Origin: Candidatus Uhrbacteria bacterium | GTDB lineage: Bacteria > Patescibacteriota > Patescibacteriia > UBA9934 > GWF2-40-263 | Assembly: GCA_016844925.1 (NCBI GenBank) | Contig: JAERTI010000043.1 | Span: 2,386 to 66,385, forward strand | Reading direction: 5' to 3' | DNA: 64,000 bases | In this document: piece after piece, positions 1 through 64,000 of the stretch | Layout of the letters: every line of letters starts with the position of its first letter | Position numbering within the stretch: the stretch's first letter is position 1 | Notes under the pieces: generated by a model | What the model was told of the DNA's origin: nothing | What the model saw: only the letters and a program-made list of their open reading frames with translations | Databases searched by the model: none | Translations under genes and position numbers: made by a program

Positions 1-719
1 TGCAGTCGCACGCAGTTGCGTACGGCCTGACGGAGCAGCAGGGGCTCGGGGTGAACGATGCCGCAGATGACCCGCGTCAGCTCACCGACGTCGTCGCCAC
101 TGAGCTTGGGAACAGCGAGCTTGATCGTCTGGATGTGGGGAGCCGCTTCCGACCCGCCGAAGGGCGCGCCGGTCAGGTCCACGATCTCACGCAGGCTCGC
201 CACGACGAACGCCACCTGACCTTCGATGGTTCGCATCTCCGGCGGGACGTCGTCCACGGGAGCCTTGGGCTTGCGCGAGACGATGCCGTTGCGCGGCTTC
301 TTCGCTTTGCGCTCGGCAGCGAGTTGACGTGTCCTCTCGTTGGCACGTTCACGAGAGGTCTGGACATCCTGTCCACGGTCTCCGTGATAGATTCCGCGCA
401 CGGCGGAGTCTTCGTCCGTCGGCGGCGAAGCGTCGAGCACGGGAATGAGCTCGACGTCGTCGTCCTCCCCCGTCTCGGTGCGGTCGTTCACGGTCACGGC
501 CATCATCTCCTGGGAGGTGATAGCGAATGGGTCGTCGACAGCTTCGACCTCCTGGCTCATGGCCGCATCCGACGGCAGAGCGTCGGGTACGTCCGTCACC
601 GGAGAATCCGGCGCCGGGACCACGTTGAGCTCCTGGTCGGGTGGAGCCTTCGGATCGTTCGTTCTCAGTCGGATCGCACCAGGGCGGACCTGGAACGGGA
701 CTTGCGGTTCATCTCCCAT
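1..719 (-). CDS. hypothetical protein, 5' partial in window (runs off the window start); GC-rich island 1
   Basis: My own translation of the minus strand gives an uninterrupted frame from the ATG at about 719 to position 1, with GGAGGA 4 nt upstream. The protein has an acidic N-terminal region followed by a structured C-terminal part. The plus-strand track ORF 51..809 is low-complexity (HGHGHH, RRRRS) and is probably its shadow. Confidence 0.35.
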   Translation of the reverse strand, partial: MGDEPQVPFQVRPGAIRLRTNDPKAPPDQELNVVPAPDSPVTDVPDALPSDAAMSQEVEAVDDPFAITSQEMMAVTVNDRTETGEDDDVELIPVLDASPPTDEDSAVRGIYHGDRGQDVQTSRERANERTRQLAAERKAKKPRNGIVSRKPKAPVDDVPPEMRTIEGQVAFVVASLREIVDLTGAPFGGSEAAPHIQTIKLAVPKLSGDDVGELTRVICGIVHPEPLLLRQAVRNCVRL

Positions 720-1017
720 GGGTCCTCCAATGGCGGCAAGGGTTTCGGACACGTCAGGTTCCTTTCTCTTGCAAAGAGCGTCCCGCCTCTTCATAACGAA
801 AAGGCGTGAGGCCGAGAGCAATACAAAGCACTGCTATCGACCCCACGCCATCTTCCTGTAGAAGGAGGGGAATTGCCGGCTAGCTTATGAGAACCTACAC
901 AGGAGACCGGCTTTTTTCTTATTGTAAGGGAGTTACACTGTCAAAAAAAGGCTTAGTTGTCAAGGGAAGGCGCCTGCGTTAGGCTTTGGATGGTTTTCAC
1001 CACGGAGGATCTAAGAA

Positions 1018-1716
1018 GTGTCTCAGTTCAACTCGATTCAGATGGCTCTGGCCGATCTGCTCATGGCCCTGGGGGCTGTGCAGGTCAAGGTGGAGGGATT
1101 CACGCTCAAGAAGCATGAAACTCACCCGGACGCGCCTCGTTCGCCCTACTTCCTGAACCTGCGCGACAGGAGCAACCCTGGCAAGAAGGGGACCCTCACG
1201 CCCGGTGCCTACGAGCTCATCGCCCTGTGCTGGGGCCAGGTGGTCGACGACAATGTTCTGTTCGCCGTCGGTGCTTGCGGACTCCCGCACGCGGCCACGC
1301 CCATGATGAAGGTGCTCGCCCGTCAGCGCCCGCAGCAGCTGGTGCTGCTGGACAAGCGCGAGGAGGACGGCAAGCGGTGGATCGCCGGTGTCACGGATCG
1401 CGGCGACCTGCAGCTGGATGCCAAGGTGCTGATCTTCGACGACGTCATCACTGGCGCGGACAGCAAGCTCGAGGCCATCAAGGTTCTGCGCGAGGCGCAG
1501 ATGCGCGTGGAGAACGTCGTGGTGGTCGTGGACCGTCAGCAGGGCGGGGCCGAGGCGCTCGCCGAGCACGGCATCGGCACCCACAGCGTGTTCACCGTGA
1601 CCGAGCTCATGGAGTACTACGCCGCCACCGGCCAGGTGGACCCGAGCGTCCCTCAGCTGGTGCGCGACTACATCAAGGCCGACGCCGAGTTCGAGGCTGG
1701 ACTCCTGTCAGCGTGA
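1018..1716 (+). CDS. type I phosphoribosyltransferase-domain protein (orotate/purine PRTase-like)
   Basis: The PRPP-binding motif VLIFDDVITGADS is present. GTG start with GGAGGA 8 nt upstream. About 62% GC, unlike the core. Confidence 0.55.
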   Translation: MSQFNSIQMALADLLMALGAVQVKVEGFTLKKHETHPDAPRSPYFLNLRDRSNPGKKGTLTPGAYELIALCWGQVVDDNVLFAVGACGLPHAATPMMKVLARQRPQQLVLLDKREEDGKRWIAGVTDRGDLQLDAKVLIFDDVITGADSKLEAIKVLREAQMRVENVVVVVDRQQGGAEALAEHGIGTHSVFTVTELMEYYAATGQVDPSVPQLVRDYIKADAEFEAGLLSA

Positions 1717-1744
1717 TCTACGTGCTGTGACTTCTGTGCTTGCA

Positions 1745-1800
1745 GGTGCAAGAGCGCAGCCGCCCGCGTGAGAAATACGATATTTCTCCGCGGGTTTTTT
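1745..1800 (+). terminator. rho-independent terminator (CCCGCG...CGCGGG plus TTTTTT)
   Basis: GC hairpin cccgcgtgagaaatacgatatttctccgcggg followed by a T6 run, directly after the PRTase stop. Confidence 0.6.
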
Positions 1801-1873
1801 GATTGACGTTTTTGGTTGTGTTCATTACGCTGGCCCTCCGGCGAGCTGACTCGTCGATGCCGTGGAGGTTCAG

Positions 1874-2854
1874 ATGGCAGAGTGGGAAATTCCCGAAGAT
1901 CCTGAAGCAGCAACATTCTCACTGATCATCGAGGTGATGACGGGTGAGGAGGAGGACTACAGCTACAGCGCACGCACGATCCCTCTGATCGGTCTGGAGA
2001 TCGAGTCTGCGACCTGTGATCAGGTGCTCCGCACCGGTGGTGAGGGCCGAGAGCCCCGCATCGGCACCTACGTGGTGACCGCGGATCAGCACGGGGTGCA
2101 CTTCGTCGCTGGCCCCGAGGGAATCACGGAAGAAGAGCGGCGGGACCTGTGCCAGGTTCTGGGCGCCGAGCTCATGCGCTACCGGCGCCAGTTGGTGGGT
2201 ATCGCACAGCGCTTGCAGCCCGAGGCGGTCAAGGGGATTGCCGAGGAGGTGATCCGAGCCGTGGTGGAGCAGGCACGTCGAGACGATCCGCTTCACGAGT
2301 CCCTGCGGATTCCCGATTCTGAGCACATCCAGCTCGAGGCCGTGTGCAAGGCGCACGGTTTCCTGGTGCAGAAGGTGCATTCGGTGGCGCCTGGCATGGT
2401 GGCCATCGGCAAGATGGAGAGCCCGCACACGCGGCGCTACGCGGACGTTCGCATCATGGCAACGCCACGCGAGCCCATCGGGCCGGTGGTGGTGAAGATC
2501 GGGATGCTCAGCCACGCGAGCCCTCTGTTCCAGGTGGTGCACACCCACCTGCTGGAACGGGTGCTGGAAGCTGTCGACCGTGACTACGGTGGCGTGCTCA
2601 CGCAGATCGCCGTGGAGACGGAGGTGGAGATCCAGAGGGCATCGCGCCTGATGGAGACCCTCCAAGACACGGCCGGCTTCAGCGAGGATCAGATTCGCAA
2701 CGGTGCTGCAGATGTTCGCGATGCGGAACAGGAACGTGAACAGGAGCGGCGCGCGGACGAGGCGGTGAAGCTGGGCCAAGCCCTCGCGGGGCTGGGTCAG
2801 ACCAGTTTCGTTCGAGCCAACACGGCTCATCCTCCGGAGGTCCCGGAGGCCTAG
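1874..2854 (+). CDS. hypothetical protein (GC-rich island 1)
   Basis: Track ORF 1862..2854. GGAGG sits 6 nt before the ATG at 1874. No recognisable domain. Confidence 0.4.
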   Translation: MAEWEIPEDPEAATFSLIIEVMTGEEEDYSYSARTIPLIGLEIESATCDQVLRTGGEGREPRIGTYVVTADQHGVHFVAGPEGITEEERRDLCQVLGAELMRYRRQLVGIAQRLQPEAVKGIAEEVIRAVVEQARRDDPLHESLRIPDSEHIQLEAVCKAHGFLVQKVHSVAPGMVAIGKMESPHTRRYADVRIMATPREPIGPVVVKIGMLSHASPLFQVVHTHLLERVLEAVDRDYGGVLTQIAVETEVEIQRASRLMETLQDTAGFSEDQIRNGAADVRDAEQEREQERRADEAVKLGQALAGLGQTSFVRANTAHPPEVPEA

Positions 2855-2904
2855 AACAACGAGGCGGGGACAGAAAGTCAGGGATATCTTTCTGAACACG
2901 TCTA

Positions 2905-2948
2905 CCCGGGTTGAGTGTACGGTACATTCCCCGGGTTTTTTATTGAAA
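2905..2948 (+). terminator. rho-independent terminator marking the boundary between island 1 and the core
   Basis: acccggg...ccccggg stem followed by ttttttatt. GC content drops immediately after. Confidence 0.55.
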
Positions 2949-3133
2949 ACGTCCAAAATTGGCGACCTTCCACCTTCCTCGCTGTGCTCTTCGGTCAACG
3001 ACCGTTTTAGGTCGTCTCCCTCAGTGCTCGCTCGGGCGGCGGAATGTCACTCAATTTTGAACGTTTTCAAACGCGCCGTGCCTGTGTCTCTTGTCTCGAC
3101 ACGATGGGTTCTCCGGGCTATACTCACGCGCGT

Positions 3134-4207
3134 ATGTTGCAAGTTGGAATTGTTGGGCTCCCGAACGTGGGAAAGTCCACCTTATTTAAAACACTCACAA
3201 AGAAGCAGGTTGACTGCGAAAACTTTCCGTTCTGTACCATCGAACCAAACGTTGGGGTGGTTGAGGTGCCTGATGAGCGCATCGATGTGCTTTCAAAGAT
3301 GTCTGGTTCGCAGAAAGTTATTCCGACAGCCATTGAGTTCGTCGATATCGCTGGATTGGTGAAAGGGGCTCATAAGGGTGAGGGGCTTGGGAACAAGTTT
3401 TTGGCGAACATCCGAGAAGTGGACATGATTGTGCACGTGGTTCGAGATTTCGTGGATGAGAACGTGCATCACGTGGACGGATCCATTGACCCTGCTCGTG
3501 ATGTGGAGATCATTGAGCTTGAGCTGGCCATGGCTGATATGGCAACGGTTGAAAAGCGCATGGCTGGTATCCAGGGGAAGATGAAAGCAGGGAAGACCAA
3601 GGAGCTTGAAGTACAGCTCGGCGCACTCGAGCGTATCTCTGCTGTTTTGGAGCAGGGGAAGATGGCGAATACCGTCGAGCTGAGCGATGACGAGGAGGTG
3701 CTTTTGCGAGATATGAGTCTGCTCACACGCAAGCCAATTCTCTATGTGGTGAATGTGGCAGAGGATGCATCGATGACAGATTGGGAAAGCCCACTTGGGG
3801 CTGATCGACTTGCTGCACCTATTAGTATCAAGCTCGAGTCAGAGATCGTCGATATGGAAGAGGAAGAGCAGAAGATGTTCTTGGCAGAGCTCGGTTTGGA
3901 ACGCTCAGGCCTCGATCGCTTGATTAAGAAGTGTTATGAGCTGCTCGATTTGATCACCTATTTCACCTCCGGAGAAAAAGAAACCCGCGCCTGGACGATT
4001 ACCCGAGGGACACGTGCCCCACAGGCAGCCGGAAAGATTCATACAGATTTTGAAAAAGGATTCATCCGCGCTGAGGTGATTGGTTATGAGGATTTTGTGG
4101 CCGGCGGCGGAGAGTCTGGTGCGCGCGATGCAGGAAAGCTTCGTGTAGAAGGGAAGGACTACGTGATGAACGATGGCGATGTCTGTCACTTCCGCGTGAG
4201 TACATAA
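3134..4207 (+). CDS. ychF: ribosome-binding ATPase YchF (Obg-family GTPase)
   Basis: GIVGLPNVGKSTLF P-loop and a C-terminal TGS domain. The true start is MLQVGIVG, internal to track ORF 3044..4207. Confidence 0.9.
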   Translation: MLQVGIVGLPNVGKSTLFKTLTKKQVDCENFPFCTIEPNVGVVEVPDERIDVLSKMSGSQKVIPTAIEFVDIAGLVKGAHKGEGLGNKFLANIREVDMIVHVVRDFVDENVHHVDGSIDPARDVEIIELELAMADMATVEKRMAGIQGKMKAGKTKELEVQLGALERISAVLEQGKMANTVELSDDEEVLLRDMSLLTRKPILYVVNVAEDASMTDWESPLGADRLAAPISIKLESEIVDMEEEEQKMFLAELGLERSGLDRLIKKCYELLDLITYFTSGEKETRAWTITRGTRAPQAAGKIHTDFEKGFIRAEVIGYEDFVAGGGESGARDAGKLRVEGKDYVMNDGDVCHFRVST

Positions 4208-4214
4208 ACAAACG

Positions 4215-4246
4215 AAAAACCGAGGCTTAACCTCGGTTTTTTGATT
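4215..4246. terminator. bidirectional terminator between ychF and the convergent methyltransferase gene
   Basis: ccgaggcttaacctcgg followed by tttttt. Confidence 0.6.
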
Positions 4247-4247
4247 T

Positions 4248-5429
4248 CTAGCTAGAGAAGACGAAAATGTTTCTTGCCACGAACTGATCGGAGCGTTTGT
4301 AGAGGTGCTCTGCTTCGATCTTATAGCCAATGCTCGTGAGCATATCTTGGATAGGGAGACGGTACCAAGTGCCGTCTTTTTGTTTGAAGGCAGGGAAGGC
4401 GACGACGGCTCGGCCGGTTGATTTGAGAAGGTTCTTGAGGGCGACGAACGAATCTTTGTACATCGGCATGAGGTCCTTCTCGATCTTTTTCATTTCAAAC
4501 GGGTCAACGGTTTGCGAGCGAGGGTTCCCAAGGAAGACTTCTGCGACGATGCAGTCGACCGGTGTATCTAGGTGGTCGGGGAGCTCTGCTGCTGGTGTGG
4601 TTCGCAGTGTAATGTTGGATGAGGCTGCGTGAAACTTTTCAGAGAGCCAGTCCATGTTTGTTCCTGTGTCGGTTACGGCTTTCTCAGAGATGTCGGAGCC
4701 GATAACCGTCTCGAACCCCATGAGCGTCGCTTCCATGAGTACCGTTCCAGACCCGCAGAACGGATCGAGAAGTGTCGCGCCCTGAGGATTGATCCCAGAG
4801 AGGTTGATCATGAGTCGAGCAAGCTTTGGAGGGAGCATCCCTGAGCGTCGGTCTCGAGCGGGGCGCCCGATGTCACGCGCTTCCCATGAACGGAAGTCCT
4901 GCACGCTCTCTGTCTGCCCGATGAGGATCTTATCTTCTTGAACAAGGAGGACGTACTCACCCCCTGAGGAGAGCAGGCCGTTGGTCTCTACAACAGCTGA
5001 TGAGAGTCGAGGTTCCTTGCTGGAAACAAAACGGACAGGACGTCCAGATTCTCGGAGCTGCTTCTTAATCCGCACGCCGAAGTTGTTCAGATCTTTTTCA
5101 AGCGCTTTGGTTTGTTTGGCATCCGTAAGGTTGTAGACACTGACGCCAAAACTAATCTTGTTCTTCCCCATAGCCCCTGAGGCATAGGTGGCGATAAGGT
5201 CAGCAGCGTCGTCTTCGTTCCAAGAGGGAAGTTCCCCAATGATATGCCCCATTTTCACAACGCCAGAGAGGCGGTCTTGCAGTGCCCCGAGGTTTTTTTC
5301 GCTCGTGTCAGCCAGTAAGACCTGATCAGCAGTGAGCGTAATTTCAAAATCGTCGCCTAAAACGGTTTCAAGTTCAGCGATTGAGAGTTTTGGGCGTGCA
5401 CCAAGGATGAAATAGACCATAGATATCAT
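4248..5429 (-). CDS. class I SAM-dependent RNA methyltransferase (THUMP/N2-guanine MTase-like)
   Basis: LDPFCGSGT motif I. Overall architecture resembles Trm14, TrmN and RlmL-type enzymes. Start chosen at the internal M (MISMVYF). Confidence 0.65.
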   Translation of the reverse strand: MISMVYFILGARPKLSIAELETVLGDDFEITLTADQVLLADTSEKNLGALQDRLSGVVKMGHIIGELPSWNEDDAADLIATYASGAMGKNKISFGVSVYNLTDAKQTKALEKDLNNFGVRIKKQLRESGRPVRFVSSKEPRLSSAVVETNGLLSSGGEYVLLVQEDKILIGQTESVQDFRSWEARDIGRPARDRRSGMLPPKLARLMINLSGINPQGATLLDPFCGSGTVLMEATLMGFETVIGSDISEKAVTDTGTNMDWLSEKFHAASSNITLRTTPAAELPDHLDTPVDCIVAEVFLGNPRSQTVDPFEMKKIEKDLMPMYKDSFVALKNLLKSTGRAVVAFPAFKQKDGTWYRLPIQDMLTSIGYKIEAEHLYKRSDQFVARNIFVFSS

Positions 5430-5442
5430 TTGTGTGCTTATT

Positions 5443-5471
5443 ATTGACCAAAAACCCAAAGAACGCTAGAG
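5443..5471 (+). promoter_or_regulatory. sigma70-like promoter for the rpsF-ssb-rpsR operon
   Basis: TTGACC, 17 nt spacer, TAGAGT, about 70 nt upstream of rpsF. Confidence 0.4.
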
Positions 5472-5541
5472 TGCACGCGCTAACAATTAACTGTCCAAGG
5501 CCCCATGAGGGCTGCTCGGGACCACCCGAGCCAGTACTATT

Positions 5542-6117
5542 ATGAAGGAATACGAACTCCTTTACATCGTACCGTCGCAGTACACAGACGAAGAGGTTTC
5601 TGGCGTTCAGAAAATCGTCGGTGAGTTGCTCAAGGCTAACGATGCAACGATTCTCCGTGATGAGAATCTTGGTAAGGTCCACCTTGCCTACCCTATTAAG
5701 AAGGTTCAGTACGGCACATACGTCGTTGTGCACTTTGATGCAGAAGCTGCTGCTATCAAGGAACTCGACCGAAAGCTGAAGCTGACCGATGAAGTTCTTC
5801 GTCACATGATGCTCGAGCGCGCCTCAGGTGCTGTCGAGAAGAAGATCGAACTCATCTCATACGTGGCTCCATTGAACGAAGAGGGACGTCGCGTTGCCGC
5901 AGACGAGAAGAAGAAAGAGGAGGCACCACGTGCTCCACGTCCAGCAGCGGCTCCAGCTCCTGCGCCGGCACCTGCTCCAGCTCCTGAGGCTGAAGCAGCA
6001 AAGATTGCTCCTCCAACACCTGCAGCAACAACGGCTGAGGAGAGCAAGATGTCCATGGCGGAGCTCGACCAAAAACTTGATAAGATTCTCGAAGGAGATA
6101 TTGCTGAGAACATCTAA
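5542..6117 (+). CDS. rpsF: 30S ribosomal protein S6 with a long Ala/Pro/Glu-rich C-terminal extension
   Basis: The N-terminal 100 aa are typical of S6. Gene order rpsF-ssb-rpsR. Confidence 0.85.
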   Translation: MKEYELLYIVPSQYTDEEVSGVQKIVGELLKANDATILRDENLGKVHLAYPIKKVQYGTYVVVHFDAEAAAIKELDRKLKLTDEVLRHMMLERASGAVEKKIELISYVAPLNEEGRRVAADEKKKEEAPRAPRPAAAPAPAPAPAPAPEAEAAKIAPPTPAATTAEESKMSMAELDQKLDKILEGDIAENI

Positions 6118-6128
6118 ACGAAACATTT

Positions 6129-6593
6129 ATGTACTCACTCAATCGAGCAACCATCATTGGAAACCTCACGCGTGACCCGGAGCTCAAGCAGATTCCGTCT
6201 GGTCAGAGCGTGTGTTCCTTCGCTGTTGCAACCAACCGCGCTTGGACTGGTAAGGACGGCGCGAAGCAGGAGGCAACAGAGTTTCATAACGTTGTAGCTT
6301 GGGCTCGCTTGGCGGAGATCTGCTCGCAGTATCTCGCTAAGGGACGCAAGGTTTACATCGAAGGACGTTTACAGACGCGTGACTGGGAAGGTCAGGACGG
6401 TGTGCGTCGGTATCGCACAGAGATCGTGGCTGAGAACATGATTATTCTCGACAAGGCAGGTGCAAGCAGTGGTGGCGCCATGCCACGACCAGCAGCAACA
6501 CCAAGCGCCTTTGTCCCACCTCAGGCTCCAGCGGTGAGCGACCCAGCACCGAATCCAGATGATGAGATCAAGATTGAGGACATTCCATTCTAG
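6129..6593 (+). CDS. ssb: single-stranded DNA-binding protein
   Basis: OB-fold consensus and an acidic C-terminal tail ending DDEIKIEDIPF. Confidence 0.9.
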   Translation: MYSLNRATIIGNLTRDPELKQIPSGQSVCSFAVATNRAWTGKDGAKQEATEFHNVVAWARLAEICSQYLAKGRKVYIEGRLQTRDWEGQDGVRRYRTEIVAENMIILDKAGASSGGAMPRPAATPSAFVPPQAPAVSDPAPNPDDEIKIEDIPF

Positions 6594-6596
6594 ACT

Positions 6597-6824
6597 ATGA
6601 AAAAGAAAAACATCGTGCAGAAGCAAAAGCAATGCTACTTCTGCTACAACAACATTCAAGATGTAGATTACAAGGACGTCGCTATCCTGCGCCGCTTCCT
6701 CTCATCTTTTGCGAAGATTGTGCCACGTAAGCGTTCAAAGGTGTGCATGAAGCACCAGCGAACCCTCAACACTGCGATTAAGCGCGCACGTGTGATGGCC
6801 CTCCTTCCATTCGTCCAGAAATAA
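6597..6824 (+). CDS. rpsR: 30S ribosomal protein S18
   Basis: CYFC...RRFLS...RKRSKVC motifs typical of S18. Confidence 0.9.
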   Translation: MKKKNIVQKQKQCYFCYNNIQDVDYKDVAILRRFLSSFAKIVPRKRSKVCMKHQRTLNTAIKRARVMALLPFVQK

Positions 6825-6825
6825 G

Positions 6826-6860
6826 ATTCAAAGGCGGGGCTTGTCCCTGCCTTTTGGTTT
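6826..6860 (+). terminator. terminator after rpsR
   Basis: ggcggggcttgtccctgcc followed by ttttggttt. Confidence 0.5.
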
Positions 6861-7796
6861 ATGCCAGATTACAAACAGATTGCGCACGAGCGCGCCACGA
6901 TTAACGCAGCCATCCGATCGTTTTTTGTTGATCGTGGTTTTGTAGAAGTCGAGACGCCTCTCATCGTACGGTCGCCCGGCATGGAACCGAATCTCCGTCC
7001 GTTTGAGACGAAGGTGATCGAACCGGATGGGTCACAGCACGCCGCGGGGCTGATTACGAGTCCTGAGTACGCAATGAAAAAGTTGCTCGGCCAAGGGATG
7101 GAGAAAATCTTCACTATCACAAAGGTCTTCCGTAATGAGGAGGCCTTTGGGGGTCAACACAATCCGGAGTTTTCTATGCTTGAGTGGTACCAGCAAGGGG
7201 CTGATTACCAGGGCTGCATGGACGAGACTGAGGCATTGGTTCAGGTTGTTGCGCGTGCACTCGGTGTGGATCAACCGGAGTCCGTCGAGCGACTCAAGCT
7301 ACGCGACCTGTTTCTTGAGCATGCTGGCGTGGATCTAGATTATGACCTGCCGCCGACTCATGACTCTACAGATACACAGAGCGATCGATTCTACCGTATC
7401 TTTCTCGAGAAAATCGAACCAGTACTTCAAGATCGAAACGTCTTTCTTTTCGACTACCCCAAGTATCAGGCTGCCCTCTCGACACTTACCCCTGACGGGC
7501 TCTACGGACAGCGGTTCGAGCTGTTCATGAGTGGACTTGAGCTCTGCAATGGATTCACTGAGCTCACCGATCCGGCAGAGCAGCGCCGTCGGTTTGAGCA
7601 GGAGGCTGGGGAGCGTAAGGATCTCGGAAAGACCGTTTTCCCGATTGACGAAGAGCTCTTGGCGCTGCTAGGATCTGTGCAAACGCCAACGTACGGCAAT
7701 GCCCTCGGGATCGATCGGTTGCACATGGTGCTCACGGGTCGATCTGACATCGAAGACGTTCTCTTATTCCCAGCTAACCGACTGTTTAAGCGTTGA
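6861..7796 (+). CDS. epmA: EF-P (R)-beta-lysine ligase EpmA (truncated class II LysRS paralog)
   Basis: Class II aaRS motifs FRNEE and ELCNGFTELTDPAEQRRRF. 311 aa with no anticodon-binding domain. Lies immediately upstream of efp. Confidence 0.8.
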   Translation: MPDYKQIAHERATINAAIRSFFVDRGFVEVETPLIVRSPGMEPNLRPFETKVIEPDGSQHAAGLITSPEYAMKKLLGQGMEKIFTITKVFRNEEAFGGQHNPEFSMLEWYQQGADYQGCMDETEALVQVVARALGVDQPESVERLKLRDLFLEHAGVDLDYDLPPTHDSTDTQSDRFYRIFLEKIEPVLQDRNVFLFDYPKYQAALSTLTPDGLYGQRFELFMSGLELCNGFTELTDPAEQRRRFEQEAGERKDLGKTVFPIDEELLALLGSVQTPTYGNALGIDRLHMVLTGRSDIEDVLLFPANRLFKR

Positions 7797-7797
7797 T

Positions 7798-8364
7798 ATG
7801 CCATCACCAAACGACATTAAGAAAGGAACGATCATTAATCGCAACAACATTTTGTGGCTTGTGGTGGACTTCCAGCGTGTCTCACCAGGGAAGGGAAGTT
7901 CCTTCGTTCGCACAAAGATGAAGAACTTGAAAACAGGAAAGGTGATCGAGGAGAACCTGAAGTCATCTGAGACGCTGACATTCGAGGATGTTCAGTACAA
8001 GAAGATGCAGTACTTGTTCAACGACGGAACACTCTATACGTTCATGGACAATCAGACGTATGAGCAGGTGGCTGTCTCTGGGTCAGAAATGGAAGAGGAG
8101 ATTCCTTATCTAAAGGAAGGTCTAGAAATTACGGTTGTCATGCACGAGGGGGCAGCTGTTACCGTCGCACTTCCACAAAAGATTGAATACACAGTTACGT
8201 ACACGGAGCCTGCGGTAAAGGGAGATACGGCTTCAGGAAATGTGTTGAAGGAAGCTGAGATGGACAACGGGCTCAAGGTAAAGGTACCTGCGTTTATCAA
8301 GCAAGGTGATGTGGTCATCATCAATACAGATCAGGGTGCGTACTCTGAGCGCGTGAGTAAGTAA
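7798..8364 (+). CDS. efp: elongation factor P
   Basis: Start at MPSPNDIKKG, internal to track ORF 7699..8364. PGKG loop lysine is present. 188 aa. Confidence 0.9.
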   Translation: MPSPNDIKKGTIINRNNILWLVVDFQRVSPGKGSSFVRTKMKNLKTGKVIEENLKSSETLTFEDVQYKKMQYLFNDGTLYTFMDNQTYEQVAVSGSEMEEEIPYLKEGLEITVVMHEGAAVTVALPQKIEYTVTYTEPAVKGDTASGNVLKEAEMDNGLKVKVPAFIKQGDVVIINTDQGAYSERVSK

Positions 8365-8371
8365 TGAGGAA

Positions 8372-8410
8372 AAAGAAAAAGCCCGCTGACCGAAAGGTTG
8401 GCGGGTCGTT
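8372..8410 (+). terminator. terminator after efp
   Basis: cccgctgaccgaaaggttggcggg followed by tcgttttgtttg. Confidence 0.55.
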
Positions 8411-8425
8411 TTGTTTGTGCTTGCG

Positions 8426-9118
8426 TCAGCGAGGCTGGCGGATGGGACGGAAGCCCCTGTGGCCGTAGCTCCCGTAGGTGCGTTGCACTGGCGCGAGTCT
8501 TCGTGGAGCCGCCATGGACGGCTGGGGGAACAGGTTCCTGCGAGCTGTGCGGAGAGACTGCGCAACCTTGAGGAGCTTCTTGATCCGAGAGGCACGATCA
8601 CGAGCCGCCTGCCGGCGTCTCTTCTCGAGCTCACGCGTTACAAGCTTCATCGCTCGTTCGCCCACGATCTCCATCAGATCGAAGCGACTCAGCGGAGGGT
8701 CTCTCCGAGAGCGGCCGATCCTCAGGGTGACGCCGAACAGGTTGTCCCTGCCGAAGTTCTTGAATCGATGGATGATGGTCTTGATGCCTTGAGCCACGCG
8801 AGTGGCGATGTACTTGATCGCACGGTGCTTGGAGGCTTGGATCTCCAGGTACACGCGAATCCCGCGCTCGTTGTTCAGTAGAGCTGAGACGACGAAGTCG
8901 CGCATCTTGCGTACGCACCCCTTGCGCAGCGTGAGCTGCAGCTCGAAGGTGGGCTCGTGAGCGGCATGTGGCGGCGGGAAGATCTTCAGATCTACCCGTT
9001 CTTCGATGTTTTCCTCCTTACCTCGGGTGAGTTCATGTGGGATCCCCATCTGGTCCAGTTCCTTGCTGAGAGCTTGCTCGAGAGCAAGACCGGCCTGAAA
9101 CCGCGGTCGTCTTCCCAT
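8426..9118 (-). CDS. hypothetical basic protein (single-gene GC-rich islet between efp and recA)
   Basis: The track ORF 8426..9391 overlaps the recA 3' end. Trimmed to MGRRPRF with GGGAGA upstream. RG-rich C-terminus. About 58% GC. No convincing family match. Confidence 0.4.
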   Translation of the reverse strand: MGRRPRFQAGLALEQALSKELDQMGIPHELTRGKEENIEERVDLKIFPPPHAAHEPTFELQLTLRKGCVRKMRDFVVSALLNNERGIRVYLEIQASKHRAIKYIATRVAQGIKTIIHRFKNFGRDNLFGVTLRIGRSRRDPPLSRFDLMEIVGERAMKLVTRELEKRRRQAARDRASRIKKLLKVAQSLRTARRNLFPQPSMAAPRRLAPVQRTYGSYGHRGFRPIRQPR

Positions 9119-9159
9119 GAATGTTCTCCCTTGGTGTTGATCACCATATTCAGCATAGG

Positions 9160-9215
9160 GGTTTGCTTTACTCCACGCAAGTTCCAAACAAAAAACAGGG
9201 CATTTGCCCTGTTTT
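9160..9215. terminator. bidirectional terminator downstream of recA
   Basis: aaaaaacagggcatttgccctgttttgtc. Confidence 0.55.
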
Positions 9216-9218
9216 GTC

Positions 9219-10247
9219 TTACTCAGTGAGATCTCCGGCTTCAATCGCTTTTTCAATATCTTTACGAATGCTCTTGATGAGCTTTGGATTCTCACGAAGG
9301 AATCGTTTGGCATTCTCTCGCCCGAGACCAAGTTTTTCTTCTTTGTAGTAGTAGTTGTTTCCTTTCTTGTCGAGTACTCCATAAGGCACACCTAGCTCCA
9401 GTAGGTCTCCTGCAATAGAGATACCTTCGTTGTACATGATGTCGAACTCACAGGTGCGGAACGGAGGTGCGACTTTGTTCTTCACGATCTTGACCTTCGT
9501 TCTGTTTCCAATGATCTGGTCAGCCTGCTTGATCTGAGCGCGGCGACGGATCTCGATACGAACAGAGGAGTAGAACTTGAGCGCCTTACCACCAGTAGTG
9601 GTCTCAGGGTTGCCGAACATCACACCGATCTTCATGCGGATCTGGTTGATGAAGATAACCGTTGTGTTGGACTTGTTTACGATGGCGGCGAGCTTACGCA
9701 GAGCCTGGCTCATCAGTCGTGCTTGAAGTCCCATGTGGGAGTCTCCCATGTCGCCTTCAATTTCCGCTTTTGGTGTCAGGGCTGCAACGGAGTCAATGAC
9801 CACAACGTCCACAGCACTTGAGCGTACGAGCGTCTCAACGATCTCGAGCGCCTGTTCACCTGTGTCCGGCTGAGAGATAAAGAGCTCGTCGATGTTTACG
9901 CCGATCTTCTGTGCGTACTCTGGGTCAAGCGCGTGCTCAGCATCGACGTACGCGGCAAGACCTCCAGTCTTCTGCACTTCAGCCACAATGTGCTGGGCAA
10001 GGGTGGTCTTACCTGAGGACTCAGGACCGTAGACCTCAATGATGCGTCCACGGGGGACACCTCCGACGCCGAGGGCCAGATCCAGGGAAAGGCAGCCGGT
10101 GGAGATGGATTCAACCTTCATGGTCTGAGCCTCGCCCAGGCGCATGATGGCGCCGTCACCAAAACGTTGTTTGATTTGAGAAATGGCATCCAGTGCCGCC
10201 TTAGAACGTGCGTCTGTGTCGACCTCCTTGGTTACTTGTTTTGCCAT
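9219..10247 (-). CDS. recA: recombinase RecA
   Basis: GPESSGKTT Walker A. Full-length canonical RecA, 342 aa. Confidence 0.95.
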
Positions 10248-10312
10248 AACATGGGATTTCAGGGAATGAGTGAGAATAGCTTAGCAGGGTAGGTAAAAGA
10301 TACAAGTGGATA

Positions 10313-10510
10313 CTAGCTGGCATCATCGAGCATGGACCAGGCTTTGTTATCCATCAGTTTTTTCTGAGCTTCCCAGGGGGTAAATACGCCAATAGGCTTG
10401 CCGTGTTTCATGATGACATAGCGCTTAAAGCCTTGTTGTTTTGTCACGCTTGCGAAATTACGCAGGAAGTCTCGGACGGATATGGGCTCCGTTTTGATAC
10501 TAGAAGCCAT
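10313..10510 (-). CDS. Phd/YefM-type antitoxin-like protein (orphan)
   Basis: Motif ISVRDFLRNFASV...YVIMKHGKPIGVFTPWE is typical of the prevent-host-death family. No toxin gene is adjacent. Confidence 0.5.
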   Translation of the reverse strand: MASSIKTEPISVRDFLRNFASVTKQQGFKRYVIMKHGKPIGVFTPWEAQKKLMDNKAWSMLDDAS

Positions 10511-10552
10511 AGGTTTGAGGGGATCATGACTTACAAAACCATTCAATCATCC

Positions 10553-10588
10553 TGTCAGACATTTGTCAAACAATTGTCTGACAAATAG
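10553..10588. promoter_or_regulatory. palindromic operator (TGTCAGACA-N13-TGTCTGACA) overlapping a -35 TTGACA upstream of the Phd-like gene
   Basis: 9-bp perfect inverted arms around a near-palindromic spacer. Located 45 nt upstream of the antitoxin start. Confidence 0.45.
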
Positions 10589-10633
10589 TGGAAAGAAAAT
10601 CCCGAGCGAGGGCTCGGGCGTACAGTGATCTCC

Positions 10634-10915
10634 TTAAGGGCTGTTCTGTTCGTCTACCTGTTTTTCGGCAGGGAGGCCCATGATGTACATCACGGCCGTG
10701 CATGACGGCACCGAATCGATGCCAACTTTTGAGAAGGCCTGTCGGTGAGTGATGATCTTGATGATCTCCCATCCCTCAGCAAGGAGCTGGTTCAGCACCT
10801 CTTCCGTCTTCTGGCTCGCGATGATCCGAGAGGGGCTTTGGTATTCGGTTCCTGCCGGCCGCACGTTTACCCTCAGGTTGGGGCCAGGGACATGCTTCAC
10901 TTTTACGTAACTCAC
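10634..10915 (-). CDS. hypothetical small protein (terminal cassette of array 1)
   Basis: 93-aa ORF. Its 5' leader, tcacgagcctgNtagcagg, is shared with the gene at 11957..12511. Confidence 0.4.
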   Translation of the reverse strand: MSYVKVKHVPGPNLRVNVRPAGTEYQSPSRIIASQKTEEVLNQLLAEGWEIIKIITHRQAFSKVGIDSVPSCTAVMYIMGLPAEKQVDEQNSP

Positions 10916-10963
10916 GATGAGTCCGGATTCACGAGCCTGGTAGCAGGTCGTGTGTTAGTTGGT

Positions 10964-11060
10964 TCCTCCATCTGACCGTCCGTCATCGACGGCGGGTCAG
11001 ATGGAGTCCCGAGCGTTTGCTTAGACTCCGAATCGTAAATATCGAGAGTCTTGAGCGGTT
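10964..11060 (-). repeat. cassette-boundary element (core CCTCCATC-variable-GATGGAGTCCCGAG on the + strand)
   Basis: The inverted repeat ctccatctgaccg...cggGtcagatggag is followed by tcccgagc. Confidence 0.7.
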
Positions 11061-11108
11061 GGCTCGGGGATCCCGCGTTGCGGGTCAGTTTTGGAGGCTG
11101 GCTCCAGC

Positions 11109-11738
11109 CTACTTGGAGGTAGGAGTCGTCTGTGGGCGGCAGAACACCCACTGCTTATCACCCCGCGACTTGATGTCGGGGCCGAAGAAGCTTGTGCTCA
11201 GGAAGCGCCTGTCGCGACGACGGCCCACAAGGAAGACCTTCAGGTTGCTTTCAATGTCCCTGAGGGGCTCCATAGCGATGAAGCGTATTTCGTCCACTGG
11301 CTGGTCGGGGTAGGCAAGACGAAGGGCCGGGCCAACTTCCGCAGGGCACAAGTCGAGCCCCAAGGCCTTGCTGGCCTTGTAAACCTGTCTCGTGGTCGCT
11401 CCTTTAGGAAAACCTAGTTCCACTGCAGTGAGCGAGACCAGCTCGACCTGTGTCGGCTTCGAGGCGCAGGGGGTTCTCTTCAGCAGGTCATCCGCCCAGT
11501 GGCTGGTGACGAAACCAGACTGATTGAAGGCCCGACGATAGGCTCGTCGGTTCTGATGCTGGCCTAAGGTGATGGTCCGCCAGGTGAGAGGTTTCTCCCA
11601 GGGGTTTTTCTTGAGCAAGAACCGTTTAAGAGCCACGAGCCACACACGCCCGTCAGGTCCTGCCAGCTTGTTTTCCAGGTCCAGTCGAGTCTCCTGGACC
11701 TCACTGAGTTCGAGCATGCCGAGCATGCCTTGAGACAT
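11109..11738 (-). CDS. hypothetical protein, paralog family A (with 25186..25776)
   Basis: Shares RFLLKKNPWEKPLTWRT and VELVSLTAVELGF with the protein at 25186..25776. Confidence 0.45.
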   Translation of the reverse strand: MSQGMLGMLELSEVQETRLDLENKLAGPDGRVWLVALKRFLLKKNPWEKPLTWRTITLGQHQNRRAYRRAFNQSGFVTSHWADDLLKRTPCASKPTQVELVSLTAVELGFPKGATTRQVYKASKALGLDLCPAEVGPALRLAYPDQPVDEIRFIAMEPLRDIESNLKVFLVGRRRDRRFLSTSFFGPDIKSRGDKQWVFCRPQTTPTSK

Positions 11739-11785
11739 AACCGGCTCCTTTCTCCAGCGGCACCCCGCTGGTGGGGAGGGTGTTT

Positions 11786-11925
11786 GTTCCTCCACCCCTC
11801 ATCTCGACAAGGTCGAAATGACAGATGGAGTCCCGAATCGCGTATCGATTCAGGAAGCTTTCCCCACATCCGCTGCATCTATAAAGACAGATGCCCGAAC
11901 GAACATGGGGGGACAAGGATTAGGG
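11786..11925 (-). repeat. cassette-boundary element with a second hairpin (CCCGAATCG...CGATTCAGG) and a CCCACA...TGGGGG arm
   Basis: Conserved motif gatggagtcccgaatcgcgtatcgattcagga. Confidence 0.7.
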
Positions 11926-11956
11926 GAGGTCCGTATTTACCTTCAGGAAGCCTGCG

Positions 11957-12511
11957 CTAGACAGAAGCCTCCTGGGATGTCTTGGGTCTACGCCAGCGCA
12001 GCAGCTTGAGCAGCCGCTCATGCGAGATGGCACCAGTGTCCCAGGCGCGAGTGAACCAGTCACCGGCACCTTTGCCACCGAGCAAATATCCCTCAGGACA
12101 CCGCGCTGTTCCTTGTGACCACATTCCTCGAAGAGCGGTTTGGTTCTGTAGCGCCTGCAGCAGATGCGCACGTCGCTCGGGACACGAAGCGTCCCAGATC
12201 TGCAGCAGCGGCGGAAGGAAACGCTGCACTGCCAGAATGGTTCCGGAGATTCTCGCCCTTCGAAAGTTGGCCTTATGCAGGTTCGTCCCGTACAGACGCG
12301 CTTTACGCAGGTCCGCACCATAGAGGTCCGCACCGTACAGGTTCGCACCATACAGGTTCGCCTCAGACAGGTCCGCTCCGCGCAGGTCTGTTCGAGATAG
12401 GTTGAGTTGAACCCCTGGGTTTGCTTTTCGCCAGGTGGCGATGACTCGTTTGCCACCTACGGCCCGGATTTGTTCCATTAGGTTCTTCTTGTTGTACTTC
12501 GTCATGGCCAT
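11957..12511 (-). CDS. pentapeptide-repeat protein (C-terminal subtype 1)
   Basis: A(D/N)LxG repeats, N-terminal ATWRKANPGVQLNL motif, and a C-terminus ISHERLLKLLRWRRPKT that is paralogous to 30643..31386. Confidence 0.7.
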   Translation of the reverse strand: MAMTKYNKKNLMEQIRAVGGKRVIATWRKANPGVQLNLSRTDLRGADLSEANLYGANLYGADLYGADLRKARLYGTNLHKANFRRARISGTILAVQRFLPPLLQIWDASCPERRAHLLQALQNQTALRGMWSQGTARCPEGYLLGGKGAGDWFTRAWDTGAISHERLLKLLRWRRPKTSQEASV

Positions 12512-12557
12512 GGGGCCACCTCTGGTTCACGAGCCTGTTAGCAGGCCGTATGTTGCT

Positions 12558-12700
12558 GTTCCTCCATCTCTCATCTCGACCGGAGTCAAAACAAGGGATG
12601 GAGTCCCGAGCCGTATGCTCGGGCCGTTCCCTCTCAAGTGAATTAGAACTGGTCTTTGTATTACCACGATCCTAATTCCGTCCATGAGATGGGGTGTGGG
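12558..12700 (-). repeat. cassette-boundary element plus an AT-rich hairpin module (GAATCAGAACTGG...CCTGATTC)
   Basis: ctccatctctcatctcgaccggagtcaaaacaagggatggagtcccgagccgtatgctcggg. The extra module also occurs at 25930 and 33070. Confidence 0.7.
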
Positions 12701-12702
12701 AG

Positions 12703-13011
12703 TTACCTTGTGTTCTCAATCAGATACATGGCTGTAAACCAACTAGCACCCGTGAGGATCCAGATGAAGGTGAAAACCCAGCCAATCTTTTTCATGCCCT
12801 TCCAGACAAGATCTGCCACCCCCCAGAAGAGGTAGAAAGAGTTTGCTGTCACCAGTGGGAGCAGTAGTAGTGGAAGGGTCCACTGCTCAGCAACGCTTTT
12901 CTCGTTGATGAACGTGAGCTTGTGCATCTCCAGCACAAGGGTCATGAATCCGACGATGCTCAGCATCATTTGGACACTCACCCAAGCAAGTTCTTTTCGA
13001 TGACGCTTCAT
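12703..13011 (-). CDS. small membrane protein
   Basis: Multiple TM helices. The N-terminal extension in the track ORF is translated repeat sequence. Confidence 0.45.
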   Translation of the reverse strand: MKRHRKELAWVSVQMMLSIVGFMTLVLEMHKLTFINEKSVAEQWTLPLLLLPLVTANSFYLFWGVADLVWKGMKKIGWVFTFIWILTGASWFTAMYLIENTR

Positions 13012-13084
13012 CTCGTGCCTTTCTGCGGCTTGACTGACCGCACCCACCTTGGTCCAATCCAAGGTGGTTTTCTGTTGAAGATCG

Positions 13085-13232
13085 ATTCCTCCATCTCCTC
13101 TCTCGACCGGAGTCAAAACAGAGGATGGAGTCCCGAATCGCGTATTCGATTCAGGATTTCGTGCCCACAGCCGCTGTTCGTGATTCGCCTCTGACCAAGC
13201 TGGTCAATGAACGAACGGGAACGGATGTGGGG
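13085..13232 (-). repeat. cassette-boundary element (hairpin 1, CCCGAATCG hairpin 2, and the CCCACAGCCGCTGTTCG...CGAACGGGAACGGATGTGGG arm)
   Basis: Direct read. The same tripartite unit occurs at 14829-14990 and 28380-28525. Confidence 0.75.
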
Positions 13233-13247
13233 GTTCTTGCGACCGGT

Positions 13248-13709
13248 TTAGTCGCTGTTGCGCATGCGGATGCACACCTCGGGCACATCGGTTGTTGCGC
13301 AGATCGTCACAGATACCTTCTTACCGGTGGCTGCCAGTTCGATGGTGATCGGTGGGAAACGTACGTCATACCCATCGTCAACATCGACGAGAGTTGCTTG
13401 GCAGAACTCCTCGTGAGTGATCGTCTTGATCAGGATCAGGTTCAGTGCCTCCTGAGGAGAGACAAGGATCACGTCGAGTTGATCCAGTCCTGGGCCACCG
13501 TCCTCCATCATCGAGATGTGGGTGGTCAGTTGGCCGTGCGTTGCCCTCAGATCTTCTTCGTTCACACGGATGAAGAAGCCGATGTCCACGCAGATGTCGT
13601 CTCCGAAGATGGCTCCACGCTTGCCAAGGATTTCGAAGACCTCTCCGTTGGTTTTGGCCAGGCCTTCGCCCAGCACAAACGTCCACTTGAATTCACTGTC
13701 CGTCAACAT
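13248..13709 (-). CDS. hypothetical protein
   Basis: 153-aa ORF. A lacO-like palindrome, GTGAGC-N4-GCTCAC, lies upstream at about 13770-13790. Confidence 0.4.
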   Translation of the reverse strand: MLTDSEFKWTFVLGEGLAKTNGEVFEILGKRGAIFGDDICVDIGFFIRVNEEDLRATHGQLTTHISMMEDGGPGLDQLDVILVSPQEALNLILIKTITHEEFCQATLVDVDDGYDVRFPPITIELAATGKKVSVTICATTDVPEVCIRMRNSD

Positions 13710-13854
13710 GACATTCTCCTACGGGTATTCCTCCCCGCAAAGGTCACACGGGTTGTGTGAAATTGTGAGCGAGTGCTCACTAATCCATACGCAAGGATTT
13801 ACGTACGGATCAGTGCTCTCGGTTCATATGAGCTGTGGAGCTTCTGTTTTAGTG

Positions 13855-13985
13855 CTGTTCCTCCATCTCGCGCCTCGACGGCTGTCGAAACAAGGGATGG
13901 AGTCCCGAGCTGCGTGAGCGCTCTAGAGACTCCTTTGCCAGTCTTTTTCCCTGGCAGGGTCTCGAGCCGTGCTCGGGAAGTGGTC
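13855..13985 (-). repeat. cassette-boundary element with the CTCTAGAGACTCC...CTCGAGC...GCTCGGGAAGTGG extension
   Basis: Direct read. The same extension follows the elements at 25060, 30440, 33840, 34600 and 35170. Confidence 0.7.
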
Positions 13986-14031
13986 GCTATTAGCGATAAG
14001 TACCAGGGTTCGTTGTTCCTGGTTCGGTTTT

Positions 14032-14487
14032 TTACTTCTCCTTTTGGAAGTTTGTCTGGTAGCCACAGGCGATGGCGGCCACCAAGATTGAAGGATTGAG
14101 TCCCCAGCAAGTTTCGAGTTCCTTGCAGGTGGCCCACATGGTTGCAGGCTGGTCCAGCGTTGTTTTGCTGAAAGTTGTTTCATACAGGGACGCCCCACTC
14201 AGGTCTGCCTCAGTCAGGTCCGCCCCAATCAGGTCTGCTGCTTCCAGGTCCGCTCCAGCAAGGTTCGCGTCTTTGAGATTTGCCCCGTTCAGACGCGCGG
14301 CACACAAGAATGCTCTTCTCAGGTCTGTCCCACGGAGGTTCGCTCCGCTCAAGATCATCCAACCCATGTTCACCCCAGCCAAGTCTGCATAGGAGAGGTT
14401 TAGTTGGATCCCTGGATTCGCTAGTTGCCAAGCACGGAGGGTTACATTCCCTTTTTTCACAAGGGCGACATGTTCACGATTGGCCAC
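14032..14487 (-). CDS. pentapeptide-repeat protein (C-terminal subtype 2: MWATCKELETCWGL)
   Basis: GTG start giving (M)ANREHVALV, matching paralogs that begin MANxxHVAxV. Confidence 0.65.
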   Translation of the reverse strand: MANREHVALVKKGNVTLRAWQLANPGIQLNLSYADLAGVNMGWMILSGANLRGTDLRRAFLCAARLNGANLKDANLAGADLEAADLIGADLTEADLSGASLYETTFSKTTLDQPATMWATCKELETCWGLNPSILVAAIACGYQTNFQKEK

Positions 14488-14552
14488 AGACCAATCCCCC
14501 TTTCTTCCTGGGTCCACCAGGTTAGTGAGCTTTCGCTCGGGTTGATAAGATC

Positions 14553-14690
14553 TTCCTCCATCTCACCGTCCGTCTTAGACGGCAGGTCAGATGGAGTCCC
14601 GAATCTGCGTTCTAGATTCAGGAATTCGTTTCCCACATGACGCTGCACCTGTAAGGACAGGTACCCAAACGTCTGTGGGTGTGTGTTTGA
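14553..14690 (-). repeat. cassette-boundary element
   Basis: ctccatctcaccgtccgtcttagacggcaggtcagatggagtcccgaatctgcgttctagattcagga. Confidence 0.7.
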
Positions 14691-14828
14691 GTTTGATGAG
14701 CCAGTTCCTGTCCATAGCCATGGACACTCCTTTCTACCGCTTTACGGGCGGCGTTCACAGGGGTTCTAGCTCCTGTGGGTGTGGGTTGTCTCCGGCGTGC
14801 CGGAGTGTGATGAACTTCTGGAGAATCA

Positions 14829-14990
14829 TTCCTCCATCTCAGAGAGCTAGTAGCTGATGGCTAAAAGCTAATCGTTCTCTAGGATAGAGTCCCGAATCGC
14901 GTATTCGATTCAGGAAGTCTCTCCCACAACCGCTGTTCGTGATTCGCCTCTGACCGAGCTGGTCAACGAACGAACGGGAACGGACGTGGG
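14829..14990 (-). repeat. cassette-boundary element; the 14690-14829 interval has no convincing ORF (possible empty cassette)
   Basis: ctccatctcagagagctagtagctgatggctaaaagc...gatagagtcccgaatcgcgtattcgattcagga followed by the CCCACA arm. Confidence 0.65.
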
Positions 14991-15109
14991 ATGTATGTGT
15001 GTTTTTATTCGAGCAGGTCACACGCCTGCGTGAACGTTTTGAAACGGCGCCATCTCAGAAGCTACTTGTGAGAGATAATTCCGTTGTCGCAGATTCAGGT
15101 GAAGTCATT

Positions 15110-15769
15110 TCATGTGCCATCGCCATCGAGTAGGTAGCCTTCCGGACACTTGTCCGTCGCTGTTTTTGACCACAAATCTTGCAGTGCCATACCATGATAG
15201 CGCAAGCTCACGATGAGCTGTCCGCGACGTTCTAGACACAAGCTGTCCCAGAGTTGCAGCAGTGGAGCTAGGAATGTCTTCACATCTAGGATGGTGCCAC
15301 CGATACGAGCATTTTCGAGGTCCGCTCCATTCAGGGCTGCCCCGCTCAGTTTCGCCTCGCGCAGGTCCGCTCCATTCAAGGCTGCCCCGTCCAGTTTCGT
15401 CTCGCGCAAGTCCGCCCTGCGCAGGTCCACCTCATTCAGGGTTGCCCTTTCCAGGTTTGCCATATACAAGTGCGTAGAGCGTAGGTCCGCCCCATTCAGT
15501 TTGGCCTCGCGCAGGTCCGCACCGCTCAGGTACGACCGGGGCATGTACGCACCGCGCAGGTCCGCCTCGCGCAGGTCCGCCTCGCGCAGGTCCACCCCGT
15601 CCAGTTTCGTCTCGCGCAGGTCCGCCCCGCGCAGGTCCGCATTGAACAGGTTGATCGAGTAAAGTTTGGCGCCATGCAGGTCCAGGCGGACCCCTGGGTT
15701 CTCTTCTCGCCACTTTGCAATAGCATCTGTTCTTCGTCGCACCACGGCGACGTGATCAGGATTGGCCAT
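15110..15769 (-). CDS. pentapeptide-repeat protein (subtype 1)
   Basis: Tandem ADLRxxxL repeats, N-terminal KWREENPGVRLDL, C-terminal GTILDVKTFLAPLLQLWDS domain. Confidence 0.7.
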   Translation of the reverse strand: MANPDHVAVVRRRTDAIAKWREENPGVRLDLHGAKLYSINLFNADLRGADLRETKLDGVDLREADLREADLRGAYMPRSYLSGADLREAKLNGADLRSTHLYMANLERATLNEVDLRRADLRETKLDGAALNGADLREAKLSGAALNGADLENARIGGTILDVKTFLAPLLQLWDSLCLERRGQLIVSLRYHGMALQDLWSKTATDKCPEGYLLDGDGT

Positions 15770-15837
15770 GGACCAGAACCCCTTTTCTTCCTGGATCCGC
15801 CAGGCCGGCCAGCAAAGCTGGTGGGTAAAAGATCATT

Positions 15838-15995
15838 CCTCCATCCCAGACAGCTAGTAGCTGATAGCTAACGGCTATAGCTAATCGCTATCTAAGATGG
15901 AGTCCCCGTCCCTCGATGGATAGCGAGGGGACCGGGCAGGCCGAGCCGTAGCGCTCGGGTGTCCCTCCTCTGGGCGGATTCCCAGGGGAGGAGGT
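15838..15995 (-). repeat. cassette-boundary element plus a 3' hairpin CCTCCTCTGGGCGGATTCCCAGGGGAGGAGG
   Basis: Direct read. A homologous 3' hairpin occurs at 31567-31600. Confidence 0.7.
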
Positions 15996-16005
15996 GTTGT
16001 TGAGA

Positions 16006-16539
16006 CTAGCTGTTTGTGCTCTCGGGCTTGTACCCGCCCGCGACAGCGTCAGTGTAGAGGCCGTGGGGAAGTCCCCAACAGGTCTCCAGGTTCTTGCAGG
16101 TGGCCCACATGCTCACAGGTTGGTTCATCTTCGCCCCGGACAGGTTCGCCCCGGACAGATTCGCCCAGGACAGGTTCGCCCCGGACAGGTTCGCCTCGCG
16201 CAGGTCTGCACCGTGCAGGTTCGACCCGGACAGGTTCACCCCGCTCAGGTCCACCTCGTTCAGGTCCGCTTGGCGCAGGTCCGCTTGGCGCAGGTTCGTA
16301 CCGGCCAGGTGTGCCCAGCGCAGGTCTGCACCGTGCAGGTCCGACCCGGACAGGTCGGTACGGGCCAGGTGTGCCCAGCGCAGGTCTGCACCGTGCAGGT
16401 CCGACCCGGATAGGTTCGCCCCGCGCAGGTCTGCACCGCACAGGTCCAGATGGGCTTCCGGGTTCTCGCGCTTCCAGGTGGAGATGACTTTCTTGCCGTT
16501 GCCGGCCTGAATGCCTTCGATGACGTTCTGGATAGTCAT
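16006..16539 (-). CDS. pentapeptide-repeat protein (subtype 2)
   Basis: Start MTIQNVIEGIQ follows the conserved leader gcagagaggagtggccccgtggccATG. Confidence 0.7.
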   Translation of the reverse strand: MTIQNVIEGIQAGNGKKVISTWKRENPEAHLDLCGADLRGANLSGSDLHGADLRWAHLARTDLSGSDLHGADLRWAHLAGTNLRQADLRQADLNEVDLSGVNLSGSNLHGADLREANLSGANLSWANLSGANLSGAKMNQPVSMWATCKNLETCWGLPHGLYTDAVAGGYKPESTNS

Positions 16540-16544
16540 GGCCA

Positions 16545-16770
16545 CGGGGCCACTCCTCTCTGCAGCTTGACTTGCCGCATCCACCTGAGGATTCCAGTCC
16601 TCGGTGGGGTTGTGTGGAAAGATCGTTCCTCCATCTCCTCTCTCGACCGGAGTCGAAACAGGGGATGGAGTCCTGAATCGCGTATCGATTCAGGGGTTGT
16701 CTCCCACCTTCGCTGCTTCCCTTTGCCTCTGACCGAGCTGGTCAACGAGGAAGCTTGAACGAATGTGGGA
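16545..16770 (-). repeat. cassette-boundary element including the conserved 5' leader module (GCAGAGAGGA RBS and CCCCAC...GTGG hairpin)
   Basis: Direct read. Homologous leaders occur at 27490, 30370 and 33770. Confidence 0.7.
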
Positions 16771-16783
16771 TCTGTACACAGTG

Positions 16784-17773
16784 CTATGCCTTTACGGCAA
16801 GCATGTAGTGCTCGCTGATATCCTCTTCGAGGAAGAGAATGTTCTTGGTCCAGGCATCGCCATTGTAGTACAGGTATTCCACACCCCTAGACGTGCTGAA
16901 ACCTGCGCTGTTCTGAGTCTGAAAAATGGTTCCAGCAAACAAGATGCTCGTCATCGGTTCGCTTTTCCATCGCTCAGGAATCAGTTCCGGATGCTCGAGC
17001 AGATGATCCAAGACCCTGGCGTTCAACCACGGCTTATCGACCATGAGTTCAAGAGCTTTTTCAAGTGGTCGCCCAACGTGGGCCTTCATGAAGAAGAGGG
17101 CCATCCCGTTTGAGGTGCACCGGACGATGCCATTGAATCGCTTTTCGTGCTCTGTGAAGCCGTCCCGCTGGCGGCACGGCTTATCTGCATCGACAAGCTC
17201 AACGCGCGTCAGCAGGTCATTGTGTCGGTCGATGAGGATCATGAAATCCCATTGACTCCTGCAAATGCGCACCTCGATCTTGTGAGCGGTCGATCCATCG
17301 AGGTTCATTTCGGGGATCAACTGCACCAGTCCTGGCTGCAACAAAGTGGCTTGAGAGAGCAGTTGTTCCAAAGAGGGAAACTGCATTGAGCCGTGCACCC
17401 AATTTGGACGCGCCGCTGTCTTTGGCTTCTCCATCCGCTCCAGGTGTTGGGACAGAAGTCGGATGGCTGCCACCTCAGAGAGGGTAACGATCAGGTTCAG
17501 TCCCAATGAAGGTGATTTCTCCTCCTTCGACATGCGTGCTTTGACGACGCGATTGAGGACGTCTGCAAACGATTCGAGTTCGAGCAAGGGAGTCCAGCAA
17601 TCAGTTGCCGGTGCATCCCACGGAACTCCCCTGCGAAGGTTCAGTTCACCTGAGGTGTGCAAGAACAAACGTTCTTGTTCGGGGTGATAGAAGCCGCTTG
17701 TCTCGAAGATGGTCCAGACACCCATGCGGTACTTGATGTTTTCCTGAGCACCTGAGAGTGCGCTTTTGAACAT
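16784..17773 (-). CDS. hypothetical protein, paralog family B (ELIPExWK ... FxGTIF motif)
   Basis: AAAGGAGG RBS. A TGTGACA-ggg-catGTCACA palindrome lies just upstream. The C-terminal motif is shared with 19554, 26459 and 33193. Confidence 0.5.
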   Translation of the reverse strand: MFKSALSGAQENIKYRMGVWTIFETSGFYHPEQERLFLHTSGELNLRRGVPWDAPATDCWTPLLELESFADVLNRVVKARMSKEEKSPSLGLNLIVTLSEVAAIRLLSQHLERMEKPKTAARPNWVHGSMQFPSLEQLLSQATLLQPGLVQLIPEMNLDGSTAHKIEVRICRSQWDFMILIDRHNDLLTRVELVDADKPCRQRDGFTEHEKRFNGIVRCTSNGMALFFMKAHVGRPLEKALELMVDKPWLNARVLDHLLEHPELIPERWKSEPMTSILFAGTIFQTQNSAGFSTSRGVEYLYYNGDAWTKNILFLEEDISEHYMLAVKA

Positions 17774-17835
17774 CTGTATCCTCCTTTGTGACATGCCCTG
17801 TCACATGGGCGAGCTTATGCTCGAGTAAAAAGATC

Positions 17836-17935
17836 TTCCTCCATCTCCTCTCTCGACCGGAGTCGAAATAGGGGATGGAGTCCCGAGCGCAAGCGTTCAG
17901 GACCCCGTCTTGGGTCCAAGCCGCTTGGCTCGGGT
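17836..17935 (-). repeat. cassette-boundary element
   Basis: ctccatctcctctctcgaccggagtcgaaataggggatggagtcccgagcgc...gctcggg. Confidence 0.7.
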
Positions 17936-17940
17936 TCGTT

Positions 17941-18663
17941 TCAGTCTCCCAGAGAGGGAGGTTCCAGCGAGAGCTGGTCCACGCGCCCGATGTACGGACT
18001 GTGGAACTCGGCCGCGCGGTCGAGTTGCTCGCGCCAGTACTTGTCGTCCTCGATGACCAGGCGCGTCATGAGCGTCGAGTAGATGTCCCAGAACCGGTCT
18101 TCGGTCATGCCGCGACTCGCCATGCCCGCCAGCAAGCGCAGGAGGGTGATGAAGCTCCAGTAGCCCGAGATCGTCCAGATGACGATCCAGAGGTGCGTGT
18201 TGTGCCCCAGAGGTTCATTGAGTTTGGTGAGGAGGATCATCACGGTGGTGAACCAGATGGACATCGGCAAGCTCCGCCACAGGATGAACCACTTGGTCTG
18301 TCGCTCTGCCGTCTTCTTGAAGGACGCCTGTTGACTCACGAAGGAGGGGAGTCCGTACTGAGCGGTGTCGACCATCTCACGCATGGCCGCGATAATCGGG
18401 TACTGGATTCCACGTGCGTGGTTGTCCATGAACCCGAGGATGATGCTGTAGTCCCGCCCTTTCTCGATCATCTCCTTGATCTCGGGGATGTCGAAGTGCA
18501 GGGCGAAGCCACGGGTCAGGACCAGTCCCACCCGGTAGATGAGGTGTCCCAGCGTTCCGGTGACCAGCAGGACCAGGATGACCCAGCCCAACGGCTCGGG
18601 AATGCTCGGGAGCGCCTCGAGCAGCTGCTCGTAGTAACGGTTGAAGGTATCCAAGGTGCTTCT
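17941..18663 (-). CDS. membrane protein (start uncertain; probable TTG start)
   Basis: The track ORF 17941..18873 has an N-terminus that is translated repeat sequence, so it was trimmed. 5-6 TM helices. Confidence 0.4.
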   Translation of the reverse strand, partial: RSTLDTFNRYYEQLLEALPSIPEPLGWVILVLLVTGTLGHLIYRVGLVLTRGFALHFDIPEIKEMIEKGRDYSIILGFMDNHARGIQYPIIAAMREMVDTAQYGLPSFVSQQASFKKTAERQTKWFILWRSLPMSIWFTTVMILLTKLNEPLGHNTHLWIVIWTISGYWSFITLLRLLAGMASRGMTEDRFWDIYSTLMTRLVIEDDKYWREQLDRAAEFHSPYIGRVDQLSLEPPSLGD

Positions 18664-18674
18664 CGACTTTCTCC

Positions 18675-18830
18675 AGCGAACCCCGCTGGCGGGTTTGGTT
18701 GAAGCGGTTGCTCCATCTCCCGTCTCGACCGAAGTCGAAGCGGGGGATGGAGTCCCGAACGTACAAGTGCCGGTTACTCCACCCAACGAGGTGTTGGTGG
18801 GTTCCGGTGTCGTTCGGGTCGTTGTGATCC
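18675..18830 (-). repeat. cassette-boundary element with the CGTACAAGTGCCGG...TGTTCGGG extension
   Basis: Direct read. The extension is shared with the elements at 23150 and 27640. Confidence 0.7.
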
Positions 18831-19330
18831 TAGGCGGATCGGTTGCGGTCGGGGTATCCGGCCGCGACGGCATCGCTGAGGAGGCCGTAGGGCAGGTTCT
18901 TGGCGAACTCCAGGTTCAGGGTCCTTGCCCACATGTGCGGGCTGATCCCCTTCAGGATAGCCCCATCGAAGTCGGTGCTGTACAGGTTGACTCCTTCGAG
19001 ATTCGCTCTCGTGAGATCCGCCCCGGAGAGGTCCGCCTCACGGAGGATGGCACCCTGCAAGTAGGCCTGAGCCAGGTTTGCGCCCTGCAGTCTCGCGCCC
19101 TGGAAGTTGGCCTGGGCGAGATTTGCACAAGAGAAGTCCGCCTCCTGCAGGTGGCTGAATCGGAAGTCTGCACGACAGATGCGCTGCCCCGGGAGCTTGA
19201 TTGCCCCCAGCTGCATTCCTGCCAGCACCGCACTGTCCAGATCGAAGCTTCCTTCAGCGCGACGACTCATCCATTGCTGAATCGCCACCGGTCCGCTGCG
19301 GACGATGGCGACGTGTTCGGAGTTGGCCAT
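18830..19330 (-). CDS. pentapeptide-repeat protein
   Basis: MANSEHVAIV start. Conserved 5' leader with CCGGCACCGCCGG hairpin, shared with 23197..23904. Confidence 0.7.
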   Translation of the reverse strand: MANSEHVAIVRSGPVAIQQWMSRRAEGSFDLDSAVLAGMQLGAIKLPGQRICRADFRFSHLQEADFSCANLAQANFQGARLQGANLAQAYLQGAILREADLSGADLTRANLEGVNLYSTDFDGAILKGISPHMWARTLNLEFAKNLPYGLLSDAVAAGYPDRNRSA

Positions 19331-19334
19331 AAGG

Positions 19335-19525
19335 CCCTTTCTGCCGGCGATGCCGGTCTCGGGTTAGACGCGCAAGACGTCCCTTCCCGATTTTAGGCGG
19401 AGGCTCATTCCTCCATCTCCCGTCTCGACTGGGGTCGAGGTGGGGGATGGAGTCCCGAGCCGCGTATGCGTCGAGTCTCCCATACCGGTTATACCCGGTG
19501 AGTCTCGAGCGATGGCTCGGAAATG
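19335..19525 (-). repeat. cassette-boundary element
   Basis: ctccatctcccgtctcgactggggtcgaggtgggggatggagtcccgagc followed by the ccggttatacccggtgagtctcgagc extension. Confidence 0.7.
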
Positions 19526-19553
19526 AACAGCGGTTGTGCTGTTAGTCGTTGGG

Positions 19554-20198
19554 TTAGTCTTCCCGCAGGACCAGGGAGTCGCAATTTGATGGCCAGTGTT
19601 CGTGGAGCCATTGCTTGCCCCAAGTCCAGATTGGCTTGCCAGAAGTGTCATGACCCCAGGTGAGGTACCGGACGAACAAGAGGTCGTCGCACTGGTAGAC
19701 CGTTCCCCAGAAGACGGTTTTCTTGAACGGAGCTTTCTTCTGGCTGTAGGGAACGTATTTCCAGTCGTTCGGAATCAAGACCGGGTACTTCAGCAAAAAG
19801 TCCAGAATGCAGCTGTTGGGAGTTTCAAACTTCCTATAGGCATCCTGTAGATCCAGACCGGTGGCAGCTTGGCCTGTGGCCGGGTTTAGTCTCCGATCGA
19901 AGTAGTGGTTGAATGCGCTTGGATCCCAGTAACGCATCTCCCACTGATTGTGAAACGCGATGCTGCAGCCCGTGATGGGCATGGGTTCTGCGTTCTGGTC
20001 GATCGGAATGCCGTATCCAGGCAGGAGGACGCGACCGTTGCGAACTTGTCGAAGAGTGTCTTGAACGAGTTGGAGATCAAGATCGCCATTTCTGACACTG
20101 TTGAAGATCTGGTTCAGGTGCGCCTCAACGCGGTCAAGCGAGGGGTGCAAGAGTTCGAGTAGTTCTTCAGGAATATCACCGGAAGGATCACTCATCAT
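19554..20198 (-). CDS. hypothetical protein, family B-like (LIPNDWK ... VFWGTVY)
   Basis: AAGGGAGA RBS followed by ATGATG. N-terminus trimmed from the track ORF. Confidence 0.5.
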   Translation of the reverse strand: MMSDPSGDIPEELLELLHPSLDRVEAHLNQIFNSVRNGDLDLQLVQDTLRQVRNGRVLLPGYGIPIDQNAEPMPITGCSIAFHNQWEMRYWDPSAFNHYFDRRLNPATGQAATGLDLQDAYRKFETPNSCILDFLLKYPVLIPNDWKYVPYSQKKAPFKKTVFWGTVYQCDDLLFVRYLTWGHDTSGKPIWTWGKQWLHEHWPSNCDSLVLRED

Positions 20199-20224
20199 TC
20201 TCCCTTTCGTAGCTCTATTGAAGG

Positions 20225-20340
20225 ACCATTCCTCCATCTCCCGTCTCGACTGGGGTCGAAGCGGGGGATGGAGTCCCGAGCGCGTGTTGCTCAGGTCGTG
20301 CCCATAACCGTTGTTCTTATGGCTTATCGACCCGTTGTCG
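20225..20340 (-). repeat. cassette-boundary element
   Basis: ctccatctcccgtctcgactggggtcgaagcgggggatggagtcccgagcgc. Confidence 0.7.
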
Positions 20341-20378
20341 ATCAAGAACCTGTACGGAGATGGGGTGTACGTGATGAC

Positions 20379-20634
20379 TCAGGGGTTGAGCATGCACCGG
20401 TCGAACGTCACGTTGATGAAGTGCGTCTTCTCAAAATCGACGTCGATGAGCGTGCAGTCCTCGAGCGTGCAATCGATGAACGTCTTTCCCGCCAGTTCTT
20501 TTCCTGAGAACGTGGCAAGGACGATGTGCTCATCTTCAATGGTTTCCACGTCAGCGATGCGACGATTCCATTGGACCGAGTTGTGTTGATCTACTCCTTG
20601 CGCTAGCACTTTTTCAACTATGTCAGTTAGATTC
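20379..20634 (-). CDS. small pentapeptide-repeat-like protein (low-GC cassette)
   Basis: TTG start after GAAAGGAGAG. Qnr-like FSGKELAGKTFIDCTLEDCTLIDVDF repeats. About 40% GC. Confidence 0.4.
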
Positions 20635-20669
20635 AATGTATCTCTCCTTTCAAATTGAAGGCGTTTTGT

Positions 20670-20800
20670 TGCCTCCATCTCCCGTCTCGACTGGGGTCGA
20701 AACAGGGGATGGAGTCCCGAGCGCTGAAGTAGCGTCCGAGACTCCGTCCCGATGTAGATCGGTGAGTCCCGGCATGGCGCTCGGGTTCGTTGTTGTTGTG
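20670..20800 (-). repeat. cassette-boundary element
   Basis: ctccatctcccgtctcgactggggtcgaaacaggggatggagtcccgagcgc. Confidence 0.7.
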
Positions 20801-22381
20801 CTAGGCGGCCAGCACCCTACGCGGATCGAACTTGCTGCGGTTGGGGCGCCGGGGGTTGTATCCCGGGATGGACTTGGCCCACTGGGGCCCGCGTCCGCGC
20901 TTGGTGCGCTGTCCACGCACGCGGTGCATGCCCTCGTGGCCGAGCATGCTCATCAGGTTCAGGTCGATGCCCTCCCTGGCCAGGTCCATCTCCATGTCGG
21001 TGATGGCATCCTCGTCCATGAGGGCCCAGACCTCTTCTTCCTGCAGGTCGACTTCTCCCCAGTAGGAGAGGTCTTCGCAGTCGGCGCACATGCAGAACTC
21101 GGAGTCCCAGTGGCCGTCCTCTTCCATCCAGAGCCAATCGCGGTCCAACCACGATTCGTCGTCGTACCACTGGTCGACGTCGGGGTCCCAGTCGTAGATC
21201 AGGTCCTGATCGAGCAGGTCCCTCTCTTCCTGTTCCTGGGTGTAGCGGCTCATCCAGTAGCCCTCCTCGTCCCTGTCGGGCGTAAGGAGGCTGTTGACGC
21301 GCTCACGCCAGCCGTAGTCCGGATCTTCATCCCACGACTCAGTGGTCATGAAGGAGTATCGCTCTTGGGCGATGGCAGCTGCTTCTTTGTCGTAGAAGCG
21401 ATGCCAAGGTGAGGAGAAGGTGTGTCGCGTTCCGAAGTCGGAAAACAGGACGTCTGGAACCAGTCGGATCTGGGGATTCATTTCTGCGTCGAGGATCATC
21501 TCCCAGAGCAGCTGCTCTTCGCGATGCCAGCTGAAGATCTCTTCACGCCAGCAGACCACGTTGTCACCGAGCTTTCGGATCTCTTCCCAGTACACTTCCT
21601 CGTGCACCGTCATGGCAGCATCGGTCATGCCGTGCTGGTCCGAACTGTCTCGGAGCAGAGCCCCTATCTCGTCGTTGGTGTAGCGGACCTCGGACAGGTC
21701 GTGAACGCTACCCACGGCGTCGGTGGCGAGCCGGAGCTTCTCCGTCTCGCCGACGAACGGGCTCACCTTGCACAGCACCTGACCGATGTCCTCCAGGGCC
21801 TTCCAGCCCCAGTAGTCCAGCGGCTTGCGCTGCTTGCGAGACTTTTGGTTCACTCGACGCTGCCACTGCTTGCGCGGCTTCTTTGCCGTGCGCTTCCAGC
21901 AGGCGGCTCGACGCTCTCGAGCGTTCTCTTTGGCATTCAGTTCGAAGTCCCCGTAGTAGTTGGCGTTCTGCCAAACTCGTCGGTCCGACTTGTCACCACG
22001 AATCTTCAGAGCTGCGCGGCTGTGTGCGAAGCCAGCAAGGTCGTCCTCTCCCAGTTCGGACAGGTCTCCTTGAATCATCTCCAGGGCGCGGGTGGCGGCC
22101 AGGCGCAGGGCGACGCAGAACATGTCTTCGGTCACCGGTTCGTCACCGGCGATGATGTAGCCCTCGGCCCAGTAGGCGGGGGTCCAGACCATGTCGACCA
22201 GGGTCCTGTGGTACTCGAACTCCATGCCCCAGTACTGAACCAGCCGATCAGCCAGAGCCAGGACGGTTTCGTTCTCTTCCAGCTCCTCGCTGTAGGTCTC
22301 GTACGGGTCCCGGTGCCTCATCCAGGCTCCCAGAGCCACGACGTCTATCGGGCCAAGGTTCTGAATGTACGATGTGTCCAT
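20801..22381 (-). CDS. acidic Trp/Tyr-rich protein, family C (C-terminal GRGPQWAKSIPGYNPRRPNRSKFDPRRV motif)
   Basis: 526 aa. The motif is shared with 24576, 40785 and 42683. Confidence 0.5.
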   Translation of the reverse strand: MDTSYIQNLGPIDVVALGAWMRHRDPYETYSEELEENETVLALADRLVQYWGMEFEYHRTLVDMVWTPAYWAEGYIIAGDEPVTEDMFCVALRLAATRALEMIQGDLSELGEDDLAGFAHSRAALKIRGDKSDRRVWQNANYYGDFELNAKENARERRAACWKRTAKKPRKQWQRRVNQKSRKQRKPLDYWGWKALEDIGQVLCKVSPFVGETEKLRLATDAVGSVHDLSEVRYTNDEIGALLRDSSDQHGMTDAAMTVHEEVYWEEIRKLGDNVVCWREEIFSWHREEQLLWEMILDAEMNPQIRLVPDVLFSDFGTRHTFSSPWHRFYDKEAAAIAQERYSFMTTESWDEDPDYGWRERVNSLLTPDRDEEGYWMSRYTQEQEERDLLDQDLIYDWDPDVDQWYDDESWLDRDWLWMEEDGHWDSEFCMCADCEDLSYWGEVDLQEEEVWALMDEDAITDMEMDLAREGIDLNLMSMLGHEGMHRVRGQRTKRGRGPQWAKSIPGYNPRRPNRSKFDPRRVLAA

Positions 22382-22424
22382 CGATCTGCCTTCCTGCAGA
22401 GGGGTGGTGTGATGTGCGAACAGA

Positions 22425-22560
22425 GTGTCTTCTTACACTCCATACGTGTCGAGAAAGCCAAGTGGGTCTGTGCTCCCAATGGTCTTCTCGCCACAGATGG
22501 AGTCCCGAGCCGTAGCGTTTGGACCCCTCAAAAAATATTGTTGGGTCCCGAGTTGGTTCG
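22425..22560 (-). repeat. cassette-boundary element (variant with a CTCTTACACTCCATAC left arm)
   Basis: gtctgtgctcc...ctcgccacagatggagtcccgagccgtagcg. Confidence 0.6.
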
Positions 22561-22604
22561 GGTACGAGTGCTGTGTGCACTCAGGCGGCGTTACCGGGCG
22601 AGGT

Positions 22605-23057
22605 TTACTTCCCCAGTTTTGTTGCGGTGAGCTTCGCTTCAGTCAGTCTTGCATCGGCCAAACTTGCTCCAGACAAGTCAGCGTTGTACAGGTTCACACC
22701 TGACAACTCTGCTCCAGACAAGTTGGCTCCTGACAGGTCGGCTTGTGCCAGGTAAGTCCTGTGCAGTTTCGCTCTGCTTAGGTTCGCCTCGCGTAGGTTC
22801 GCTCTGTGCAGTCTTGCCCAGGAGAGCGTCGCATCAAGCAGATCTGCGCCGGAGAGATCTGCGCTGCAAAGATTCGCTCCTTGCAGGTTGGCACCGCGGA
22901 GGATTATGCCGGACAGGTTGGCTTCAGCGAGATCTACCCAAGGGAGTTGTGCCATGGACAGATCCAGGGTTTCCTTTGGGTGCTCGCTTCGCCACATGTC
23001 GATGGCTTCCTTGCCTCTGAAGGCACGGATTTCCGCAAGTAGTTCCTCTTTGGTCAT
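22605..23057 (-). CDS. pentapeptide-repeat protein
   Basis: Start MTKEELLAEIRAF. A perfect 14-bp palindrome, GCGACAATTGTCGC, lies 25 nt upstream. Confidence 0.65.
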   Translation of the reverse strand: MTKEELLAEIRAFRGKEAIDMWRSEHPKETLDLSMAQLPWVDLAEANLSGIILRGANLQGANLCSADLSGADLLDATLSWARLHRANLREANLSRAKLHRTYLAQADLSGANLSGAELSGVNLYNADLSGASLADARLTEAKLTATKLGK

Positions 23058-23092
23058 GTGACCATCCTTTCCGCGACAATTGTCGCAAAGAC

Positions 23093-23215
23093 GTTCCTCC
23101 ATCTCCCGCCTCGACTTGAGTCGAAGTGGGGGATGGAGTCCCGAGCGTACAAGTGCCGGCTACTCCATTCTGACTGTGTGTCAGGGGGTGCCGATACTAC
23201 TCGGGGTCGTTGTTC
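23093..23215 (-). repeat. cassette-boundary element
   Basis: ctccatctcccgcctcgacttgagtcgaagtgggggatggagtcccgagcgtacaagtgccgg. Confidence 0.7.
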
Positions 23216-23904
23216 GGTGCGATCACTTCAGGGCACGTGTTGTGCCCAAGTGCCCGCAAGTCCTTCTCGCGATTGCTCCAGAGCACTCTCAGGACGTAGC
23301 GTTCACTCAGTCCGTAGGTGTCCCAGGCGAACGTGAAGGCCGTCTGATCTTCCGTGTCCTCACCGCGCAGGTGCGTTTCCGGACAGCGGCCAAGGCCGGT
23401 TTCGTTCACTTCTCGCACGGTCTCCTTACGGATTAGTGCGTTGAGAAGGTTTGTCCGGTTGGTTGCGGGGGCGCTGTCCCAGAGCTTCAGAAACGAGGGC
23501 GCCCAGTTCGTTGGATCCAGGATGGTGTCCTGAATCTTAGCGTCCTGAAGGTTGGCCCCCTCCATGCGCACGCCGTCGAGCTGTGCTCCAGTCAGGTTGG
23601 CACCGACCAGAACAGCGTTGAAGAGCCTTGCTCCGCGCAGGTCTGCTCCAGAGAGATCTACCCCTGTCAGGTCGAGCCCTCGCGGTGTGTCATCCAGGCT
23701 TCCAGCCAGTTCCCAGGCTTCTTTCTGGGAGATCCCTTCAGGGAAGAATCCTTCCCGAAGAAGATCTTCTTCCACCTGCCTAGCAGAAGGCTCGAACAGC
23801 TCTGCGCCAGCGAGGTTCATGGGTTTGCCGCGATGCTTCCTTTTCCAGATCAGAAAAGCGATGTCGCTTTTCTTGAGCGCTTCGACGAGTTTCTGGTCGG
23901 CCAT
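23197..23904 (-). CDS. pentapeptide-repeat protein (subtype 1 C-terminal domain)
   Basis: ORF track; pentapeptide repeats in the middle and a GTIL...LWDS C-terminal domain. Confidence 0.65.
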   Translation of the reverse strand: MADQKLVEALKKSDIAFLIWKRKHRGKPMNLAGAELFEPSARQVEEDLLREGFFPEGISQKEAWELAGSLDDTPRGLDLTGVDLSGADLRGARLFNAVLVGANLTGAQLDGVRMEGANLQDAKIQDTILDPTNWAPSFLKLWDSAPATNRTNLLNALIRKETVREVNETGLGRCPETHLRGEDTEDQTAFTFAWDTYGLSERYVLRVLWSNREKDLRALGHNTCPEVIAPNNDPE

Positions 23905-24110
23905 GAGGCCCTTTCTGCCGGCGGTGCCGGTCTCGGGTTAGACGCGCAAGACGTCCCTTCCCGTGGTTGAATGATCGTCCTCCATCTCCCGTCTCGACCG
24001 GAGTCGAGCTGGAGGATGGAGTCCCGAGCACGTCTTGCTCGGGTCATGCCCACACATACTGCTCTAGATGCCTAGAGTCACGTAGGTATGTGTGGGAGGG
24101 GTGTACAGTT
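23905..24110 (-). repeat. cassette-boundary element plus the conserved PRP 5' leader
   Basis: ctccatctcccgtctcgaccggagtcgagctggaggatggagtcccgagcacgtcttgctcggg. Confidence 0.7.
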
Positions 24111-24125
24111 TGCAGCTAGTTCATA

Positions 24126-24380
24126 CTAGTTGCTGACGTCCACCATGTTGGCGTTGAGGATCAGCAGACCGTGCGGCGTCTTGATGTGCAGGCGATCGCC
24201 CAGCTGCTTGCCCTGCAACGTGCCGGTCGCCAACTCGTAGGAGCCGGAGTTGCGCGTGAAGATCCCCTTCACGATGCACTCGGCCGTGTTCAAGGAGCGC
24301 CCCTCACCCTGAGGAACGCAGCAGACGACGCGGTGAAGCAAAGGCTTGGGAAAGGAGATCAGCGACGGAAGGGTGTTCAT
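24126..24380 (-). CDS. hypothetical small protein
   Basis: 84-aa ORF with a competing plus-strand frame. Weak call. Confidence 0.3.
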   Translation of the reverse strand: MNTLPSLISFPKPLLHRVVCCVPQGEGRSLNTAECIVKGIFTRNSGSYELATGTLQGKQLGDRLHIKTPHGLLILNANMVDVSN

Positions 24381-24454
24381 TTCTTATCCATTCTGCAGCG
24401 AGACATGCTGCGCCTGACTTGGGTCCCGACCCAGATCAGGTTAAACAGGAGGAT

Positions 24455-24575
24455 CATTCCCCCCATCTCCCATCTCGACCGGAGTCGAAGTGGGGGATGG
24501 AGTCCCGAGCGTATGCTGTGAGACCCCGTTTCGAAATATTCGATAGGTCTTTGAGCGTGACGCTCGGGTAGGAGG
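24455..24575 (-). repeat. cassette-boundary element
   Basis: ccccatctcccatctcgaccggagtcgaagtgggggatggagtcccgagcg. Confidence 0.65.
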
Positions 24576-25055
24576 TTAGTGGGGGGCGATCGGATTGTGG
24601 CGGCGGTGCACTCTGGTTACGCGACACTCCCACTGCTTGGCGCAGTTTCGGCTTGAGCGCTTCCAGGATCGTCCGCGGCGCATGCGTCCGAGTTCCTTTT
24701 CGGCGATTTTTCCGAAGTAGCCGGGGTTGTACGAGTCCTTGCGGATTTTGTGTGCGGCCCTGGTGGGACCGTAGGACGAGAGGCTCGACTCGTCAGCGGT
24801 CTCCAACAGGTGTCGGAGAGCTTCCTTCTCCTCGATCAAGCTTTTTTCAGCTTGGTCGACGAAGTCGCTGTACACGTCGTAGCCCTCGAGAGAATCCCAG
24901 TCTTCCTCGATCCAGCTATCTTCCTCGATGTGGGAGGCGTAAAGCTCCTCCCAGAGCTCCTCGTTGTTGAAAGGTTCCTGTTCTTGTTCGAGTTTGGCCA
25001 CAAGGGCCCCCAGATTCTCCGACTGGTAGCAGTCAGAGTGTTGATTGGATGTCAC
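24576..25055 (-). CDS. acidic Trp-rich protein, family C (GPTRAAHKIRKDSYNPGYFGK)
   Basis: GTG start abutting the element. Motif homologous to the C-terminus of 20801 and 40785. Confidence 0.45.
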   Translation of the reverse strand: MTSNQHSDCYQSENLGALVAKLEQEQEPFNNEELWEELYASHIEEDSWIEEDWDSLEGYDVYSDFVDQAEKSLIEEKEALRHLLETADESSLSSYGPTRAAHKIRKDSYNPGYFGKIAEKELGRMRRGRSWKRSSRNCAKQWECRVTRVHRRHNPIAPH

Positions 25056-25180
25056 TCCATCTCTCGTCTCGACCGGAGTCGAGGTGGGGGATGGAGTCCC
25101 GAGCGCGTAAGGGCTCTAGAGACTCCTTTGCCGATTGTTATACCTCGGCGAGTCTCGAGTGATGCTCGGGAAGTGGTGTG
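25056..25180 (-). repeat. cassette-boundary element
   Basis: ctccatctctcgtctcgaccggagtcgaggtgggggatggagtcccgagcgcg followed by the ctctagagactcc extension. Confidence 0.7.
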
Positions 25181-25185
25181 ACGCT

Positions 25186-25776
25186 TCAGTTTCTCGCGAA
25201 GATGAAGCGGGTCGTAGGCGGGAATCGGTGCTCTTTGCTTAGGCGCTGAACGCTGACACAATCTCCACGTGATGTCGTTCTGTGCAGAACGTACAGGTCG
25301 TTCCAGATCGCATCTGTGTGGAAGAACATCGAGAGGAAGAGTTCGTCTTCTATAATGGCTGTGCTCAGCAGCAGGGCGGGTGCCTCCTCCTGTGTGCAGA
25401 CGTTCAGGCCATGCTTGTAGGCCGCACCGATGATTTCATTGAGGGTCGCGCCTTCGTGGCTGAAACCAAGATCTTCGACGGAGACCAGGACCAGTTCGAC
25501 TCGCTTCATGTACCCCAGATCGTGGATCCGCAACTTCTCGATGAACTCCTTGCTCATCCCGACTCCAGCAATTCGGAGTGCGTAGATGTAGTTCATGGCG
25601 GAGTAGAATCGTCCGAGCCAAACCGTTCGCCAGGTGGGGAACTTCGCGGGCCAAGGGTTCTGCCTCTGGACGAACTTCTCCAGGGCCTTCACCCAGAGTT
25701 CTCTTTCGGTCCCGATGAACGTCCAGAGTACTTGCATTACCACAGCAGTTCGTTGGAGCAGTTGTGTGTCGCCCAT
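25186..25776 (-). CDS. hypothetical protein, family A
   Basis: AAAGGAGA RBS. Paralog of 11109..11738. Confidence 0.45.
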   Translation of the reverse strand: MGDTQLLQRTAVVMQVLWTFIGTERELWVKALEKFVQRQNPWPAKFPTWRTVWLGRFYSAMNYIYALRIAGVGMSKEFIEKLRIHDLGYMKRVELVLVSVEDLGFSHEGATLNEIIGAAYKHGLNVCTQEEAPALLLSTAIIEDELFLSMFFHTDAIWNDLYVLHRTTSRGDCVSVQRLSKEHRFPPTTRFIFARN

Positions 25777-25779
25777 GGG

Positions 25780-26005
25780 GGCAATCTCCTTTTCTTCAGC
25801 TAATCCAGCTGACAGGTCCGGTCGCGCCGGAGCGGTTGTGGTGAACAATTGGAGAATGATTCCTCCATCTCACCGTCCGTCTTAGACGGCAGGTGAGATG
25901 GAGTCCCGAATCGCGTATTCGATTCAGGGGTTCCCGTCTCAGGTGAATCAGAACTGGTCTTTGTATTAACCACGATCCTGATTCCGTCCCTGGAGGGGCA
26001 TAAAA
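25780..26005 (-). repeat. cassette-boundary element (leader module, hairpin 1, CCCGAATCG hairpin 2, and the AT-rich GAATCAGAACTGG module)
   Basis: ggttgtggtgaacaattggagaatgattcctccatctcaccgtccgtcttagacggcaggtgagatggagtcccgaatcgcgtattcgattcagg. Confidence 0.7.
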
Positions 26006-26009
26006 GGTG

Positions 26010-26462
26010 CTAGAGGGTCATAGAGCTCATGACTACCACGAGTCCCAGTGTGTAGAACTGGAAGATGCTCAGAACAAGTGCGGCAAGAGCAAGTCGTATA
26101 AATCCTTGTGGATTCGTCAATTCAAGAGCCGCGACGGATCCAGACATCACCAGCGCCAGGCAACCAGCCAAGTAGCACAGGGCGAACATGAGCCAGTTCG
26201 GGTCAGACAGTGGGCCAACTTCCCGGAGAAAGATGACGCTTGAAATGCTCAGGCTCACACTCAGGGCAAGCCAGATCAGGCGCTTCCACAGTCGTGGGGT
26301 CGCAAGGGTCTCGAATAGGGCTTCGAGCTTCTGGTCCAGGCTGATGCCGAACCTTTGTTGGAAAATGGGTTCCAGGGTCGGAACAAAGATCCAACAGAAA
26401 GCGTAGAGGACTCCCAGGCAGTTTTGCGTGCTCCGGATCATCCAGTCCTTGAGGCGCTTCAT
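26010..26462 (-). CDS. membrane protein, translationally coupled (ATGA overlap) to the upstream family-B gene
   Basis: Start MKRLKDWMIR overlaps the stop of 26459..27022. 4 TM helices. Confidence 0.45.
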   Translation of the reverse strand: MKRLKDWMIRSTQNCLGVLYAFCWIFVPTLEPIFQQRFGISLDQKLEALFETLATPRLWKRLIWLALSVSLSISSVIFLREVGPLSDPNWLMFALCYLAGCLALVMSGSVAALELTNPQGFIRLALAALVLSIFQFYTLGLVVVMSSMTL

Positions 26463-27022
26463 CGATTCGCTCCTTCCTTGAGCATCACCATGTAGCAGCT
26501 GTCGGACAGGCGGTTCCTGAACGCGTGAGCGTCTGTATCCCACCAGGGTCCGTTTCGGTACATGTAGCGGAGGCACTTGTCTGGGCCAGAGTAGGGTTGA
26601 ATTGTCCCAGGGAAGAAGATCTTCCGTGGCTTGCCCTGTTCGTCGTGCTTCCAAGCTTCGGGGATCAGCTTCCCTCGCTTAGTCAGCGCATTCATCACCC
26701 CTGCGTGTACGGCCCGGTCCATGGGCATCACTGCCATGACATCTGCAAGCTTGTACCCCACACCAAAGTGAGCGATAGGGACAAGCTCAATGTCGTCAGC
26801 ATTCCATGTGAAGGTTCCTGTTCCGTTGTGAAAGTCGATGCCGCCGTAGGGAGGCTCGGTTTCCAGGATCACGGTTGGCTTGCGCTGCGGAACACCGTCG
26901 ATGACGTTCTGAAGCCCTTGGAGAACATGATCCAAGTCGAGCTTTCCCTTGCGCGTCTTGCGCAAGATCTCTTCGGCAAGGAGGGCGACTCGTCCGTACT
27001 GCGCGTTGTCGATACGCATCAC
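26459..27022 (-). CDS. hypothetical protein, family B (RKGKLDLD ... LIPEAWK ... KIFFPGTI)
   Basis: Close paralog of 33193..33765. Confidence 0.5.
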   Translation of the reverse strand: MMRIDNAQYGRVALLAEEILRKTRKGKLDLDHVLQGLQNVIDGVPQRKPTVILETEPPYGGIDFHNGTGTFTWNADDIELVPIAHFGVGYKLADVMAVMPMDRAVHAGVMNALTKRGKLIPEAWKHDEQGKPRKIFFPGTIQPYSGPDKCLRYMYRNGPWWDTDAHAFRNRLSDSCYMVMLKEGANR

Positions 27023-27099
27023 GTTCCTTTCTGCGGCAGAGAGGCCGCTCCATCCTGGTCCAATCCAGGATGGGGTTGAGTTGAAGGTACGTTTGAAGG

Positions 27100-27210
27100 C
27101 TCATTCCTCCATCTCCCGTCTCGACCGGAGTCGAAACAGAGGATGGAGTCCCGAGATGGATCTCGGGTCGTGTCCACCAGGTCGTTTGTGCCTGGTGGGT
27201 TTAAGAGGGG
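27100..27210 (-). repeat. cassette-boundary element
   Basis: ctccatctcccgtctcgaccggagtcgaaacagaggatggagtcccgagatggatctcggg. Confidence 0.7.
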
Positions 27211-27486
27211 CTAGGTGAGCAAGACTCGAGTTTCCTCGATGGCCGCCTGCGCGTTCGGGCCCAGGGTCCGCAGGGTGAGCACCTTGTCGTACAGGTGCGG
27301 CTGCAGGTTTCCGGGGTGGAAAAGGTGCCAGGAACCAGAGAGATCCTGGGCCAGCAGGCCGTGGATCAGCTCAGGGTTGTCGATGCAGTCGATCCGGTAA
27401 GCACTGCACGCGTTGACCTGATCCGCTCGGTCCCAGTCGATCAGCTCCAGTTGCTGGACGGAAATCTCGGTAAAGGCGATGTTCAT
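27211..27486 (-). CDS. hypothetical small protein
   Basis: Start MNIAFTEISV follows the conserved leader gcagagaggatcgaagcATG. Confidence 0.4.
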   Translation of the reverse strand: MNIAFTEISVQQLELIDWDRADQVNACSAYRIDCIDNPELIHGLLAQDLSGSWHLFHPGNLQPHLYDKVLTLRTLGPNAQAAIEETRVLLT

Positions 27487-27489
27487 GCT

Positions 27490-27720
27490 TCGATCCTCTC
27501 TGCAGCTTGACTCACTGCATCCACCACTGAGTTCCAACTCAGGGTGAGTCTCTTGCGAAGGTTCATTCCTCCATCTTTAGCGAGAGTGCGCTAGGTCTGT
27601 GCTCCTAACGTCTCTCGCTACAGATGGAGTCCCGAACATACAAGCGCCGGCCACTCCATTCTGACGAGGTGTCAGTGGGGCCCGGTGTTGTTCGGGGTTT
27701 AGGTACTCACCTGATGTCTA
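27490..27720 (-). repeat. cassette-boundary element (leader module plus hairpin 1 variant CTCCATCTTTAGCGAGAG...CTCTCGCTACAGATGGAG)
   Basis: Direct read. The same hairpin-1 variant occurs at 30450 and 33840. Confidence 0.7.
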
Positions 27721-27771
27721 TCAGGTACTACGAGGAGGTGCTCGTCGCAGTAGTCGTAGTCGGCGTAGCTG

Positions 27772-28299
27772 TCAGCTGCCGATGATTCCGTTGATGACCT
27801 TGAAGGTCTTGTGGAACTCGCGGATATCTGCTCGTGCACTCAGGATCCAGTCTCCGAGCTCGTAGATGAACCAGAAGGTCCAGTAGAACAGGACGGCATG
27901 GGTCATCACGCTGGGCGAGGAGGTGCGTGTGATCAGCTCCGCTACGAAGATGAATGCTCCGCTGTAGAGCGTGGCACGGTGCATACGTGGCGCGTTCTTC
28001 ATGGACAGTCGCTGGTACCACTCGTCCTTTCTGTTGGGGAGATCGAGGGGGGTGTTCCGAGCCACCTGGATCATCTCCAGGATCACGAAGGTCAGGATGC
28101 CGTTGTCCTTCCGTGGGTGTTCGAGGATGGCACGTTCTCCCGCGGTCAGACTCAGCTTCTCCTCCATCGTCTCGCGGACAGTGGAGATGTTTTGTGAAAG
28201 TCGGGGCCCCTTCAAGAGCCGACGACCCGCAAGAAACATGGCGTGAATTGCCGTGAGAGTGATCAGCACACCAGGTGCCACCTGCAAGAGGGATTCCAT
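27772..28299 (-). CDS. membrane protein
   Basis: GAAAGG RBS and start MESLLQVAPGV. Multiple TM helices. Confidence 0.45.
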   Translation of the reverse strand: MESLLQVAPGVLITLTAIHAMFLAGRRLLKGPRLSQNISTVRETMEEKLSLTAGERAILEHPRKDNGILTFVILEMIQVARNTPLDLPNRKDEWYQRLSMKNAPRMHRATLYSGAFIFVAELITRTSSPSVMTHAVLFYWTFWFIYELGDWILSARADIREFHKTFKVINGIIGS

Positions 28300-28329
28300 G
28301 TAGGAAACCTTTCTCTGTTGGGTTGGTTT

Positions 28330-28525
28330 ACTACCTTCCCAAATCAATTGGGTTAGACAGAGCTCATCTCTGTCCCTTCCCATCTGCCTACACAAGCGGT
28401 ACTCATGTATGCAGATCGGATCCCGAATCGCGTATTCGATTCAGGAAGTCGTACCCACAGCCGCTGTTCGTGATTCGCCTCTGACCGAGTTGGTCAATGA
28501 ACGAACGGGAACGGAAGTGGGGTGG
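28330..28525 (-). repeat. cassette-boundary element (variant hairpin CCCATCTGCCTACAC...GCAGATCGGATCCCGA)
   Basis: Direct read. Paralogous to the element at 29395-29535. Confidence 0.65.
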
Positions 28526-28535
28526 TAAGGAAGGG

Positions 28536-29318
28536 CTACAGGTGCTTGGCGACCCGCGCTGCTTCTTCCTTGGTGACCTTCAAGTGGACGGTGTCGCCCT
28601 CGGTCACAATTTCCAATCGAGTCAGTTCTGCTCGATTCTGCCTCATGCTCGCGGTGAGCTTGCTGACCTGGGCCCAAGTCACCTCGATCAGGAAGTGTCC
28701 AGAGAAGCGGTTGCTCCACATGTCCTGGAACTCCCTCGTGATGAACGCTGGAGTTTGTTCAGGGATGTCCATCATGGGCTTGCTCAAGCCAAGAGGCTCG
28801 AACTTTGGGTTGGGGATCTTGTCAATTTTCTTCTCTAGAGCCGACTTGGGCTGTGCTCCAACCAGCGTCATCGAGCCGGTCAGGGTGCGGACGCCTCGGC
28901 TTCGCTTCTCGACCAGGAGAATGACGCTCATCAACGTGTCATCCCAGAGGGTCAGGCTGATCCCTTCAAATGCCAGCGCGCCGTTTTGCATGCGCTTGAA
29001 GCCTTTCATGTGCTCAAAGGTCAGAACGCCCTTTGCCCACAAGTGGGTTGCCTCCTTTGCGGAGACAGAGACAAACTGCACATGTTCAAGAAGGCCGAGT
29101 CTCTGGTCTTCTTGCAAGGTGAGCTCGATGCTTTTGAGCGTCGATTGAACATCGTCGCTGTCCAGTACTGCCCACTCAGGTCCGTCCTTGTACGTGAAGG
29201 ACGCACGGGGACTCATCTGTGGTGGGTTGTCCGTGCGCTTGATCCATTGGTCGAAGATGACCAGTTCATCGTGATGTGCCTTGAGCACGTGTTCGCATTC
29301 AATGTAGCTTTGTGCCAC
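28536..29318 (-). CDS. hypothetical protein
   Basis: 260-aa ORF with no recognisable domain. Confidence 0.45.
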   Translation of the reverse strand: MAQSYIECEHVLKAHHDELVIFDQWIKRTDNPPQMSPRASFTYKDGPEWAVLDSDDVQSTLKSIELTLQEDQRLGLLEHVQFVSVSAKEATHLWAKGVLTFEHMKGFKRMQNGALAFEGISLTLWDDTLMSVILLVEKRSRGVRTLTGSMTLVGAQPKSALEKKIDKIPNPKFEPLGLSKPMMDIPEQTPAFITREFQDMWSNRFSGHFLIEVTWAQVSKLTASMRQNRAELTRLEIVTEGDTVHLKVTKEEAARVAKHL

Positions 29319-29394
29319 GTTGATCCTTTTCCTGGTCTGACCAGGTCTGACAAAGGCGCGATCGCCTTTTCCGTTTGGGTCAGGTGGAGTGAAT

Positions 29395-29535
29395 CTCCGC
29401 CTCTTCCCATCTGCCTACACGAGAGGTCTCATGTGTGCAGATTGGATCCCGAATCGCGTAGTCGATTCAGGAAGTTCTTTCCCACAACCGCTGCATCTGT
29501 AAGGACAGACACTTAAACGGGGGTGGGGTGCGAGG
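29395..29535 (-). repeat. cassette-boundary element (variant)
   Basis: cccatctgcctacacgagaggtctcatgtgtgcagattggatcccgaatcgcgtagtcgattcagg. Confidence 0.65.
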
Positions 29536-29539
29536 GGGC

Positions 29540-29818
29540 TCAGGTGAGCGTCATTCCGTAGCCCAGGGCTATCAGCGGGAGGACCAGGAAGAAGATCAGC
29601 TCGACGGCGAACATCGTGAGACGCTCACTCGGGCTTCCTTTCGAGAATTCCCAGTACTTGTTGAAAGCCACCAGGGACGCTACCAACGCCACCCAGAGAC
29701 CGAGGTCTGCCGGCACGAGCAGGATCAACGGGATCATGTTCAGGCTGTACAAGTAGCCCATCAGGACTTGGGAGGCAGCGAAAGCTACGGCCCCCAGGAA
29801 GAAGAGAATTTTCTCCAT
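29540..29818 (-). CDS. small membrane protein (3 TM)
   Basis: GAAAGGGAAACA RBS followed by ATG (MEKILFF). Confidence 0.4.
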   Translation of the reverse strand: MEKILFFLGAVAFAASQVLMGYLYSLNMIPLILLVPADLGLWVALVASLVAFNKYWEFSKGSPSERLTMFAVELIFFLVLPLIALGYGMTLT

Positions 29819-29995
29819 TGTTTCCCTTTCACGTTCTTGGGTTGTAAAGGTGGTGAACGCATACCACCGATCCGTACGCGAGTTGTTCGCGTCCGGGTCA
29901 GTGTCCTCAAGCGTTGCGTGTGCTTGAGGTCGTTTCCCACAATCGTTGCTCTGAATGTCCAGAGCCCTGACGAGTGTGGGGTGCATGGTCGCTGT

Positions 29996-30367
29996 CTAGT
30001 CAGCGTCCGTCAGCTTGGGGGTCACACCCATGGCGCTCAGGTGGATGCAAGCGACATCGACCGCCGAACGAACATCCAGGATGCTCTGGTGAAAGGTCTT
30101 CACCCAGGAGAGTTCGCCAGTGAGCTCCCAACCGATCTCTTCGGCCTGGAAGAGCATCCACTGCAAGGAGGTATCCTCCAGCAGCAACACATACTCAGTG
30201 TCCTCGACCGTGTAAGCCTCACGGGCGCTGTAAACAGCCCCCGTGTCGAGCGCCTTGCCATCCTCCGTCGTCGCGTTCTGTGCGTAGCGCTTGAGCGTCA
30301 GGTTCTCGGGGTGGGGCATCCACAGGAAGTAGAAGACGTCCTCCTGAAGCTTCATGATCGTTGCCAT
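29996..30367 (-). CDS. hypothetical protein
   Basis: Conserved leader gcagagaggaacaagATG. No hairpin 1 between this gene and 29540..29818, so the two may form one cassette. Confidence 0.4.
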   Translation of the reverse strand: MATIMKLQEDVFYFLWMPHPENLTLKRYAQNATTEDGKALDTGAVYSAREAYTVEDTEYVLLLEDTSLQWMLFQAEEIGWELTGELSWVKTFHQSILDVRSAVDVACIHLSAMGVTPKLTDAD

Positions 30368-30369
30368 CT

Positions 30370-30640
30370 TGTTCCTCTCTGCGGCTTGACTCACCGCGTC
30401 CACACGTGGGTTCCATCCCCGTGTGGGGTTGTTGCGAAGGTTCACTCCTCCATCTTTGACGAGAGCTCTCAGGTCTGTGCTCCTGAGATTCTCGTCACAG
30501 ATGGAGTCCCGAGCTGCGTATGCGCTCTAGAGACTCCTTGCTATCCGGTTATACCCGGCGAGTCTCGAGCTTGCCTGCCGGTAGGGAGGCGGGTGCTCGG
30601 GAATGAGCTTTAGAAAAGCTCAAGTTTTTCCGAAGGCTTG
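30370..30640 (-). repeat. cassette-boundary element (leader, hairpin 1 variant, and extensions)
   Basis: ctctgcggcttgactcaccgcgtccacacgtggg...ctccatctttgacgagagctctcaggtctgtgctcctgagattctcgtcacagatggagtcccgag. Confidence 0.7.
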
Positions 30641-30642
30641 TT

Positions 30643-31386
30643 TTAGACAGAGGCCTCCTTGAACGTCTTGGGTCTACGCCAGCGCAGCAATTTGAGCAGT
30701 CGTTCCTGCGAGATGTAGGTGGTGTCCCAGGCGGTTGTGAAGGCATCTCCGGTACACTTGCCGCTGAGCAGATGTCCTTGAGGGCATCGATACGTCCACT
30801 TCAGACACTTGCTACGAAGAGCCTTTCTGGCTTCCAGTGCGCGCAGCAGCTGGGCACGTCGGTCAGGACACGAGTTGTCCCAGGTGTTTAGCAGCGGAGG
30901 CAAGAAGCGCCCTACTTCAAGAATGGTTCCGGAGATTTTCACTCTACGCAGATTCGCTCCGTCCAGATCTACTCTGTCGAGTCTTGCTTCACGCAGGTCA
31001 GATTCAGTCAGCTGAGCTCCGTACAGGTCCGCCCTTGTCAGGTTTGCTCTGCGCAATGTCGCTTCGCGCAAGTTGGCCATGCGCAGCATTGCTCTCATCA
31101 TGTCTGCACCACGCAAGTCTGCACCACGTAGTTTTGCAGAGAACATTATTGCCTCGATTAGATCCGCTTCACGTAGGTCTGCTCCGCACAGGTCCGTCCA
31201 GGACATGTCCGTTTCAGTCAGATCTGCTTTGGCCAGACAAGCTCCGCTCAGATCCGCACAGCTCAGGTCTGTCCCACTCAGGTCCAGCTGGATTCCTGGA
31301 TGTGCTTCTCGCCAGGTATCGATGGCTTTCTTGCCACCAATCGATCTGATCTGTGCAACCAGATCCTGTTTGTCTTGTTCGGTCAT
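30643..31386 (-). CDS. pentapeptide-repeat protein (subtype 1; C-terminus ISQERLLKLLRWRRPKTFKEASV)
   Basis: Paralog of 11957..12511. Confidence 0.7.
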   Translation of the reverse strand: MTEQDKQDLVAQIRSIGGKKAIDTWREAHPGIQLDLSGTDLSCADLSGACLAKADLTETDMSWTDLCGADLREADLIEAIMFSAKLRGADLRGADMMRAMLRMANLREATLRRANLTRADLYGAQLTESDLREARLDRVDLDGANLRRVKISGTILEVGRFLPPLLNTWDNSCPDRRAQLLRALEARKALRSKCLKWTYRCPQGHLLSGKCTGDAFTTAWDTTYISQERLLKLLRWRRPKTFKEASV

Positions 31387-31389
31387 GAC

Positions 31390-31610
31390 GACCCTTCTCC
31401 AGTAGAGGCTGGGATAGAGAATTGCATCGAGTCATACTCGACGGTTTCAAGGTGCTAGAAAATTTGGAGGGTTACTCCATCTCACTTCCCGTCGGTGACG
31501 GTGAGTCAGATGGAGTCCCGAGCGTTGCACTGGGACCCGTGAGGTCCGAGCGTTGCGCTCAGGATCGTCCTCCCCCCGGGCGAATTCCCGAGGGGAGGGG
31601 TTCGGAGTAC
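31390..31610 (-). repeat. cassette-boundary element plus the CCTCCCCCCGGGCGAATTCCCGAGGGGAGG 3' hairpin
   Basis: ctccatctcacttcccgtcggtgacggtgagtcagatggagtcccgagcg. Confidence 0.7.
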
Positions 31611-32860
31611 TACTCCGAGAGGTGGTAGAACTGCAGCAGGTCGTGAGGCTGCATGTTCACGTCCAGCTCCTGACCGGTCTCGTACAAGGCCGGGTTCACG
31701 ACCTCTCGGAGGTACACGGCAACCTGCACCGTCTCGCCGCTGGTGTTGGGCAGCAGCTGGCAGGCGATGCGGGTGGTGTAGGAGAAGGTGTTCTCCCAGA
31801 CCATGGGGGTCAGCATCCAGAACGGGAGCGTGAGCGTGTCGCCGACGGGGGTCAGCGTTTCCACCTCCTCGAGGCCGAACATGTTGTCCGAACCCTCCTG
31901 GGTCTCGAAGACCGTGCAGTGCTCGATGAACGGCGTCGGGTCCAGGGGGAGCGGGCTGTCCAAGCTGGTGACCAGGATGGTCCACTCGAGCGTCTGCGCC
32001 GTCATGGTGCCTTCATCGCTCCAGTTCAGCGTGTCCGCCGTCAGGACCGGGTTGGGCGTTCCATTGGCGGGATCGAGGTAGTACTCCTCGTCCGCGTACC
32101 AGTCGAACAGGCCCTGGCTGGGCAGCAGGCTGTTGGAGTAGGTGTGCTGCACCGGTCCGACGTCCCAGGGCTCGATGGGCTCTTCCTCGGCTCCGATCAG
32201 CGCGGCGACCCGCGGGGGGTTGCCGTTGGTCTCGGTGACGACCGACTGGACCGAACGGCCCAGCTGGTCGAAGACGTTGGCCACCGCCGGGATCGGCAGA
32301 TCCGCCATGATGCCGACCTGCTGTTCCGGAACGGTCTCCGTGAGCTGGCAGACGATGTCGGCGTTGCGGATGCCTTCTTCGCCCACGCTCTGACCCAAGA
32401 TGGCGACCAGGTTCCCTTCGTCCGTCAAGGGCGAGGGGTCCGAGTAGTCGACGATCTGCGGCCAGCCGCGGAGCTGGCAGCTCTGGACGTACTGTCTGAT
32501 CAGCGCGCCGTCGCCGAACTCGTAGAGCTCGTCGCCGTCGGTGTCGATGCCGATGCTGATCTGGATCGTCATCAGGTTGAGCTGCTGCCCGTAGGGGCTG
32601 TGGAACGTGACCGAGCCGAGGATGACCTCCTGGTCCGGCTGGGCGAGGAACGGCTGCGCCGCGTGGAAGGCGGTGGTGAAGCCGATCTCCAGCAGCTGGT
32701 CGGAGACTTCGGGGACCTCCTCGGGCTCGTTCGCCGGCTGCTCGGTCGGCTCGTCGCAGTCCTCGTGGACGTCGACGTACACGTCGTTGTAGATGTGGGT
32801 ATCGCCGAGGGTCTCGGGCAGGCAACCGGTGAGGGTGAACAGGGAGATCACGAAGATCAA
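31610..32860 (-). CDS. putative secreted lipoprotein (lipobox LTGC)
   Basis: N-terminus MIFVISLFTLTGC followed by an acidic 400-aa domain. Confidence 0.5.
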   Translation of the reverse strand: MIFVISLFTLTGCLPETLGDTHIYNDVYVDVHEDCDEPTEQPANEPEEVPEVSDQLLEIGFTTAFHAAQPFLAQPDQEVILGSVTFHSPYGQQLNLMTIQISIGIDTDGDELYEFGDGALIRQYVQSCQLRGWPQIVDYSDPSPLTDEGNLVAILGQSVGEEGIRNADIVCQLTETVPEQQVGIMADLPIPAVANVFDQLGRSVQSVVTETNGNPPRVAALIGAEEEPIEPWDVGPVQHTYSNSLLPSQGLFDWYADEEYYLDPANGTPNPVLTADTLNWSDEGTMTAQTLEWTILVTSLDSPLPLDPTPFIEHCTVFETQEGSDNMFGLEEVETLTPVGDTLTLPFWMLTPMVWENTFSYTTRIACQLLPNTSGETVQVAVYLREVVNPALYETGQELDVNMQPHDLLQFYHLSE

Positions 32861-32884
32861 GTTGAAAGTACGAATAGGTCGTTC

Positions 32885-33150
32885 TCCTTTTCCAGCTAAC
32901 CCAGCTGGCGGGTGCGGCCCTCAGGCCACGGGTTCAAGATGCAACTCCATCTGACTTTCCGTCATTGCGAGCGGAGCGAAGCAATCTCTATTATCGGAGA
33001 TTGCCACGCCTGGCGTTGCCAGGCTCGCAATGACGGAAAGTCAGATGGAGTCCCGAATCGCGTATTCGATTCAGGGGGTACCCGTCTCAGGTGAATCAGA
33101 ACTGGTCTTTGTATTAACCACGATCCTGATTCCGTCCCTGGAGGGGGTAT
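32885..33150 (-). repeat. cassette-boundary element whose hairpin 1 is a 28-bp perfect stem (CTCCATCTGACTTTCCGTCATTGCGAGC ... GCTCGCAATGACGGAAAGTCAGATGGAG)
   Basis: Direct read of 32945-33050. Followed by the CCCGAATCG hairpin and the AT-rich module. Confidence 0.8.
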
Positions 33151-33192
33151 GAAAGGTGCTAGAGCGTCATGGAGATGACGCTGGAGCTTAGA

Positions 33193-33765
33193 TTAGTCGA
33201 CCTTGCGGACGGCCATGTACGTACAGTTGCCCAACGGAGCATCCTCTGGGAAGTTGTGGGTGTTCCACCATCGTGGTCCTTCCCAGTAGATGTACATCAT
33301 GTTCTTGAATCCGCTGGGGCACTCAAAGAGGGTGCCGGGGAAGATGATCTTTCTCGTGTTGCCGAAGGTGTCGAACTTCCAGGCCTCTGGGATCAGTTCC
33401 GTATTGCTGATCAGGTAATCCATGACAGCGGCGTCAACACCGCGGGTCGTTGAGAATTCCTCCACGACCTCCTTCAAACGACGACGATCGGTTCCGGAGG
33501 GGACGTGAACGAGCTCAATTTGAGTTGGGTCCCAAGTGAATGGATCATCTCGGTGGTGTTCAAGCACCGTGTATCCGTTCGGGGTCTTGGGGGGGAGGTT
33601 CGGGATCAGTTCCGTCTGAGCGGGCTGATCATCACCTTGAAGGATGGACGTAAGTCCGCGGAAGGCTTGATCAAGATCGATCTTCCCCTTCCTCACCTTC
33701 CTGAAAAGCTTAGTCTGGAGCATGGCGAGCTTGCCAAGTTGCATTTCGTCAGGACGTTGAGTCAT
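33193..33765 (-). CDS. hypothetical protein, family B
   Basis: Leader gcagaaaggacctgtcATG. Motifs RKGKIDLD, LIPEAWK and KIIFPGTL. Confidence 0.5.
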   Translation of the reverse strand: MTQRPDEMQLGKLAMLQTKLFRKVRKGKIDLDQAFRGLTSILQGDDQPAQTELIPNLPPKTPNGYTVLEHHRDDPFTWDPTQIELVHVPSGTDRRRLKEVVEEFSTTRGVDAAVMDYLISNTELIPEAWKFDTFGNTRKIIFPGTLFECPSGFKNMMYIYWEGPRWWNTHNFPEDAPLGNCTYMAVRKVD

Positions 33766-33769
33766 GACA

Positions 33770-33985
33770 GGTCCTTTCTGCGGTATGACGTACCGCGTCC
33801 ACCTCTGATCTTCAGGGTGGGGTTATTACGGAGGCTGATTCCTCCATCTTTGACGAGAGTTCTCAGGTCTGTGCTCCTAAGAGTCTCGTCACAGATGGAG
33901 TCCCGAGCTGCGTATGCGCTCTAGAGACTCCTTCTATCCGGTTATACCCGGCGAGTCTCGAGCGATGCTCGGGATGTGGTGTGAT
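33770..33985 (-). repeat. cassette-boundary element
   Basis: ctccatctttgacgagagttctcaggtctgtgctcctaagagtctcgtcacagatggagtcccgagctgcg. Confidence 0.7.
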
Positions 33986-34007
33986 TAGAGCTCACTCCAG
34001 GCTGCCC

Positions 34008-34514
34008 TTAGCAGGGCTGGATCCGACTCCTGTTGTTCTTGACCCTGTTCCTGGGGTTGATCTGGTAGCCGCAGGCGATGGCGGCCAGCAGGATCGCGGG
34101 GTCGAGGCCCTTGCAGGTTTCCAGGCCCTTGCAGGTGGCCCACTCAACAGGACTCTGGTTGACCTTTGCGTCGGTGAAATCTGCGCCGGAGAAATCCGCT
34201 CCGAAGATTTCCGCATCGAGCAGATTGGCACCGCACAGGGTCGCACAAAACATATTGGTCTTATGGAGAGTTGCCGCAGTGAAGTCTGCACCGGTGGCGT
34301 CGACGCTATTCAGGGCTGCTTTGTTCAGACAGGCATCAGAGAGATTGGTACCGATCAGGTTCGCCCCCGAAAGGTCAGACTTCTCCAGGAGCGTATCGGA
34401 GACGTCCTCACCCGACAGGTTGATCTTCTTGTCAGGGTTTGCCTCCTTCCAGTTCTCCACAACGAATTGGCCATGAGATCCATGCAGGCTTTCTGCCAGT
34501 TGCTTGTCGCCCAT
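34008..34514 (-). CDS. pentapeptide-repeat protein (subtype 2)
   Basis: NWKEANPDKKINL N-terminal motif and WATCKGLETCKGL C-terminal motif. Confidence 0.65.
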   Translation of the reverse strand: MGDKQLAESLHGSHGQFVVENWKEANPDKKINLSGEDVSDTLLEKSDLSGANLIGTNLSDACLNKAALNSVDATGADFTAATLHKTNMFCATLCGANLLDAEIFGADFSGADFTDAKVNQSPVEWATCKGLETCKGLDPAILLAAIACGYQINPRNRVKNNRSRIQPC

Positions 34515-34519
34515 TTGGG

Positions 34520-34725
34520 CAACCTCCTTTTCTCCAGCTTCACCCAGCTGATGGGTCCGGCTGTTGCCGGAGGGGTTGTGGTGAACAATTGGAGGCTGAT
34601 TCCTCCATCTCCTGTCTCGACAGGTGTCGAAACAGAGGATGGAGTCCCGAGCTGCGTATTCGCTCTAGAGACTCCTTTGCCAGTCTTTTTCCCTGGCGGG
34701 GTCTCGAGCGGATGCTCGGGAAGTG
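34520..34725 (-). repeat. cassette-boundary element
   Basis: cacccagctgatgggtccgg...gaacaattggaggctgattcctccatctcctgtctcgacaggtgtcgaaacagaggatggagtcccgagctgcg. Confidence 0.7.
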
Positions 34726-34729
34726 GTGG

Positions 34730-35095
34730 CTACATGTTGAGGGCGCGCAAGACGCACTTGCTCAAGATGGCTATCGAGAAGTCGAGGTCTTGGAGATGTG
34801 TCTTGCGGAACTTGGCGTAGCGCAGCACGGTTCTTTTGATGTTGCACCCCCGCAGGTCCGCGCCTGCGAAGTTCGCGCTCGTCAAGATTGCGTTGGAGAG
34901 GTTGGCTCCCCGCAGGTCCGCGCCCGTGAAGTTGGCTCCGATCAAGATGAGTCCGCTCAGATCCACGTTCCTGAGGTCTGCGCAGGTCAAGTTGAGGTTT
35001 CGTTCTCCGTGTTCGCTCTTCCAGCAGTGGAGACCCAAGATGCGCTGAGCTCGATCTTCTCGCTTCAAGATCTCGACCAGATCCATATTTGCCAT
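34730..35095 (-). CDS. pentapeptide-repeat protein (short)
   Basis: ORF track; tandem A(D/N)LxGxxL repeats. Confidence 0.6.
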   Translation of the reverse strand: MANMDLVEILKREDRAQRILGLHCWKSEHGERNLNLTCADLRNVDLSGLILIGANFTGADLRGANLSNAILTSANFAGADLRGCNIKRTVLRYAKFRKTHLQDLDFSIAILSKCVLRALNM

Positions 35096-35099
35096 GTGA

Positions 35100-35305
35100 C
35101 TTCTCCTTTTCTCCAGCTTTACCCAGCTGACGGGTCCGGCAGCGCCGGAAGGGTTGTTGTGAACGATTGGAGAATGATTCCTCCATCTCCCGTCTCGACA
35201 GGTGTCGAAACAGAGGATGGAGTCCCGAGCTGCGTATTCGCTCTAGAGACTCCTTTGCCAGTCTTTTTCCCTGGCGGGGTCTCGAGCGGATGCTCGGGAA
35301 GTGGG
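35100..35305 (-). repeat. cassette-boundary element
   Basis: Near-duplicate of the element at 34520-34725. Confidence 0.7.
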
Positions 35306-35307
35306 GG

Positions 35308-35685
35308 CTATCGCTTGTAGCCCATTTCGATGACGGCATCCATGAAGTGCCTCGGGGAGGGGAGCCAGTCTGCCCAGTTCAATCTTCGGCAGTGTACCCA
35401 CTGGGAGAAGTTGTCGTACTTGACGTTCCTCAGGTCCGCGTCGTGGAAGTCCACTCCGTACAGGTTCGCTCCGCGCAGGTCGGCGAAGCGCAGCCGGGCG
35501 TGGCAGAGGACGGCGTCTTCGAGGTTCGCTCCGCGCAGGTCGGCCCAGCGCAGGTTCGCTCCCTCGAGGTTCATGCCGCTCAGGTCCGCGTCTCGCAGGT
35601 CGATTTGCCCGAGCGCCCTGAAGGCCAGGCTTCGTTCCCAGTCGTCCTCGATTTTGAGGATTTCGAGGATTCGTTCGATGGTCAT
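35308..35685 (-). CDS. pentapeptide-repeat protein (first cassette of array 1 in transcription order)
   Basis: ORF track; ADLRGANL repeats. Confidence 0.6.
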   Translation of the reverse strand: MTIERILEILKIEDDWERSLAFRALGQIDLRDADLSGMNLEGANLRWADLRGANLEDAVLCHARLRFADLRGANLYGVDFHDADLRNVKYDNFSQWVHCRRLNWADWLPSPRHFMDAVIEMGYKR

Positions 35686-35689
35686 GTGA

Positions 35690-35760
35690 GCAACCTCCTT
35701 TTAAACAGCTTGACCCAGCTGACGGGTCCGGCGTGGCCGGAGAGGTGATGCGGCTAGGCC
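35690..35760 (-). repeat. truncated leader module at the array 1 boundary (ACCCAGCTGACGGGTCCGG... with no following hairpin 1)
   Basis: Conserved leader sequence that diverges at about 35740 into the core terminator region. Confidence 0.5.
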
Positions 35761-35764
35761 GCGA

Positions 35765-35830
35765 TGAGGTGTGTTGCGCAAAAAAGGCGCACCAGAGACA
35801 CGGTTATTACCGAATCTCTGATGCGCCTTT
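35765..35830. terminator. terminator hairpin (aaaaaaggcgcacc...ggtgcgccttttt)
   Basis: Direct read. Confidence 0.5.
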
Positions 35831-35964
35831 TTCTGTAAAAGCGAATCTATGGTCATCTCGGGGCGGTTAGCCTATTAGGGCGTGCACAGATTCCGCCTAG
35901 AGATGTTTAATTGTACGTTGCAATATACTCCATTTTTGGGGTTTTGTCAAGGTATTATGACAAA

Positions 35965-36000
35965 AAACCGCCTATTTTTAGGCGGTTTTTGCATTTTGTT
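35965..36000. terminator. bidirectional terminator (aaaaaaccgcctatttttaggcggttttt)
   Basis: Direct read. Confidence 0.6.
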
Positions 36001-36689
36001 TAGTCTCGTAAACTTAATGTTCGGTCTTGTTGCAGCACCACTCGTCTGTATTCCATGGCAGGTCTTGAGTAGCGCTTTGTGGACTCGATTTCTATAACAT
36101 TGAGTCCCCGTTCCAGGGCGATATCGATCTCGAAGCTTCCATCTACGGAGAGCAGGACGTCTACGCCGTTCACTTTTACCGCGGCGCCGTCTTCTGCGTG
36201 ACCCGTGACCGAGATGAGTGCATCTCCAGTGAGGGAGCCGTCAGACGGCTGGTAAACGAGTAGGTCTGGCGGGGCAACGATGGCGCGGACTTGATAGCCG
36301 ACGTAGCCGGTGATGGCAATGGCCACGGCGAGTACGGCCAGCACTTTCACATAACGACTTGCTACGAGGAACTGAAAGGCGCGGGCGCGGCGGCGGGGGA
36401 GGCGGGCGTTTTTCATGAAGTCGCAGGTGCCGCACTCTTCCTCGTACTGATCTAGGAAGTAGTTCACATCACCCCCTAAGGCCCGTACGTAGATCTTTAG
36501 ATAGTTTTTCGCGTAGACGGGATCCGGGAGCGCAGCGTAGTTGCTCTCCTCAAAGGCCTTGAGGAATGACTTGCGGATCTTGGTCTTAGCCTCCATCTCG
36601 CTGAGTGTCAGATTCGCGCTACGCCGAATAGCCTTGAGCTTGGCGCCCAGGTTTTCTGCGTAGTCAAATTTTCGAATCACGAATGACAT
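36000..36689 (-). CDS. RodZ-like protein (N-terminal XRE-type HTH, single TM, periplasmic domain)
   Basis: N-terminal HTH region (...KAIRRSANLTLSEMEAKTKIRKSFLKAFE...), then a TM helix LAVLAVAIAITGYVGY. Confidence 0.55.
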   Translation of the reverse strand: MSFVIRKFDYAENLGAKLKAIRRSANLTLSEMEAKTKIRKSFLKAFEESNYAALPDPVYAKNYLKIYVRALGGDVNYFLDQYEEECGTCDFMKNARLPRRRARAFQFLVASRYVKVLAVLAVAIAITGYVGYQVRAIVAPPDLLVYQPSDGSLTGDALISVTGHAEDGAAVKVNGVDVLLSVDGSFEIDIALERGLNVIEIESTKRYSRPAMEYRRVVLQQDRTLSLRD

Positions 36690-36701
36690 GCTGCAAATAG
36701 C

Positions 36702-39156
36702 TTACTCGTCTTCCTCGTCCTCATCAATCCACTCATCGTCGATCTCGAGCTCTCCGTCTTCTTCTTCTTCTTCTTCTTCTTCTTCTTCTTCTTCGAGCTC
36801 GCCATCATCTTCCTCTTCCTCAATCTCTTCTTCCTCACCTTCTTCCCATTCACCTTCTTCCTCTTCATCAACTTCTGTTTCCTCTACGTCCTCTTCTTCA
36901 ATGTCCTCATCTTCTTCATCTGGCCACTGAGGTTCGTCGCCGTAGGCTTCATCGTAATCATCTTGGGCCGTTGGCATACCTTCCTTGATGTCTCCTCCCG
37001 GCGGCCAAGAGTCGATCAAGATTTCACGGGCCTTGGCACCGTTTCCTTCACCAATCACTCCAGCGTTTTCAAGTTCATCCATGATGCGGGCGGCGCGGGC
37101 GTAGCCGACGCGCAGGCGGCGCTGAAGGAAGCTGGTGGAAGCTTTGCCTGCCTGCAGAACGGTTTGGATCGCTTCTTCAAACAGGTCATCGTGATCGTCA
37201 TCATCAAAGACCGTTCCGGCCTTGGTGATTTCTGTGACAGCCATGTTGTAGTCCGGCGTGCCTTTCTTACGCAGGAACTTCACAATGTCCTCGATCTCTT
37301 CTGTTGAGACGTAGGCACCCTGGATACGTTTTGGTTTGGCGACCTCGGCGCTGGTAAAGAGCATGTCTCCGCGACCGAGGAGTTTCTCGGCTCCAGCCTG
37401 GTCCAAGATGGTGCGGGAGTCTGTCTGTGAGGCAACGGCACAAGCGATACGTCCAGGGACGTTAGCCTTAATGGTTCCGGTGATGACGTCTACAGATGGG
37501 CGCTGTGTGGCCAGGACCAAGTGGATTCCCACAGCACGGGCCATCTGAGCAATGCGGACAATCGTACCCTCGATTTCTCGGCCGGAGGTAGACATGAGGT
37601 CGGCGAGCTCATCGATAACGAGCACGATCTTTGGCATGCGCTCTTCCACCTTGCTGTTGTATTGATCAATGTTTCTGGCGCCAAACTTACTAAGAATATC
37701 CAGGCGGCGTTCCATTTCTCGGACGGTCCACTTGAGGGCGTTCACCGTATCGTCGACGGAGGTAATCGGTGGGACGAGTAGGTGAGGGATGCCGTTGTAG
37801 ACGGTGAGCTCCACGCGCTTAGGGTCTACCAGGATCAGTTTGAGATCATCTGGGCCGTTTTGATACAGCCAGGAGATGATCATGGTGTTGAGACAGACGG
37901 ACTTACCAGAACCCGTGGCACCCGCTACCAGCATGTGTGGCATGCGGTTAAGCTCGATGACCTCTGTGGCTCCTGAGACGTCTTTTCCAAGCGGAACGGA
38001 GAGTGGAGATTCTGAGGACTTGAACTTCTTGGTTTCCATGACGTCGCGCAGGGTCACCTTGGCCACCTTCGCGTTTGGCACCTCGATTCCCACAAGAGAC
38101 TTTCCTGGGATCGGTGCCTCCATGCGAAGTGGGTGGGCGGCAAGGGCTAGGGCCAGGTCGTTTTGTAGCGAGACGATGCGAGAGAGCTTCACTCCCTGGG
38201 CTGGGCGCATGGTGAACTGGGTGACCGTTGGTCCTACAGAGGTCTTGCCCATCTCCACGTGCATGCCGAACTCTTCGAACGTCTGCTCAATGATTTCTTT
38301 GTTGCGCTCGATATCTCCAGCCGTGGCCTTAGAGCCCCCACGCTCGAGAAGTTTCATTGGAATCTTAATGGTGCGGCGCTGTGAGGAGACAAGAGCGGTT
38401 TCTTCTCGCTTGGCTGTTGGAACGGGTTTGGTGTTGAACTCGTGCGCGTCTTCCTCGTCCTCTTCTTCGATGTCGTCCTCTTCCAGTTCCTCGTCCTCTT
38501 CTTCAATTTCTTCTTCTTCACCTTCGGCAACTTCATCCTCATCTTCCCACTCTTCCTCCTCATTCTCTTCTTCGTCCTCATCATGGATGCTGTCGCGGTG
38601 AAGCATGGCGCCGAACCAGCCGGTGAGGTGGGTGTGGGCGCTAGCGATGGAACGTAGGGAGGTATTGAACGTCAGCAGGACCGAGATGAGGAGCAGGGCA
38701 CTGGTTGAAACGACGGCTCCCCAGTAACCAACGAAGGCTGGGAGCAATGTGCCGAGGAATTGGCCCAGGTATCCGCCAGCCAGGGTGAGGTCTGTGGTGA
38801 AGGGCTCGGGGCGAGCAACAAGGAACAGGTTCATCAGGGCGTTGAACGAGAGAAAGAAAAACAGCAGCCCGATATAATTCCATACCGAGAGGCTGCCGCG
38901 TTCAGGATACGCTGCTGAGGCACCGATGATGATGATCACCAGTGGAACCAAGAAGCGGTCTAGACCAAAAAAGAGGCTGAGACCGTGGTTGATGGCCGTG
39001 CCGAGGCTGCCGGCGACCTGAAAGAAACTAAGAAAAATCAGGGCGGCGATGGCGAACAAAAAGATGACCGCAATACCCCGTTTTGTTTCTGGATTGAGCT
39101 CGAGACCTAAGAATGCCTCCTCCTCATGCGCGCGTTTGCGCGAACGCTTTTTTTTT
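36702..39156 (-). CDS. ftsK: DNA translocase FtsK with acidic poly-Glu linker and C-terminal tail
   Basis: N-terminal TM domain, Walker A GATGSGKS, and a C-terminal gamma-domain winged helix. Start trimmed to MARKKKRSR from the track ORF. Confidence 0.85.
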
Positions 39157-39235
39157 CGTGCCATAGATGGCGCTATTTTAGCATATTGCGGTGAAATTTC
39201 GCCGGAAGCGTCAAGGGACGAGGTTTCGTCAGTAT

Positions 39236-39266
39236 TGATTGACAAAATCGCCATTTCCTGGTATCT
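39236..39266 (+). promoter_or_regulatory. sigma70-like promoter (TTGACA-17 nt-TATCTT) pointing toward array 2
   Basis: Direct read. Divergent from ftsK. Confidence 0.4.
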
Positions 39267-39299
39267 TCTGTCGTTCTTCAAAAGCCAAAAACCTGAGGT

Positions 39300-39365
39300 T
39301 TTGTGCACACTGGAGAGAGTCACAAAACCAAGAAAAAAGCCTGTGTTTGTAGGGAAATACCCTCT
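39300..39365 (+). terminator. hairpin plus T-tract (agcctgtgtttg...caaacacaggctcttttgttt)
   Basis: Direct read. Confidence 0.45.
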
Positions 39366-39395
39366 TCTCTCCAAACACAGGCTCTTTTGTTTGAG

Positions 39396-39459
39396 AAGGT
39401 TCCCCTTTGGTCCACCAATAAATGCCTGTATCCTGCAGCGTTGTTGGCTCAAAGGGGAA
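39396..39459. repeat. 12-bp inverted repeat (GGTTCCCCTTTG ... CAAAGGGGAAC) at the junction between core and array 2
   Basis: Direct read. Candidate attachment or boundary structure. Confidence 0.45.
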
Positions 39460-39469
39460 CTTCCTCCCA

Positions 39470-39916
39470 ATGACTCTAGCAAGAGGCGCGATGAAGCGTG
39501 ATGAGTTGCGGCACATGCCGCGGAAGACCACCGATAAGATCGGTGAGCAGGTAGGACGGGAGATCAACGAACGCATGGAAACCGGACGGTTTCGTGGGTG
39601 GCTGATGCGGCGACACTGGGTGTGGCTGTGGGTCATCATCGCGGGCAGCTGGGGACTGGACTTCGTGATCAACCACGCGCTGATGGCAGCCAACCTGGCG
39701 GCCGGACTCGGGCACTGGATCGACTGCATCCTGGGCCCCATCGATGCCGCCCTGGTCGCCGCCGCGCCGCTGGCGTCGGTGCGTGAGCTCTGGCGTCGTG
39801 TCTGGGTTCTGTACGACCGGTGGCGCCTGAGCCCCACCTCGGTGCCTGTGCCCAAGGCAGAGGTCCCCGAAGGTGCGTCAGTTCACGAGGAGGCCACGGA
39901 CGAGTCCGTCGCCTAA
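39470..39916 (+). CDS. small membrane protein (first ORF of array 2)
   Basis: GC-rich, 2-3 TM helices. Start uncertain. Confidence 0.35.
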   Translation: MTLARGAMKRDELRHMPRKTTDKIGEQVGREINERMETGRFRGWLMRRHWVWLWVIIAGSWGLDFVINHALMAANLAAGLGHWIDCILGPIDAALVAAAPLASVRELWRRVWVLYDRWRLSPTSVPVPKAEVPEGASVHEEATDESVA

Positions 39917-39919
39917 GCA

Positions 39920-40070
39920 CAACGGCCCGAGCGGCCTGCGAGTCTCGCAGCGCTAGCTCGGGACTCCATAGAAAACTCTGTGAGGTGCACTCTCCAGCAT
40001 CGCACGGGGATTTCTACGGAGTTTCGACTTCGGACAACAGCAAATCCCACAATGCTGGGTAAAGGATTGG
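39920..40070 (+). repeat. cassette-boundary element, array 2 orientation (CTCGGGACTCCAT...)
   Basis: gagtctcgcagcgctagctcgggactccatagaaaactctgtgaggtgcactctccagcatcgcacgggg. Confidence 0.7.
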
Positions 40071-40073
40071 TCA

Positions 40074-40544
40074 GTGACCAGTCATTCGTTGGAAAGAGCA
40101 ATTCGTTTGGGTCCTGAGACCCTTCGTAAGTATCGGGACACGAATCCCGACGATTGTGCTCTCTGGGGAGCGGACTTTAGCGGGTTGAATTTGGCAGGTG
40201 TTGATCTGTCGGGTATCTCCTGCTGGAACGTGAACTTCTCAGGTGCCAACCTTGCAGGGGCGAACCTCTCTCATGGCTCCTTCTGGAACTCGAACTTCTC
40301 GGGAGCAGACCTCGCGGGAGCGAACCTGTCCAACATGTCGTGTAACAGAGCGTGCTTTTTCGAGGCAAACCTCGCGGGAGCGAACTTCTCTTATACCTCC
40401 TGTTGGGATATGTGCTTTTTCGAGGCCAACCTCGCAGGAGCGAACTTCTCCCACAGTTCCTTCTGGGATCCGAACTTCTCAGGGGCCAACCTCGCAGGGG
40501 CGAGCCTTGGCGGGATGTGGCGTATTGACACGCGTGGAGATTAG
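40074..40544 (+). CDS. pentapeptide-repeat protein
   Basis: GTG start. NFSGANLAGANLS repeats. Confidence 0.65.
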   Translation: MTSHSLERAIRLGPETLRKYRDTNPDDCALWGADFSGLNLAGVDLSGISCWNVNFSGANLAGANLSHGSFWNSNFSGADLAGANLSNMSCNRACFFEANLAGANFSYTSCWDMCFFEANLAGANFSHSSFWDPNFSGANLAGASLGGMWRIDTRGD

Positions 40545-40549
40545 TTCAC

Positions 40550-40790
40550 CCAGAGGTTCGCAGCCTTGAGTTAAGGGTCGCGAGCAAAGACTAAGAGTGG
40601 GTTGAGAGGCAACTCCGAAGAAAACAAACGACGCAAACCCGAGCTTTGCGGCCGGGATCCACCCAGGGTCTCGCAGCACTAGCTCGGGACTCCATAGAAA
40701 ATTCTGTGAGATGCACTCTCCAGCATCGCACGGGGGTTTCTACGGAGTTCTGAACTCTGACAACCAAACCCCAACCACAGGAAGGTGCGA
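40550..40790 (+). repeat. cassette-boundary element (near-duplicate of the element at 39920-40070)
   Basis: ggtctcgcagcactagctcgggactccatagaaaattctgtgagatgcactctccagcatcgcacggggg. Confidence 0.7.
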
Positions 40791-41777
40791 GTGTTCGCAT
40801 GCTACGCCGAGGATCTGGGCCTGACCGGGCTCGTGGACCTCTGGGAGTACCGCTATCTGGCGCAGGAGGAGTCGCCGGAGAAGCTGGAGATGATGTGGGA
40901 CGAGGATCAGCTTCACCGCGAAGCGCTGGGTCTGTGCAACAAGTACAGCCTGGACGAGGAGTGGTCGGAGTCCGACCTGGTGCAGATGGTCTACAACCCG
41001 TCCTGGTACACCTCGTCCTTCGGGGAGTACTGGAGCGAGTGCTCTGACAGTGCGCGCGACCGCTTCTGCCTGATGATGCGCGAGGCGGCCCTGATCGCCC
41101 TGCAGATGCGCAAGGGGATCTACATGGATCCCGTGGACATCGAGCTGAGCGACTGGGACCACGACCTGGAGTACTACTGCGCGAGCAAGGCTGCCGCCAT
41201 GGTGCGCCGGGCTCAGCGGCACTTCACCAAGATCCAGGACCCTGGCAATCGCGAGTCGCGCCGGGCGAGTCGTCTGCACACCGAGGCGGCGCGTGGTCCC
41301 CAGTGGGCCAAGCACAAGCCGGGCTTCAACCCCGTCGAGCACTGCCGTGCTGGCCAGCTCGAGACCGAGCTGTGGACCGAGCAGAACCTGCAGGACGATG
41401 CTCAGGAGCTGATGGCTCGTGACGAGGAAGATGTCGAGTGTGAGCGCTGCGAGCGCGAGTACCGCGAGGAGCTGCGCGAGTTCGAATGGGAGCTGGAGAT
41501 GCTCTTGTACGAGAGCTACTACTGCGACGACCCTTGTTCGTGCTTGTACTGCATGGAGGATCAGGAACTGGACTGGGAGCAGGACGACTGCTGGGATGAT
41601 GAGCCTGGTGACTACGGTCTTCTGGACGTGACCTTCATCGGTCTGAACTCCAGCGGTGGACGTCGCCGGAAGATGGCGCGCGGTCCCCAGTGGGCCAAGC
41701 ACATCCCGGGCTTCAACCCCCGCAAGCCCGAGCGCCACAAGTTCGACATTCGCAAGGTAGCAACCTTCGCCGCCTGA
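40785..41777 (+). CDS. acidic Trp/Tyr-rich protein, family C (ARGPQWAKHxPGFNP motif occurs twice)
   Basis: C-terminus RGPQWAKHIPGFNPRKPERHKFDIRKVATFAA is homologous to the C-terminus of 20801..22381. Confidence 0.5.
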   Translation: MRVFACYAEDLGLTGLVDLWEYRYLAQEESPEKLEMMWDEDQLHREALGLCNKYSLDEEWSESDLVQMVYNPSWYTSSFGEYWSECSDSARDRFCLMMREAALIALQMRKGIYMDPVDIELSDWDHDLEYYCASKAAAMVRRAQRHFTKIQDPGNRESRRASRLHTEAARGPQWAKHKPGFNPVEHCRAGQLETELWTEQNLQDDAQELMARDEEDVECERCEREYREELREFEWELEMLLYESYYCDDPCSCLYCMEDQELDWEQDDCWDDEPGDYGLLDVTFIGLNSSGGRRRKMARGPQWAKHIPGFNPRKPERHKFDIRKVATFAA

Positions 41778-41779
41778 AC

Positions 41780-41910
41780 ACGGGCACATCGCCCAACGAC
41801 CCGAGTGTGAGCTCGAGATTCGCTGACAAGCCGTCAGTACGGAGTCTCGCGCTTAACACTCGGGACTCCACACGACGATTCGTTAACAGAACGAGTGGTC
41901 ATGAGGAGGA
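41780..41910 (+). repeat. cassette-boundary element
   Basis: gtctcgcgcttaacactcgggactccacacgacg. Confidence 0.6.
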
Positions 41911-41920
41911 AGGAGAAGAG

Positions 41921-42271
41921 ATGCTCTTGCTGTTTTTGATCCTGTCGGCTCCGGTGCCGGGGGTCGTGGCTGCTCAGGTAGTCACCATTCCCGACGAGCC
42001 CGGACCGGTCAGGCCCGTTCCCGACGAGCCCAAGCGTCTGGATCCGCCCATCGCAGCGGTTCCGCCTGAGGAACTGGTCTTCGAGCTGGGTCGTCGAGAG
42101 GTGCTGATTCGCGAGGAGGAGTTCATCATGCCGGTGCCCCCCAAGGGTTCCCGCGTCGAGAAGGCCGCCAACGCGAGGATGTACAAGGACTGGCGCAAGC
42201 CCGCGGGAGTTCCGCAGGCGCACCGCCGACCCCACCACAAGACCAGGCGCACCCGCGTCCGGTTTCACTAG
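41921..42271 (+). CDS. secreted proline-rich protein (signal peptide)
   Basis: GGAGGAAGGAGAAGAG RBS. N-terminus MLLLFLILSAPVPGVVAAQ. Confidence 0.4.
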   Translation: MLLLFLILSAPVPGVVAAQVVTIPDEPGPVRPVPDEPKRLDPPIAAVPPEELVFELGRREVLIREEEFIMPVPPKGSRVEKAANARMYKDWRKPAGVPQAHRRPHHKTRRTRVRFH

Positions 42272-42294
42272 CGCAACGCGCATACTGGAGGAAG

Positions 42295-42519
42295 ATGTCA
42301 GGACTCAAGCCGGCATTCGGATCCACGAAAGGAAAAGGAAAGCGCTCGCGCGTGCTCAGGCAGAAGCGGCGTGCTGAGATCCCGTTCGACAGAGCGGCGG
42401 ATCGGGCGCTGCGGGCAAATGCCGCGGCACGCGTGGAGGACACGATCGACCCGGAGATCATCGAGCGGTACGGGGGCAGGGCTCCCAGGGTGACCGCCTG
42501 GCGACGGGAAGACGAGTAG
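42295..42519 (+). CDS. small basic protein
   Basis: GGAGGAAG RBS. In the same cassette as 41921..42271. Confidence 0.35.
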   Translation: MSGLKPAFGSTKGKGKRSRVLRQKRRAEIPFDRAADRALRANAAARVEDTIDPEIIERYGGRAPRVTAWRREDE

Positions 42520-42524
42520 AAGGC

Positions 42525-42680
42525 TGGCTGAGGCTAGTCAACGAATACGACCCGAGCGGTCGGTTGCGAGTCTCGCAGCTGCACGCTCGGGACTCCAATG
42601 GAGACGGGCCAAGGGGGCTCGTTTGCTAGGGGTGCCGCAAGGCATTTCCGAAACCCACCATTCAACCTGTAGGAAGGTTT
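42525..42680 (+). repeat. cassette-boundary element
   Basis: gcgagtctcgcagctgcacgctcgggactccaatggag. Confidence 0.65.
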
Positions 42681-42682
42681 GA

Positions 42683-43231
42683 GTGCTGATCAACGCAATC
42701 ATGAACGGCGAAGAGACCCTGTTGGGTCTGGTGAATCAGGACACGCTGGCGTGCGCGGGTGGCGAGTGCGCCGTGGACTACGACACCGAGGGCGAGGACA
42801 TGCCCTTCATCGCCTACGTGGCCAAGCAGATCCTCGACGCCGAGTACTTCGAGGAGTACCCGATCTGTCAGTTGGTGGACATCTACCGCCGACCGATCGA
42901 GCACCTGGACACGTACCTCGAGTGGATCGAGGTGGCCATCACCGACAAGACTGCGTGCCTGATCCTGCGTGCCGCCGCCCTGATGGCCCTCAAGGCCCAG
43001 GCGGAGGATGAGATGGACCGGGAGTACACCCGCACCGAGCCCACGCCCGAGGACTACGGCATCAAGCCGATCCGCAGCGGCATGGGTCCCCGGTATCGCG
43101 GTGTCCCGGACTACATCAAGGACTACGATCCGGAGGACCGCCTCATCATCGACGAGGACGGCAACGAGTTCCGGCTGGCCATGATCAGCTGGAAGGACCT
43201 GGGTCGGTACACGCGGCAGTACGCCGCCTGA
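42683..43231 (+). CDS. hypothetical acidic protein, family C-related (GMGPRYRGVPDYIKDYDP)
   Basis: ORF track. Motif similar to the family C C-terminal motif. Confidence 0.45.
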   Translation: MLINAIMNGEETLLGLVNQDTLACAGGECAVDYDTEGEDMPFIAYVAKQILDAEYFEEYPICQLVDIYRRPIEHLDTYLEWIEVAITDKTACLILRAAALMALKAQAEDEMDREYTRTEPTPEDYGIKPIRSGMGPRYRGVPDYIKDYDPEDRLIIDEDGNEFRLAMISWKDLGRYTRQYAA

Positions 43232-43234
43232 ACA

Positions 43235-43390
43235 ACGGGGGCGCTCCCCACGCCGGGGAGCGCCCGCCCGAGCGAGTCCCACGACTTGCTCGGGACTCCA
43301 TCTTGCTTCTCGATTTGATCGAGCGGCGGGATGGAGCACAGTGGTAGAGCTCCTTGGGCTGGCATGGTGCCGGTCTGGTGTCGAGGTAAT
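43235..43390 (+). repeat. cassette-boundary element (GGGGCGCTCCCC-acgc-CGGGGAGCGCCC 3' hairpin, then CTCGGGACTCCATC...GGATGGAG)
   Basis: Direct read. Confidence 0.7.
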
Positions 43391-43394
43391 CGAC

Positions 43395-43634
43395 ATGACC
43401 AAGTCTGATTTGAAGGATGTGCTGGAAAATCTGTTTTGCCTGGTGGCTGCTGCCATCATGCTGGGTTGTTGGGCGACACTCTCGCTTGATGATGCTGTGT
43501 GGGGATTGGCCATTGGGGCAGCGACCTTTCCTTTCTTCATCGTGCTTGTGCGTTTCCTGAGCGCAGACAGCTCCAAGGCGGATCCTGGAACCGGCGCTGA
43601 AGGAGTTCCGCAGGTGGAAAAGCCTTCGGTCTGA
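43395..43634 (+). CDS. small membrane protein
   Basis: Start MTKSDLKD. 2 TM helices. Confidence 0.35.
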   Translation: MTKSDLKDVLENLFCLVAAAIMLGCWATLSLDDAVWGLAIGAATFPFFIVLVRFLSADSSKADPGTGAEGVPQVEKPSV

Positions 43635-43639
43635 AAAAA

Positions 43640-43815
43640 AGAAACGCCCGAGCCGTAGCGCTCAGGACTCATCGAGCCAAGCTCGAGACGGAAGTCCTTC
43701 GCAGCAGCTACGCACGCGCTCGGGACTCCATCGTTTGGCTCGACACGATCGAGACAAACGATGGAGCACAGTGGTAAAGCTCCTTGGACCGGGATTCCCT
43801 CGGTCTGGCTATAGG
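43640..43815 (+). repeat. cassette-boundary element
   Basis: cgctcgggactccatcgtttggctcgacacgatcgagacaaacgatggagcacagtggtaaagctcc. Confidence 0.7.
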
Positions 43816-43826
43816 TGGTCATTCAA

Positions 43827-44081
43827 ATGACCCATGACAACCCTCTGAACAATGTCCCGCAGCGGATCACTGAGATCAGCAAGATGCCTCCGGGCTTCAA
43901 GCGTGATGAAGCCATCGATTCGCTTCGCATCTTCCTCGCACAGACCGTCTCGGTCGCGAGGCTCTGCCTGGCAGAGCTCGACGCAGCACTGCTGCCTCAG
44001 AGTGATCGTCCCGAACGGATGGTCGTGCCGGCACTGTCTGAGTTCTGCAGGACCTCCGAGTGGATTCGGGATCCCAAGTGA
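43827..44081 (+). CDS. hypothetical small protein (first gene of a coupled pair)
   Basis: Stop overlaps the next start in a GTGA arrangement. Confidence 0.35.
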   Translation: MTHDNPLNNVPQRITEISKMPPGFKRDEAIDSLRIFLAQTVSVARLCLAELDAALLPQSDRPERMVVPALSEFCRTSEWIRDPK

Positions 44082-44491
44082 GCACATTCGTTTTCGTGGT
44101 CTTTGTCTCGTCTGAGCGAGTGAAGGCGACGGTTGTGCGGGTGACTGCCGCTGAACCAAAGGACGATGTGCGGCTTCGTGGTCGTGCCGTCGAGGTTCTG
44201 GTGGACGACACTTGGCATGAGATCGGGGTGGATGACGAGGAGGGAGGCATGTTGGGCACACAGCTCATCCGAGCCTTTTCCTCCAGTGGCCGAGCAGGTC
44301 ACTTCATCTTCAATCACCTTGGGCTGGACACCTACACCACACGCGATGGGACAATTTACCGTTGCGGTGGAAGGCACATGCCCAAGATCACTGATCTGAC
44401 GCTCGGTCTCCTCAAGGCGGCGGAGCGGATCAAGTGGCAAGAGCAGCAGGCTGCGCGAAAGCGGCAGCAAGAAGACGACCCGAGCGAGTAG
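44078..44491 (+). CDS. hypothetical protein (second gene of the coupled pair)
   Basis: GTG start overlapping the TGA of the upstream gene. Confidence 0.4.
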   Translation: MSTFVFVVFVSSERVKATVVRVTAAEPKDDVRLRGRAVEVLVDDTWHEIGVDDEEGGMLGTQLIRAFSSSGRAGHFIFNHLGLDTYTTRDGTIYRCGGRHMPKITDLTLGLLKAAERIKWQEQQAARKRQQEDDPSE

Positions 44492-44645
44492 CGCTCACGT
44501 CTCCACACTGGAGGCCTTAGAAGCAGCTACGCACGCGCTCGGGACTCCATCTGACGTTTCGATACGGTCGAGACATCAGATGGAGCACAGTGGTAAAGCT
44601 CCACAAACGGCCTCAGGACGCGGGTTCCGTATTCCTGTGAAGGTC
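44485..44645 (+). repeat. cassette-boundary element
   Basis: cgctcgggactccatctgacgtttcgatacggtcgagacatcagatggagcacagtggtaaagctcc. Confidence 0.7.
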
Positions 44646-44647
44646 TG

Positions 44648-44890
44648 ATGTTCGAGTATCTCATGGCAGGGCCATGGTTTGGTGAGCACAGAATCGATCC
44701 CATGTGGATCAGGCAGCAGATCGTTCGAACGCTCTTGCTTCCCAAGGGCGATCTTCGTCAGTGGAGCCTCGGAGAGATCCGCAAGGAACTGACGGCTGCG
44801 CGTGATGATTGCGACAGGCTCCTGCAAGAGCTTGAAGAAGCTATCGCGGCAGATACCGAGAAGTCTGCGGCTACAGGTGACTCGGCATGA
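44648..44890 (+). CDS. hypothetical small protein (coupled via an ATGA overlap to 44887..45102)
   Basis: ORF track. Stop/start overlap with the next gene. Confidence 0.35.
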   Translation: MFEYLMAGPWFGEHRIDPMWIRQQIVRTLLLPKGDLRQWSLGEIRKELTAARDDCDRLLQELEEAIAADTEKSAATGDSA

Positions 44891-45102
44891 GCGGTGACAA
44901 GCCCACGCTGCCCGCCCCCAAGCTCAACCTCGGGGACCTGATCAACATGTTCTACGAGGAGTACCTGGCGCTCTACCAGGATGAAGACGTTGCCTCCGTG
45001 GCTGCCGCCGCGACGATCAACAACATCCTGCGCGACGCCGACGAGAGGGATCTGCAGATCGAACGGTCTCCAGCGCCCAAAAAAGAAACGCCCGAGCCGT
45101 AA
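44887..45102 (+). CDS. small protein, family D (ASVAAAATINNIL motif)
   Basis: Paralog of 45286..45507 and 45603..45839. Confidence 0.4.
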   Translation: MSGDKPTLPAPKLNLGDLINMFYEEYLALYQDEDVASVAAAATINNILRDADERDLQIERSPAPKKETPEP

Positions 45103-45285
45103 CGCTCAGGACTCATCGAGCCAAGCTCGACACGGAAGTCCTTCGCAGCAGCTACGTACGCGCTCGGGACTCCATCCCGCGTTTCGACGAGTTCGAGATG
45201 TGAGATGGGGAAACCCAACCTGGTCTCTAGGCCTCTGACCTAGATAAAAACGGGAATCCTCCCGTTTGAACAGACTACGAGCAAC
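45085..45285 (+). repeat. cassette-boundary element plus an AAACGGGAATCCTCCCGTTT hairpin about 20 nt before the next start
   Basis: Direct read. The same pre-start hairpin occurs at 48395-48420. Confidence 0.65.
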
Positions 45286-45507
45286 ATGACTGATTCAAAA
45301 CAGTCGACCGATTCAAGTGGAACTGGTCTGGGGGTTCTTATCACTATGTTCTTTAACGAGTTCATGGAGATGTACGGAGACGAAGAGCTCGCCAGCGTTG
45401 CCACTGCCGCTGTGATCAACGACCTTCTTGTGGATGCTCGGGAGGAAGAAGAGCAGCACGCAAAGAACACGCACGGCAAAGATGTGAAGGGCACAAAGCA
45501 GAACTAG
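45286..45507 (+). CDS. small protein, family D
   Basis: LITMFFNEFMEMYGDEELASVATAAVINDLL. Confidence 0.4.
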   Translation: MTDSKQSTDSSGTGLGVLITMFFNEFMEMYGDEELASVATAAVINDLLVDAREEEEQHAKNTHGKDVKGTKQN

Positions 45508-45509
45508 CA

Positions 45510-45600
45510 TTCTGATCCTTCGCTCGACAAAGTCGCACTGTACGAGTGCGGCCTCCATCCGACATCTTGAGTAAAGTATTCGAGGTGTGAGATGGAGGAA
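45510..45600 (+). repeat. hairpin element CCTCCATCCGACATC...GTGTGAGATGGAGG
   Basis: Direct read. Confidence 0.55.
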
Positions 45601-45602
45601 GT

Positions 45603-45839
45603 GTGAAGCAAGGTAAAGGCGAGAGCCTCGAGCCTCTGATCACGCTGTGGTACGACACGTACTTTGCGTTGTTCGGAGAGGGAAGCGAGGAGTTGGCGTC
45701 GGTGGCTGCTGCGGCAACCATCAACAACATCCTTGCGGACAGAGAAAAGCAGAAAAAGGTCGAGGATGCTCTGCGGCTCGTAAGGGAACACGCCGAGCCG
45801 TCGACCAGCGACGACGAGAGGGGTTCGGGGCACAACTAG
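45603..45839 (+). CDS. small protein, family D
   Basis: LITLWYDTYFALFGEGSEELASVAAAATINNIL. Confidence 0.4.
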   Translation: MKQGKGESLEPLITLWYDTYFALFGEGSEELASVAAAATINNILADREKQKKVEDALRLVREHAEPSTSDDERGSGHN

Positions 45840-45891
45840 TGCCTCGGGCCTCGCCTAGCAACAACGCCCCAACATCAAAAGGAGGTGTCTC

Positions 45892-46092
45892 ATGGGCAAG
45901 AAGAAGGGGAAGCGCAGCCAGCCGGTTGTGCCCAAGAAGAAGGACGATGGCACGATTGTCATCAAGCGGGAGGATCTCCCGAAGGAGCGGGGGGCTCCCA
46001 TCCCCCGTGGGCAGCGGTTTCACACCCGCAACCGTGACATCCGTCGCGGATCCCGGCGTCACCCTAAGCACAAGGGCCGGCGCGAAGATTAA
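45892..46092 (+). CDS. very basic small protein
   Basis: AAAGGAGGTG RBS. K/R-rich. Confidence 0.35.
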   Translation: MGKKKGKRSQPVVPKKKDDGTIVIKREDLPKERGAPIPRGQRFHTRNRDIRRGSRRHPKHKGRRED

Positions 46093-46094
46093 CC

Positions 46095-46190
46095 CCAACC
46101 TCACGGAGGTACCGATGTATACGTACATCAACGGAGCCGTGCTGAACGAGTACGGCTTCCCATCTGAGTTTTCGAATGATCGTAGGTTCG
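46095..46190 (+). repeat. hairpin element of type A (CCCATCT...GGATGGG)
   Basis: cccatctgagttttcgaatgatcgtaggttcggatggg. Confidence 0.5.
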
Positions 46191-46233
46191 GATGGGAATC
46201 AACCCGACACCCCAAAGGAGGTATCTGGGGAAC

Positions 46234-47046
46234 ATGACAGAGCAGGAGCGGCATCGCTCAAACAACGAGACGGAGCAGCGGCTGAGGGCTGCGTCGAAGT
46301 CGATCAGGGAGGCCTGGGACGACTTTCTGGAGAGCCATCCCTCTTATACGGAAGAGACCGTACTGGAGTATGGACTTTCGTACAGCGTCTATCGGCGCGA
46401 AGTGGACCTGCGTTGCCTGGACTTGATCCAGGTGGATATGGGGCACAGTTTCTTCCTGCCAGATTGTCTTGTGGAGTTCAATCGGTGGGGCCATACCAGC
46501 CTTCTCGATGCGATCATGACCAACATCGAGTTTCGGACCTGTGTGTTCGAACGCGTGTCGTTTGCGGGCGCTGACCTGCGCGGAGCAGAGTTTCGCTCGT
46601 GTGACCTGTTCTTCGTCGATTTTCAGGAGGCGAACCTTGAGCGCGCCAACCTGGAGCGACTGAACCTGGAGATGTGTTGGTTCAAGGGAGCCAACCTGGA
46701 GATGGCGAACATTCGTCAGACCATTCTCGAGGAAGCCTACTGGTTGCCAGCACTTCTGCTGCTCTGGCGCCCGATGGATTCTCGTGAGCGGCTCTACTAC
46801 GCACGGGAGCTCATGCGCTTTCGGCGGAAGGTCCGCTGGGGAACCAATGGGGCTGATCCGTACGATGTCCGTGGCGACAAACCACAGAACGTGGACGACT
46901 TTCGTCGCTATTCAGCGGTTCACGACAACGTGTTCGAGCGAGCGTGGAGAACGCATGGGATTACCCCCGCGCAGGTGGTATCCGCACTGAAGCGTTACGC
47001 TCCAGGAACCCTGACCCGAACGGCCAGGAAGATCTTTCTCGGGTGA
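46234..47046 (+). CDS. pentapeptide-repeat-containing protein
   Basis: AAAGGAGG RBS and start MTEQERHRS. Central ADLRGAEF / ANLERANLERLNLE repeats. Confidence 0.5.
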   Translation: MTEQERHRSNNETEQRLRAASKSIREAWDDFLESHPSYTEETVLEYGLSYSVYRREVDLRCLDLIQVDMGHSFFLPDCLVEFNRWGHTSLLDAIMTNIEFRTCVFERVSFAGADLRGAEFRSCDLFFVDFQEANLERANLERLNLEMCWFKGANLEMANIRQTILEEAYWLPALLLLWRPMDSRERLYYARELMRFRRKVRWGTNGADPYDVRGDKPQNVDDFRRYSAVHDNVFERAWRTHGITPAQVVSALKRYAPGTLTRTARKIFLG

Positions 47047-47049
47047 CGA

Positions 47050-47180
47050 CCCAACAAATACGTAACGAGAGCTGTGCAGTGACTCCGTTAGGCCACACGG
47101 GCCGACGTTGAGACCGAGCACAGCTTCCTCTCTGGCTTCTCGAGTTCGCTCGAGAGGTGAGACAGGATCTTGAACCGGAG
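47050..47180 (+). repeat. type B element (ACGAGAGCTGTGC...GAGCACAGCTTCCTCTC...), which contains GTTAGGC
   Basis: Direct read. Three copies occur, at 47050, 49655 and 50640. Confidence 0.6.
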
Positions 47181-47185
47181 TTCTT

Positions 47186-47611
47186 ATGACCCCTGACCAG
47201 ACGCTGGCAGTGCTGCTAGGTCTGCTTGTCGTGGTGGTGTGCGCAGGTGCGCATACGTGGTACCGCGGCTGGCGACTGCACCAGAAATCCTTCAGGAGGG
47301 CGCACTACGCGCATGTGATCCTGGATGGATCACGGATGCTCAACCGCACACACGGGTACCTCGCGTATCCGCAAGTCTACTTGTGCCCAATCTTCAAGAT
47401 CGGGTGGGAGGATGGCTACGCGTGCGTGCAGTACATGGAGGGCAGAGCGGTCGTAGATCCAGATCGATACGACGCCGAGCTCGGCGGTGAGCTCTACTTC
47501 TTCAACGATGGAGAGTGCACCCACCACGTACTCGTCGGTCACCAGATCGACGTGAAGCTCTTCTATCGGCAGCTCGGCTGCCACAGACTCAGCGCCCGCA
47601 TCGCGCTGTGA
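47186..47611 (+). CDS. hypothetical protein with an N-terminal TM helix
   Basis: ORF track. Confidence 0.4.
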   Translation: MTPDQTLAVLLGLLVVVVCAGAHTWYRGWRLHQKSFRRAHYAHVILDGSRMLNRTHGYLAYPQVYLCPIFKIGWEDGYACVQYMEGRAVVDPDRYDAELGGELYFFNDGECTHHVLVGHQIDVKLFYRQLGCHRLSARIAL

Positions 47612-47614
47612 CAA

Positions 47615-47705
47615 CGGCTCAGCTGTGCCCCGACTCCCGATGACGACCATCGGTCGAGTCGCCGCACAGCTTCCCATCTTACGGATTGATCAATGTGATC
47701 GAGCT
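47615..47705 (+). repeat. type A hairpin element (CCCATCTTACGGATTGATC...GATCGAGCTGTGAGATGGG)
   Basis: Direct read. Four copies precede consecutive genes. Confidence 0.6.
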
Positions 47706-47745
47706 GTGAGATGGGACGTAGATCATTTTAGTTAGCCACAAGGAA

Positions 47746-48258
47746 GTGGCAGAAAGGGAACACGTGGAAACGATTCCTGTGACAGAGATCGGGGATGCTG
47801 TGATTGTGGTGTTGATGATTCTCTTCATCCTGCTTCAGGCTGGAGTCCTCGATGTCTTGGAGCCAGTCGCTCACTGCCTCGAGAGGAAGTGGCGAGGGGT
47901 TCCGATCCTGCATGTACGCTTCCTGGACGGTGTGCCAGTGTCCGCGGAAGTGACAATCGTCTGGAGCTGCGAGGATCTCAGCTACTCCCGCAACAACGTG
48001 GCAGACTTCGAGCATGTCGCTCTGGTGGTTCGGTACCACAACAAAGGCATGCTGGATGTGCAGGCCAAGTTCGGAGAAGAGGTTCTCGTGTCCCCCCTGT
48101 GGGATGTGAGCAACCCAAGGCACACGGTCGAGTACGGGCGTTTCAAGCACCTCCTGCTTGTGTGTCCAAGTCGGGAGCATGCCGAGTCATTCAGTGAGTC
48201 GTTCGGGCTCTCTGAGATTCTCGGAACAGAACAGCTTCCCGACAAGGTGAAGCCCTAA
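47746..48258 (+). CDS. hypothetical protein (strand uncertain; the antisense ORF 47728..48180 is also open)
   Basis: GTG start after AAGGAAG. GC-rich, with both frames open. Confidence 0.3.
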   Translation: MAEREHVETIPVTEIGDAVIVVLMILFILLQAGVLDVLEPVAHCLERKWRGVPILHVRFLDGVPVSAEVTIVWSCEDLSYSRNNVADFEHVALVVRYHNKGMLDVQAKFGEEVLVSPLWDVSNPRHTVEYGRFKHLLLVCPSREHAESFSESFGLSEILGTEQLPDKVKP

Positions 48259-48289
48259 CGACGAACGGCTGTGGCAGTGTTTCCCGGTA

Positions 48290-48430
48290 GCGCACCGGTT
48301 GAGATGTTGTCACGGCCGCCCATCTTACGGATTGATCAGAAGGATCGAGTCGTGAGATGGGGAAACCCAACTCGGTCTCTAGGCCAGTGTCCTAGATAAA
48401 GGCGGGAATCCTCCCGTTTGAACAGACCAA
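48290..48430 (+). repeat. type A hairpin element plus the AAAGGCGGGAATCCTCCCGTTT pre-start hairpin
   Basis: Direct read. Confidence 0.6.
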
Positions 48431-48437
48431 AGATGCC

Positions 48438-49127
48438 ATGGGAAACATGACCCATATGCTCCTGCTGCTGGACGGAAAGGATCGTCTCAATAGGTGGATG
48501 GCTGAGAATCCTGGAGAGGAACTGGATTATCAGCGCGCGACACTGAGGGGCATTGATCTGGAGTTCATGAAGCTCCGTGCCACCTTTGTCCGCGCAGATC
48601 TGACGGGCGCCCGGCTGAAAGGTACGGATCTGACAGCGGCAGACATGCGGTCCTGCAGACTCGGTGGCGCTGACCTCACAGATGCCAACCTTCGCGGTCT
48701 GAGCCTTTCAGGTGCCTACATGCCGCACGCCCGTCTCGATGGTGCGTGCTTGGTCGACGTAGATTTCCGTGGAGCGTCTTGCTACGGCGTGAGTCTCCAT
48801 GGGGCTGATCTGACGGGAACCATCCTCGATCTGAACCAGTGGGGAGCCGCCCTTCTCGATCGCTGGGATCGTGCGACGCAGCTTCAGCGCAGGTACATCA
48901 TGCCCATCCTCAGGCAGGCAGATCAGATTCGTATCTCGCCAGATGAGAATCAAAACCCGTGGACGAGAAATGGGTTGTTCCTCGCCAGGGATGACAGCTT
49001 CTCTCAGATGTGGAGCACCCGCGCTCTTAAGATACAGCTCTTCCTGGACTTCCTCTGGAAACATCGTGAGAATGATCTGCGGGCCATCGGGTTCAACGCT
49101 TGTCCTCAGGAGATCCCCTTGCACTAG
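48438..49127 (+). CDS. pentapeptide-repeat protein (subtype 1 C-terminal domain)
   Basis: LNRWMAENPGEELDY N-terminal motif and GTILDLNQWGAALLDRWD C-terminal domain. Confidence 0.6.
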   Translation: MGNMTHMLLLLDGKDRLNRWMAENPGEELDYQRATLRGIDLEFMKLRATFVRADLTGARLKGTDLTAADMRSCRLGGADLTDANLRGLSLSGAYMPHARLDGACLVDVDFRGASCYGVSLHGADLTGTILDLNQWGAALLDRWDRATQLQRRYIMPILRQADQIRISPDENQNPWTRNGLFLARDDSFSQMWSTRALKIQLFLDFLWKHRENDLRAIGFNACPQEIPLH

Positions 49128-49199
49128 TCGTTCAAAACAAGAATGACACTCTCTGATTCCGGGAAATGTACGCCCCGTTGAGTCAGACGGTCCCTCGAG

Positions 49200-49280
49200 C
49201 AGCACGTGCTCAAGGGAATCCATCCCACAACTTGATCGAACGGATCGAGTTGTGAGATGGGGTATGACCCCATAAAGGAG
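49200..49280 (+). repeat. type A hairpin element
   Basis: catcccacaacttgatcgaacggatcgagttgtgagatgggg. Confidence 0.6.
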
Positions 49281-49285
49281 AAAGG

Positions 49286-49654
49286 ATGGATCGCGTGGTT
49301 GCACGTCTGATCACGTACGGGCTGTGCGCCTTAGCCTGCACTCTTCTCGGAGTGTTTGGTGTGTTGATGGCTGTGCTGATGCTCTGGCCGTTGGTGCTGG
49401 GAGCACCGTTCATGCCCGACTGGGCAAATGTTCTTGCGCCACTGGTCGCTCCGGTGTACTGGATCGGCTTCTACAAGCTCATTCCTGTACTTCGTAGGCC
49501 CCTGCTTGAGCTTCTGGGTTCGGCAACGGCGACCTTGGGCGAGTTCCTCGAAGATCAGTGGGTTACTCGTCTGGGTAACGGAGTGAAGTGGTGCGACGAT
49601 GACTTCATGGATCCTTTTAAGGAGGATCGTTCGAAGCCGTTGTCAGACAACTAA
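49286..49654 (+). CDS. membrane protein
   Basis: AAAGGAGAAAGG RBS. 3 TM helices. Confidence 0.4.
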   Translation: MDRVVARLITYGLCALACTLLGVFGVLMAVLMLWPLVLGAPFMPDWANVLAPLVAPVYWIGFYKLIPVLRRPLLELLGSATATLGEFLEDQWVTRLGNGVKWCDDDFMDPFKEDRSKPLSDN

Positions 49655-49810
49655 ACATACGAGAGCTGTGCTTGACTGCCGTCAGGCAGGACGAGACTCC
49701 GCGAGACCACACGGGTCCGCGTTGAGACCGAGCACGGCTTCCTCTCCGGACTTTCGAGTGAATCGAGGTTCCAGAGAGGGAATCGTTCCCACAACAAACG
49801 GCGGGAGTTC
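49655..49810 (+). repeat. type B element
   Basis: acgagagctgtgcttgactgccgtcaggc...gagcacggcttcctctccgg. Confidence 0.6.
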
Positions 49811-49867
49811 CGTCCCCGGCTCCGGGTAGGAGTGTCTTGATGCTACTCAGTAGCTAAAGGACATGGT

Positions 49868-50128
49868 GTGATTATTCTCGAAGGGTTGTTTATCGCACTG
49901 GTGTTGTTCATCAGGTTCAGCTTCAAGTTCTTCAGCATTGTGGCCGACCTAGCTACGGTGATGTACATGGTTTGCTGGCCGATTATCACCACGATGCTTG
50001 CCATCGAGTTGAGCATCCAGAATCAGCTTCTGGACCCCCTGGGGTCTACCGTGAACATCTTGGCCGCACTGGCCTTCTGCATCCAAATTCTCTGGTGGTT
50101 CGTCTTGCCCAGCAGGATCGGGCCGTAG
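49868..50128 (+). CDS. small membrane protein
   Basis: 86 aa with 3 TM helices. Confidence 0.4.
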   Translation: MIILEGLFIALVLFIRFSFKFFSIVADLATVMYMVCWPIITTMLAIELSIQNQLLDPLGSTVNILAALAFCIQILWWFVLPSRIGP

Positions 50129-50164
50129 AGATAATGGATGGCTACGCTGTGACAGACTCCGAGG

Positions 50165-50230
50165 GACGACCCCTCGTTGAGACTGGACACAGCGTCCCAT
50201 CTGACAGTTTGATCAATAGGATCGAGTTGT
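50165..50230 (+). repeat. type A hairpin element
   Basis: cccatctgacagtttgatcaataggatcgagttgtgagatggg. Confidence 0.6.
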
Positions 50231-50273
50231 GAGATGGGAATTCTCCCTAAACCCGAGGAGGTATCCGGGAAAA

Positions 50274-50621
50274 GTGGAACGTTATTTTAAGAGGTGGCAG
50301 TTTCTTGCACTGGGCTCCGTCCGGGTGCTCACGGTTGCAGCCATGTTCTTGTACATCTACCTCATCTCGCATCACGCGATTTGGTGGCTGTACTTTCCGA
50401 TGATGTGCATTATTCAGGTCGACGCGCTGGCGTGCATTGTTGGTGTTCATGGCAGAAGACTCGAGGCTGCAGAGCGTTACGCAGAGAAGGGGACGGCCCA
50501 AAACCGAAATGCACTTATGAGTGCGACTTCTCCTTTGCGAATTCCGAGACTGCTTCGGGACAACGTCTTCATGCATCTGTCCGTATGGCTACTTTTCGTC
50601 CTTTCGTTGGTGCTACGATAA
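50274..50621 (+). CDS. membrane protein
   Basis: GGAGG followed 11 nt later by a GTG start. 3-4 TM helices. Confidence 0.4.
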   Translation: MERYFKRWQFLALGSVRVLTVAAMFLYIYLISHHAIWWLYFPMMCIIQVDALACIVGVHGRRLEAAERYAEKGTAQNRNALMSATSPLRIPRLLRDNVFMHLSVWLLFVLSLVLR

Positions 50622-50639
50622 AACAAGAATGAGCACCTC

Positions 50640-50810
50640 ACGATCCCAGCGGGGTTGTTGATGCACAAGAGCGCGAACTCAAGCGCACGAGAGCTGTACT
50701 GAAGACTCCCGGTGACGATCACCGGTAGAAGTTACAGGACGGCTTCCTCTCCGGACTCTCGATTAAATCGAGGTTCCAGAGAGGGATTGGTTGCTGAGAG
50801 AATTCTCACA
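50640..50810 (+). repeat. type B element (last of array 2)
   Basis: cacgagagctgtactgaag...acggcttcctctccggactctcgattaaatcgaggttccagagaggga. Confidence 0.6.
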
Positions 50811-51082
50811 TGACCGTTCTGAGACTTATTTTTGGAGGCATCATGTTGCTGTAGTGCACAGTCGATGGGGTAGCGGCGAGAAGGTTTATCCACGAGCGTA
50901 CGCGCTCAGTTCACAGGCGGGTCCGGAATAACGTCCGGTCACCCGCCGCCCTTGATCTGCTTGTGACACACGTCGCAATCAGATGGATGGGAATCATCTC
51001 TCAACTGGAGGACGAGTCATTCTTTCGTTCTCTTGTTGAGGGATGAACCCTTGCTCTGTTTACAAGCTGAAGGAGGCTGCTG

Positions 51083-52678
51083 ATGAGCACATTGCCCGAG
51101 AAGGTGCGCTGCACCGCTGGGTGCAGGCGCGAGTTTCCGCTGAACGCCCGCTACCCGGGCATCGACATTGCGATGCTCGTTGTTCCCGAAGAGGTTACGA
51201 GCGTGGAGGCGGCCCTCAAGGCTGCCAAGTGTCAGAAGTGCCTGTGTCTGACCGGTCCCATGGACAGGGGGCTGATGCAGGTCATCGACCAGCTGCAGTC
51301 GCCGACCAAGGACGTCTCCGTTTCGACGGGGGCTTCCGAGGAGACCGTGGAAGAAGACGAAGGCATCGACGCCGACGCTCTTCAGGCCCTGAGTTCCATG
51401 GGGCAGTCTGCCGGCCGCCCTGTGATGGTGGACGTCCGTGAGCTGGAGGGGACTCATCGCGGCCGCCCGGTTCAAGACGATCCGGACCGCCTGTCCCGTC
51501 GGGACGTGCGGGCCGCTCTGCGGGCACAGCCCAAGGAGCCCAAGGGTCCCTCGCTTCCCGAGGAGGCTCTGGAGGCTCTCGCCCAGGCTGGCGAAAGCGC
51601 TCGAGCGCGTGACGAAGCAGCGAAGCGTTCCAAGCTGGCGAGCTTCGGTGGCCTCATGGGGTCGCTGGGTCGCCGTCTGGAGGAGATTCGTCGTGTTGCG
51701 CAGTCCCAGAGGGTCGACAAGATGATCGACGACTTCTGGAGCAAGCTCGCTGAGGCACTCCCCAAGGATCCCAAGCAGCGCGGCAAGAAGAAGCTGCTCG
51801 CTCACCTGGGGACCAGTCACCAGGAGCTCCGTGAGCTCGACAAACTCTGCTACCACCACTGCTCCGTAGCACCCAGCGATGGGGACAACGGGCTGTGGGG
51901 GGTTCAGGGGGCACCGGGTTCGCACCTGGAACCTCGTGAAGGTGACCCGCTCTACAAGCAGATGCGTGGCAAGCCGACCATGGACATGGATCCGTTCCCC
52001 GGTGGGGAGCGTCCGGCACACTGGAGTGGGCGCGGCGAAGGACGTCGTCCCACGCTGGGACTGGTCTCGGTGGTGGGAGGATCGAGCTTTCCGGATCCGA
52101 ACCCGCCACGTGAGGTGTACGCCGGTCCCAAGATCGTCTACGCCGCGGACAAGACCTTCGTTCAGTTCAGCGATGACACGCAGGCCTACGACCAGCCGGT
52201 CCAGGGGCGTGGAACGCTGCGGCTGTGCGGCAAGGGCATGTACGCCATGATGGAGCGTACGCCGGAAGGCTGGGTGTACCACCCGTGTCTGCCCGGTGAG
52301 CAGGAGGCCGGTCCTCAGACGCTGATGTTCGTCAGGCTCGCCCTGCGGCGCGTCGACGGCCAGCTGGTCACGGCGAAGAAGCAGGAAGAGCTGCAGGCTG
52401 AGCGTGAAGCTGAGCTGAAGGCGCTGGAGGCTGAGGCTCGCGAGCGAGCCAAGTGGCTGATTGCGTGCATCGAGGTCAGTGATCAGGGGGAGCGAGCGCT
52501 TCCTCACGAGATCCAGATCGCGATCGGTCTGCACATCGGTGAGTACGACGACCTGCCTCGCGCACGTCCGGTGTACGCTCACCCTGAGATGAACGAGATC
52601 GAGGGTGGTGGTCCGGCCGAGGATGAGTCCATCGGACTCTCACCGCAGACCATCGACGGTGAGCAGCCGACGGCATGA
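51083..52678 (+). CDS. hypothetical protein (531 aa), GC-rich
   Basis: GAAGGAGG RBS. The antisense ORF 51017..52582 is treated as a shadow. Confidence 0.5.
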   Translation: MSTLPEKVRCTAGCRREFPLNARYPGIDIAMLVVPEEVTSVEAALKAAKCQKCLCLTGPMDRGLMQVIDQLQSPTKDVSVSTGASEETVEEDEGIDADALQALSSMGQSAGRPVMVDVRELEGTHRGRPVQDDPDRLSRRDVRAALRAQPKEPKGPSLPEEALEALAQAGESARARDEAAKRSKLASFGGLMGSLGRRLEEIRRVAQSQRVDKMIDDFWSKLAEALPKDPKQRGKKKLLAHLGTSHQELRELDKLCYHHCSVAPSDGDNGLWGVQGAPGSHLEPREGDPLYKQMRGKPTMDMDPFPGGERPAHWSGRGEGRRPTLGLVSVVGGSSFPDPNPPREVYAGPKIVYAADKTFVQFSDDTQAYDQPVQGRGTLRLCGKGMYAMMERTPEGWVYHPCLPGEQEAGPQTLMFVRLALRRVDGQLVTAKKQEELQAEREAELKALEAEARERAKWLIACIEVSDQGERALPHEIQIAIGLHIGEYDDLPRARPVYAHPEMNEIEGGGPAEDESIGLSPQTIDGEQPTA

Positions 52679-53004
52679 ACACATGGGGCCCTGGGTTCCC
52701 CCGCTGACATACGCGTCCGCACGAACCCACTTTTTACCTGGGTATGACAGAAGTCATGCACAGATAGAAGGATGACATCTTGAATATTCTGACAGCGCTG
52801 TTACAATTCCGTGTGCTACCGGACTGAGTCTTCTCTAGAAGGCTGCGAAGTGGGGTACGACATTAACGACCAGATCTAAATCGCGAGCATAGGTTGCTCT
52901 CCGCAAGGATGAGCGACCAAAATCTCTCTCCTCATGCTCAAACGTTCTGACCTGGTTATTTTCTCTCGTCGTGGTCTCTCTCCGCAGCCTCCTACAGAAG
53001 AAGG

Positions 53005-53265
53005 GTCAAAAATGGCGAACTACTTGTGCTTCGGTGAACAAACGACTCACCGTACCTCTGGTACGGCTCCTCGCTTGCTCCCCTCCAGCAAGGCGTATTT
53101 CACTCATTTTTGACCCTTCTTCTTTTTGTTTGGCTAAAATTGGCGAACTGCTTGCTCTTCGGATGAAAACCACCTCACCGTACCTCTGGTACGGCTCGGA
53201 GGTCTTTCATCCTCCAGAGCGGCGCATTTCACCGAATTTTGGACGTTTCTTCTTTTTATTAGGTC
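53005..53265 (+). repeat. two tandem 120-bp units, each bounded by about 12-bp inverted repeats (GGGTCAAAAATGG ... CATTTTTGACCC) and ending in a T-tract
   Basis: Direct read. Each unit has internal hairpins CCGTACC-tct-GGTACGG and CTTGCT...AGCAAG. Confidence 0.6.
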
Positions 53266-53385
53266 AAAATGCTGTGGATAACGCGCTTCTTTCGCTCAAA
53301 TTAGGGGGCTTGGGACCCTAATTTGTCGCTTAGTTTAGGTAATACGGGCCTATTCTTGACAATCCACGGTTCATCCACTTTGTTG

Positions 53386-53414
53386 GGGTTGACGGTCGTG
53401 AAAACGCGTGTTAC
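53386..53414 (+). promoter_or_regulatory. sigma70-like promoter (TTGACG-17 nt-TACTAT) upstream of rpoB
   Basis: Direct read. Confidence 0.4.
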
Positions 53415-53635
53415 TATCTGCCTGCATTCAGGTCGAGCGGAGCTAATTTTAGCGAAACTTGACAACCCGCGCCTCGTATATTGCTGAACGGTCAACCGGG
53501 TTCGGACATTAAGAGAAGCTCCTGGTCTCAATGGCACCCACCATGAAACCGGGTAACGACCCACTCTTTAATGCCCTTCATCTTCATCAATCATTAGTAA
53601 GTTGCCTCCTGAACAAGGAAGCACTTTTTTAGTTT

Positions 53636-53757
53636 ATCGATCCTTTTAAAATCAGGCGATCTGCGGGCTTATGGGGCCCCGTCGGCTTGTCACCCTATTT
53701 AGATAGGGTTCTGGCGCCGACACCCCATGCACCCGCATCTCACCTAATTTTAAAAGG
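53636..53757 (+). promoter_or_regulatory. 14-bp perfect inverted repeat (GATCCTTTTAAAAT ... ATTTTAAAAGGATC) bracketing a GC-rich 85-nt core; the 3' arm contains the rpoB Shine-Dalgarno sequence
   Basis: Direct read. Candidate RBS-sequestering leader structure. Confidence 0.45.
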
Positions 53758-53775
53758 ATCAGAATCAACCTAACT

Positions 53776-56700
53776 ATGCCCATTTATCGCCGTACCCCTG
53801 TTAAGACGCGCGAGCGTAAGGTCTTCGACAATGCGGTTAAGGACGCCATGGACGTCCCTGACTTGATCGAAGTGCAGCGCCGCTCGTACCGCTGGTTCTT
53901 TGACGAAGGAATTAAAGAACTTTTCCAAGAGATTACTCCAGTAAAAGACTTTATTGGTCGTGACTTGGAGTTGTACTTTGATGGTTACTACCTCGATGAA
54001 CCAAAGTTCGATGAGGATACGTCTCGTTTGAAGAACGTGACGTTTGAGGCCCCATTGCGTGTAAAGACACGTTTGGTGAACGTTCGTACAAAAGAGGTAA
54101 AGGAGCAGGAGATCTATTTGGGTGACCTGCCAATCATGACCCCTCGTGGAACCTTCCTTATTAACGGAGTGGAGCGTGTGGTGGTCTCTCAGCTTGTGCG
54201 TTCAGCTGGAGCCTTCTTTACCGCAGATGTCTACCGCGGTCGCCGTTACTATGGAGCGAAGATTATCCCGAACCGTGGGGCATGGCTCGAGTTTGAGACA
54301 GATCCAAAGAACGTGATCTGGGTAAAGATTGATCGTAAGCGTAAGGTGGCGGTAACAGCACTCCTTCGCGCTTTTGGTGTGACAGATGATGAGTCGATTA
54401 TCGAGCTCTTTAAGGATGTCGACATTCACCCAACAAATCACTACATCGAGGCAACACTGAATAAGGATGTTTCTACCAATGAGGATGAGGGTCTCATTGA
54501 GGTGTACAAGCGCATTCGTCCAGGTGACCGTGCCACAGCTGATAACGCTAAGGGGTTGATTCACTCGATGTTCTTCAACTTTGACCGTTACGACCTTGGA
54601 AAGGTGGGACGTTATAAGTTCAACCTTCGTTTTGATGACAACATCGATGAGGAGATGGTTGCAAAAGAAGAGAACCGCATTATCACGAAGGAAGATTTGG
54701 TGAAGATTATTCGTGAGGTGATTACGTTGAACATCAATCAGGGCGAACCAGATGATGTCGACCACCTTGGAAACCGTCGTGTGCGTGCCGTGGGTGAGCT
54801 TATTCAGGGACGCTTCCGCGTTGGACTCGCTCGTATGCAGCGCATTATTCGAGATCGCATGTCCACGCGTGACATCGAGTCTCTTACACCAGGAAAGTTG
54901 ATTAACGCCCGTCCTGTGATCGGAGCTATTCGTGAGTTCTTCATGTCCTCGCAGCTCTCACAGTTCATGGACCAGACCAACCCGCTGGCTGAGCTCGAGC
55001 ACAAGCGCCGACTGAGTGCCATGGGGCCTGGTGGACTTTCTCGTGAGCGTGCAGGATTTGAGGTGCGAGATGTTCACCCAACTCACTACGGACGTATTTG
55101 TCCGATTGCGACCCCTGAGGGACCAAACATTGGACTGATTGGTCACCTTGCCTCCTACGCTGTGATCAACGATTACGGATTTATCGAGACGCCTTACCGC
55201 AAGGTGGTGAAGGAGAAGAAGGGAGGTAAGATGGTAGCGCGTGTAACAGATGAGGTGGAGTACATTAACGCGTTTAAAGAAGAACGATCCGTTACTGTGC
55301 CGGCAACCGTTGAGGTGGATGAAAAAGGGTACTTCACAGATGAGTTTGTGGGAGCCCGTCGCTATGGAGAACCAAAAATCGTTCCTCAGGGCGAAGTGGA
55401 TTACATGGACGTCTCTTCAAAGCAGATCGTTTCCATTGGAACCGCACTCATTCCGTTCTTGGAGCACGATGACGCTACGCGTGCGTTGATGGGAACAAAC
55501 ATGCAACGGCAGGCCGTTCCGACGATCAAGCCGGACGCGCCTATTTGTGGAACAGGTTCTGAGTATCGCGCTGCACGTGATTCCGGTCACGTGGTAGTGG
55601 CAGAGCACACAGGTGAAATCACGGGCCTGCAGGGTGATAAAATTGAAATCACTGATGAGAAAAAGAACGTTACGAAGTACGAATTGAAGAAGTTCTTGCG
55701 TTCAAACAACTCAACATCGATTAACCAACGTCCTGTTGTGGACATTGGACAGAAGGTCATCAAAGGTGACGTGATTGCTGATTCAAGTGCCGTTGACCAT
55801 GGAGAGCTTGCACTTGGACAGAACTGTTTGGTCGCCTTCATGGCTTGGGACGGTTACAACTATGAGGACGCCGTCATTATTTCAGAGCGTCTGGTGCAGG
55901 ATGATCGCTTTACCTCTGTACACATTGAGAACTACACCATGGATGTTCGAGACACCAAGCTCGGCCCTGAGGTGGTCACTTCAGATATTCCAAACGTTTC
56001 AGAAGAGAAGTTGAAGAACTTGGATGCTGAAGGTGTGATCCGTGTGGGAGCTGAAGTGAAGTCCGGTGACATTCTTGTTGGAAAGATTACCCCTAAGGGT
56101 GAGACCGAGCTCAGTGCTGAGGAAAAACTTCTGCGCGCGATCTTCGGTGAGAAGGCACGAGATGTTCGTGACTCTTCTCTCTACCTCGAGCACGGTGAGC
56201 ATGGAACAGTTGTGGATGTGACAGTCTTCTCTCGTGAGGATGGCGACAAGCTTTCTCCGGGTGTGATCAAGTCCATTCAGGTGACCGTTGCTGACCTGCG
56301 TAAGGCGCAGGTGGGAGACAAGGTAGCTGGACGTCACGGAAACAAGGGTGTGATTTCCAAGATCGTGCCTGTGGCTGATATGCCGTACATGGACGATGGA
56401 ACCCCTGTCGACATCATGCTTACCCCACTGGGAGTTGTTTCTCGTATGAACCTTGGACAGATTCTGGAGGTTCACTTGGGACTGGCGGCAAACGCGCTTG
56501 GATACAACGTGAACACGCCGGTGCTTAACGGTGTACCTGAGGAGACCGTGTACGACGAGCTCGAGCGAGCAGGATTGCCACGTAGTGGTCAGCTGCAATT
56601 GTTTGATGGTCGTACTGGAGCAAAGTTTGAGAACCCGATTACCGTTGGGTACATGTACATCCTCAAGCTCTCTCACATGATTGAGGACAAGATGCACCAG

Positions 56701-57033
56701 CGCTCCATTGGTCCGTACTCGCTTATCACTCAGCAGCCGCTCGGAGGAAAAGCGCAGTCTGGAGGACAGCGATTCGGAGAGATGGAAGTTTGGGCACTGG
56801 AGGCCTACGGGGCCGCGCATATGCTGCAAGAGATTCTCACCATCAAATCTGACGATGTGCCAGGGCGCTCAAAGGCGTACGAGTCCATCATCAAGGGGCA
56901 ACCAATTACCAAAGTCAACATTCCGGAATCTTTCAACGTGTTGGTACGTGAGCTCAAGGGACTGTGTCTGGACGTAGAGCTGATGCGCGACGGTGAAAAG
57001 GTTGCTTTGCCGGGTGAGAAGAAACAGAAATAA
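53776..57033 (+). CDS. rpoB: DNA-directed RNA polymerase subunit beta
   Basis: Full-length beta subunit of 1085 aa, in the conserved rpoB-rpoC gene order. Confidence 0.95.
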
Positions 57034-57037
57034 GCCT

Positions 57038-60000
57038 ATGTTTAAACGACAAGAGACCCTCAAATCAACGGACTTTGACTCCATTCGCCTACGTCTGGCA
57101 TCCCCAGAGACGATCCGTTCATGGTCGTTTGGTGAAGTAGCAAAGCCGGAAACCATTAACTACCGTACCCAGAAGCCTGAGAAGCAGGGATTGTTTGCGG
57201 AAGAGATTTTTGGACCATCCAAGGACTGGGAGTGTTACTGCGGAAAGTATAAGAAGATCCGCTATAAGGGGATCGTCTGTGACAAGTGTGGTGTTGAGGT
57301 AACCCACGCCATCGTTCGACGTGAGCGCATGGGGCACATCGACCTCGCTGCACCGATCACACACATTTGGTTCCTGCGCGGCGTGCCTTCCAAGATTGGA
57401 AGCATTCTTGATCTATCTATTCAGAACTTGGAGAAGATTATTTACTTCGCCAGTTTCTTGGTGACAGACGTAAATGAGGAAGCAAAGGAGCAGACCATCG
57501 AGCAGGTGAAGCAGGAGCGTAAGAGTAAGGAGAAGATGATTGAAGGTGAGTTTAAGCGTGATGTTGGTCGTCTTGCACAGAAGTTTGGAGAAGACGAGAA
57601 GGCTATCGCGAAGGAGACTCAGCGTCTGGAAGAGATTCGCGACACCAAGCTCGAGGAGCTCGTTGAAGATTTTGAGCAGGTGATGGAAGACTTCAAAGCC
57701 ATGAAGGTCATGGCGATCATTTCCGAGCAGGTCTACCACGAGTGGTCCCTGAAGTACGGTCATGTATTTGAAGCAAACATTGGTGCTGAGGCTGTGAAGG
57801 ACATGCTTAAGCGTATCAACGTTGAGGAGACCATGAACGCGCTCGATGAAGAGCTCAAGACGGCTACGAAGACCAAGCGCAACCGCTTGCTCCGTCGCGT
57901 GAAGTTGCTCAAGGCGTTCCATATCAACCAGCTCCGTCCAGAGTGGATGGTACTTGAGGTGATCCCTGTGACCCCACCAGATCTGCGTCCAATGGTACCG
58001 CTGGACGGTGGACGTTTTGCTACGTCTGACCTTAACGATTTGTATCGTCGCGTGATCAACCGTAACAACCGCTTGAAGCGCCTCTACGATTTGAGCGCCC
58101 CTGAGGTGATCTCACGAAACGAGAAGCGCATGTTGCAGGAGGCGGTAGACGCCTTGATCGATAACAGTGCGCGTCACTCAAAGACCGTTATTGCTGCGAC
58201 AGGTAAGAAGCGTCAGTTGAAGTCACTTGCTGACCAGCTTAAGGGTAAGCAGGGTCGATTCCGTCAGAACTTGCTCGGTAAGCGTATCGACTACTCTGGA
58301 CGTTCTGTGATTGTGGTGGGACCTCACCTGCGATTGGAGCAGTGTGGTATTCCAAAAAAGATGGCCTTGGAGCTGTTTAAGCCGTTTGTGATTTCCAAGC
58401 TCATCGACCGCGAGTACGTTCACAACATTCGAAGCGCAAACCGCTTTATTGAATCAGATCGCCCAGAGACTTGGGACATCTTGGAAGAGGTGACACGTGA
58501 CGCCTTCGTGCTCTTGAACCGTGCACCCACGCTTCACCGTCTTGGTATTCAGGCCTTCCGCCCTACCTTGATTGAGGGTAAGGCTCTCCAGATTCACCCA
58601 CTCGTTTGTGACGCGTATAACGCGGACTTTGATGGTGACCAAATGGCTGTGCACGTCCCACTGACAGAAGAGGCACGCGCTGAGGCGCGAGAGATCATGC
58701 TCTCCACGAAGAACTTGCTGAAGCCAGCTCACGGTGGTCCAGTGGCGACACCAGGAAAAGACATTGCGTGGGGAATTTTCTTCCTCACCATGGAGATGAC
58801 AGAAAAGCCAGAGAGTATGGAAGGGCTCCCAACCTTTGCCGATGAAACAGACACCATGTATGCCGTTGCTACTGAGCAGGTTGCTCTGCGTGATTGGGTT
58901 GTGACGCGTTTGAAGAACGGGGAGAAAGTCATCACCACCCCAGGTCGCGTTATGGTGAACGAGCAGTTTCCTGCTGAGGTGCCGTTCAAAAATGAAATCA
59001 TGGGAAAGAAGCAGCTTTCTGCGATTGTGAAGTTCTATCTTGAGTTGCATGGTTCTGAGAAGACAGCCGTCTTCCTTGATCGCTTGAAGGACCTCGGATT
59101 TAAGTACTCCACACATGCTGGGTACTCATGGGGAATGGCAAACCTACCGGACTTGAAGGGGAAGGGTGCATTGATCGAAGAGGGAGATAAGCGTGTGCAG
59201 GAAGTGGAAGACTACTTCGCTGATGGGCTCTTGACTGGTACTGAGCGTCACACTTCTATCATTAAGATCTGGAACGAGATTAAAGACCGCATTTCCTCTG
59301 AAGCAAAGCAGTCTCTACCAAAAGACAACCCTGCTTACACCATGATTGAATCTGGTGCCCGTGGTTCATGGGGTCAGATGACACAGATGGTGGGTATGAA
59401 GGGTCTTGTGGCCAACCCTGCTGGTGAGATTATCGAGCTGCCGGTGAAGTCCTCCTTTAAAGAGGGGTACGATGTGCTGGAGTTCTTTATCTCTTCTCAC
59501 GGTGTGCGAAAAGGTTTGACTGATACAGCTTTGCGTACCGCTAACGCGGGTTACTTGACTCGTCGTCTGGTGGATGTGGCACAGGATGTGATCGTGCGCG
59601 AAGAAGACTGTGGAGATGATCAGGGAGTACTCCTGACACATGAGGAGTCTGAGGAAATTGGTGAGCCACTCTTGATCCGTATTCTTGGTCGTTTTGTCCT
59701 TTCAGACTTGAAGAAGCCAGGTGGACGCAAGGTGATTGTCCCAGCGGGTGGACTCATTACAGAGGAGCACATTCGTGAGATTGAAGCAGCAAGCAAGCCT
59801 CTTACCGAGGCGCACGTGCGTTCTGTGATGACCTGTCATCTGCGCCGTGGTGTTTGTCAGCGTTGTTACGGATATGACCTGGCGTACAACAAGCTCGTGA
59901 AGCTTGGAACATCTGTAGGAATTATGGCGGCGCAGTCTATTGGTGAGCCTGGTACACAGCTCACTATGCGTACCTTCCACACCGGTGGTGTGGCTGGAAA

Positions 60001-61072
60001 AGACATTACGCAGGGTCTGCCGCGTGTGGAGGAATTGTTCGAGGCTCGTAATCCAAAACAGAAAGCCATCATGGCAGAGGTTTCTGGAAAGGCGACCGTT
60101 GAGACGATTGCGCGTGAGATTGTTCAGGCTGGAACTGGTAAGCAGATTCTCGATACACGTCCAGGGCAGAAGACTGTGAAGATTGAGCACATGGGTACCG
60201 AAGACGAGAAGTTTAGCTTCGGTAAGACCGGTGAGTGTTTCTTGAAAGATGGTGACAAGATTAAGGAAGGTCAGCTCATCGCGAAGAAAGGATCTGGTGT
60301 TGAGTTTTTAGCGCCTGGAAATGGTGTGGTGAAGGTGGAGGACGAAAAGAATCGTGTTACCGCCATCTATGACCACATGAAGATTCGTGAGTATGTCATT
60401 CCGCCGGGATACACATTGTATGTAAAGGATGGTGACGAGGTTCAGGGTGGAGACTCTCTGACCGATGGTCACTTGGACTTGCAGGTACTGTTCAAGTTTA
60501 AAGGACAGGATGCCGTGCAGAAGTATCTCTCTACGGAGATTCAATACATCTACGCCAGTCAGGGACAGAAGCTCAATAACAAGCACATTGAAATTATTGT
60601 TCGCCAGATGTTCTCCCGTGTGAAGGTGATTGACCCAGGTCAGACAGATCTTCTCCCGGGTGAGATTATCGAGAAGGCTACCTTTGAGGATGCCAACGAT
60701 ACGGCACCTAAGGGCAAGAAGGCGACAGCACAGCCATTGTTCCTCGGGATCACAAAGATTTCTCTCTCGACAGACTCTTGGCTCTCAAGTGCTTCCTTCC
60801 AGGAGACAGCGCGTGTTCTCATCAACGCGGCTGTGACCGGTAAGGTTGACCGCCTTGAGGGTCTTAAGGAGAACGTGATTATCGGACGTCTCATTCCTGC
60901 GGGAACGGGATTCGAAGATATGGAACAGGAGCTGATCGGTGATGTAAATGCGGCACGCCTTGAGCGTGAGGCCGCACGATCTGCTGCACTTGAAGACGAG
61001 ATTGATAAAGCGTTCTCAGACAATGTGAACGTTGGATCAGGAACAGAGAAGAAAAAGGAATTGGCAGAATAG
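57038..61072 (+). CDS. rpoC: DNA-directed RNA polymerase subunit beta'
   Basis: Start [24 protein letters not shown]. Zinc-finger CYCGKYK...CDKCG and the NADFDGDQM catalytic motif. Confidence 0.95.
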
Positions 61073-61165
61073 TGTTAAAAAAGCAGGGTCATGTACCCTG
61101 CTTTTTGGTTGGAGCGTTGTGAAAAGAAAAAATCCACGAGAAGTGGATTGCGTGGTGAGGGCGAT

Positions 61166-61702
61166 CTAGCCCTCTTCGGAAATGCGTTTCAAGATCTCGG
61201 TGCCGTTGGAGGTCACGCTGTAGCACACTCTTTGTGGAGGGCCGTCGATGTGGTGGAGGCGCACCAGTCTCATTTGCAGGAGCTTGTCGAGTGCGGCCTG
61301 GAGTGACTCGATGTCGATGTCGCCGCAGGAATCGTGGAGTTCGATTGCAGACTGGATGGGGTTTCCATCCAGGGCCCTGAGCACACCGATGGCGACCAAC
61401 GAACTTCGAACGGATCGCAGGTTCTGATCCTGGACAATGCGCAGACCAACGGGGGTCGGTGCTTCCAAGCTCATCTTCAGGATCGCTCGGACACTTCCAT
61501 CGAAGATGGGGTGTTCGGATAGGTCTTCTGTTCGAAGTCGGTCCTGGAGCGCCATTGAGAACAGTTGGATGTACGAGAGGTCGTCTCGAACAATGGCGTA
61601 GAGGAGGTTTCGCGTCAGGCGTCCGAGAGCCTGTTCGCTCTTCTGTTCGAAGCATCGCTTCATGATGCGGTCCATGCGCTGCTCTTGGGTTAGCTCGCTC
61701 AT
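61166..61702 (-). CDS. hypothetical protein with a possible C-terminal winged-helix motif
   Basis: Start MSELTQEQR. C-terminus RVCYSVTSNGTEILKRI is weakly PadR-like. Confidence 0.35.
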   Translation of the reverse strand: MSELTQEQRMDRIMKRCFEQKSEQALGRLTRNLLYAIVRDDLSYIQLFSMALQDRLRTEDLSEHPIFDGSVRAILKMSLEAPTPVGLRIVQDQNLRSVRSSLVAIGVLRALDGNPIQSAIELHDSCGDIDIESLQAALDKLLQMRLVRLHHIDGPPQRVCYSVTSNGTEILKRISEEG

Positions 61703-61807
61703 GATGGTTCTCCGGGTGCAAGGGCAGGTTGTCATTGGTTCTGTGATGTGTCAATGCCGTTGGTGCAGGTGGCGAGAACACAGGCTTTTTGTTAGGATTC
61801 TTTCGAT

Positions 61808-62515
61808 ATGTCGGGACATAGCAAATGGCACACAATTCAGAAAAAGAAGGGGGCAGCTGACGCGAAGCGTGGGCAGGTGTTCACCAAACTTGCTAAGGCA
61901 ATCACGGTTGCGGCAAAGACTGGAGGTGGCGGAGACCCAGCGTTCAACTTTCAGCTCCGTGTGGCCATCGATAGTGCAAAGGCGGCTAACATGCCCAAGG
62001 ATAATATCGAGCGTGCAGTAAAGCGTGGTACAGGCGAAGGCGCTGATGCGGTGATCATCGAAGAAGTGATGTATGAGGGCTTTGGTCCCGGTGGAGCCGC
62101 ACTTTTGATACACTGTCTTACAGATAATCGAAATCGTTCCATTGCTGATGTTCGTACGGTGATGAATAAGAAGGGAGGAAATCTTGGTGGTCAGGGATCT
62201 GTTAAATGGATGTTCGACCATAAGGGGATCATTGTTGTGGCTGGAGAACTAAATGATGAGTTGGAGCTCTTGCTCATTGATTCGGGAGCAGAAGATATTC
62301 ATGTAGAGAATCAGATGATCGAGGTGGTGACCGGATCAAGCGAGCTCAAGCAGGTGCTAGATGCGATTGATCAGCCTGCCGAGCATGCCGGTCTTGCGTA
62401 TCTTCCAAAGGAGATGGTTACGTTGGAAGGAAAGGAACAGGAGCAGCTCGACGTTCTCATTGAGGCGCTTGATGCGCTCGACGATGTCGATACGGTTTAT
62501 ACAAACGTGAAATAA
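61808..62515 (+). CDS. yebC: YebC/PmpR-family probable transcriptional regulator
   Basis: N-terminus MSGHSKWHTIQKKKGAADAKRG is the family signature. Confidence 0.85.
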   Translation: MSGHSKWHTIQKKKGAADAKRGQVFTKLAKAITVAAKTGGGGDPAFNFQLRVAIDSAKAANMPKDNIERAVKRGTGEGADAVIIEEVMYEGFGPGGAALLIHCLTDNRNRSIADVRTVMNKKGGNLGGQGSVKWMFDHKGIIVVAGELNDELELLLIDSGAEDIHVENQMIEVVTGSSELKQVLDAIDQPAEHAGLAYLPKEMVTLEGKEQEQLDVLIEALDALDDVDTVYTNVK

Positions 62516-62517
62516 TT

Positions 62518-63000
62518 ATGGCAGAAGGAAGAATCATTTTGGGGCTAGATCCAGGCTATGGCCGTATGGGGTTTGGTGTGGTGCATGTTCAGGGGCCTAA
62601 CGTAGAGCTTGTTGACTATGGTGTGGCAACAACGACAAGTGGCGATGCGTTTGAACATCGCCTCCTGCAACTTGGAAATGATCTACATGACTTGTTCGCA
62701 CATCATCAGCCAGATGCTGTAGCTATTGAAAAATTATTCTTTGGAAAGTCTTCAACAACGGCCATGAAGGTGGCGCACGCACGTGGCGTTGCAATGCTTA
62801 TGGCTGCGCAGTCTGGCGCTCCTGTATTCGAGTTTGGACCCTCTCAGATTAAAAAAGCTGTGACTGGGGATGGGAAAGCGAATAAGCGCGCCATGCAGCA
62901 GATGGTGAAGCAACTTTTGGGTCTTCCAAGGATTCCTAAGCCAGATGATGCAGCGGATGCTCTGGCAGTCGCCATCACGGCAAGTACAAAAAAATGGTAA
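62518..63000 (+). CDS. ruvC: crossover junction endodeoxyribonuclease RuvC
   Basis: ILGLDPGYGRMGFGV N-terminus. 160 aa. Confidence 0.9.
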   Translation: MAEGRIILGLDPGYGRMGFGVVHVQGPNVELVDYGVATTTSGDAFEHRLLQLGNDLHDLFAHHQPDAVAIEKLFFGKSSTTAMKVAHARGVAMLMAAQSGAPVFEFGPSQIKKAVTGDGKANKRAMQQMVKQLLGLPRIPKPDDAADALAVAITASTKKW

Positions 63001-63002
63001 GC

Positions 63003-63032
63003 AAAAACACTCCTCTTATGAGGAGTGTTTTT
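63003..63032. terminator. bidirectional terminator (aacactcctc ttat gaggagtgttttt)
   Basis: Direct read. Confidence 0.6.
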
Positions 63033-63106
63033 GGAGCGGGTAGGGAGGATCGAACTCCCATCTCAAGGTTGGAAACCTCGCATAATAGCCATTATACTAT
63101 ACCCGC
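63032..63106 (-). tRNA. tRNA-Gly (anticodon UCC) with encoded CCA
   Basis: The reverse complement folds as a cloverleaf: acceptor GCGGGTA/TACCCGC, anticodon stem CGAGG/CCTTG, loop TTTCCAA, and a GTTCGATCC T-loop. Confidence 0.8.
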
Positions 63107-63107
63107 A

Positions 63108-63184
63108 TGGTCGGGCCGGCGGGACTCGAACCCACGACCTCCTGGTCCCAAACCAGGCGCTCTAGCCTACTGAGCTACGGCCCG
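63108..63184 (-). tRNA. tRNA-Pro (anticodon UGG) with encoded CCA
   Basis: Acceptor CGGGCCG/CGGCCCG, anticodon stem CCTGG/CCAGG, loop TTTGGGA, and a GGTTCGAGTCC T-arm. Confidence 0.8.
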
Positions 63185-63344
63185 AGTGCGAGGAGAATAT
63201 ACACCACCTACTGTTTTTTTTCAAGGGATGAATTTTGACGCATTCTTCAAGCTTTTTTCGGCAAGGGGTCACTGTTTCTGAGATTGTTTGATATAATTTT
63301 TCTATCTGCACCAGACATTTTTTTCAATCACCGCCAGCCGTCTC

Positions 63345-64000
63345 ATGTTAAGTATTCGATGGGTGCTTATCGGGTTATTTCTAGTTCTATTTTTATTTAG
63401 CGGGGCTTCGGTACATGCCATGGGTATCAGCCCTCCAGTGTTTGAGTTGAACGAGGTTGAAATCGATTCATTAAGTACTGTGAGTGTGGGGCTGGTAAGA
63501 AATGCCACAACGGAACCAACGGGGGATATCACCTTAACGGTCAGTCCTCGGAAAACGGGGGCGCCGTATTTTTACGGAGACGAGACGGTGGTTATTCCCG
63601 ATGGGGAGGATTTGGTCACCTATTCTTTTAATGTCATTCCAGATAGTTCTGCCTGGGGTACATGTGTGCTCTATGTTGATTTTATCAAGACGGTTTCAGG
63701 ATCAGGTTCTGGGGTAACCGTTCGAACGGGGGCAACCATGACAGGAAGTTTTACTGTTGCTGGAACACCAGCCGGAGACTGTGAGCCAATTCCTAATGTT
63801 AGTTCAGGGACAACGGGATCCACTTCCGAGACAGGGGGTGGGAGTTCAGGGGGAGGTTCAGATTCTGGTGGCGAAGACAATTCTGAAAGTGGAGAGTCTT
63901 CAGGAGGAACGGATGATTCGACTGGGGGTGATGAGGAGGCAAGCGATGGAGAGCTTTGTAATTGCGCAGACGATGAATCGAGTGGTGGTGATCGGCTTGG
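63345..64000 (+). CDS. secreted Gly/Ser/acidic-rich protein, 3' partial (runs off the window end)
   Basis: My own translation starts MLSIRWVLIGLFLVLFLFSGASVHA (signal peptide) and has no stop before the window ends. It is not in the ORF track because it is unterminated. Confidence 0.4.
   Translation, partial: MLSIRWVLIGLFLVLFLFSGASVHAMGISPPVFELNEVEIDSLSTVSVGLVRNATTEPTGDITLTVSPRKTGAPYFYGDETVVIPDGEDLVTYSFNVIPDSSAWGTCVLYVDFIKTVSGSGSGVTVRTGATMTGSFTVAGTPAGDCEPIPNVSSGTTGSTSETGGGSSGGGSDSGGEDNSESGESSGGTDDSTGGDEEASDGELCNCADDESSGGDRL

What the first reader, a model, noticed from the sequence alone, without database searches (positions are those of the whole stretch)
16784..43231. Several cassette proteins form uncharacterised paralog families carried as independent cassettes
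Family B has four members (16784, 19554, 26459, 33193) sharing ELIPE(A/R/N)WK and (I/F)F(F/W)(P/A)GT(I/V)(F/Y). Family C has four members (20801, 24576, 40785, 42683): acidic, Trp/Tyr-rich proteins ending in a basic G(R)GPQWAKxIPG(F/Y)NP(R)xPxRxKFDxRxV motif, present twice in 40785, and three of them end in -AA. Family A (11109, 25186) shares RFLLKKNPWEKPLTWRT. Family D is three consecutive 71-78 aa proteins (44887, 45286, 45603) sharing L..L...F...Y....GxEELASVAAAATINNIL. Repeated, divergent copies of the same unknown folds in separate cassettes suggest functional modules under diversifying selection.
Basis: seen in the sequence. Interest (0 to 1): 0.6.

Follow-up and report, generated by a model that had tools for sequence, protein, structure and literature searches.

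The report
Paralogous binding-scaffold proteins in CPR cassettes
A tiny uncultured bacterium (Parcubacteria) keeps two strain-variable arrays of single-gene cassettes, and several cassettes carry divergent, fast-evolving copies of four protein families, of which family B belongs to a very large family that elsewhere includes a protein hypermutated by a retroelement and family A may have a lectin-like fold.

Summary
The observation mostly holds. Families A, B and D are real protein families (shuffle z = 6-49). C1/C2/C3 are related. C4 is only a weak, N-terminal-domain relative. The basic GPQWAK motif occurs in C1 and C3 only.

Each member sits in its own cassette. The cassettes are bounded by a structured ~130-nt repeat, and homology between strains breaks at the core TCGGGA|CTCCATC. 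The host is a Parcubacteria MAG. The arrays lie between recA, rodZ-like/ftsK and rpoB. In close relatives (RecA 98.5% identical to L014) the left array is 3-9 times shorter.

The families are not all orphans.
- B belongs to a family with at least 2,794 clusters (the two named members are Patescibacteria) and no Pfam or PDB match. One member is a bona fide DGR variable protein, with an adjacent RT and a VR/TR pair in which 10 of 11 mismatches fall on TR adenines.
- A is a stand-alone copy of the C-terminal module of 528-699-aa Patescibacteria proteins. Its AlphaFold model weakly resembles C-type lectin domains.
- One Uhrbacteria protein fuses a B and an A domain.
- C and D are lineage-restricted.

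There is no RT, TR or recombinase in the window. Cassette orthologues have dN/dS of 0.30-0.74, against 0.016-0.024 for core genes.

Best reading: a cassette-borne repertoire of fast-evolving putative binding scaffolds. Function is inferred, not shown.

The parts
16784..17794 (-). B1, 336 aa. The B domain occupies the C-terminal ~150 aa (residues 185-335). Single-gene cassette between repeat cores at 17886 and 16676.
   Evidence: Identical product P0002 (329 aa from M8) is on two Logan contigs.
19554..20198 (-). B2, ~214 aa from M50. The listed ORF runs to 20345, but residues 1-49 translate the repeat. B2 keeps most of the Trp scaffold of the superfamily's variable region.
   Evidence: (P0031 = 213 aa from M51).
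26459..27022 (-). B3, 187 aa. Its closest relative is B4. It is followed by an ATGA-coupled 150-aa membrane-like ORF (26010-26462) in the same cassette.
   Evidence: The ATGA overlap was read from the coordinates.
33193..33765 (-). B4, 190 aa. AlphaFold2 model has pLDDT 87.6: an N-terminal helical hairpin followed by a beta-alpha-alpha-beta4 domain.
20801..22381 (-). C1, 526 aa, pI 4.6. N-terminal C domain, acidic Trp/Tyr-rich middle with CxCxxC, and a basic C-terminal RGPQWAKSIPGYNPRRPNRSKFDPRRVLAA.
   Evidence: Its counterpart in L014 (550 aa, ~49-55% identical) is.
24576..25055 (-). C2, 159 aa. It has the C N-terminal domain only, with no GPQWAK motif and no -AA end.
40785..41777 (+). C3, 330 aa. 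C N-terminal domain, an internal partial GPQWAKHKPGFNP, an acidic CxCxxC region and the complete C-terminal motif ending FAA. It looks like a fusion of a short and a long C-type gene.
42683..43231 (+). C4, 182 aa, pI 4.3. A weak, profile-level relative of the C N-terminal domain (residues 32-114). Ends YAA and has no basic motif.
11109..11795 (-). A1, 228 aa. Residues ~60-224 match the C-terminal module of 528-699-aa Patescibacteria proteins. In the AF2 model residues 70-224 have pLDDT ~89-95, and the top Foldseek hits are C-type lectin domains (weak).
25186..25848 (-). A2, 220 aa, paralog of A1 (28% identity in the full-length MAFFT alignment; z = 24.8).
44887..45102 (+). D1, 71 aa. ATGA-coupled to the upstream 80-aa ORF 44648-44890 in the same cassette.
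45286..45507 (+). D2, 73 aa.
45603..45839 (+). D3, 78 aa.
10300..36000 (-). Left cassette array. About 27 cassettes, genes on the minus strand, lying between recA plus a conserved small ORF and the rodZ-like HTH_25 gene plus ftsK.
   Evidence: It is strain-variable.
39900..53000 (+). Right cassette array, inverted relative to the left one, lying between ftsK and rpoB. The same repeat type occurs up to ~45.2 kb; a more divergent repeat type occupies 45.5-50.3 kb.
   Evidence: (family D18). The same location holds small arrays in L005 and L007.

Best explanation
SHOWN. The window comes from a Parcubacteria (CPR) genome. It carries two hypervariable arrays of mostly single-gene cassettes at fixed chromosomal positions. 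Cassettes are delimited by a structured repeat: a long hairpin CCCGAGC...GCTCGGG, then the core ACTCCATC, a variable stem-loop, and GATGGAGGAA. Families A-D are genuine protein families whose members each occupy their own cassette.

Family B is a set of divergent members of a very large family (the two named members are Patescibacteria) that has no Pfam or PDB match. At least one member of that family is the variable protein of a diversity-generating retroelement. Its hypermutated C-terminal stretch aligns with the C-terminus of B1-B4.

Family A is a free-standing copy of a C-terminal module of large Patescibacteria proteins. The B and A domains occur fused in one Uhrbacteria protein. C (acidic, with a conserved basic tail) and D (a ~45-aa conserved core plus a charged tail) are restricted to this clade, apart from one D copy on a contig that IMG/VR classes as viral.

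INFERRED. A and B are ligand- or protein-binding scaffolds. Together with the 14 pentapeptide-repeat cassettes, the arrays act as a reservoir of recognition or binding modules. Here the modules diversify through cassette gain, loss and duplication and through rapid amino-acid divergence, not through a local DGR. What they bind is unknown.
For: Organism and synteny.

Cassettes:
- The repeat core matches 38 times against 2.85 expected by chance.
- Homology between the window and L014 stops at TCGGGA|CTCCATC on both sides of shared cassettes.
- The left array is 25.7 kb here, against 2.9, 6.2 and 8.5 kb in relatives (RecA 98.5% identical to L014).

Families are real. For C, the sense frame is the best-conserved of the six frames.

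Family B superfamily:
- 2,794 representatives at E <= 1e-3 and 1,405 at E <= 1e-10.
- No Pfam match and no PDB sequence match.
- The homologue P0046 lies next to an RVT_1 gene and has a 121-nt VR/TR pair; 10 of 11 mismatches fall on TR adenines.
- The DGR-variable positions fall in high-entropy columns of the superfamily alignment (2.96 vs 2.03 bits, p = 0.003).
- Roux et al. 2021 (PMC8144416) describe CPR DGR targets as lacking recognisable domains and as probable new C-Lec variants.
- The B4 model is confident (pLDDT 87.6).

Family A: homology to P0019-P0028 at 75-92 bits. The model has pLDDT ~89-95 over residues 70-224. Nine of the ten best PDB Foldseek hits are C-type lectin domains, with probability 0.38-0.72.

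Fusion: P0074 carries a B domain and an A domain.

Fast evolution: dN/dS 0.30-0.74 against 0.016-0.024.

Separate lineages: B1 and B2 each score higher against outside members than against the other window copies.
Against: - No binding function has been tested for any of these proteins.
- The B4 model has no structural neighbour in PDB or BFVD by Foldseek (best E = 2 in PDB, 0.47 in BFVD), so a C-type-lectin fold for B is unproven.
- The lectin hits for A are weak (E = 0.06-0.3).
- A and B profiles are not detectably similar (hhalign probability 1%).
- The A-domain match in P0074 is only 25.9 bits.
- Only one of seven distinct B-superfamily contexts examined is DGR-linked.
- B1, B3 and B4 have lost several scaffold Trp residues and the Pro-Ala-Ala end.
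- dN/dS near 0.5-0.7 and a frameshifted C1 orthologue in L010 are also what decaying genes would show.
Confidence: 0.55

Rival explanations
1. B1-B4 are active remote targets of a DGR encoded elsewhere in this genome, and their divergence is produced by retro-mutagenesis.
For: The B superfamily contains a bona fide DGR target whose variable region aligns with the B C-terminus. DGRs are enriched in CPR (PMC8144416). Only 64 kb of a 261.5-kb contig could be read.
Against: There is no RT and no template repeat in the window. The 3' regions of the four genes share no variable-region-like nucleotide identity with each other or with any other place in the window. They differ over their whole length (22-36% identity), not only at adenine-templated sites. 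B1, B3 and B4 lack the conserved scaffold and the Pro-Ala-Ala end where the conserved 3' end of the variable region lies in P0046.
Confidence: 0.08
2. The cassette ORFs, including A-D, are largely non-functional and drifting. They would be remnants carried along by a selfish recombination or repeat system, with 'families' reflecting only shared ancestry of junk.
For: dN/dS reaches 0.74. The C1 orthologue is frameshifted in L010/L016. There are no Pfam, NCBIfam, PHROG or PADLOC hits. Gene callers disagree on the coding strand.
Against: ORFs of 190-526 aa stay open at 22-36% identity. All measured dN/dS values are below 1, and m17941 is at 0.30. Invariant motifs are kept across paralogs. B members still match a superfamily profile at E = 1e-28 to 1e-37. 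The C sense frame is clearly the best conserved. D is 62% identical on an unrelated contig.
Confidence: 0.15
3. The families are components of toxin-antitoxin, defence or anti-defence modules. In this reading the acidic C proteins act as labile, ClpXP-degraded antitoxins or DNA mimics, as in sedentary integron arrays.
For: C proteins are acidic (pI 4.3-5.3). C1, C3 and C4 end in LAA, FAA and YAA, which resemble the ssrA C-terminal degron (own knowledge). Two cassettes hold ATGA-coupled gene pairs. Pentapeptide-repeat proteins, known DNA mimics (own knowledge), dominate the arrays.
Against: There are no PADLOC, Pfam or NCBIfam matches to any toxin, antitoxin or defence family. Most A-D cassettes are single genes with no partner. 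The partners of B3 and D1 have no detectable family, and the ORFs upstream of D homologues in L007 and L031 show no similarity to the D1 partner.
Confidence: 0.12
4. The similarities are chance, or artefacts of translating the inter-cassette DNA repeat.
For: Many spurious ORFs in the window are linked only by translated repeat sequence, for example the 21-member blast cluster. The first 49 residues of the 19554 ORF are of this kind.
Against: Shuffle z-scores are 6-49 within families, against a maximum of 5.5 between families. The similarity lies inside the cassettes, away from the repeats. External homologues exist.
Confidence: 0.02

Closest known systems
CPR (clade 2) DGR variable/target proteins (Paul et al. 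2017; Roux et al. 2021, PMC8144416)
   Same: Family B is homologous over the whole domain, including the C-terminal variable-region scaffold, to a protein (P0046) that has an adjacent RT and an adenine-specific VR/TR pair. Like the CPR targets described in the literature, B proteins have no signal peptide, no TM segment and no recognisable Pfam domain.
   Different: The window holds no RT, no TR and no VR-like nucleotide repeat. The four copies are highly diverged over their whole length. Three have lost scaffold residues. They sit in recombination-type cassettes, whereas the other superfamily members examined are solitary chromosomal genes or, in one case, DGR-linked.
Sedentary chromosomal integron cassette arrays (e.g. 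the Vibrio super-integron with VCR/attC sites)
   Same: Long arrays of co-oriented, mostly single-ORF, mostly unannotatable cassettes. Cassettes are separated by imperfect-palindrome repeats with conserved ends and variable centres. Content varies strongly between close relatives. Paralogous cassette families occur.
   Different: No IntI in the window. No RYYYAAC/GTTRRRY boxes. The apparent crossover lies between two hairpins, so one stem-loop lies upstream of each gene. There are two inverted arrays flanking ftsK. The host is a CPR bacterium.
C-type lectin-like domains (CTLD fold, including the DGR variable proteins Mtd, TvpA, TaqVP)
   Same: The A1 model's best PDB matches are CTLDs (Mincle, BDCA2, DCAR2). 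Both the A and B models show the beta-alpha-alpha-beta4 order of secondary-structure elements typical of CTLDs.
   Different: Scores are below significance (E = 0.06-0.3, TM 0.27-0.48). The B model gives no CTLD hit at all. There is no sequence similarity to any solved CTLD.
C-terminal module of 528-699-aa Patescibacteria hypothetical proteins (e.g. WCV85_00985, WCO79_03245)
   Same: Family A aligns to this module over ~170 aa at 29-34% identity and keeps the LGFxxGAT...GLxLCPxExGPxLRL core.
   Different: A1 and A2 lack the ~450-aa N-terminal part and are carried as cassettes. The large proteins are solitary genes, and the one context examined is not DGR-linked.

Membership tests
DGR variable (target) protein | Sequence homology to a protein with a demonstrated VR/TR pair | tested here: met
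   The B profile finds P0046 at E = 3.7e-28. P0046 has a VR at 8638-8758 and a TR at 9110-9230 in L021, with 10 of 11 mismatches at TR adenines.
DGR variable (target) protein | A cognate template repeat differing from the gene's 3' end mainly at adenines | tested here: not met
   blastn of the 3' 320 nt of B1-B4 against the window found no TR-like copy. Only the 64-kb window could be searched.
DGR variable (target) protein | A DGR-type reverse transcriptase in the locus or genome | tested here: not met
   tblastn with the L021 RT against the window gave no hit below E = 0.49. Pfam scans of the larger ORFs found no RVT domain. The rest of the 261-kb contig is not testable.
DGR variable (target) protein | C-type lectin fold carrying the variable region | tested here: inconclusive
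Integron gene cassette | attC site with R''/R' boxes (RYYYAAC ... GTTRRRY) | tested here: not met
   The conserved ends are TCGGGACTCCATC and GATGGAGGAA. No GTTRRRY box is seen in 36 aligned copies.
Integron gene cassette | Adjacent IntI tyrosine recombinase and attI | tested here: not met
   No recombinase domain was found in the larger window ORFs that were scanned. Both arrays are flanked by housekeeping genes. Small ORFs and the rest of the contig were not scanned.
Integron gene cassette | Co-oriented single-ORF units bounded by structured imperfect palindromes, with content variable between strains | tested here: met
C-type lectin-like domain (family A) | Significant structural similarity to solved CTLDs | tested here: inconclusive
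   Nine of the ten best Foldseek hits are CTLDs, but with E = 0.06-0.3, probability 0.38-0.72 and TM(target) 0.39-0.47.
Toxin-antitoxin / anti-phage defence protein | Match to a known toxin, antitoxin or defence family model | tested here: not met
   No hits in Pfam, PADLOC, NCBIfam or PHROGs, apart from one marginal PHROG hit of unknown function.

The most novel reading that the evidence does not exclude
CPR bacteria of this clade possess a non-integron cassette system: a ~130-nt two-hairpin site with its crossover at TCGGGA|CTCCATC, and an unidentified recombinase. It assembles and shuffles a repertoire of binding scaffolds, namely DGR-variable-protein-like (B), lectin-like (A) and pentapeptide-repeat proteins, plus lineage-specific partners (C, D). 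This would be a recombination-based counterpart to DGR hypermutation for generating recognition diversity in ultra-small episymbionts.
Probability: 0.25. Interest if true: 0.85.

Novelty: new variant of a known kind. Interest (0 to 1): 0.6.

Why it matters
CPR bacteria have tiny genomes and depend on other cells, yet this strain devotes roughly 38 kb of a 64-kb stretch to strain-variable cassettes.

The recurrent cassette proteins include relatives of DGR variable proteins and a possibly lectin-like module. That ties two diversification routes to one kind of scaffold: retro-mutagenesis and cassette shuffling. It also gives concrete, small proteins (190-230 aa, with confident models) for testing what CPR 'dark matter' recognition proteins bind.

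The work also shows that the B family has thousands of members and a confident predicted fold, but no Pfam entry and no detectable structural neighbour. It is therefore a candidate for a new domain family.

Finally, gene callers mis-strand the acidic C genes, which hides them from protein databases.

Tried and rejected
- Pfam, NCBIfam, PHROGs and PADLOC scans of all families gave nothing usable.
- Word-indexed protein searches made B and C look like near-orphans. For B this was an artefact of low sensitivity, overturned by the exhaustive HMM search. No exhaustive search could be run for A, C or D.
- PDB sequence searches with A, B, C and D profiles gave no credible hit. D's best hits are designed repeat proteins at E = 0.004-0.007.
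- hhalign of A against B was not significant.
- A repeat-pattern scan of genome contigs gave only a chance hit in a Lachnospiraceae MAG. The metagenome scan gave two true relatives, L005 and L006.
- tblastn of C1, B4 and D3 against GenBank phages gave no match. A viral-contig scan with the C alignment could not be run.
- I considered that the -AA ends of the C proteins reflect a shared 3' DNA module. That was rejected: there is no conserved GCCGCCTRRMACA-type element.
- I considered that the A-type large proteins are DGR targets. No RT lies within 8 kb of P0025.
- The A2-D1 cross-family similarity (z = 5.5) was not followed to significance and is treated as chance.
- The paper by Paul et al. 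2017 could not be read.

Full report
**Context**

The window comes from a 261.5-kb contig of a Parcubacteria-group (CPR/Patescibacteria) MAG. Its RecA falls in a 90%-identity cluster with NQV89042.1, annotated 'Parcubacteria group bacterium'.

Housekeeping genes frame two gene arrays:
- recA, 9219-10247, minus strand.
- A rodZ-like HTH_25 gene, 36000-36689, minus strand.
- ftsK, 36702-39482, minus strand.
- rpoB/rpoC, from 53776, plus strand.

The left array spans ~10.3-36.0 kb with genes on the minus strand. The right array spans ~39.9-53 kb with genes on the plus strand.

**The repeat that delimits cassettes**

The arrays are punctuated by a repeat whose 13-nt core, GATGGAGTCCCGA, occurs 38 times against 2.85 expected by chance. 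On the gene strand each unit reads, in order:
- a long composite hairpin closed by CCCGAGC...GCTCGGG;
- the core A-CTCCATC;
- a variable stem-loop of four length classes, 28-65 nt;
- GATGGAG-GAA.

Cassettes shared with a close relative (L014) are homologous up to TCGGGA|CTCCATC and not beyond, on both sides. The stem-loop therefore travels with the downstream gene and the long hairpin with the upstream gene.

The stem-loop is more stable on the gene strand in 32 of 47 distinct copies (Wilcoxon p = 0.003).

I found no GTTRRRY/RYYYAAC boxes, no integrase and no reverse transcriptase in the window. Rfam found only two tRNAs.

**The arrays are strain-variable**

Relatives whose RecA is at least 90% identical keep the same flanking genes. 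Their left array is only 2.9 kb (L007), 6.2 kb (L008) or 8.5 kb (L010, L014-L016, L018), against 25.7 kb here. They use the same repeat. L005 and L007 have small arrays at the ftsK-rpoB position.

'Cassette' is therefore a fair description. Integron membership is not established.

**Checking the observation**

All 13 ORFs exist. Within-family local alignment scores were compared with 200-500 shuffles:

| Pair(s) | z-score |
|---|---|
| A1-A2 | 24.8 |
| B pairs | 6.4-48.6 |
| D pairs | 16.6-23.6 |
| C1-C3 | 13.3 |
| C1-C2 | 10.7 |
| Highest of 62 cross-family pairs | 5.5 |

C4 is not significant in any pairwise comparison. It does score 16.4 bits against an HMM of the C N-terminal domain built without it. 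The best of 2000 shuffles scored 6.4 bits, and C4 was the only extra hit among 155 array ORFs.

The basic GPQWAK...NPR motif is confined to C1 and C3 (two copies in C3) and to homologues in L007 and L014. C2 and C4 lack it. Three of the four C proteins do end in -AA.

The N-terminal 49 residues of the 19554 ORF are translated repeat.

Each family member lies between successive repeat cores. B3 and D1 share their cassettes with an ATGA-coupled second ORF.

For the acidic C genes, long antisense ORFs exist, and a public gene call in L007 took the wrong strand. Six-frame comparison shows the sense frame is always the best conserved: 141 vs 93, 123 vs 60 and 75 vs 37 bits.

An all-against-all search shows that the largest family in the arrays is in fact 14 pentapeptide-repeat proteins.

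**Family B**

Word-indexed searching suggested an orphan family. An exhaustive profile search of 1.84 billion cluster representatives overturned that. It found 2,794 proteins at E <= 1e-3 and 1,405 at E <= 1e-10. Most are 150-250 aa, and some carry 2-4 tandem domains.

The consensus is ...DCDADPFxPxGWxVEEHxKGG...VLNANVLDYLLxHPxLIPExWK...IFFWGTIYR...VRxLxWxGxxWxWxxxWLxxxWxxxxPAA. The named members are from Ca. Uhrbacteria and 'Patescibacteria group'.

The family has no Pfam model and no relative among PDB sequences.

One member, P0046, lies 0.9 kb upstream of an RVT_1 gene. The last 121 nt of its coding sequence are repeated 472 nt downstream at 92% identity, and 10 of the 11 differences fall on adenines of the downstream copy. 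That is the signature of a diversity-generating retroelement, so P0046 is a DGR variable protein.

Its DGR-variable positions coincide with high-entropy columns of the superfamily alignment (2.96 vs 2.03 bits, p = 0.003), set within a conserved Trp/Leu/Pro-Ala-Ala scaffold. This matches the description by Roux et al. 2021 of CPR DGR targets as proteins without recognisable domains that probably represent new C-Lec variants (PMC8144416).

The other six distinct contexts examined are not DGR-linked.

In the window:
- There is no RT and no TR.
- B1, B3 and B4 have lost several scaffold residues. B2 keeps most of them.
- B3 and B4 are each other's closest relatives. B1 and B2 are each closer to outside members than to the other window copies. 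Three lineages of the superfamily are therefore present.

**Family A**

A1 and A2, and a cassette protein in L014, match the C-terminal ~170 aa of 528-699-aa Patescibacteria hypothetical proteins at 75-92 bits and 31-46% identity.

The A1 model is confident over residues 70-224. Nine of its ten best PDB matches are C-type lectin domains (Mincle, BDCA2, DCAR2), and the tenth is the Bdellovibrio Bd2740 C-terminal domain. The lectin matches have E = 0.06-0.3 and probability 0.38-0.72. This is suggestive, not significant.

The Uhrbacteria protein P0074 (KKR04190.1) carries a B domain at residues 57-197 and an A domain at 218-340 (25.9 bits). That is modest evidence that the two modules work together. 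Their profiles are not detectably related.

**Families C and D**

C proteins are acidic (pI 4.3-5.3, about 20% Asp+Glu, 7.5-9% Trp+Tyr). They are modular:
- a ~170-190-aa N-terminal domain, shared by all including C2 and weakly by C4;
- an acidic CxCxxC region;
- the basic tail.

Homologues occur only in arrays of related genomes: L007 (502 aa, right array) and L014 (550 aa, left array). The L014 gene is split by a frameshift in L010/L016.

The motif-coding DNA is 95% identical over 43 nt between C3's internal copy and the L007 gene. This hints at recombination between C genes.

D proteins share a ~45-aa conserved core followed by a charged tail. One homologue is in the L007 array. Another, 62% identical, lies on a repeat-free IMG/VR contig.

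No Pfam, PDB, PHROG, PADLOC or phage matches exist for C or D. No exhaustive search could be run for them.

**Rate of evolution**

Window versus L014:

| Genes | dN/dS | dS |
|---|---|---|
| Core (recA, rodZ-like, efp) | 0.016-0.024 | 0.35-0.77 |
| Shared cassette genes | 0.30-0.74 | 0.25-0.72 |
| C1 specifically | 0.52 | within the cassette range |

That is a 12- to 46-fold elevation. All values stay below 1, so strongly relaxed or partly positive selection is shown, but not diversifying selection as such.

**Interpretation**

The best-supported reading is as follows. The arrays are a strain-variable, recombination-built reservoir. Its recurrent members include DGR-variable-protein-like (B), possibly lectin-like (A) and pentapeptide-repeat scaffolds. 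These are protein types whose known relatives act by binding other molecules.

Here diversity arises through cassette turnover and rapid divergence rather than through a local DGR. The binding function and its targets are inferred, not shown.

Rivals:
- Remote DGR targeting.
- Drifting junk.
- Toxin-antitoxin or defence modules.
- Chance.

The chance explanation is excluded except for C4. Remote DGR targeting cannot be fully excluded without the rest of the genome.

**Verdict**

Family B is re-assigned from 'unknown' to a huge unnamed family (named members are Patescibacteria) that includes a DGR target.

The protein families rate as a new variant of known kinds. The cassette system that carries them looks more unusual and deserves its own study.

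Noticed in passing
window 10300-36000 (-) and 39900-53000 (+); junctions e.g. 20279 and 22508: The cassette boundary element is not a canonical attC. It is a two-hairpin, ~130-nt site with the conserved core TCGGGA|CTCCATC, and homology with a sister genome breaks exactly there. The stem-loop (four length classes with different sequences but conserved pairing) belongs to the downstream gene. No integrase is present in the window. The two arrays are inverted around ftsK.
   Followed up: partly
window 11957-12511, 14032-14517, 15110-15769, 16006-16584, 18830-19330, 22605-23102, 23197-23904, 30643-31386, 34008-34514, 34730-35095, 35308-35685 (-); 40074-40544, 46192-47046, 48438-49127 (+): Fourteen pentapeptide-repeat proteins, each in its own cassette, form the largest paralog family of the arrays. 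Related arrays (L007, L008, L014) also carry them.
   Followed up: partly
L007 7085-10001, L008 3806-10001, L014 1467-10001 versus window 10300-36000: Between the same flanking genes (the rodZ-like gene and recA), the array is 2.9, 6.2 or 8.5 kb in genomes with >=90% identical RecA, against 25.7 kb here. A subset of cassettes is shared in partly conserved order, with many insertions in the window.
   Followed up: partly
stem-loop 3' arms, e.g. window 11795-11803 and 17838-17847: The conserved 3' arm GATGGAGGAA contains a Shine-Dalgarno-like GGAGG and an ATG. The A1 ORF and several others (starting MEE...) begin at this ATG. In other cassettes it is out of frame or ~45 nt upstream of the start. 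This raises the possibility of structure-controlled translation.
   Followed up: no
window 26010-26462 (-) with B3; window 44648-44890 (+) with D1: There are two two-gene cassettes with ATGA stop/start overlap: B3 followed by a 150-aa hydrophobic protein, and an 80-aa ORF followed by D1. Neither partner has any Pfam match.
   Followed up: partly
L023 8001-9116 (P0074, Ca. Uhrbacteria KKR04190.1 / A0A0G0Q199): A single protein combines a B-type domain (residues 57-197) with an A-type domain (residues 218-340, 25.9 bits). This is a possible Rosetta-stone link between the two cassette families.
   Followed up: partly
L007 2025-3725 (+) versus 2034-3542 (-); window 21422-22630 (+), 40740-41789 (-): Long antisense ORFs lie opposite the acidic C genes. 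The public gene call in L007 is on the antisense strand, so true C homologues are under-represented in protein databases.
   Followed up: yes
L010 4511-5692 and 5670-6149 versus L014 3994-5646: The C1 orthologue is intact (550 aa) in one assembly and split into 393 + 159 aa in another assembly from the same RecA genotype. This is either a population frameshift polymorphism or an assembly error.
   Followed up: no
window 41277-41319 versus L007 ~2055-2097: The DNA encoding RGPQWAKHKPGFNP is 95% identical over 43 nt between C3's internal motif copy and the L007 C gene, while the flanks are diverged. This suggests gene conversion or a constraint at the nucleotide level.
   Followed up: no
window 36702-39482 (-): FtsK carries two long Glu/Asp-rich low-complexity stretches, one in the linker and one at the C-terminus. 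These produce the GAA/GAG-type tandem repeats seen in the repeat scan.
   Followed up: no
window 10313-10546 (-); L007 9722-9934; L008 9737-9934; L014 9639-9935: A conserved 65-98-aa ORF (83-87% identical) always sits between the array end and recA. It has no Pfam hit and its dN/dS is 0.17. It might mark the fixed end of the array.
   Followed up: no
window 45546-50238 (repeat family D18): The distal part of the right array uses a second, divergent repeat type (…CCCATCT..GATC..GTGAGATGGG). This suggests two generations or classes of the boundary element.
   Followed up: no
L031 5001-5141 (IMGVR_UViG_3300040985_002603): A D-family homologue (62% identical, with its own GGAGG-ATG start) lies at the end of a contig that IMG/VR classes as viral. 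The contig has 55% GC and none of the cassette repeats.
   Followed up: partly

Follow-up and report, generated by a model that had tools for sequence, protein, structure and literature searches.

The long perfect hairpin at 32945-33050 of this 64-kb stretch of DNA from a Parcubacteria (CPR) bacterium (the whole stretch is called the window below) raises the question of whether gene cassettes are assembled at structure-recognised hairpins outside the integrons. To our knowledge, integrons are the only well-understood system that builds gene arrays via hairpin sites that are degenerate in sequence and recognised by their structure, and the generality of this mode of cassette assembly is what is at stake. 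The original prediction described a 28-bp perfect inverted repeat around a 52-nt loop, and a repeat search recovered the same feature one base pair off, with arms of 29 nt (32944-32972 and 33023-33051) that are 100% complementary and have 50 nt between them. Folding of 32945-33050 gave -76.9 kcal/mol on the minus strand, which is the sense strand, and -77.6 kcal/mol on the plus strand, compared with -29 to -31 kcal/mol for dinucleotide shuffles (z = -13.2 and -14.5; 0 of 200 shuffles as good). The apical region is not unstructured but is predicted to fold into two small hairpins, so that in the whole feature, which we call HP1, a 29-bp stem is topped by a three-way junction.

A single A (33051) joins HP1 to a minimal 3' domain hairpin on the same minus strand (33052-33075; sense CCUGAAUCG-aauac-GCGAUUCGGG), which folds better in sense than in antisense (-11.9 vs -7.1 kcal/mol) and combines with the HP1 5' foot into the conserved core GAUUCGGGA|CUCCAUC. 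Upstream on this strand lie a structured 3' UTR module of the upstream cassette ('type C', 33076-33192), common by alignment to the copy at 25910-26000, and the upstream cassette ORF (33193-33765, 190 aa, without Pfam or NCBIfam family), which has paralogues at 26459-27022, 16784-17794 and 19554-20345. Downstream, also on the minus strand, HP1 is followed by the 5' UTR of the next cassette (32861-32944), with a recurrent CAGCUGG..AGCUGG hairpin and then a AAAAGGAG Shine-Dalgarno sequence, and by its ORF (31610-32860, 416 aa, lipobox LTGC), whose homologue is the first array cassette in strain L365.

The reported hairpin is one of about 43 HP1 copies in the window. The composite element to which they belong has a set order on the coding strand: stop codon, 3' domain closed by CCCGAGC/GCTCGGG, A, HP1, GAA and structured 5' UTR. 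HP1 is laid out as CTCCATC, a variable palindrome and GATGGAG, measures 40-120 nt and has its inverted feet 27-92 nt apart. These feet, with ATC/GAT as their triplets, were found in at least 60 of 64 copies, and the arms run in ungapped register without a conserved bulge; pairs 1-7 are nearly invariant, pairs 8-18 are variable yet 80-100% paired, and a mismatch is frequent at pair 8 only. Conservation resides in the stem feet and in a 15-nt core, GCTCGGGA|CTCCATC, between the two hairpins (motif form of the element: GCTCGGGACTCCATC), and the stem interiors vary freely provided that they pair, with even foreign palindromes being accepted. The flanking motif GATGGAGTCCCGA occurs 38 times with up to two mismatches vs 2.85 times expected, a count reached by 0 of 100 shuffles. 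As the original prediction had noted, other copies have quite different interiors: these belong to several unrelated palindrome families (types I-IV), and the sequences it had quoted were found as type I (TCCCGTCTCGACCGGAGTCGAAACAGGGGA) and type III (TTTGACGAGAG...CTCTCGTCACA). The elements are modular mosaics in which HP1 types, 3' domain types and extra hairpins, the latter optional, are freely combined. Two further ideas about the element were dropped. Sequestration of a Shine-Dalgarno sequence by HP1 (GGAGG in GAUGGAGGAA) fails as a general mechanism, as most true starts lie 20-160 nt downstream with their own AAAGGAGG; the in-frame AUG of the HP1 foot usually meets a stop within 15 codons. 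The 3' domain, with its 7-bp closing stem, single A after it and length of ~75 nt, looked tRNA-like, but it has no T-loop and matches no tRNA model.

The availability of many copies allowed us to assess selection on the pairing itself. In a set of 64 distinct HP1 copies from the window and ten related loci, the 18 basal pairs were 89.7% paired, compared with 65.5 +/- 0.9% in shuffles (0 of 500); cells changed on both sides numbered 266 rather than 85.6, and the covariation score was 0.624, as opposed to 0.173 for the shuffles and 0.12-0.18 for slid controls. At pairs 10 and 15-18, four pair types occur and pairing is nearly always kept, and the closing stem of the 3' domain covaries too (CCCGAGC/GCTCGGG, CCCGAAC/GTTCGGG, CCTGAATCG/CGATTCGGG). 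Thus, the expectation that all copies still pair, often through G-U, and that HP1 is under selection for pairing is borne out in quantitative terms. The broader claim, that structure rather than sequence is conserved, holds for the pairing and for compensatory changes within types and at the shared basal pairs, but the interiors of types I-IV are unrelated palindrome families. Pairing and covariation above the controls therefore indicate that HP1 structure is conserved, although the variety among copies is only partly compensatory. The more stable strand is the sense strand in 52 copies and the antisense strand in 22, and outside position 8 sense-strand HP1 carries 94 G-U vs 29 A-C oppositions, a bias that is nearly universal in the relatives. 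At position 8, 24 copies have a sense C.A mismatch, which would be a U.G pair on the other strand, and the 3' domain has no strand bias (31 sense vs 27 antisense).

The reported copy acquired its long stem in another way. By alignment, HP1 at 32945-33050 is of type II, like the copies at 10966, 14556, 25863 and 31475, and holds on the minus strand a 68-nt guest palindrome (32964-33031; ATTGCGAGC ... GCTCGCAAT) with two small hairpins within. Its 29-bp stem is that of a type II HP1 in which this three-way palindrome took the place of the 3-nt loop, an insertion that lengthened the stem and left the conserved foot undisturbed; the perfect stem of this copy does not go back to compensatory variation.

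HP1 elements were found only in two arrays, at 10.6-35.7 kb and 39.9-50.6 kb, with one element per gene junction and a constant orientation with respect to the genes. About 43 copies lie in 36 kb of arrays vs none in ~28 kb of core sequence of the window, and the core parts of L156 and L157 contain none. Each array is co-oriented, and the two, which make up more than half of the 64-kb stretch, are situated on either side of rodZ-like/ftsK, in the recA-rpoB interval. The left array (10596-35700, minus strand; ~31 co-oriented ORFs, ~30 HP1 elements) is situated between the sRNA/rodZ-like/ftsK side and a 77-aa gene and recA. It ends in the hairpin CCCGAGCCCTCGCTCGGG (10618-10601) followed by A-UUUU; this terminal 3' domain hairpin is the only one that precedes a U-tract (AUUUUCUUU). 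In the right array (39917-50640, plus strand; ~18 ORFs, ~13 HP1-type elements), the stretch between 45.5 and 50.2 kb holds a family of CCCATCT..AGATGGG variants. At the head of the left array (35785-35955, minus strand) we identified a sigma-70-like promoter (TTGACA-17-TATATT) and an sRNA-like gene (predicted sRNA of ~120 nt with its own terminator; fold z -5.6), which is conserved with a covarying stem in L156, L157, L130 and L365 and absent from the empty site in L123. A promoter was seen only at the array head, and the cassette ORFs are co-oriented. The 50 cassette ORFs fall into 30 families and include 14 pentapeptide-repeat proteins and 25 singletons; the remaining ORFs had no Pfam or NCBIfam matches. 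Pairing between the sRNA and the element amounts to a 7-nt match to the loop of the four type III hairpins, which we regard as a weak lead; the other top matches lie in pentapeptide coding sequence.

Relatives with 83-100% amino acid identity in RecA across the compared loci differ in the content of this region. The rodZ-like-to-recA interval measures 25 kb in the window, 8.5 kb in L365, 7 kb in L130, 6 kb in L157 and 2.4 kb in L156, and holds no array in L123 and L153. RecA of the window falls in the 90% cluster of NQV89042.1. One and the same array was obtained in six independent assemblies (L365-L370), so the array is not an assembly artefact. The cassettes common to the window and L365 are collinear, and variation is found at the head, in the middle and at the tail of the arrays. 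In all nine junctions compared, the point at which identity begins or ends is a conserved hairpin foot, i.e. it lies in the HP1 5' foot or core (..TCGGGACTCCATC) in five, at the HP1 3' foot GATGGAG in three and at the 5' foot of the terminal 3' domain in one, with none inside ORFs or stem interiors, the breakpoints being resolvable only to stretches of shared identity. At the array head in L365, HP1 comes directly after the chromosomal mini-hairpin CCTGAGctagtaaCTCGGGA, and in the window and L120 the array ends in GCTCGGGA, with a chromosomal U-tract directly after it; judged from these sequences, both ends would be compatible with insertion at GGGA|. Between L156 and L157, the 3' domain and the HP1 interiors differ with both flanking ORFs unchanged. 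No case of the same cassette at two different loci was found in the loci compared. Gene calls on the opposite strand had suggested reversed cassettes in L156 and L157, but codon-position GC identified these as antisense shadow ORFs.

Our preferred reading, held tentatively and at somewhat less than an even chance, is that these arrays belong to an integron-like but non-canonical system in which folded elements delimit cassettes and the enzyme is encoded elsewhere in the genome. HP1 would be one half of a composite double-hairpin element delimiting mobile gene cassettes in the two chromosomal arrays. The element, most likely folded as single-stranded DNA of the sense strand, would be the recognition and crossover site of a recombinase, and recombination between folded elements would allow cassettes to be gained, lost and exchanged, as with integron attC sites and CALINs (attC clusters that have no integrase) but with another site architecture. 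From the observed anatomy of the element, its covariation and confinement to arrays, the strain-level presence and absence of cassettes and the breakpoints on hairpin feet, we infer a site-specific, enzyme-mediated exchange, the recognised strand and form (single-stranded DNA) and the kind of enzyme involved. Against cassette recombination stands the result that neither the 64-kb window nor ~60 kb of flanks in relatives (L123, L126, L130, L153, L156, L157, L365) contains a tyrosine, serine or HUH recombinase. Phage_integrase had no match among ~75 window ORFs or in the flanks of the relatives, and Y1_Tnp, RAYT or TnpA had none in any locus scanned. Four large unannotated proteins at array borders (window 51083-52678, L126 7152-8969, L153 9203-10963, L156 2073-3725) were considered as possible new recombinases and set aside, being mutually non-homologous and without Pfam family. 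The breakpoints also speak against this reading in that they map to three conserved segments, not to one crossover point, and since they are known only as stretches of shared identity, microhomology slippage or homologous recombination would give a similar picture. Differential loss, starting from a larger ancestral array, could also have left the window and L365 collinear.

Bacteroidales rAID-1 arrays and Acinetobacter pdif modules are non-integron cassette arrays served by Xer-like recombinases, and they share with the present arrays small orphan genes between conserved intergenic repeats, thought to be shuffled by site-specific recombination. The element arrays also flank ftsK, and FtsK activates Xer recombination in other bacteria. 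They differ in having no adjacent recombinase gene and a repeat made of two long hairpins; a 28-bp dif-type site (11-bp arms, 6-8-bp centre) is not seen, the HP1 feet being 27-92 nt apart. A more far-reaching form of the preferred reading strikes us as doubtful, if conceivable. It would be an undescribed hairpin-dependent cassette integration in CPR bacteria, with a double-hairpin site, the core GCTCGGGA|CTCCATC, sense single-stranded DNA as the form acted on, a recombinase family newly linked to cassette capture, and HP1 apices as landing pads for pan-bacterial guest palindromes. A scan of a genome collection with the 14-mer GATGGAGTCCCGAG yielded mostly chance single matches, L056 being the only true relative among the matches listed. 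In IMG/VR, a search with the HP1 pattern found a single chance match, and the 83 single matches of the core 14-mer all lacked element features, so the element is not phage-borne in this collection.

A role at the RNA level is a serious rival, which we consider possible although on balance unlikely. The element would act as intercistronic punctuation in long polycistronic transcripts, where it could serve processing by RNase III or a hairpin-specific endoribonuclease, protection of cistron ends or control of translation, and cassette turnover would be a by-product of homologous, microhomology-mediated or transformation-mediated exchange between repeats. Long intercistronic hairpins, a polycistronic transcript and a preference for sense-strand folding recall the RNase III sites of T7-type phages, although those sites have neither sequence-conserved feet and core nor a link to gene presence and absence. 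The sense-strand excess of G-U in HP1 suits RNA no less than single-stranded DNA, and its better sense fold and the invariant apical loop GGAG(C/U)ACAGACC of type III HP1, carried on covarying stems, point in the same direction. So do the conservation of the stop-to-start region as a unit (34524-34732 and 35103-35310 are 94% identical although their flanking ORFs differ), the alternative pairing of GGAGG in the HP1 3' foot with a downstream CCUCC, the single promoter at the array head and the failure to find a recombinase. However, the 3' domain lacks the strand bias, the position 8 mismatch pairs on the other strand, and deamination of C to T on the non-template strand could also yield a sense U.G excess. 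An RNA role would also leave unexplained why the element is absent from every core operon and how unrelated ORFs come to sit between identical elements. Moreover, RecA-dependent recombination has a minimal homology requirement and is inefficient within 15 nt of identity, and crossovers at 15 nt of identity would thus be too short for it. Intrinsic termination does not fit HP1, which is followed by GAA... rather than a U-tract, the latter occurring only after the hairpin at 10618-10601. Rfam at the gathering threshold found two tRNAs only in the whole window; at an E-value of up to 5 nothing overlapped 32945-33190, and a permissive search of 32.8-36.1 kb returned only tRNAs or chance-level matches.

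It is improbable that the elements are merely selfish palindromes of the REP/BIME or MITE type in a fast-evolving gene island, moved in trans by an HUH transposase of the RAYT or IS200/IS605 type and without a role in cassettes. The extragenic palindromes with G-U-tolerant stems, their mosaic make-up, the foreign palindromes nested within HP1 and the differing 3' domain and HP1 interiors between unchanged ORFs in L156 and L157 would agree with such an origin. Hairpins at both unit ends, strand asymmetry, fixed orientation and a junction after GGGA| are also reminiscent of IS200/IS605 single-strand transposons, which use one active strand and a TnpA(Y1) transposase and insert 3' of a fixed tetra- or pentanucleotide, and of PATE elements, which derive from them and are non-autonomous; this combination would allow tandem insertion. 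Yet the elements are limited to the two arrays and absent from all other intergenic regions sampled, rather than dispersed over the genome, and each cassette junction has exactly one, in fixed orientation relative to the genes. RAYT-associated REPs start with a GTAG-type 5' tetranucleotide and flank a RAYT gene; the elements lack such a head, and neither RAYT nor TnpA(Y1) was found in the loci examined. IS608-type ends have their cleavage sites 10-19 nt from the hairpin, whereas the feet of the present elements lie 0-1 nt from the junction, and their units carry ordinary ORFs at two loci only.

Least probable, and in our view very unlikely, is a canonical integron or CALIN with divergent attC sites that depends on an IntI from another part of the chromosome. 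Strain-variable arrays of small ORFs in one orientation and mostly without promoters, a head promoter, the lack of an adjacent integrase (as in CALINs) and, for each cassette, a single imperfect palindrome whose 7-bp inverted ends are conserved and whose centre (40-120 nt) varies yet stays paired all suit it, but it fails on features that define attC. An attC site is an imperfect palindrome of ~57-141 nt with R'' = RYYYAAC and R' = GTTRRRY, a bottom-strand fold and extrahelical bases. The elements of the window are double hairpins with a 15-nt core between them, their feet CTCCATC/GATGGAG carry ATC/GAT rather than AAC/GTT triplets, and HP1 has no conserved extrahelical bases and folds better on the sense strand. 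Breakpoints occur at either foot and mostly at the HP1 5' foot; attC, which lies at the 3' end of each cassette, has its crossover at the 3' foot. In a complete integron, intI (a tyrosine recombinase gene), attI and a Pc promoter lie next to the array. The arrays vary along their whole length instead of by head insertion only, no intI lies in the window or in the flanks of the relatives, and our literature search found no report of integrons in CPR or Parcubacteria. The comparison with integrons made in the original prediction holds for the gene context but not for the defining features of attC. The arrangement is integron-like, but among known recombination sites and RNA families the element has no match.

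What makes the locus worth pursuing is that a small-genome CPR bacterium, with no detectable integrase nearby, has cassette-like arrays with a different, double-hairpin punctuation. If a recombinase acts on the element, cassette capture would have been solved a second time, independently, and there would be a handle on how accessory proteins, including many pentapeptide-repeat proteins, diversify in episymbiotic CPR bacteria. If the element acts as RNA, it would define a large, new family of structured RNAs between cistrons.

The guest palindrome has a distribution of its own. A literature search with its sequence gave nothing relevant and no description of the family, and a permissive Rfam search with a typical member returned only tRNAs or chance-level matches. 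A homologous insert is present in L157 (HP1 9501-9620), and the 23-nt core of the family (family sequence CATTGCGAGCGNAGCGAAGCAATC) occurs in at least 120 unrelated viral contigs (34-72% GC) in IMG/VR, the family being conserved across hosts of 34-72% GC.

The overall picture is that of a double-hairpin element, conserved in structure, which is confined to strain-variable arrays of co-oriented ORFs and punctuates them; we group these with known cassette arrays whose junctions are structured. The organism is a Parcubacteria-group (CPR) MAG, its RecA belonging to the cluster named after NQV89042.1. Crude gene mapping combined with Pfam scans placed housekeeping genes at 1-10.5 kb (including a lysS-like gene, a 77-aa gene and recA at 9219-10247), a left array of ~31 small ORFs, all on the minus strand, at 10.6-35.7 kb, an HTH_25/rodZ-like gene and ftsK at 36.0-39.5 kb and a right array of ~18 small ORFs, all on the plus strand, at 39.4-50.6 kb, beyond which lie a 531-aa ORF without annotation, rpoB, rpoC, yebC and two tRNAs. 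The 50 array ORFs form 30 families: 14 pentapeptide-repeat ORFs, one family of four (including 33193-33765, the ORF that directly precedes the reported hairpin on the coding strand), three small families and 25 singletons; the ORFs other than the pentapeptide-repeat ones had no Pfam or NCBIfam match. Allowing up to two mismatches, the window contains 38 occurrences of the flanking motif GATGGAGTCCCGA versus 2.85 expected, and all true copies lie at 10.9-35.3 kb (motif on the plus strand) or 39.9-45.6 kb (motif on the minus strand). The element is thus always oriented alike with respect to the genes, and it lies between neighbouring ORFs.

Read on the coding strand, the stop codon and optional extra hairpins are followed by the 3' domain, a simple or branched hairpin of 19-94 nt closed by CCCGAGC/GCUCGGG, whose 3' side contains a conserved ACGC, then one A and hairpin 1 (HP1; CUCCAUC, interior, GAUGGAG), GAA and a linker often containing CCUCC, a variable hairpin, a CAGCUGG..AGCUGG hairpin, and finally AAAAGGAGG, 6-7 nt and AUG. 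The longest invariant stretch, a 15-nt core composed of GCUCGGGA and the adjoining CUCCAUC, lies between the two hairpins. The interior of HP1 comes in several types: type I (TCGAC-N4-GTCGA, 42 nt; the majority of copies), type II (GACnnnCCGTC-N3-GACGGnnnGTC, 41 nt; 10966, 14556, 25863 and 31475), type III (long stems with the invariant loop GGAG(C/T)ACAGACC, 59-77 nt; four in the window, others in the related loci L156, L130 and L365) and type IV (GCTAGTAGCTGAT.., ~58-64 nt; 15839 and a copy near 14883), with further recurrent palindromes such as GCGCACCCTAAAGGGTGCGGCTACC.. or GGCAGGCTGAAGCCAGCC in L123, L056 and L156.

Covariation in HP1 was assessed on 64 distinct copies from the window and the loci L120, L123, L126, L128, L130, L147, L153, L156, L157 and L056, aligned without gaps as 18 nt per arm joined via an artificial linker. 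Standard pairs occupied 89.7% of cells, against 65.5 +/- 0.9% with partners shuffled (0/500 as high, a count that is not a probability because the copies are related) and 39-46% with partners slid, a control that retains the relatedness and gave an equally clear result. Cells altered on both sides numbered 266 versus 85.6 in the control, and the covariation score was 0.624 versus 0.173 for shuffles and 0.12-0.18 for slid partners. Pairs 1-7 are almost invariant (pair 6 being U-A or C-G, pair 7 C-G, A-U or U-A), pair 8 is unpaired in 27/64 copies, and positions 10 and 15-18 hardly ever lose their pairing while using up to four pair types. As to whether the interiors are compensatory variants or unrelated insertions, they are both: the types are discrete, but double compensatory changes are clear within them.

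The perfect inverted repeat predicted at 32940-33060 was borne out, with 29-nt arms (32944-32972 and 33023-33051) that are 100% complementary and 50 nt apart. As a single strand, 32945-33050 folds at -76.9 kcal/mol (sense) and -77.6 kcal/mol (antisense), i.e. z = -13.2 and -14.5, with dinucleotide shuffles at about -30 kcal/mol. Within the 50-nt 'loop' two further small hairpins fold, and the feature is therefore a three-way junction on a 29-bp stem. Alignment identified this copy as a type II HP1 whose 3-nt loop was swapped for a 68-nt guest palindrome, ATTGCGAGC...GCTCGCAAT (32964-33031), so that its stem comprises the 19-bp type II stem, one junction pair from a former loop position and the 9-bp basal stem of the guest. 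The original prediction that structure rather than sequence is conserved holds for the HP1 family; the exceptional stem of this copy, however, comes from a nested foreign palindrome. A homologous guest (9522-9602) lies inside an HP1 of L157 (9501-9620) and is oriented alike with respect to the array there. With 23 fixed bases, the guest core CATTGCGAGCGNAGCGAAGCAATC recurs across IMG/VR, in at least 120 contigs of 34-72% GC (146 copies in the retrieved loci, L245-L364), as single units or often as inverted pairs making ~30-bp stems, and locus L259 has an architecture identical to the window copy. The guest contains GCGAAGC, an unusually stable DNA mini-hairpin, and matched no Rfam family or publication; pattern searches of IMG/VR viral contigs did not find the element itself.

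The availability of related loci allowed us to compare the interval from the rodZ-like gene to recA, which holds a 25 kb array in the window, 8.5 kb in L365 (core ~91-94% identical at the nucleotide level; six independent assemblies contain this array), 7 kb in L130, 6 kb in L157 and 2.4 kb in L156; in L123 and L153 (recA 88% and 83% at the amino-acid level) there is no array and recA adjoins the rodZ-like gene. Even in L120, a 96%-identical strain, the terminal cassettes differ from the window. Among nine junction comparisons, identity ends in the core ..TCGGGACTCCATC in five (the second L156/L157 junction and four window/L365 junctions), at the HP1 3' foot, (A)GATGGAG or GTGGAG, in three, at the 5' foot of the terminal 3' domain in one, and inside an ORF or stem interior in none. 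The HP1 interior goes with the downstream cassette in some cases (one window/L365 junction) and appears to travel with the upstream cassette in others, as in the paralogues 26459 and 33193, which have in common both the type C 3' UTR and an HP1 of type II. Interiors can also differ between strains despite identical ORFs on both sides. At the L365 array head the chromosomal mini-hairpin CCTGAGctagtaaCTCGGGA is immediately followed by HP1, and at the array tail in the window and L120 GCTCGGGA immediately precedes the chromosomal U-tract.

We tentatively regard a site-specific, hairpin-dependent cassette system as the most likely explanation, because sequence conservation coincides exactly with the stem feet and the inter-hairpin core, every strain breakpoint maps to these parts, one and the same element flanks ORFs that are unrelated, and the array ends resemble insertion directly after GGGA. 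Cassettes would be exchanged site-specifically at the folded element, with insertion at that position. This falls short of proof, since the breakpoints are resolvable only to stretches of shared identity and use three segments instead of one, shared cassettes are collinear between strains, and no enzyme was found: ~75 window ORFs and the flanks of seven related loci contained no recombinase or transposase domains.

The main rival, somewhat less likely but serious, is an intercistronic module that acts at the RNA level, recombination being a side effect. It draws support from the invariant type III loop, the conservation of the whole stop-to-start interval and the sense-strand folding bias of HP1. 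In an unfiltered list, the sense strand gave the more stable HP1 fold in 52 copies and the antisense strand in 22, with 6 ties, and the bias is almost universal in relatives. Counted by position and leaving out position 8, the sense strand has 94 G-U pairs against 29 A-C mismatches, which would be G-U on the opposite strand; at position 8 this is reversed (29 A-C versus 11 G-U), and the 3' domain has no strand bias (31 versus 27). The bias favours RNA or sense-strand ssDNA; strand-biased C-to-T mutation, not separable here from pairing on the sense strand, could be part of it.

Selfish REP/BIME-like repeats fit more poorly and are improbable; the element is not a REP, a dif-like site or an intrinsic terminator, and neither an Rfam family nor, in a literature search, a publication describing it was found. 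A canonical integron or CALIN is more improbable still. The arrangement works like an integron array, and the proposed analogy to folded attC sites survives at this level of logic only: the element differs in consensus boxes, extrahelical bases and folding strand, there is no adjacent intI in the window or the relatives' flanks, and as to crossover position the breakpoints are spread over three segments.

Several observations concern the arrays and their borders. In L123 (11277-13224), a 594-nt unit of a 103-aa ORF plus element is present in 3-4 tandem copies of 99.5-99.7% identity, indicating recent cassette amplification. A variant hairpin family, CCCATCT..(GATCAAnnnGATCGAG)..AGATGGG, without a recognisable CCCGAGC domain, occupies the distal right array (45546-50238, plus strand), which points to the element having a second sub-family. 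As candidate recombinases, the large ORFs without annotation that border the arrays were rejected, being unrelated to one another. The inverted repeat TGTCAGACA-ATTGTTTGACAAA-TGTCTGACA (10560-10592, minus strand), upstream of the 65-77-aa gene preceding recA, looks like a putative operator and lies where the left array meets the chromosome, a boundary that stays fixed; it is found at the same place in L120, L123, L130, L156, L157 and L365. At the left-array head (35785-35955, minus strand), a sigma-70-like promoter (TTGACA-17-TATATT) drives a sRNA-like gene of ~120 nt that ends in a strong terminator of its own, also found in L156 (7170-7330), L157 (3890-4050), L130 (1480-1640) and L365 (1510-1700), as a single copy per locus, and missing where the array is missing (L123, L153). 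It has a conserved loop, CUGUGCACGCCCU(U/A)AUAGGCU, a single-stranded AGAUUCG(C/U)UUUUACAGAA and a first stem that covaries among relatives, and had no Rfam match. The segment UCUGUGC in its conserved loop (35889) is complementary to GCACAGA (GUACAGA in relatives) in the type III HP1 loop, a 7-nt match that is possibly due to chance and concerns only 4 of ~43 HP1 copies (33874, 30480, 27602, 22473). Furthermore, unrelated low-GC metagenome contigs (L122, L133, L134, L140, L142, L148-L152; GC 0.41-0.50) carry clusters of the 11-mer GGGACTCCATC / GATGGAGTCCC, directly repeated and inverted at spacings of 10-25 nt, identical to the element core plus HP1 foot; this may be a protein-binding site of another repeat family too or, alternatively, an artefact of the search pattern that picked those contigs.

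Regarding gene content, the 14 of 50 cassettes encoding short pentapeptide-repeat proteins (11957-48438; e.g. 15110-15769, 16006-16584, 30643-31386, 40074-40544) share the N-terminal motif ..W(R/K)xxNPGxxL(N/D)L.. and account for the dominant 15-nt periodic repeats of the window, and the trinucleotide-like repeat family D5 corresponds to long acidic Glu/Asp-rich low-complexity stretches in the C-terminus and linker of FtsK (36702-36940 and 38433-38590, minus strand). Public gene calls opposite to the cassette strand in L156 (7940-8704) and L157 (4628-5434, 6858-7583, 8637-9392) are shadow ORFs by codon-position GC (GC1 ~0.8 and GC3 ~0.6 versus a sense-ORF GC3 of 0.75-0.91), so that the annotation now available for arrays of this sort cannot be relied on. 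Finally, the lipoprotein ORF of 416 aa probably has its start farther upstream than the listed TTG: at 32861-32880 (minus strand) the Shine-Dalgarno sequence AAAAGGAG lies 7 nt before an ATT, which may be a non-canonical start codon and would give a basic n-region (IRTFNLIFV..LTGC).

What the first reader, a model, noticed from the sequence alone, without database searches (positions are those of the whole stretch)
39396..50810. Array 2: the same element family in inverted orientation with about 20 plus-strand cassettes, plus two extra hairpin families
From 39.9 kb the same core appears as its reverse complement (CTCGGGACTCCATC...GATGGAG), and all genes are on the plus strand. The element orientation relative to the coding strand is therefore identical in both arrays, as expected if the gene and element move as one cassette. 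The right half (46-51 kb) uses two further element families: type A hairpins (CCCATCT..TTGATC...GATCGAG..TGTGAGATGGG, 5 copies, each just upstream of a start codon) and type B (ACGAGAGCTGTGC...GAGCACAGCTTCCTCTC, 3 copies, each just downstream of a stop codon). A conserved AAACGGGAATCCTCCCGTTT hairpin sits about 20 nt before two start codons. The two arrays face away from each other and bracket the rodZ-like gene and ftsK.
Basis: seen in the sequence. Interest (0 to 1): 0.85.

Follow-up and report, generated by a model that had tools for sequence, protein, structure and literature searches.

The report
Gene-cassette arrays with double-hairpin junctions
An uncultured Candidatus Uhrbacteria (CPR) genome carries integron-like arrays of small genes separated by a conserved double-hairpin element that marks where genes are gained and lost, although it has neither integron attC sites nor an integrase nearby, so it may be an undescribed way of capturing genes.

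Summary
Region 39.4-50.8 kb holds about 21 plus-strand ORFs: 3 pentapeptide-repeat proteins and 17-18 with no Pfam hit. They are separated by 17 structured elements.

All elements share one architecture: hairpin H1, a 0-2 nt linker, then hairpin H2. The canonical form has an invariant junction, TCGGG-A-CTCCA.

A covariance model finds the element only inside the two arrays of this window.

The organism is a Candidatus Uhrbacteria (CPR) bacterium. Relatives with the same recA / rodZ-ftsK / rpoB synteny carry arrays of 0 to 25 kb at the same sites. Cassette replacements and indels begin and end exactly at the junction core.

Array 2 is really two arrays inserted into a conserved operon, P71-P66-[one element]-p531. 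An array-less relative has the same operon.

The elements fail every sequence and structure test for attC. No integrase or transposase lies in the window or within 10 kb of the loci in relatives.

Best reading: an integron-like cassette platform that uses a new kind of recombination site, with the recombinase unknown. The main rival is an RNA-level intercistronic element with cassette turnover by homologous recombination.

The parts
39239..39267 (+). Head promoter of array 2 (TTGACA, 17 nt spacer, TATCTT, with TG extension)
   Evidence: It scores 10 of 12, and the only better match in 35.5-53.8 kb is the array-1 head promoter. It is conserved in relatives L057, L122, L123 and L136.
39268..39393 (+). 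Conserved leader: invariant CTGGAGAGAG (39310-39319), then an intrinsic terminator hairpin (39339-39382) and a T-run
   Evidence: Five sequences from four lineages keep the terminator stem and the invariant decamer. No Rfam family matches.
39422..39916 (+). First gene of array 2a (164 aa, no Pfam hit)
   Evidence: It is shared at 94.6% nucleotide identity with the L135/L136 strains.
39926..40021 (+). Element E1: H1 (CCCGAGC..GCTCGGG), linker A, H2 (CTCCATAGAAA..TTTCTACGGAG); core at 39958-39968
   Evidence: minimum free energy -56.5 kcal/mol, z -7.7. This is the left junction of a replaced cassette.
40074..40544 (+). Pentapeptide-repeat cassette gene (156 aa). Strains L135 and L136 have an unrelated 191-aa gene here.
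40638..40747 (+). Element E2; core at 40684-40694; right junction of the replaced cassette
   Evidence: (z -6.5).
41800..41908 (+). Element E3; core at 41860-41870
   Evidence: (z -9.0).
42551..42667 (+). Element E4; core at 42587-42597. H2 lacks its 3' arm, which is intact in L135.
43267..43336 (+). Element E5, canonical short form
   Evidence: z -9.7; 64.9 bits.
43647..43766 (+). Element E6; its H1 holds a degenerate inner copy of the core
   Evidence: z -7.0; 64.3 bits.
44479..44585 (+). Element E7
   Evidence: z -7.6; 71.4 bits.
45091..45210 (+). Element E8, followed by a leader module containing AAACGGGAATCCTCCCGTTT (45249-45268)
   Evidence: z -5.0; 63.9 bits. The leader module recurs at 48362-48437 and in L136.
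45534..45598 (+). Element E9 (short H1 plus an H2 of CCTCCATCC..GGATGGAGG type), 7 nt before P71c
   Evidence: z -8.5; 36.1 bits.
45603..46092 (+). Conserved platform genes: P71c (45603-45839) and basic P66 (45892-46092). P71 paralogues lie at 44887-45102 and 45286-45507.
   Evidence: Homologues occur in L057, L122, L130, L135, L141, L143 and the array-less L145.
46148..46203 (+). Element E10: a type A H2 at the position of the single native element of L145 (between P66 and the next gene)
   Evidence: (41.3 bits).
47066..47165 (+). Element E11: type B H1 (GAGCTGTGC..GCACAGC) plus an H2 variant
   Evidence: (z -3.8).
47619..47716 (+). Element E12: B-like H1 plus type A H2
   Evidence: (z -10.0).
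48268..48362 (+). Element E13: H1 plus type A H2
   Evidence: (z -6.7).
49190..49262 (+). Element E14: short H1 plus type A H2
   Evidence: (z -8.0).
49660..49780 (+). Element E15: type B H1 plus H2 variant CCTCTCC..GGAGAGG
   Evidence: (z -5.3).
50145..50239 (+). Element E16: B-like H1 plus type A H2
   Evidence: (z -8.2).
50688..50785 (+). Element E17: type B H1 plus H2 variant; the last element of array 2b
   Evidence: (z -5.3).
51083..52678 (+). p531: conserved, fast-evolving, lineage-restricted platform gene at the distal end of array 2b, function unknown
   Evidence: There is no Pfam, NCBIfam or PDB match.
10547..35950 (-). Array 1 of the same system: head promoter 35950-35922, leader with terminator, about 27 cassettes with 25 canonical cores, and a terminal half-site CCCGAGCCCTCGCTCGGGA followed by a T-run at about 10575-10600

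Best explanation
The arrays are an integron-like gene-cassette platform in a Candidatus Uhrbacteria (CPR) chromosome.

**Layout.** Each array starts with a strong promoter, followed by a leader that ends in an intrinsic terminator. After that come co-oriented, mostly promoterless cassettes.

**The site between cassettes.** Neighbouring cassettes are joined by a bipartite site. H1 is a long, variable hairpin closed by CCCGAGC/GCTCGGG. One unpaired A follows. H2 is a hairpin closed by CTCCATC/GATGGAG.

**The cassette.** A cassette is [H2 - 5' leader - gene(s) - H1]. Cassettes are inserted, deleted and replaced by recombination within the invariant 11-nt junction TCGGG-A-CTCCA. Circularising a cassette would therefore rebuild a complete H1-A-H2 site, as circularising an integron cassette rebuilds attC.

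**Array 2b.**

**Shown here**
- The two-hairpin architecture and its covariation.
- Restriction of the element to the arrays.
- Fixed chromosomal sites with array content ranging from 0 to 25 kb.
- Homology breakpoints at the junction core.

**Inferred**
- A sequence- and structure-specific recombinase encoded elsewhere in the genome catalyses the exchange.
- It probably acts on the folded coding (top) strand.

The elements may also affect RNA stability or translation. In a minority of copies the H2 3' arm is the Shine-Dalgarno sequence of the next gene.
For: 1. **The element is real.** 31 cores against 0.02 expected. All 15 array-2 elements that I folded give H1, a linker and H2, with z from -3.8 to -10.0.
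2. **H2 covaries.** 17 pairs, 12 of them with compensatory changes. 94.7% of cells are paired, against 81.7% in shuffles (0 of 500 reach it) and 35-47% when the partner is slid.
3. **The junction is invariant.** (c)GC-TCGGGACTCCA-TC in 67 unique copies from at least 10 genomes or strains, while the stems around it vary. The copies were found by searching for this motif with at most 1 mismatch, so only the flanking positions are unbiased evidence.
4. **The element is restricted to arrays.** All model hits with E below 0.01 lie in 10960-35232 (minus) or in array 2 (plus). None lies in the 27 kb of non-array sequence. One weak hit appeared in about 550 kb of unrelated control loci.
5. **Fixed sites, variable content.**
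   - recA | rodZ holds 25 kb here, about 9 kb in strains with 99% identical RodZ and about 92% backbone nucleotide identity, about 7 kb in L125, and nothing in L122, L133, L145 and L147.
   - ftsK | rpoB holds from 3 genes (L145) to 11 kb.
6. **Breakpoints fall at the core.**
   - Window cassette 40074-40544 is replaced by an unrelated gene in L135. Homology ends after GCTCGGGACTCCAT at 39970 and resumes at GCTCGGGACTCCAT at 40683.
   - Cassette 18759-17874 is shared with L137 at 90%, exactly from core to core, with different H1 upstream and different H2 downstream.
   - Many other alignment ends lie at offsets -14 to +24 from the core.
7. **The native site is where cassettes accumulated.** Array-less L145 has one H1+H2 element between P66 and the p531 homologue. 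That is exactly where array 2b sits in the window.
8. **Distinct composition.** Arrays are 56-60% GC whatever the backbone (45-55%).
9. **Expression layout.** There are no plus-strand promoter-like sites inside array 2, and the two best promoters are at the array heads.
10. **Strand bias.** Wobble G.T pairs in H2 favour the coding strand, about 55 cells against about 13 A.C cells. In attC sites the same kind of bias marks the recombining strand (PMC5027507).
Against: - No recombinase is identified. The window and the +/-10 kb flanks of relatives hold only housekeeping recA, ruvC and ftsK.
- Unrelated cassettes share only the core, so homology must end there whatever the mechanism. This weakens the breakpoint argument.
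- Breakpoints are not unique. Some lie at the 3' end of H2 (+47 to +50), at the end of the leader (about +137), inside H2 (window 42667) or at the 5' edge of H1. That mosaic is what homologous recombination or gene conversion among repeats would give.
- Array 2b elements have a different junction sequence (GCACAGC-TT-CCCATCT). A single sequence-specific enzyme cannot read both.
- Orientation follows transcription, not replication. GC skew is positive across the whole window while the two arrays are on opposite strands. This suits an RNA-level role as well.
- All comparison sequences are metagenome assemblies. Some scaffolds break, with N gaps, exactly at the core.
- The copies counted for strand bias are related to one another and are not independent events.
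Confidence: 0.55

Rival explanations
1. The double hairpin is an RNA-level intercistronic element of long polycistronic transcripts. Cleavage at the single-stranded junction would leave each cistron with a 5' hairpin (H2) and a 3' hairpin (H1) that stabilise it. H2 would also modulate translation by pairing CUCC with the GGAG of a Shine-Dalgarno sequence. Cassette gain and loss would then be a by-product of homologous recombination or gene conversion between these repeats, for example after uptake of DNA from relatives. No dedicated recombinase would be needed.
For: - Orientation is tied to transcription in both arrays although they lie on opposite replication strands.
- There is one promoter per array and no internal promoters or terminators.
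- Wobble pairs favour the transcribed sense.
- In 11 of 79 elements the GGAG(G) of the H2 3' arm lies at most 12 nt before the start codon (L123, L124 and L133).
- An array-less relative keeps a single element between two genes of a conserved operon.
- Leaders of about 140 nt with further hairpins are shared by unrelated genes.
- Breakpoints form a mosaic at several conserved segments.
- L122 has tandem 594-bp duplications.
Against: - In 68 of 79 elements the start codon is more than 12 nt beyond H2, mostly with its own ribosome-binding site. SD sequestration is therefore not general.
- An RNA role alone does not explain why new genes accumulate exactly at the element, or why replaced units run core to core.
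- An 11-15 nt identical core is too short for efficient RecA-dependent exchange (general knowledge).
- The core is invariant across genomes whose core genes are only 65-75% identical. This implies a conserved reader.
- H1 shows no strand bias.
Confidence: 0.3
2. The elements are selfish REP/BIME- or MITE-like palindromic repeats. A transposase encoded elsewhere (for example a RAYT or IS200-like HUH enzyme) would spread them into intergenic spaces of a hypervariable island. The genes between them would not be mobilised by them.
For: - The repeats are hairpins with a conserved base and a variable top.
- The fold is strand-specific.
- Nested, degenerate inner copies occur within H1.
- About 130-nt low-GC inserts inside H2 are shared between L057 and L122.
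Against: - There is no copy outside the arrays in this window.
- All copies are in direct orientation and lie exactly one per inter-cassette gap.
- Indel units include genes and are bounded by the cores.
- No Y1/HUH transposase is found in the window or in the flanks of relatives.
- There are no hits in the phage, plasmid or viral collections.
Confidence: 0.07
3. The arrays are a canonical sedentary integron without its integrase (a CALIN), with diverged attC sites.
For: The layout is the same: co-oriented, mostly ORFan and promoterless cassettes behind one promoter, imperfect palindromic sites between them, and strain-level turnover.
Against: - R''/R' boxes (RYYYAAC..GTTRRRY) are at chance level: 0 pairs in array 2 and 1 in array 1.
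- None of the 25 array-1 cores has GTTRRRY within 80 nt.
- The site is two tandem hairpins, not one hairpin with extrahelical bases.
- The G.T bias is on the top strand, not the bottom strand (against PMC5027507).
- No intI is present.
Confidence: 0.05

Closest known systems
Sedentary chromosomal integrons and CALINs (attC cassette arrays; IntI tyrosine recombinase)
   Same: - Long chromosomal arrays of co-oriented, mostly promoterless cassettes of unknown function behind a single head promoter.
- Structured imperfect palindromes between cassettes.
- Cassette boundaries inside the conserved part of the site, so a circular cassette would rebuild the site.
- Large content differences between close relatives at a fixed locus.
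- Site subfamilies exist.
- G.T mispairs are biased to one strand.
   Different: - There is no AAC/GTT core and no R or L boxes.
- The site is two tandem hairpins joined by a single base, with an 11-nt invariant junction.
- The fold is favoured on the coding (top) strand.
- No intI lies adjacent.
- A leader with an intrinsic terminator sits between promoter and array.
- Three insertion points lie in one neighbourhood, two of them inside a conserved operon.
- The host is a CPR bacterium.
REP/BIME elements with RAYT transposases; IS200/IS605 subterminal hairpins
   Same: - Hairpins with a conserved base sequence.
- Strand-specific folding.
- Recognition of hairpin plus adjacent single-stranded bases is the known logic of HUH enzymes. 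Those enzymes would be one candidate class for the missing recombinase.
   Different: - REPs are dispersed genome-wide, often as inverted pairs, and do not delimit gene cassettes.
- Here the copies occur only in arrays, all in direct orientation and one per gap.
- No RAYT or TnpA gene is seen.
Intercistronic stabiliser or processing hairpins and SD-sequestering hairpins in polycistronic mRNAs
   Same: - The position is between a stop codon and the next start codon.
- The hairpins are stable.
- The 3' arm of H2 is purine-rich and SD-like, and the 5' arm is anti-SD-like.
- Orientation is tied to transcription.
   Different: - Such elements are not known to carry an invariant junction shared by dozens of unrelated genes.
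- They are not known to coincide with the boundaries of gene gain and loss.
- Only 11 of 79 copies place the SD-like arm next to a start codon.
pdif modules (XerC/D-site-flanked modules on Acinetobacter plasmids)
   Same: Small gene modules are bounded by short conserved recombination sites. The arrays here lie next to ftsK.
   Different: - pdif sites are 28-bp sites with two inverted 11-bp arms, and they flank modules in alternating orientation.
- Here the core has no dyad symmetry and all copies are direct.

Membership tests
Integron attC site / CALIN | Conserved inverse core R'' (RYYYAAC) and core R' (GTTRRRY) at the two ends of the site, as defined in PMC5027507 | tested here: not met
   There are 0 complementary R''/R' pairs in array 2 and 1 in array 1, against shuffle means of 0.1-0.6. 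None of the 25 array-1 cores has GTTRRRY within 80 nt.
Integron attC site / CALIN | A single imperfect hairpin with extrahelical bases, an unpaired central spacer and a variable terminal structure | tested here: not met
   All 15 array-2 elements that I folded form two separate hairpins joined by 0-2 nt. H1 does have internal loops, but no conserved extrahelical-base pattern was seen.
Integron attC site / CALIN | Bottom-strand folding is favoured (G.T mispairs enriched on the bottom strand) | tested here: not met
   In H2 about 55 G.T cells lie on the coding (top) strand, against about 13 A.C cells. H1 shows no bias.
Integron | An intI tyrosine recombinase with an attI site next to the array | tested here: not met
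   Searches found no Phage_integrase domain among the ORFs of the window that I scanned. The precomputed Pfam annotation of genes within +/-10 kb in 8 relatives shows none either. The rest of the genome was not available.
Integron (functional definition) | Co-oriented, promoterless cassettes expressed from one upstream promoter; cassette boundaries within the conserved site | tested here: met
   (promoters only at the array heads). (all genes on the plus strand). (core-to-core units).
REP/BIME-RAYT | Genome-wide dispersal in intergenic regions, often as inverted pairs, with a flanked RAYT gene | tested here: not met
   One search gave no copy in 27 kb of non-array sequence. One search shows all copies are direct within an array. 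No Y1 transposase was found. Only 64 kb of the genome could be tested.
Known RNA families (Rfam 15) | A match to a curated covariance model | tested here: not met
   (gathering threshold) found only two tRNAs. One search (E up to 5 over 39150-51000) gave only chance-level hits.
SD-sequestering translational hairpin | The Shine-Dalgarno sequence of the downstream gene lies in the 3' arm, 5-12 nt before the start codon | tested here: inconclusive
   The feature is met in 11 of 79 elements, mainly in L123, L124 and L133. In 68 of 79 the start codon is 13-372 nt away.
pdif / Xer modules | A 28-bp site with two inverted 11-bp arms and a 6-bp spacer; sites alternate in orientation around modules | tested here: not met
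   The core consensus cGCTCGGGACTCCATC has no dyad symmetry. All copies are in direct orientation.

The most novel reading that the evidence does not exclude
Candidatus Uhrbacteria possess a previously unrecognised gene-capture system that arose independently of integrons. A dedicated, still unidentified enzyme would recognise a folded top-strand double hairpin, cut at the single unpaired base between the hairpins, and excise and insert cassettes. The insertions go into promoter-proximal sites and into a conserved P71-P66-p531 platform operon, whose lineage-restricted proteins could themselves be part of the machinery.
Probability: 0.35. Interest if true: 0.92.

Novelty: new variant of a known kind. 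Interest (0 to 1): 0.8.

Why it matters
Integrons are the only well-understood bacterial system that stockpiles and shuffles promoterless gene cassettes. Their defining parts are IntI and attC.

Here the same genomic behaviour appears with a different site architecture and no integrase nearby. Cassettes lie behind one promoter, their boundaries lie inside a structured site, and content turns over heavily between relatives.

The host belongs to the Candidate Phyla Radiation. These organisms have about 1 Mb genomes that are thought to be streamlined and poor in mobile elements. The two arrays make up about 36 kb of this 64 kb window.

If a dedicated recombinase exists, it would be a new class of single-strand or structure-specific recombination system and a possible genome-engineering tool.

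If no such enzyme exists, the arrays show how structured intercistronic repeats alone can drive modular gene exchange.

Either way the cassettes form a large pool of unknown genes that varies between strains of an episymbiotic lineage. They encode pentapeptide-repeat proteins, small membrane proteins and ORFans, and may be relevant to host interaction or defence.

I found no paper describing this in the searchable library.

Tried and rejected
2. **Viral contigs, plasmids and phages.** No match, so there is no evidence for a phage or plasmid origin.
3. **Rfam at gathering and permissive thresholds.** Nothing matched.
4. **Apparent cassette indels between L135 and L141.** These turned out to be 100-N scaffold gaps placed exactly after the core. 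I discarded them.
5. **p531 as a candidate enzyme.**
   - It has no Pfam, NCBIfam or PDB-sequence match.
   - The word-indexed search found only 5 homologues, and the library of 1.84 billion proteins holds 48 representatives.
   - The AlphaFold model has mean pLDDT 42.5, too poor for a fold search, so none was run.
   - The positional analogues in L123 and L133 show no BLASTP similarity. The L145 and L143 proteins are homologous.
6. **Strand preference from folding energies of whole hairpins.** H1 shows no bias and H2 only a weak one (p = 0.01). The per-pair wobble count is clearer, but it is not phylogenetically independent.
7. **Complementarity between the array-head leaders and the core (guide-RNA idea).** Nothing is conserved across relatives.
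8. **GAGTC/GACTC motif enrichment.** It is explained by the core and the H2 loop themselves, with no independent signal.
9. **A dif/Xer-like reading of the core.** Rejected because the core has no dyad symmetry.
10. **Pfam on 20 of the about 21 array-2 ORFs; the third P71 paralogue (45603-45839) was not scanned.** Only 3 pentapeptide-repeat proteins were hit, and no defence or mobility domains.

Full report

Yes.

- The 14-mer CTCGGGACTCCATC, allowing one mismatch, occurs 31 times in the window against 0.02 expected. Twenty-five copies are on the minus strand between 11.0 and 35.2 kb and six on the plus strand between 39.96 and 45.18 kb.
- Region 39.4-50.8 kb carries about 21 plus-strand ORFs with coding-type codon-position GC (GC3 0.59-0.91).
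- Three of these ORFs are pentapeptide-repeat proteins. The rest have no Pfam hit, and nine of the 21 have predicted membrane segments.
- The arrays flank a RodZ-like gene and ftsK. The wider context is ychF, ribosomal protein S6, ssb, epmA-like, efp, recA | array 1 | rodZ, ftsK | array 2 | p531, rpoB, rpoC, yebC, ruvC and two tRNAs.

**2. Anatomy of the element**

Read on the coding strand, every inter-cassette element has the same architecture.

- H1 is a long, imperfect, sequence-variable hairpin. It is canonically closed by CCCGAGC/GCTCGGG.
- A linker of 0-2 nt follows, canonically one A.
- H2 is canonically closed by CTCCATC/GATGGAG, with a short form of 41-42 nt.

All 15 array-2 elements that I folded adopt this two-hairpin shape, with z-scores from -3.8 to -10.0 against dinucleotide shuffles.

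An alignment of 38 distinct short-form H2 copies from the window and from eight relatives supports the fold:

- It gives a 17-pair helix in which 12 pairs show compensatory changes.
- 94.7% of cells are paired, against 81.7% in column shuffles (0 of 500 reach the observed value) and 35-47% when partners are slid.

Across 67 distinct copies the junction (c)GC-TCGGGACTCCA-TC is essentially invariant, while the sequence around it varies. These copies were collected by searching for the motif with at most one mismatch, so only the flanking positions are unbiased evidence.

'Type B' (GAGCTGTGC..GCACAGC) is an H1 with a different closing stem. 'Type A' (CCCATCT..AGATGGG) and the CCTCTCC..GGAGAGG hairpin are H2 variants with compensated closing stems. 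The covariance model built from H2 finds them. They are therefore not additional element families but a sequence-divergent subfamily of the same bipartite element.

**3. Distribution**

- With filters off, the model hits only the two arrays. Nothing appears in the 27 kb of flanking and intervening housekeeping sequence.
- In about 550 kb of control loci from unrelated genomes, chosen because they contain the exact 14-mer, it gives a single weak hit.
- There is no match in viral contigs, plasmids or phages, and none to any Rfam family.

**4. Whose genome, and what do relatives look like?**

RodZ homologues are named Candidatus Uhrbacteria or Patescibacteria by their sources. The synteny rpoC-rpoB ... 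ftsK-rodZ-(p77)-recA-...-efp-epmA-ssb-S6-ychF is conserved in this lineage.

At the recA | rodZ site the array content differs widely:

| Genome | Array at recA / rodZ |
|---|---|
| Window | 25 kb, about 27 cassettes |
| Strains with 99% identical RodZ, about 92% backbone nucleotide identity | about 9 kb, about 10 cassettes |
| L125 | about 7 kb |
| L143 / L144 | about 6 kb |
| L122, L133, L145, L147 | none |

At ftsK | rpoB the content ranges from three genes (L145) to the 11 kb seen here.

The arrays are 56-60% GC in every genome, whatever the backbone (45-55%). That fits either a shared cassette pool or a recombination-driven GC bias.

**5. Array 2 is two arrays in a conserved operon**

The array-less relative L145 has, between ftsK and rpoB: a promoter, a 63-aa acidic protein, a 66-aa very basic protein, one H1 + type-A H2 element, and a 447-aa protein.

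These three proteins are homologous to the window's P71 (three paralogues at 44887, 45286 and 45603), P66 (45892-46092) and p531 (51083-52678).

- Array 2a (39.4-45.6 kb, canonical cores) lies between the promoter/leader and P71.
- Array 2b (46.1-50.8 kb, type A/B elements) lies exactly at the native element between P66 and p531.

p531 belongs to a small lineage-restricted family, with 48 representatives among 1.84 billion proteins. It has no recognisable domain, and its structure model is unusable (pLDDT 42.5).

**6. Where do gains and losses begin and end?**

- Between the window and strain L135/L136, the pentapeptide cassette at 40074-40544 is replaced by an unrelated 191-aa gene. Homology stops right after GCTCGGGACTCCAT (window 39970) and resumes at GCTCGGGACTCCAT (40683). 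The replaced unit therefore carries its own H2 at the 5' end and its own H1 at the 3' end.
- Cassette 18759-17874 of array 1 is shared at 90% with strain L137, from TTCGGGACTCCATC to GCTCGGGACTCCATC. The H1 upstream and the H2 downstream are different in the two genomes.
- In all-against-all comparisons many alignments start at offsets 0 to -14 or end at +8 to +24 relative to the core.
- At the end of array 1, a strain with identical RecA has a different last cassette. Homology resumes at ACG|CCCGAGCCCTCGCTCGGGA followed by a T-run, which is a terminal half-site.
- In strain L137 the array-1 leader is followed directly by a minimal H1, the core and H2. This looks like a primary insertion site.

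The cassette is therefore [H2 - leader - gene(s) - H1], and a circular cassette would rebuild H1-A-H2.

Three caveats apply:

1. Unrelated cassettes share only the core, so homology must end there whatever the mechanism.
2. Other breakpoints exist: at the 3' end of H2, at the end of about 140-nt leader modules shared by unrelated genes, and inside H2 at 42667.
3. Some scaffolds have N gaps at the core. I excluded these.

**7. DNA or RNA?**

Points favouring or compatible with an RNA role:

- Orientation follows transcription rather than replication. GC skew is positive over the whole window.
- Each array has one strong head promoter and no internal ones.

Points that do not discriminate:

- H2 has many more G.T than A.C cells on the coding strand, about 55 against 13. 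H1 shows no bias.
- A G.T bias is what one expects of an RNA. It is also what marks the recombining strand of attC sites: 1.24 against 0.39 G:T per site (PMC5027507).

Points against a purely translational role:

- The H2 3' arm is SD-like. It is the likely ribosome-binding site in only 11 of 79 elements.

The accumulation of cassettes exactly at the elements, the core-to-core units and the invariant junction across genomes with 65-75% core-gene identity make a DNA-level role as recombination site the best single explanation (confidence 0.55). An RNA-level intercistronic role with turnover by homologous recombination remains a serious rival (0.3). The two are not exclusive.

**8. Comparison with known systems**

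Functionally this is closest to sedentary chromosomal integrons or CALINs, but it fails the membership tests:

- No R''/R' boxes.
- Two hairpins instead of one.
- Top-strand rather than bottom-strand bias.
- No intI in the window or in the flanks of relatives.

It is not REP/BIME-like, because it is confined to arrays, all copies are direct, there is one copy per gap, and no RAYT is seen. It is not pdif-like, because the core has no dyad symmetry.

Literature searches for integrons or cassette arrays in Uhrbacteria, Patescibacteria or CPR returned nothing relevant. The library is incomplete, so prior description cannot be excluded.

**9. Verdict**

- Novelty: a new variant of a known kind, namely an integron-like cassette platform with a new site type and an unknown recombinase, in a CPR bacterium.
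- Interest: 0.8.

Noticed in passing
window 39268-39393 (+) and 35921-35787 (-); also L057, L122, L123, L125, L136, L143, L144: Both array heads have a near-consensus promoter (TTGACAAAA..GGTATCTT). About 110-130 nt of conserved leader follows, ending in an intrinsic terminator. The array-2 leader has an invariant CTGGAGAGAG that is complementary to CTCTTCTCTCC on the 3' side of the terminator, which could act as an antiterminator. This could be an attenuator or riboswitch gating array transcription, or a stand-alone small RNA. No Rfam family matches.
   Followed up: partly
window 44887-46092 and 51083-52678; L145 5550-7430: The operon P71 (acidic, about 65-78 aa), P66 (very basic, RRHPKHKG C-terminus) and p531 (N-terminal CxxC..CxxC) is conserved across Uhrbacteria relatives, including one without arrays. 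It is 59-65% GC against a backbone of about 51%. No function is known, and these proteins could be part of the system.
   Followed up: partly
window 10313-10600 (-): A 77-aa ORF with a weak match to Phd-family antitoxins (E 0.005, below the curated cut-off) is conserved immediately upstream of recA in relatives. It is preceded by a conserved palindromic TGTCAGACAATTGTTTGACAAATGTCTGACA, which looks like an operator or promoter for p77-recA.
   Followed up: partly
window 43658-43682 and 45102-45126 (inside H1 of elements E6 and E8): The H1 hairpins contain a degenerate inner copy of the core plus a mini-hairpin (TCAGGACTCATCGAG..CTCGAGAC). Many canonical H1 inner stems (GAGACTC..GGAGTCTC) also resemble the core. 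This suggests nested or compound sites left by past events.
   Followed up: no
L057 1020-1165 and 2310-2460; L122 11298-13224: H2 hairpins in two distant relatives carry a low-GC insert of about 130 nt (TTTGTCATTCTGACCCCGCCAAAGGCGG...), shared at about 85% identity. It is either a MITE-like insertion or a long-form H2. L122 also has 3-4 tandem copies of a 594-bp cassette at 99% identity at its contig end.
   Followed up: no
window 45216-45285 and 48362-48437; L136 (reverse strand, about 770-890): A roughly 70-nt 5' leader module has two hairpins, including AAACGGGAATCCTCCCGTTT. It precedes unrelated genes (a P71 paralogue and two pentapeptide proteins) that lack an obvious SD. Several other leader modules of about 140 nt are likewise shared by unrelated cassettes in array 1.
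   Followed up: partly
window 36702-36940 and 38433-38590 (ftsK, minus strand): FtsK carries long acidic (E/D-rich) low-complexity tracts at its C-terminal end and in its linker. They appear as GAA/GAG-type repeat families in the repeat scan.
   Followed up: no
arrays versus backbone in the window, L057, L122, L125, L143 and L145: Arrays are uniformly 56-60% GC while backbones range from 45 to 55%. This is compatible with a shared mobile cassette pool or with GC-biased gene conversion in a recombination hotspot.
   Followed up: partly
window H2 loops (for example 17850-17870) and junction cores: The hexamer GACTCC recurs at the H1/H2 junction, in the inner stem of many H1 hairpins, and in the apical loop of the commonest H2 (TTCGACTCCGGTCGAG). 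It may be the motif read by the unknown trans-acting factor.
   Followed up: partly
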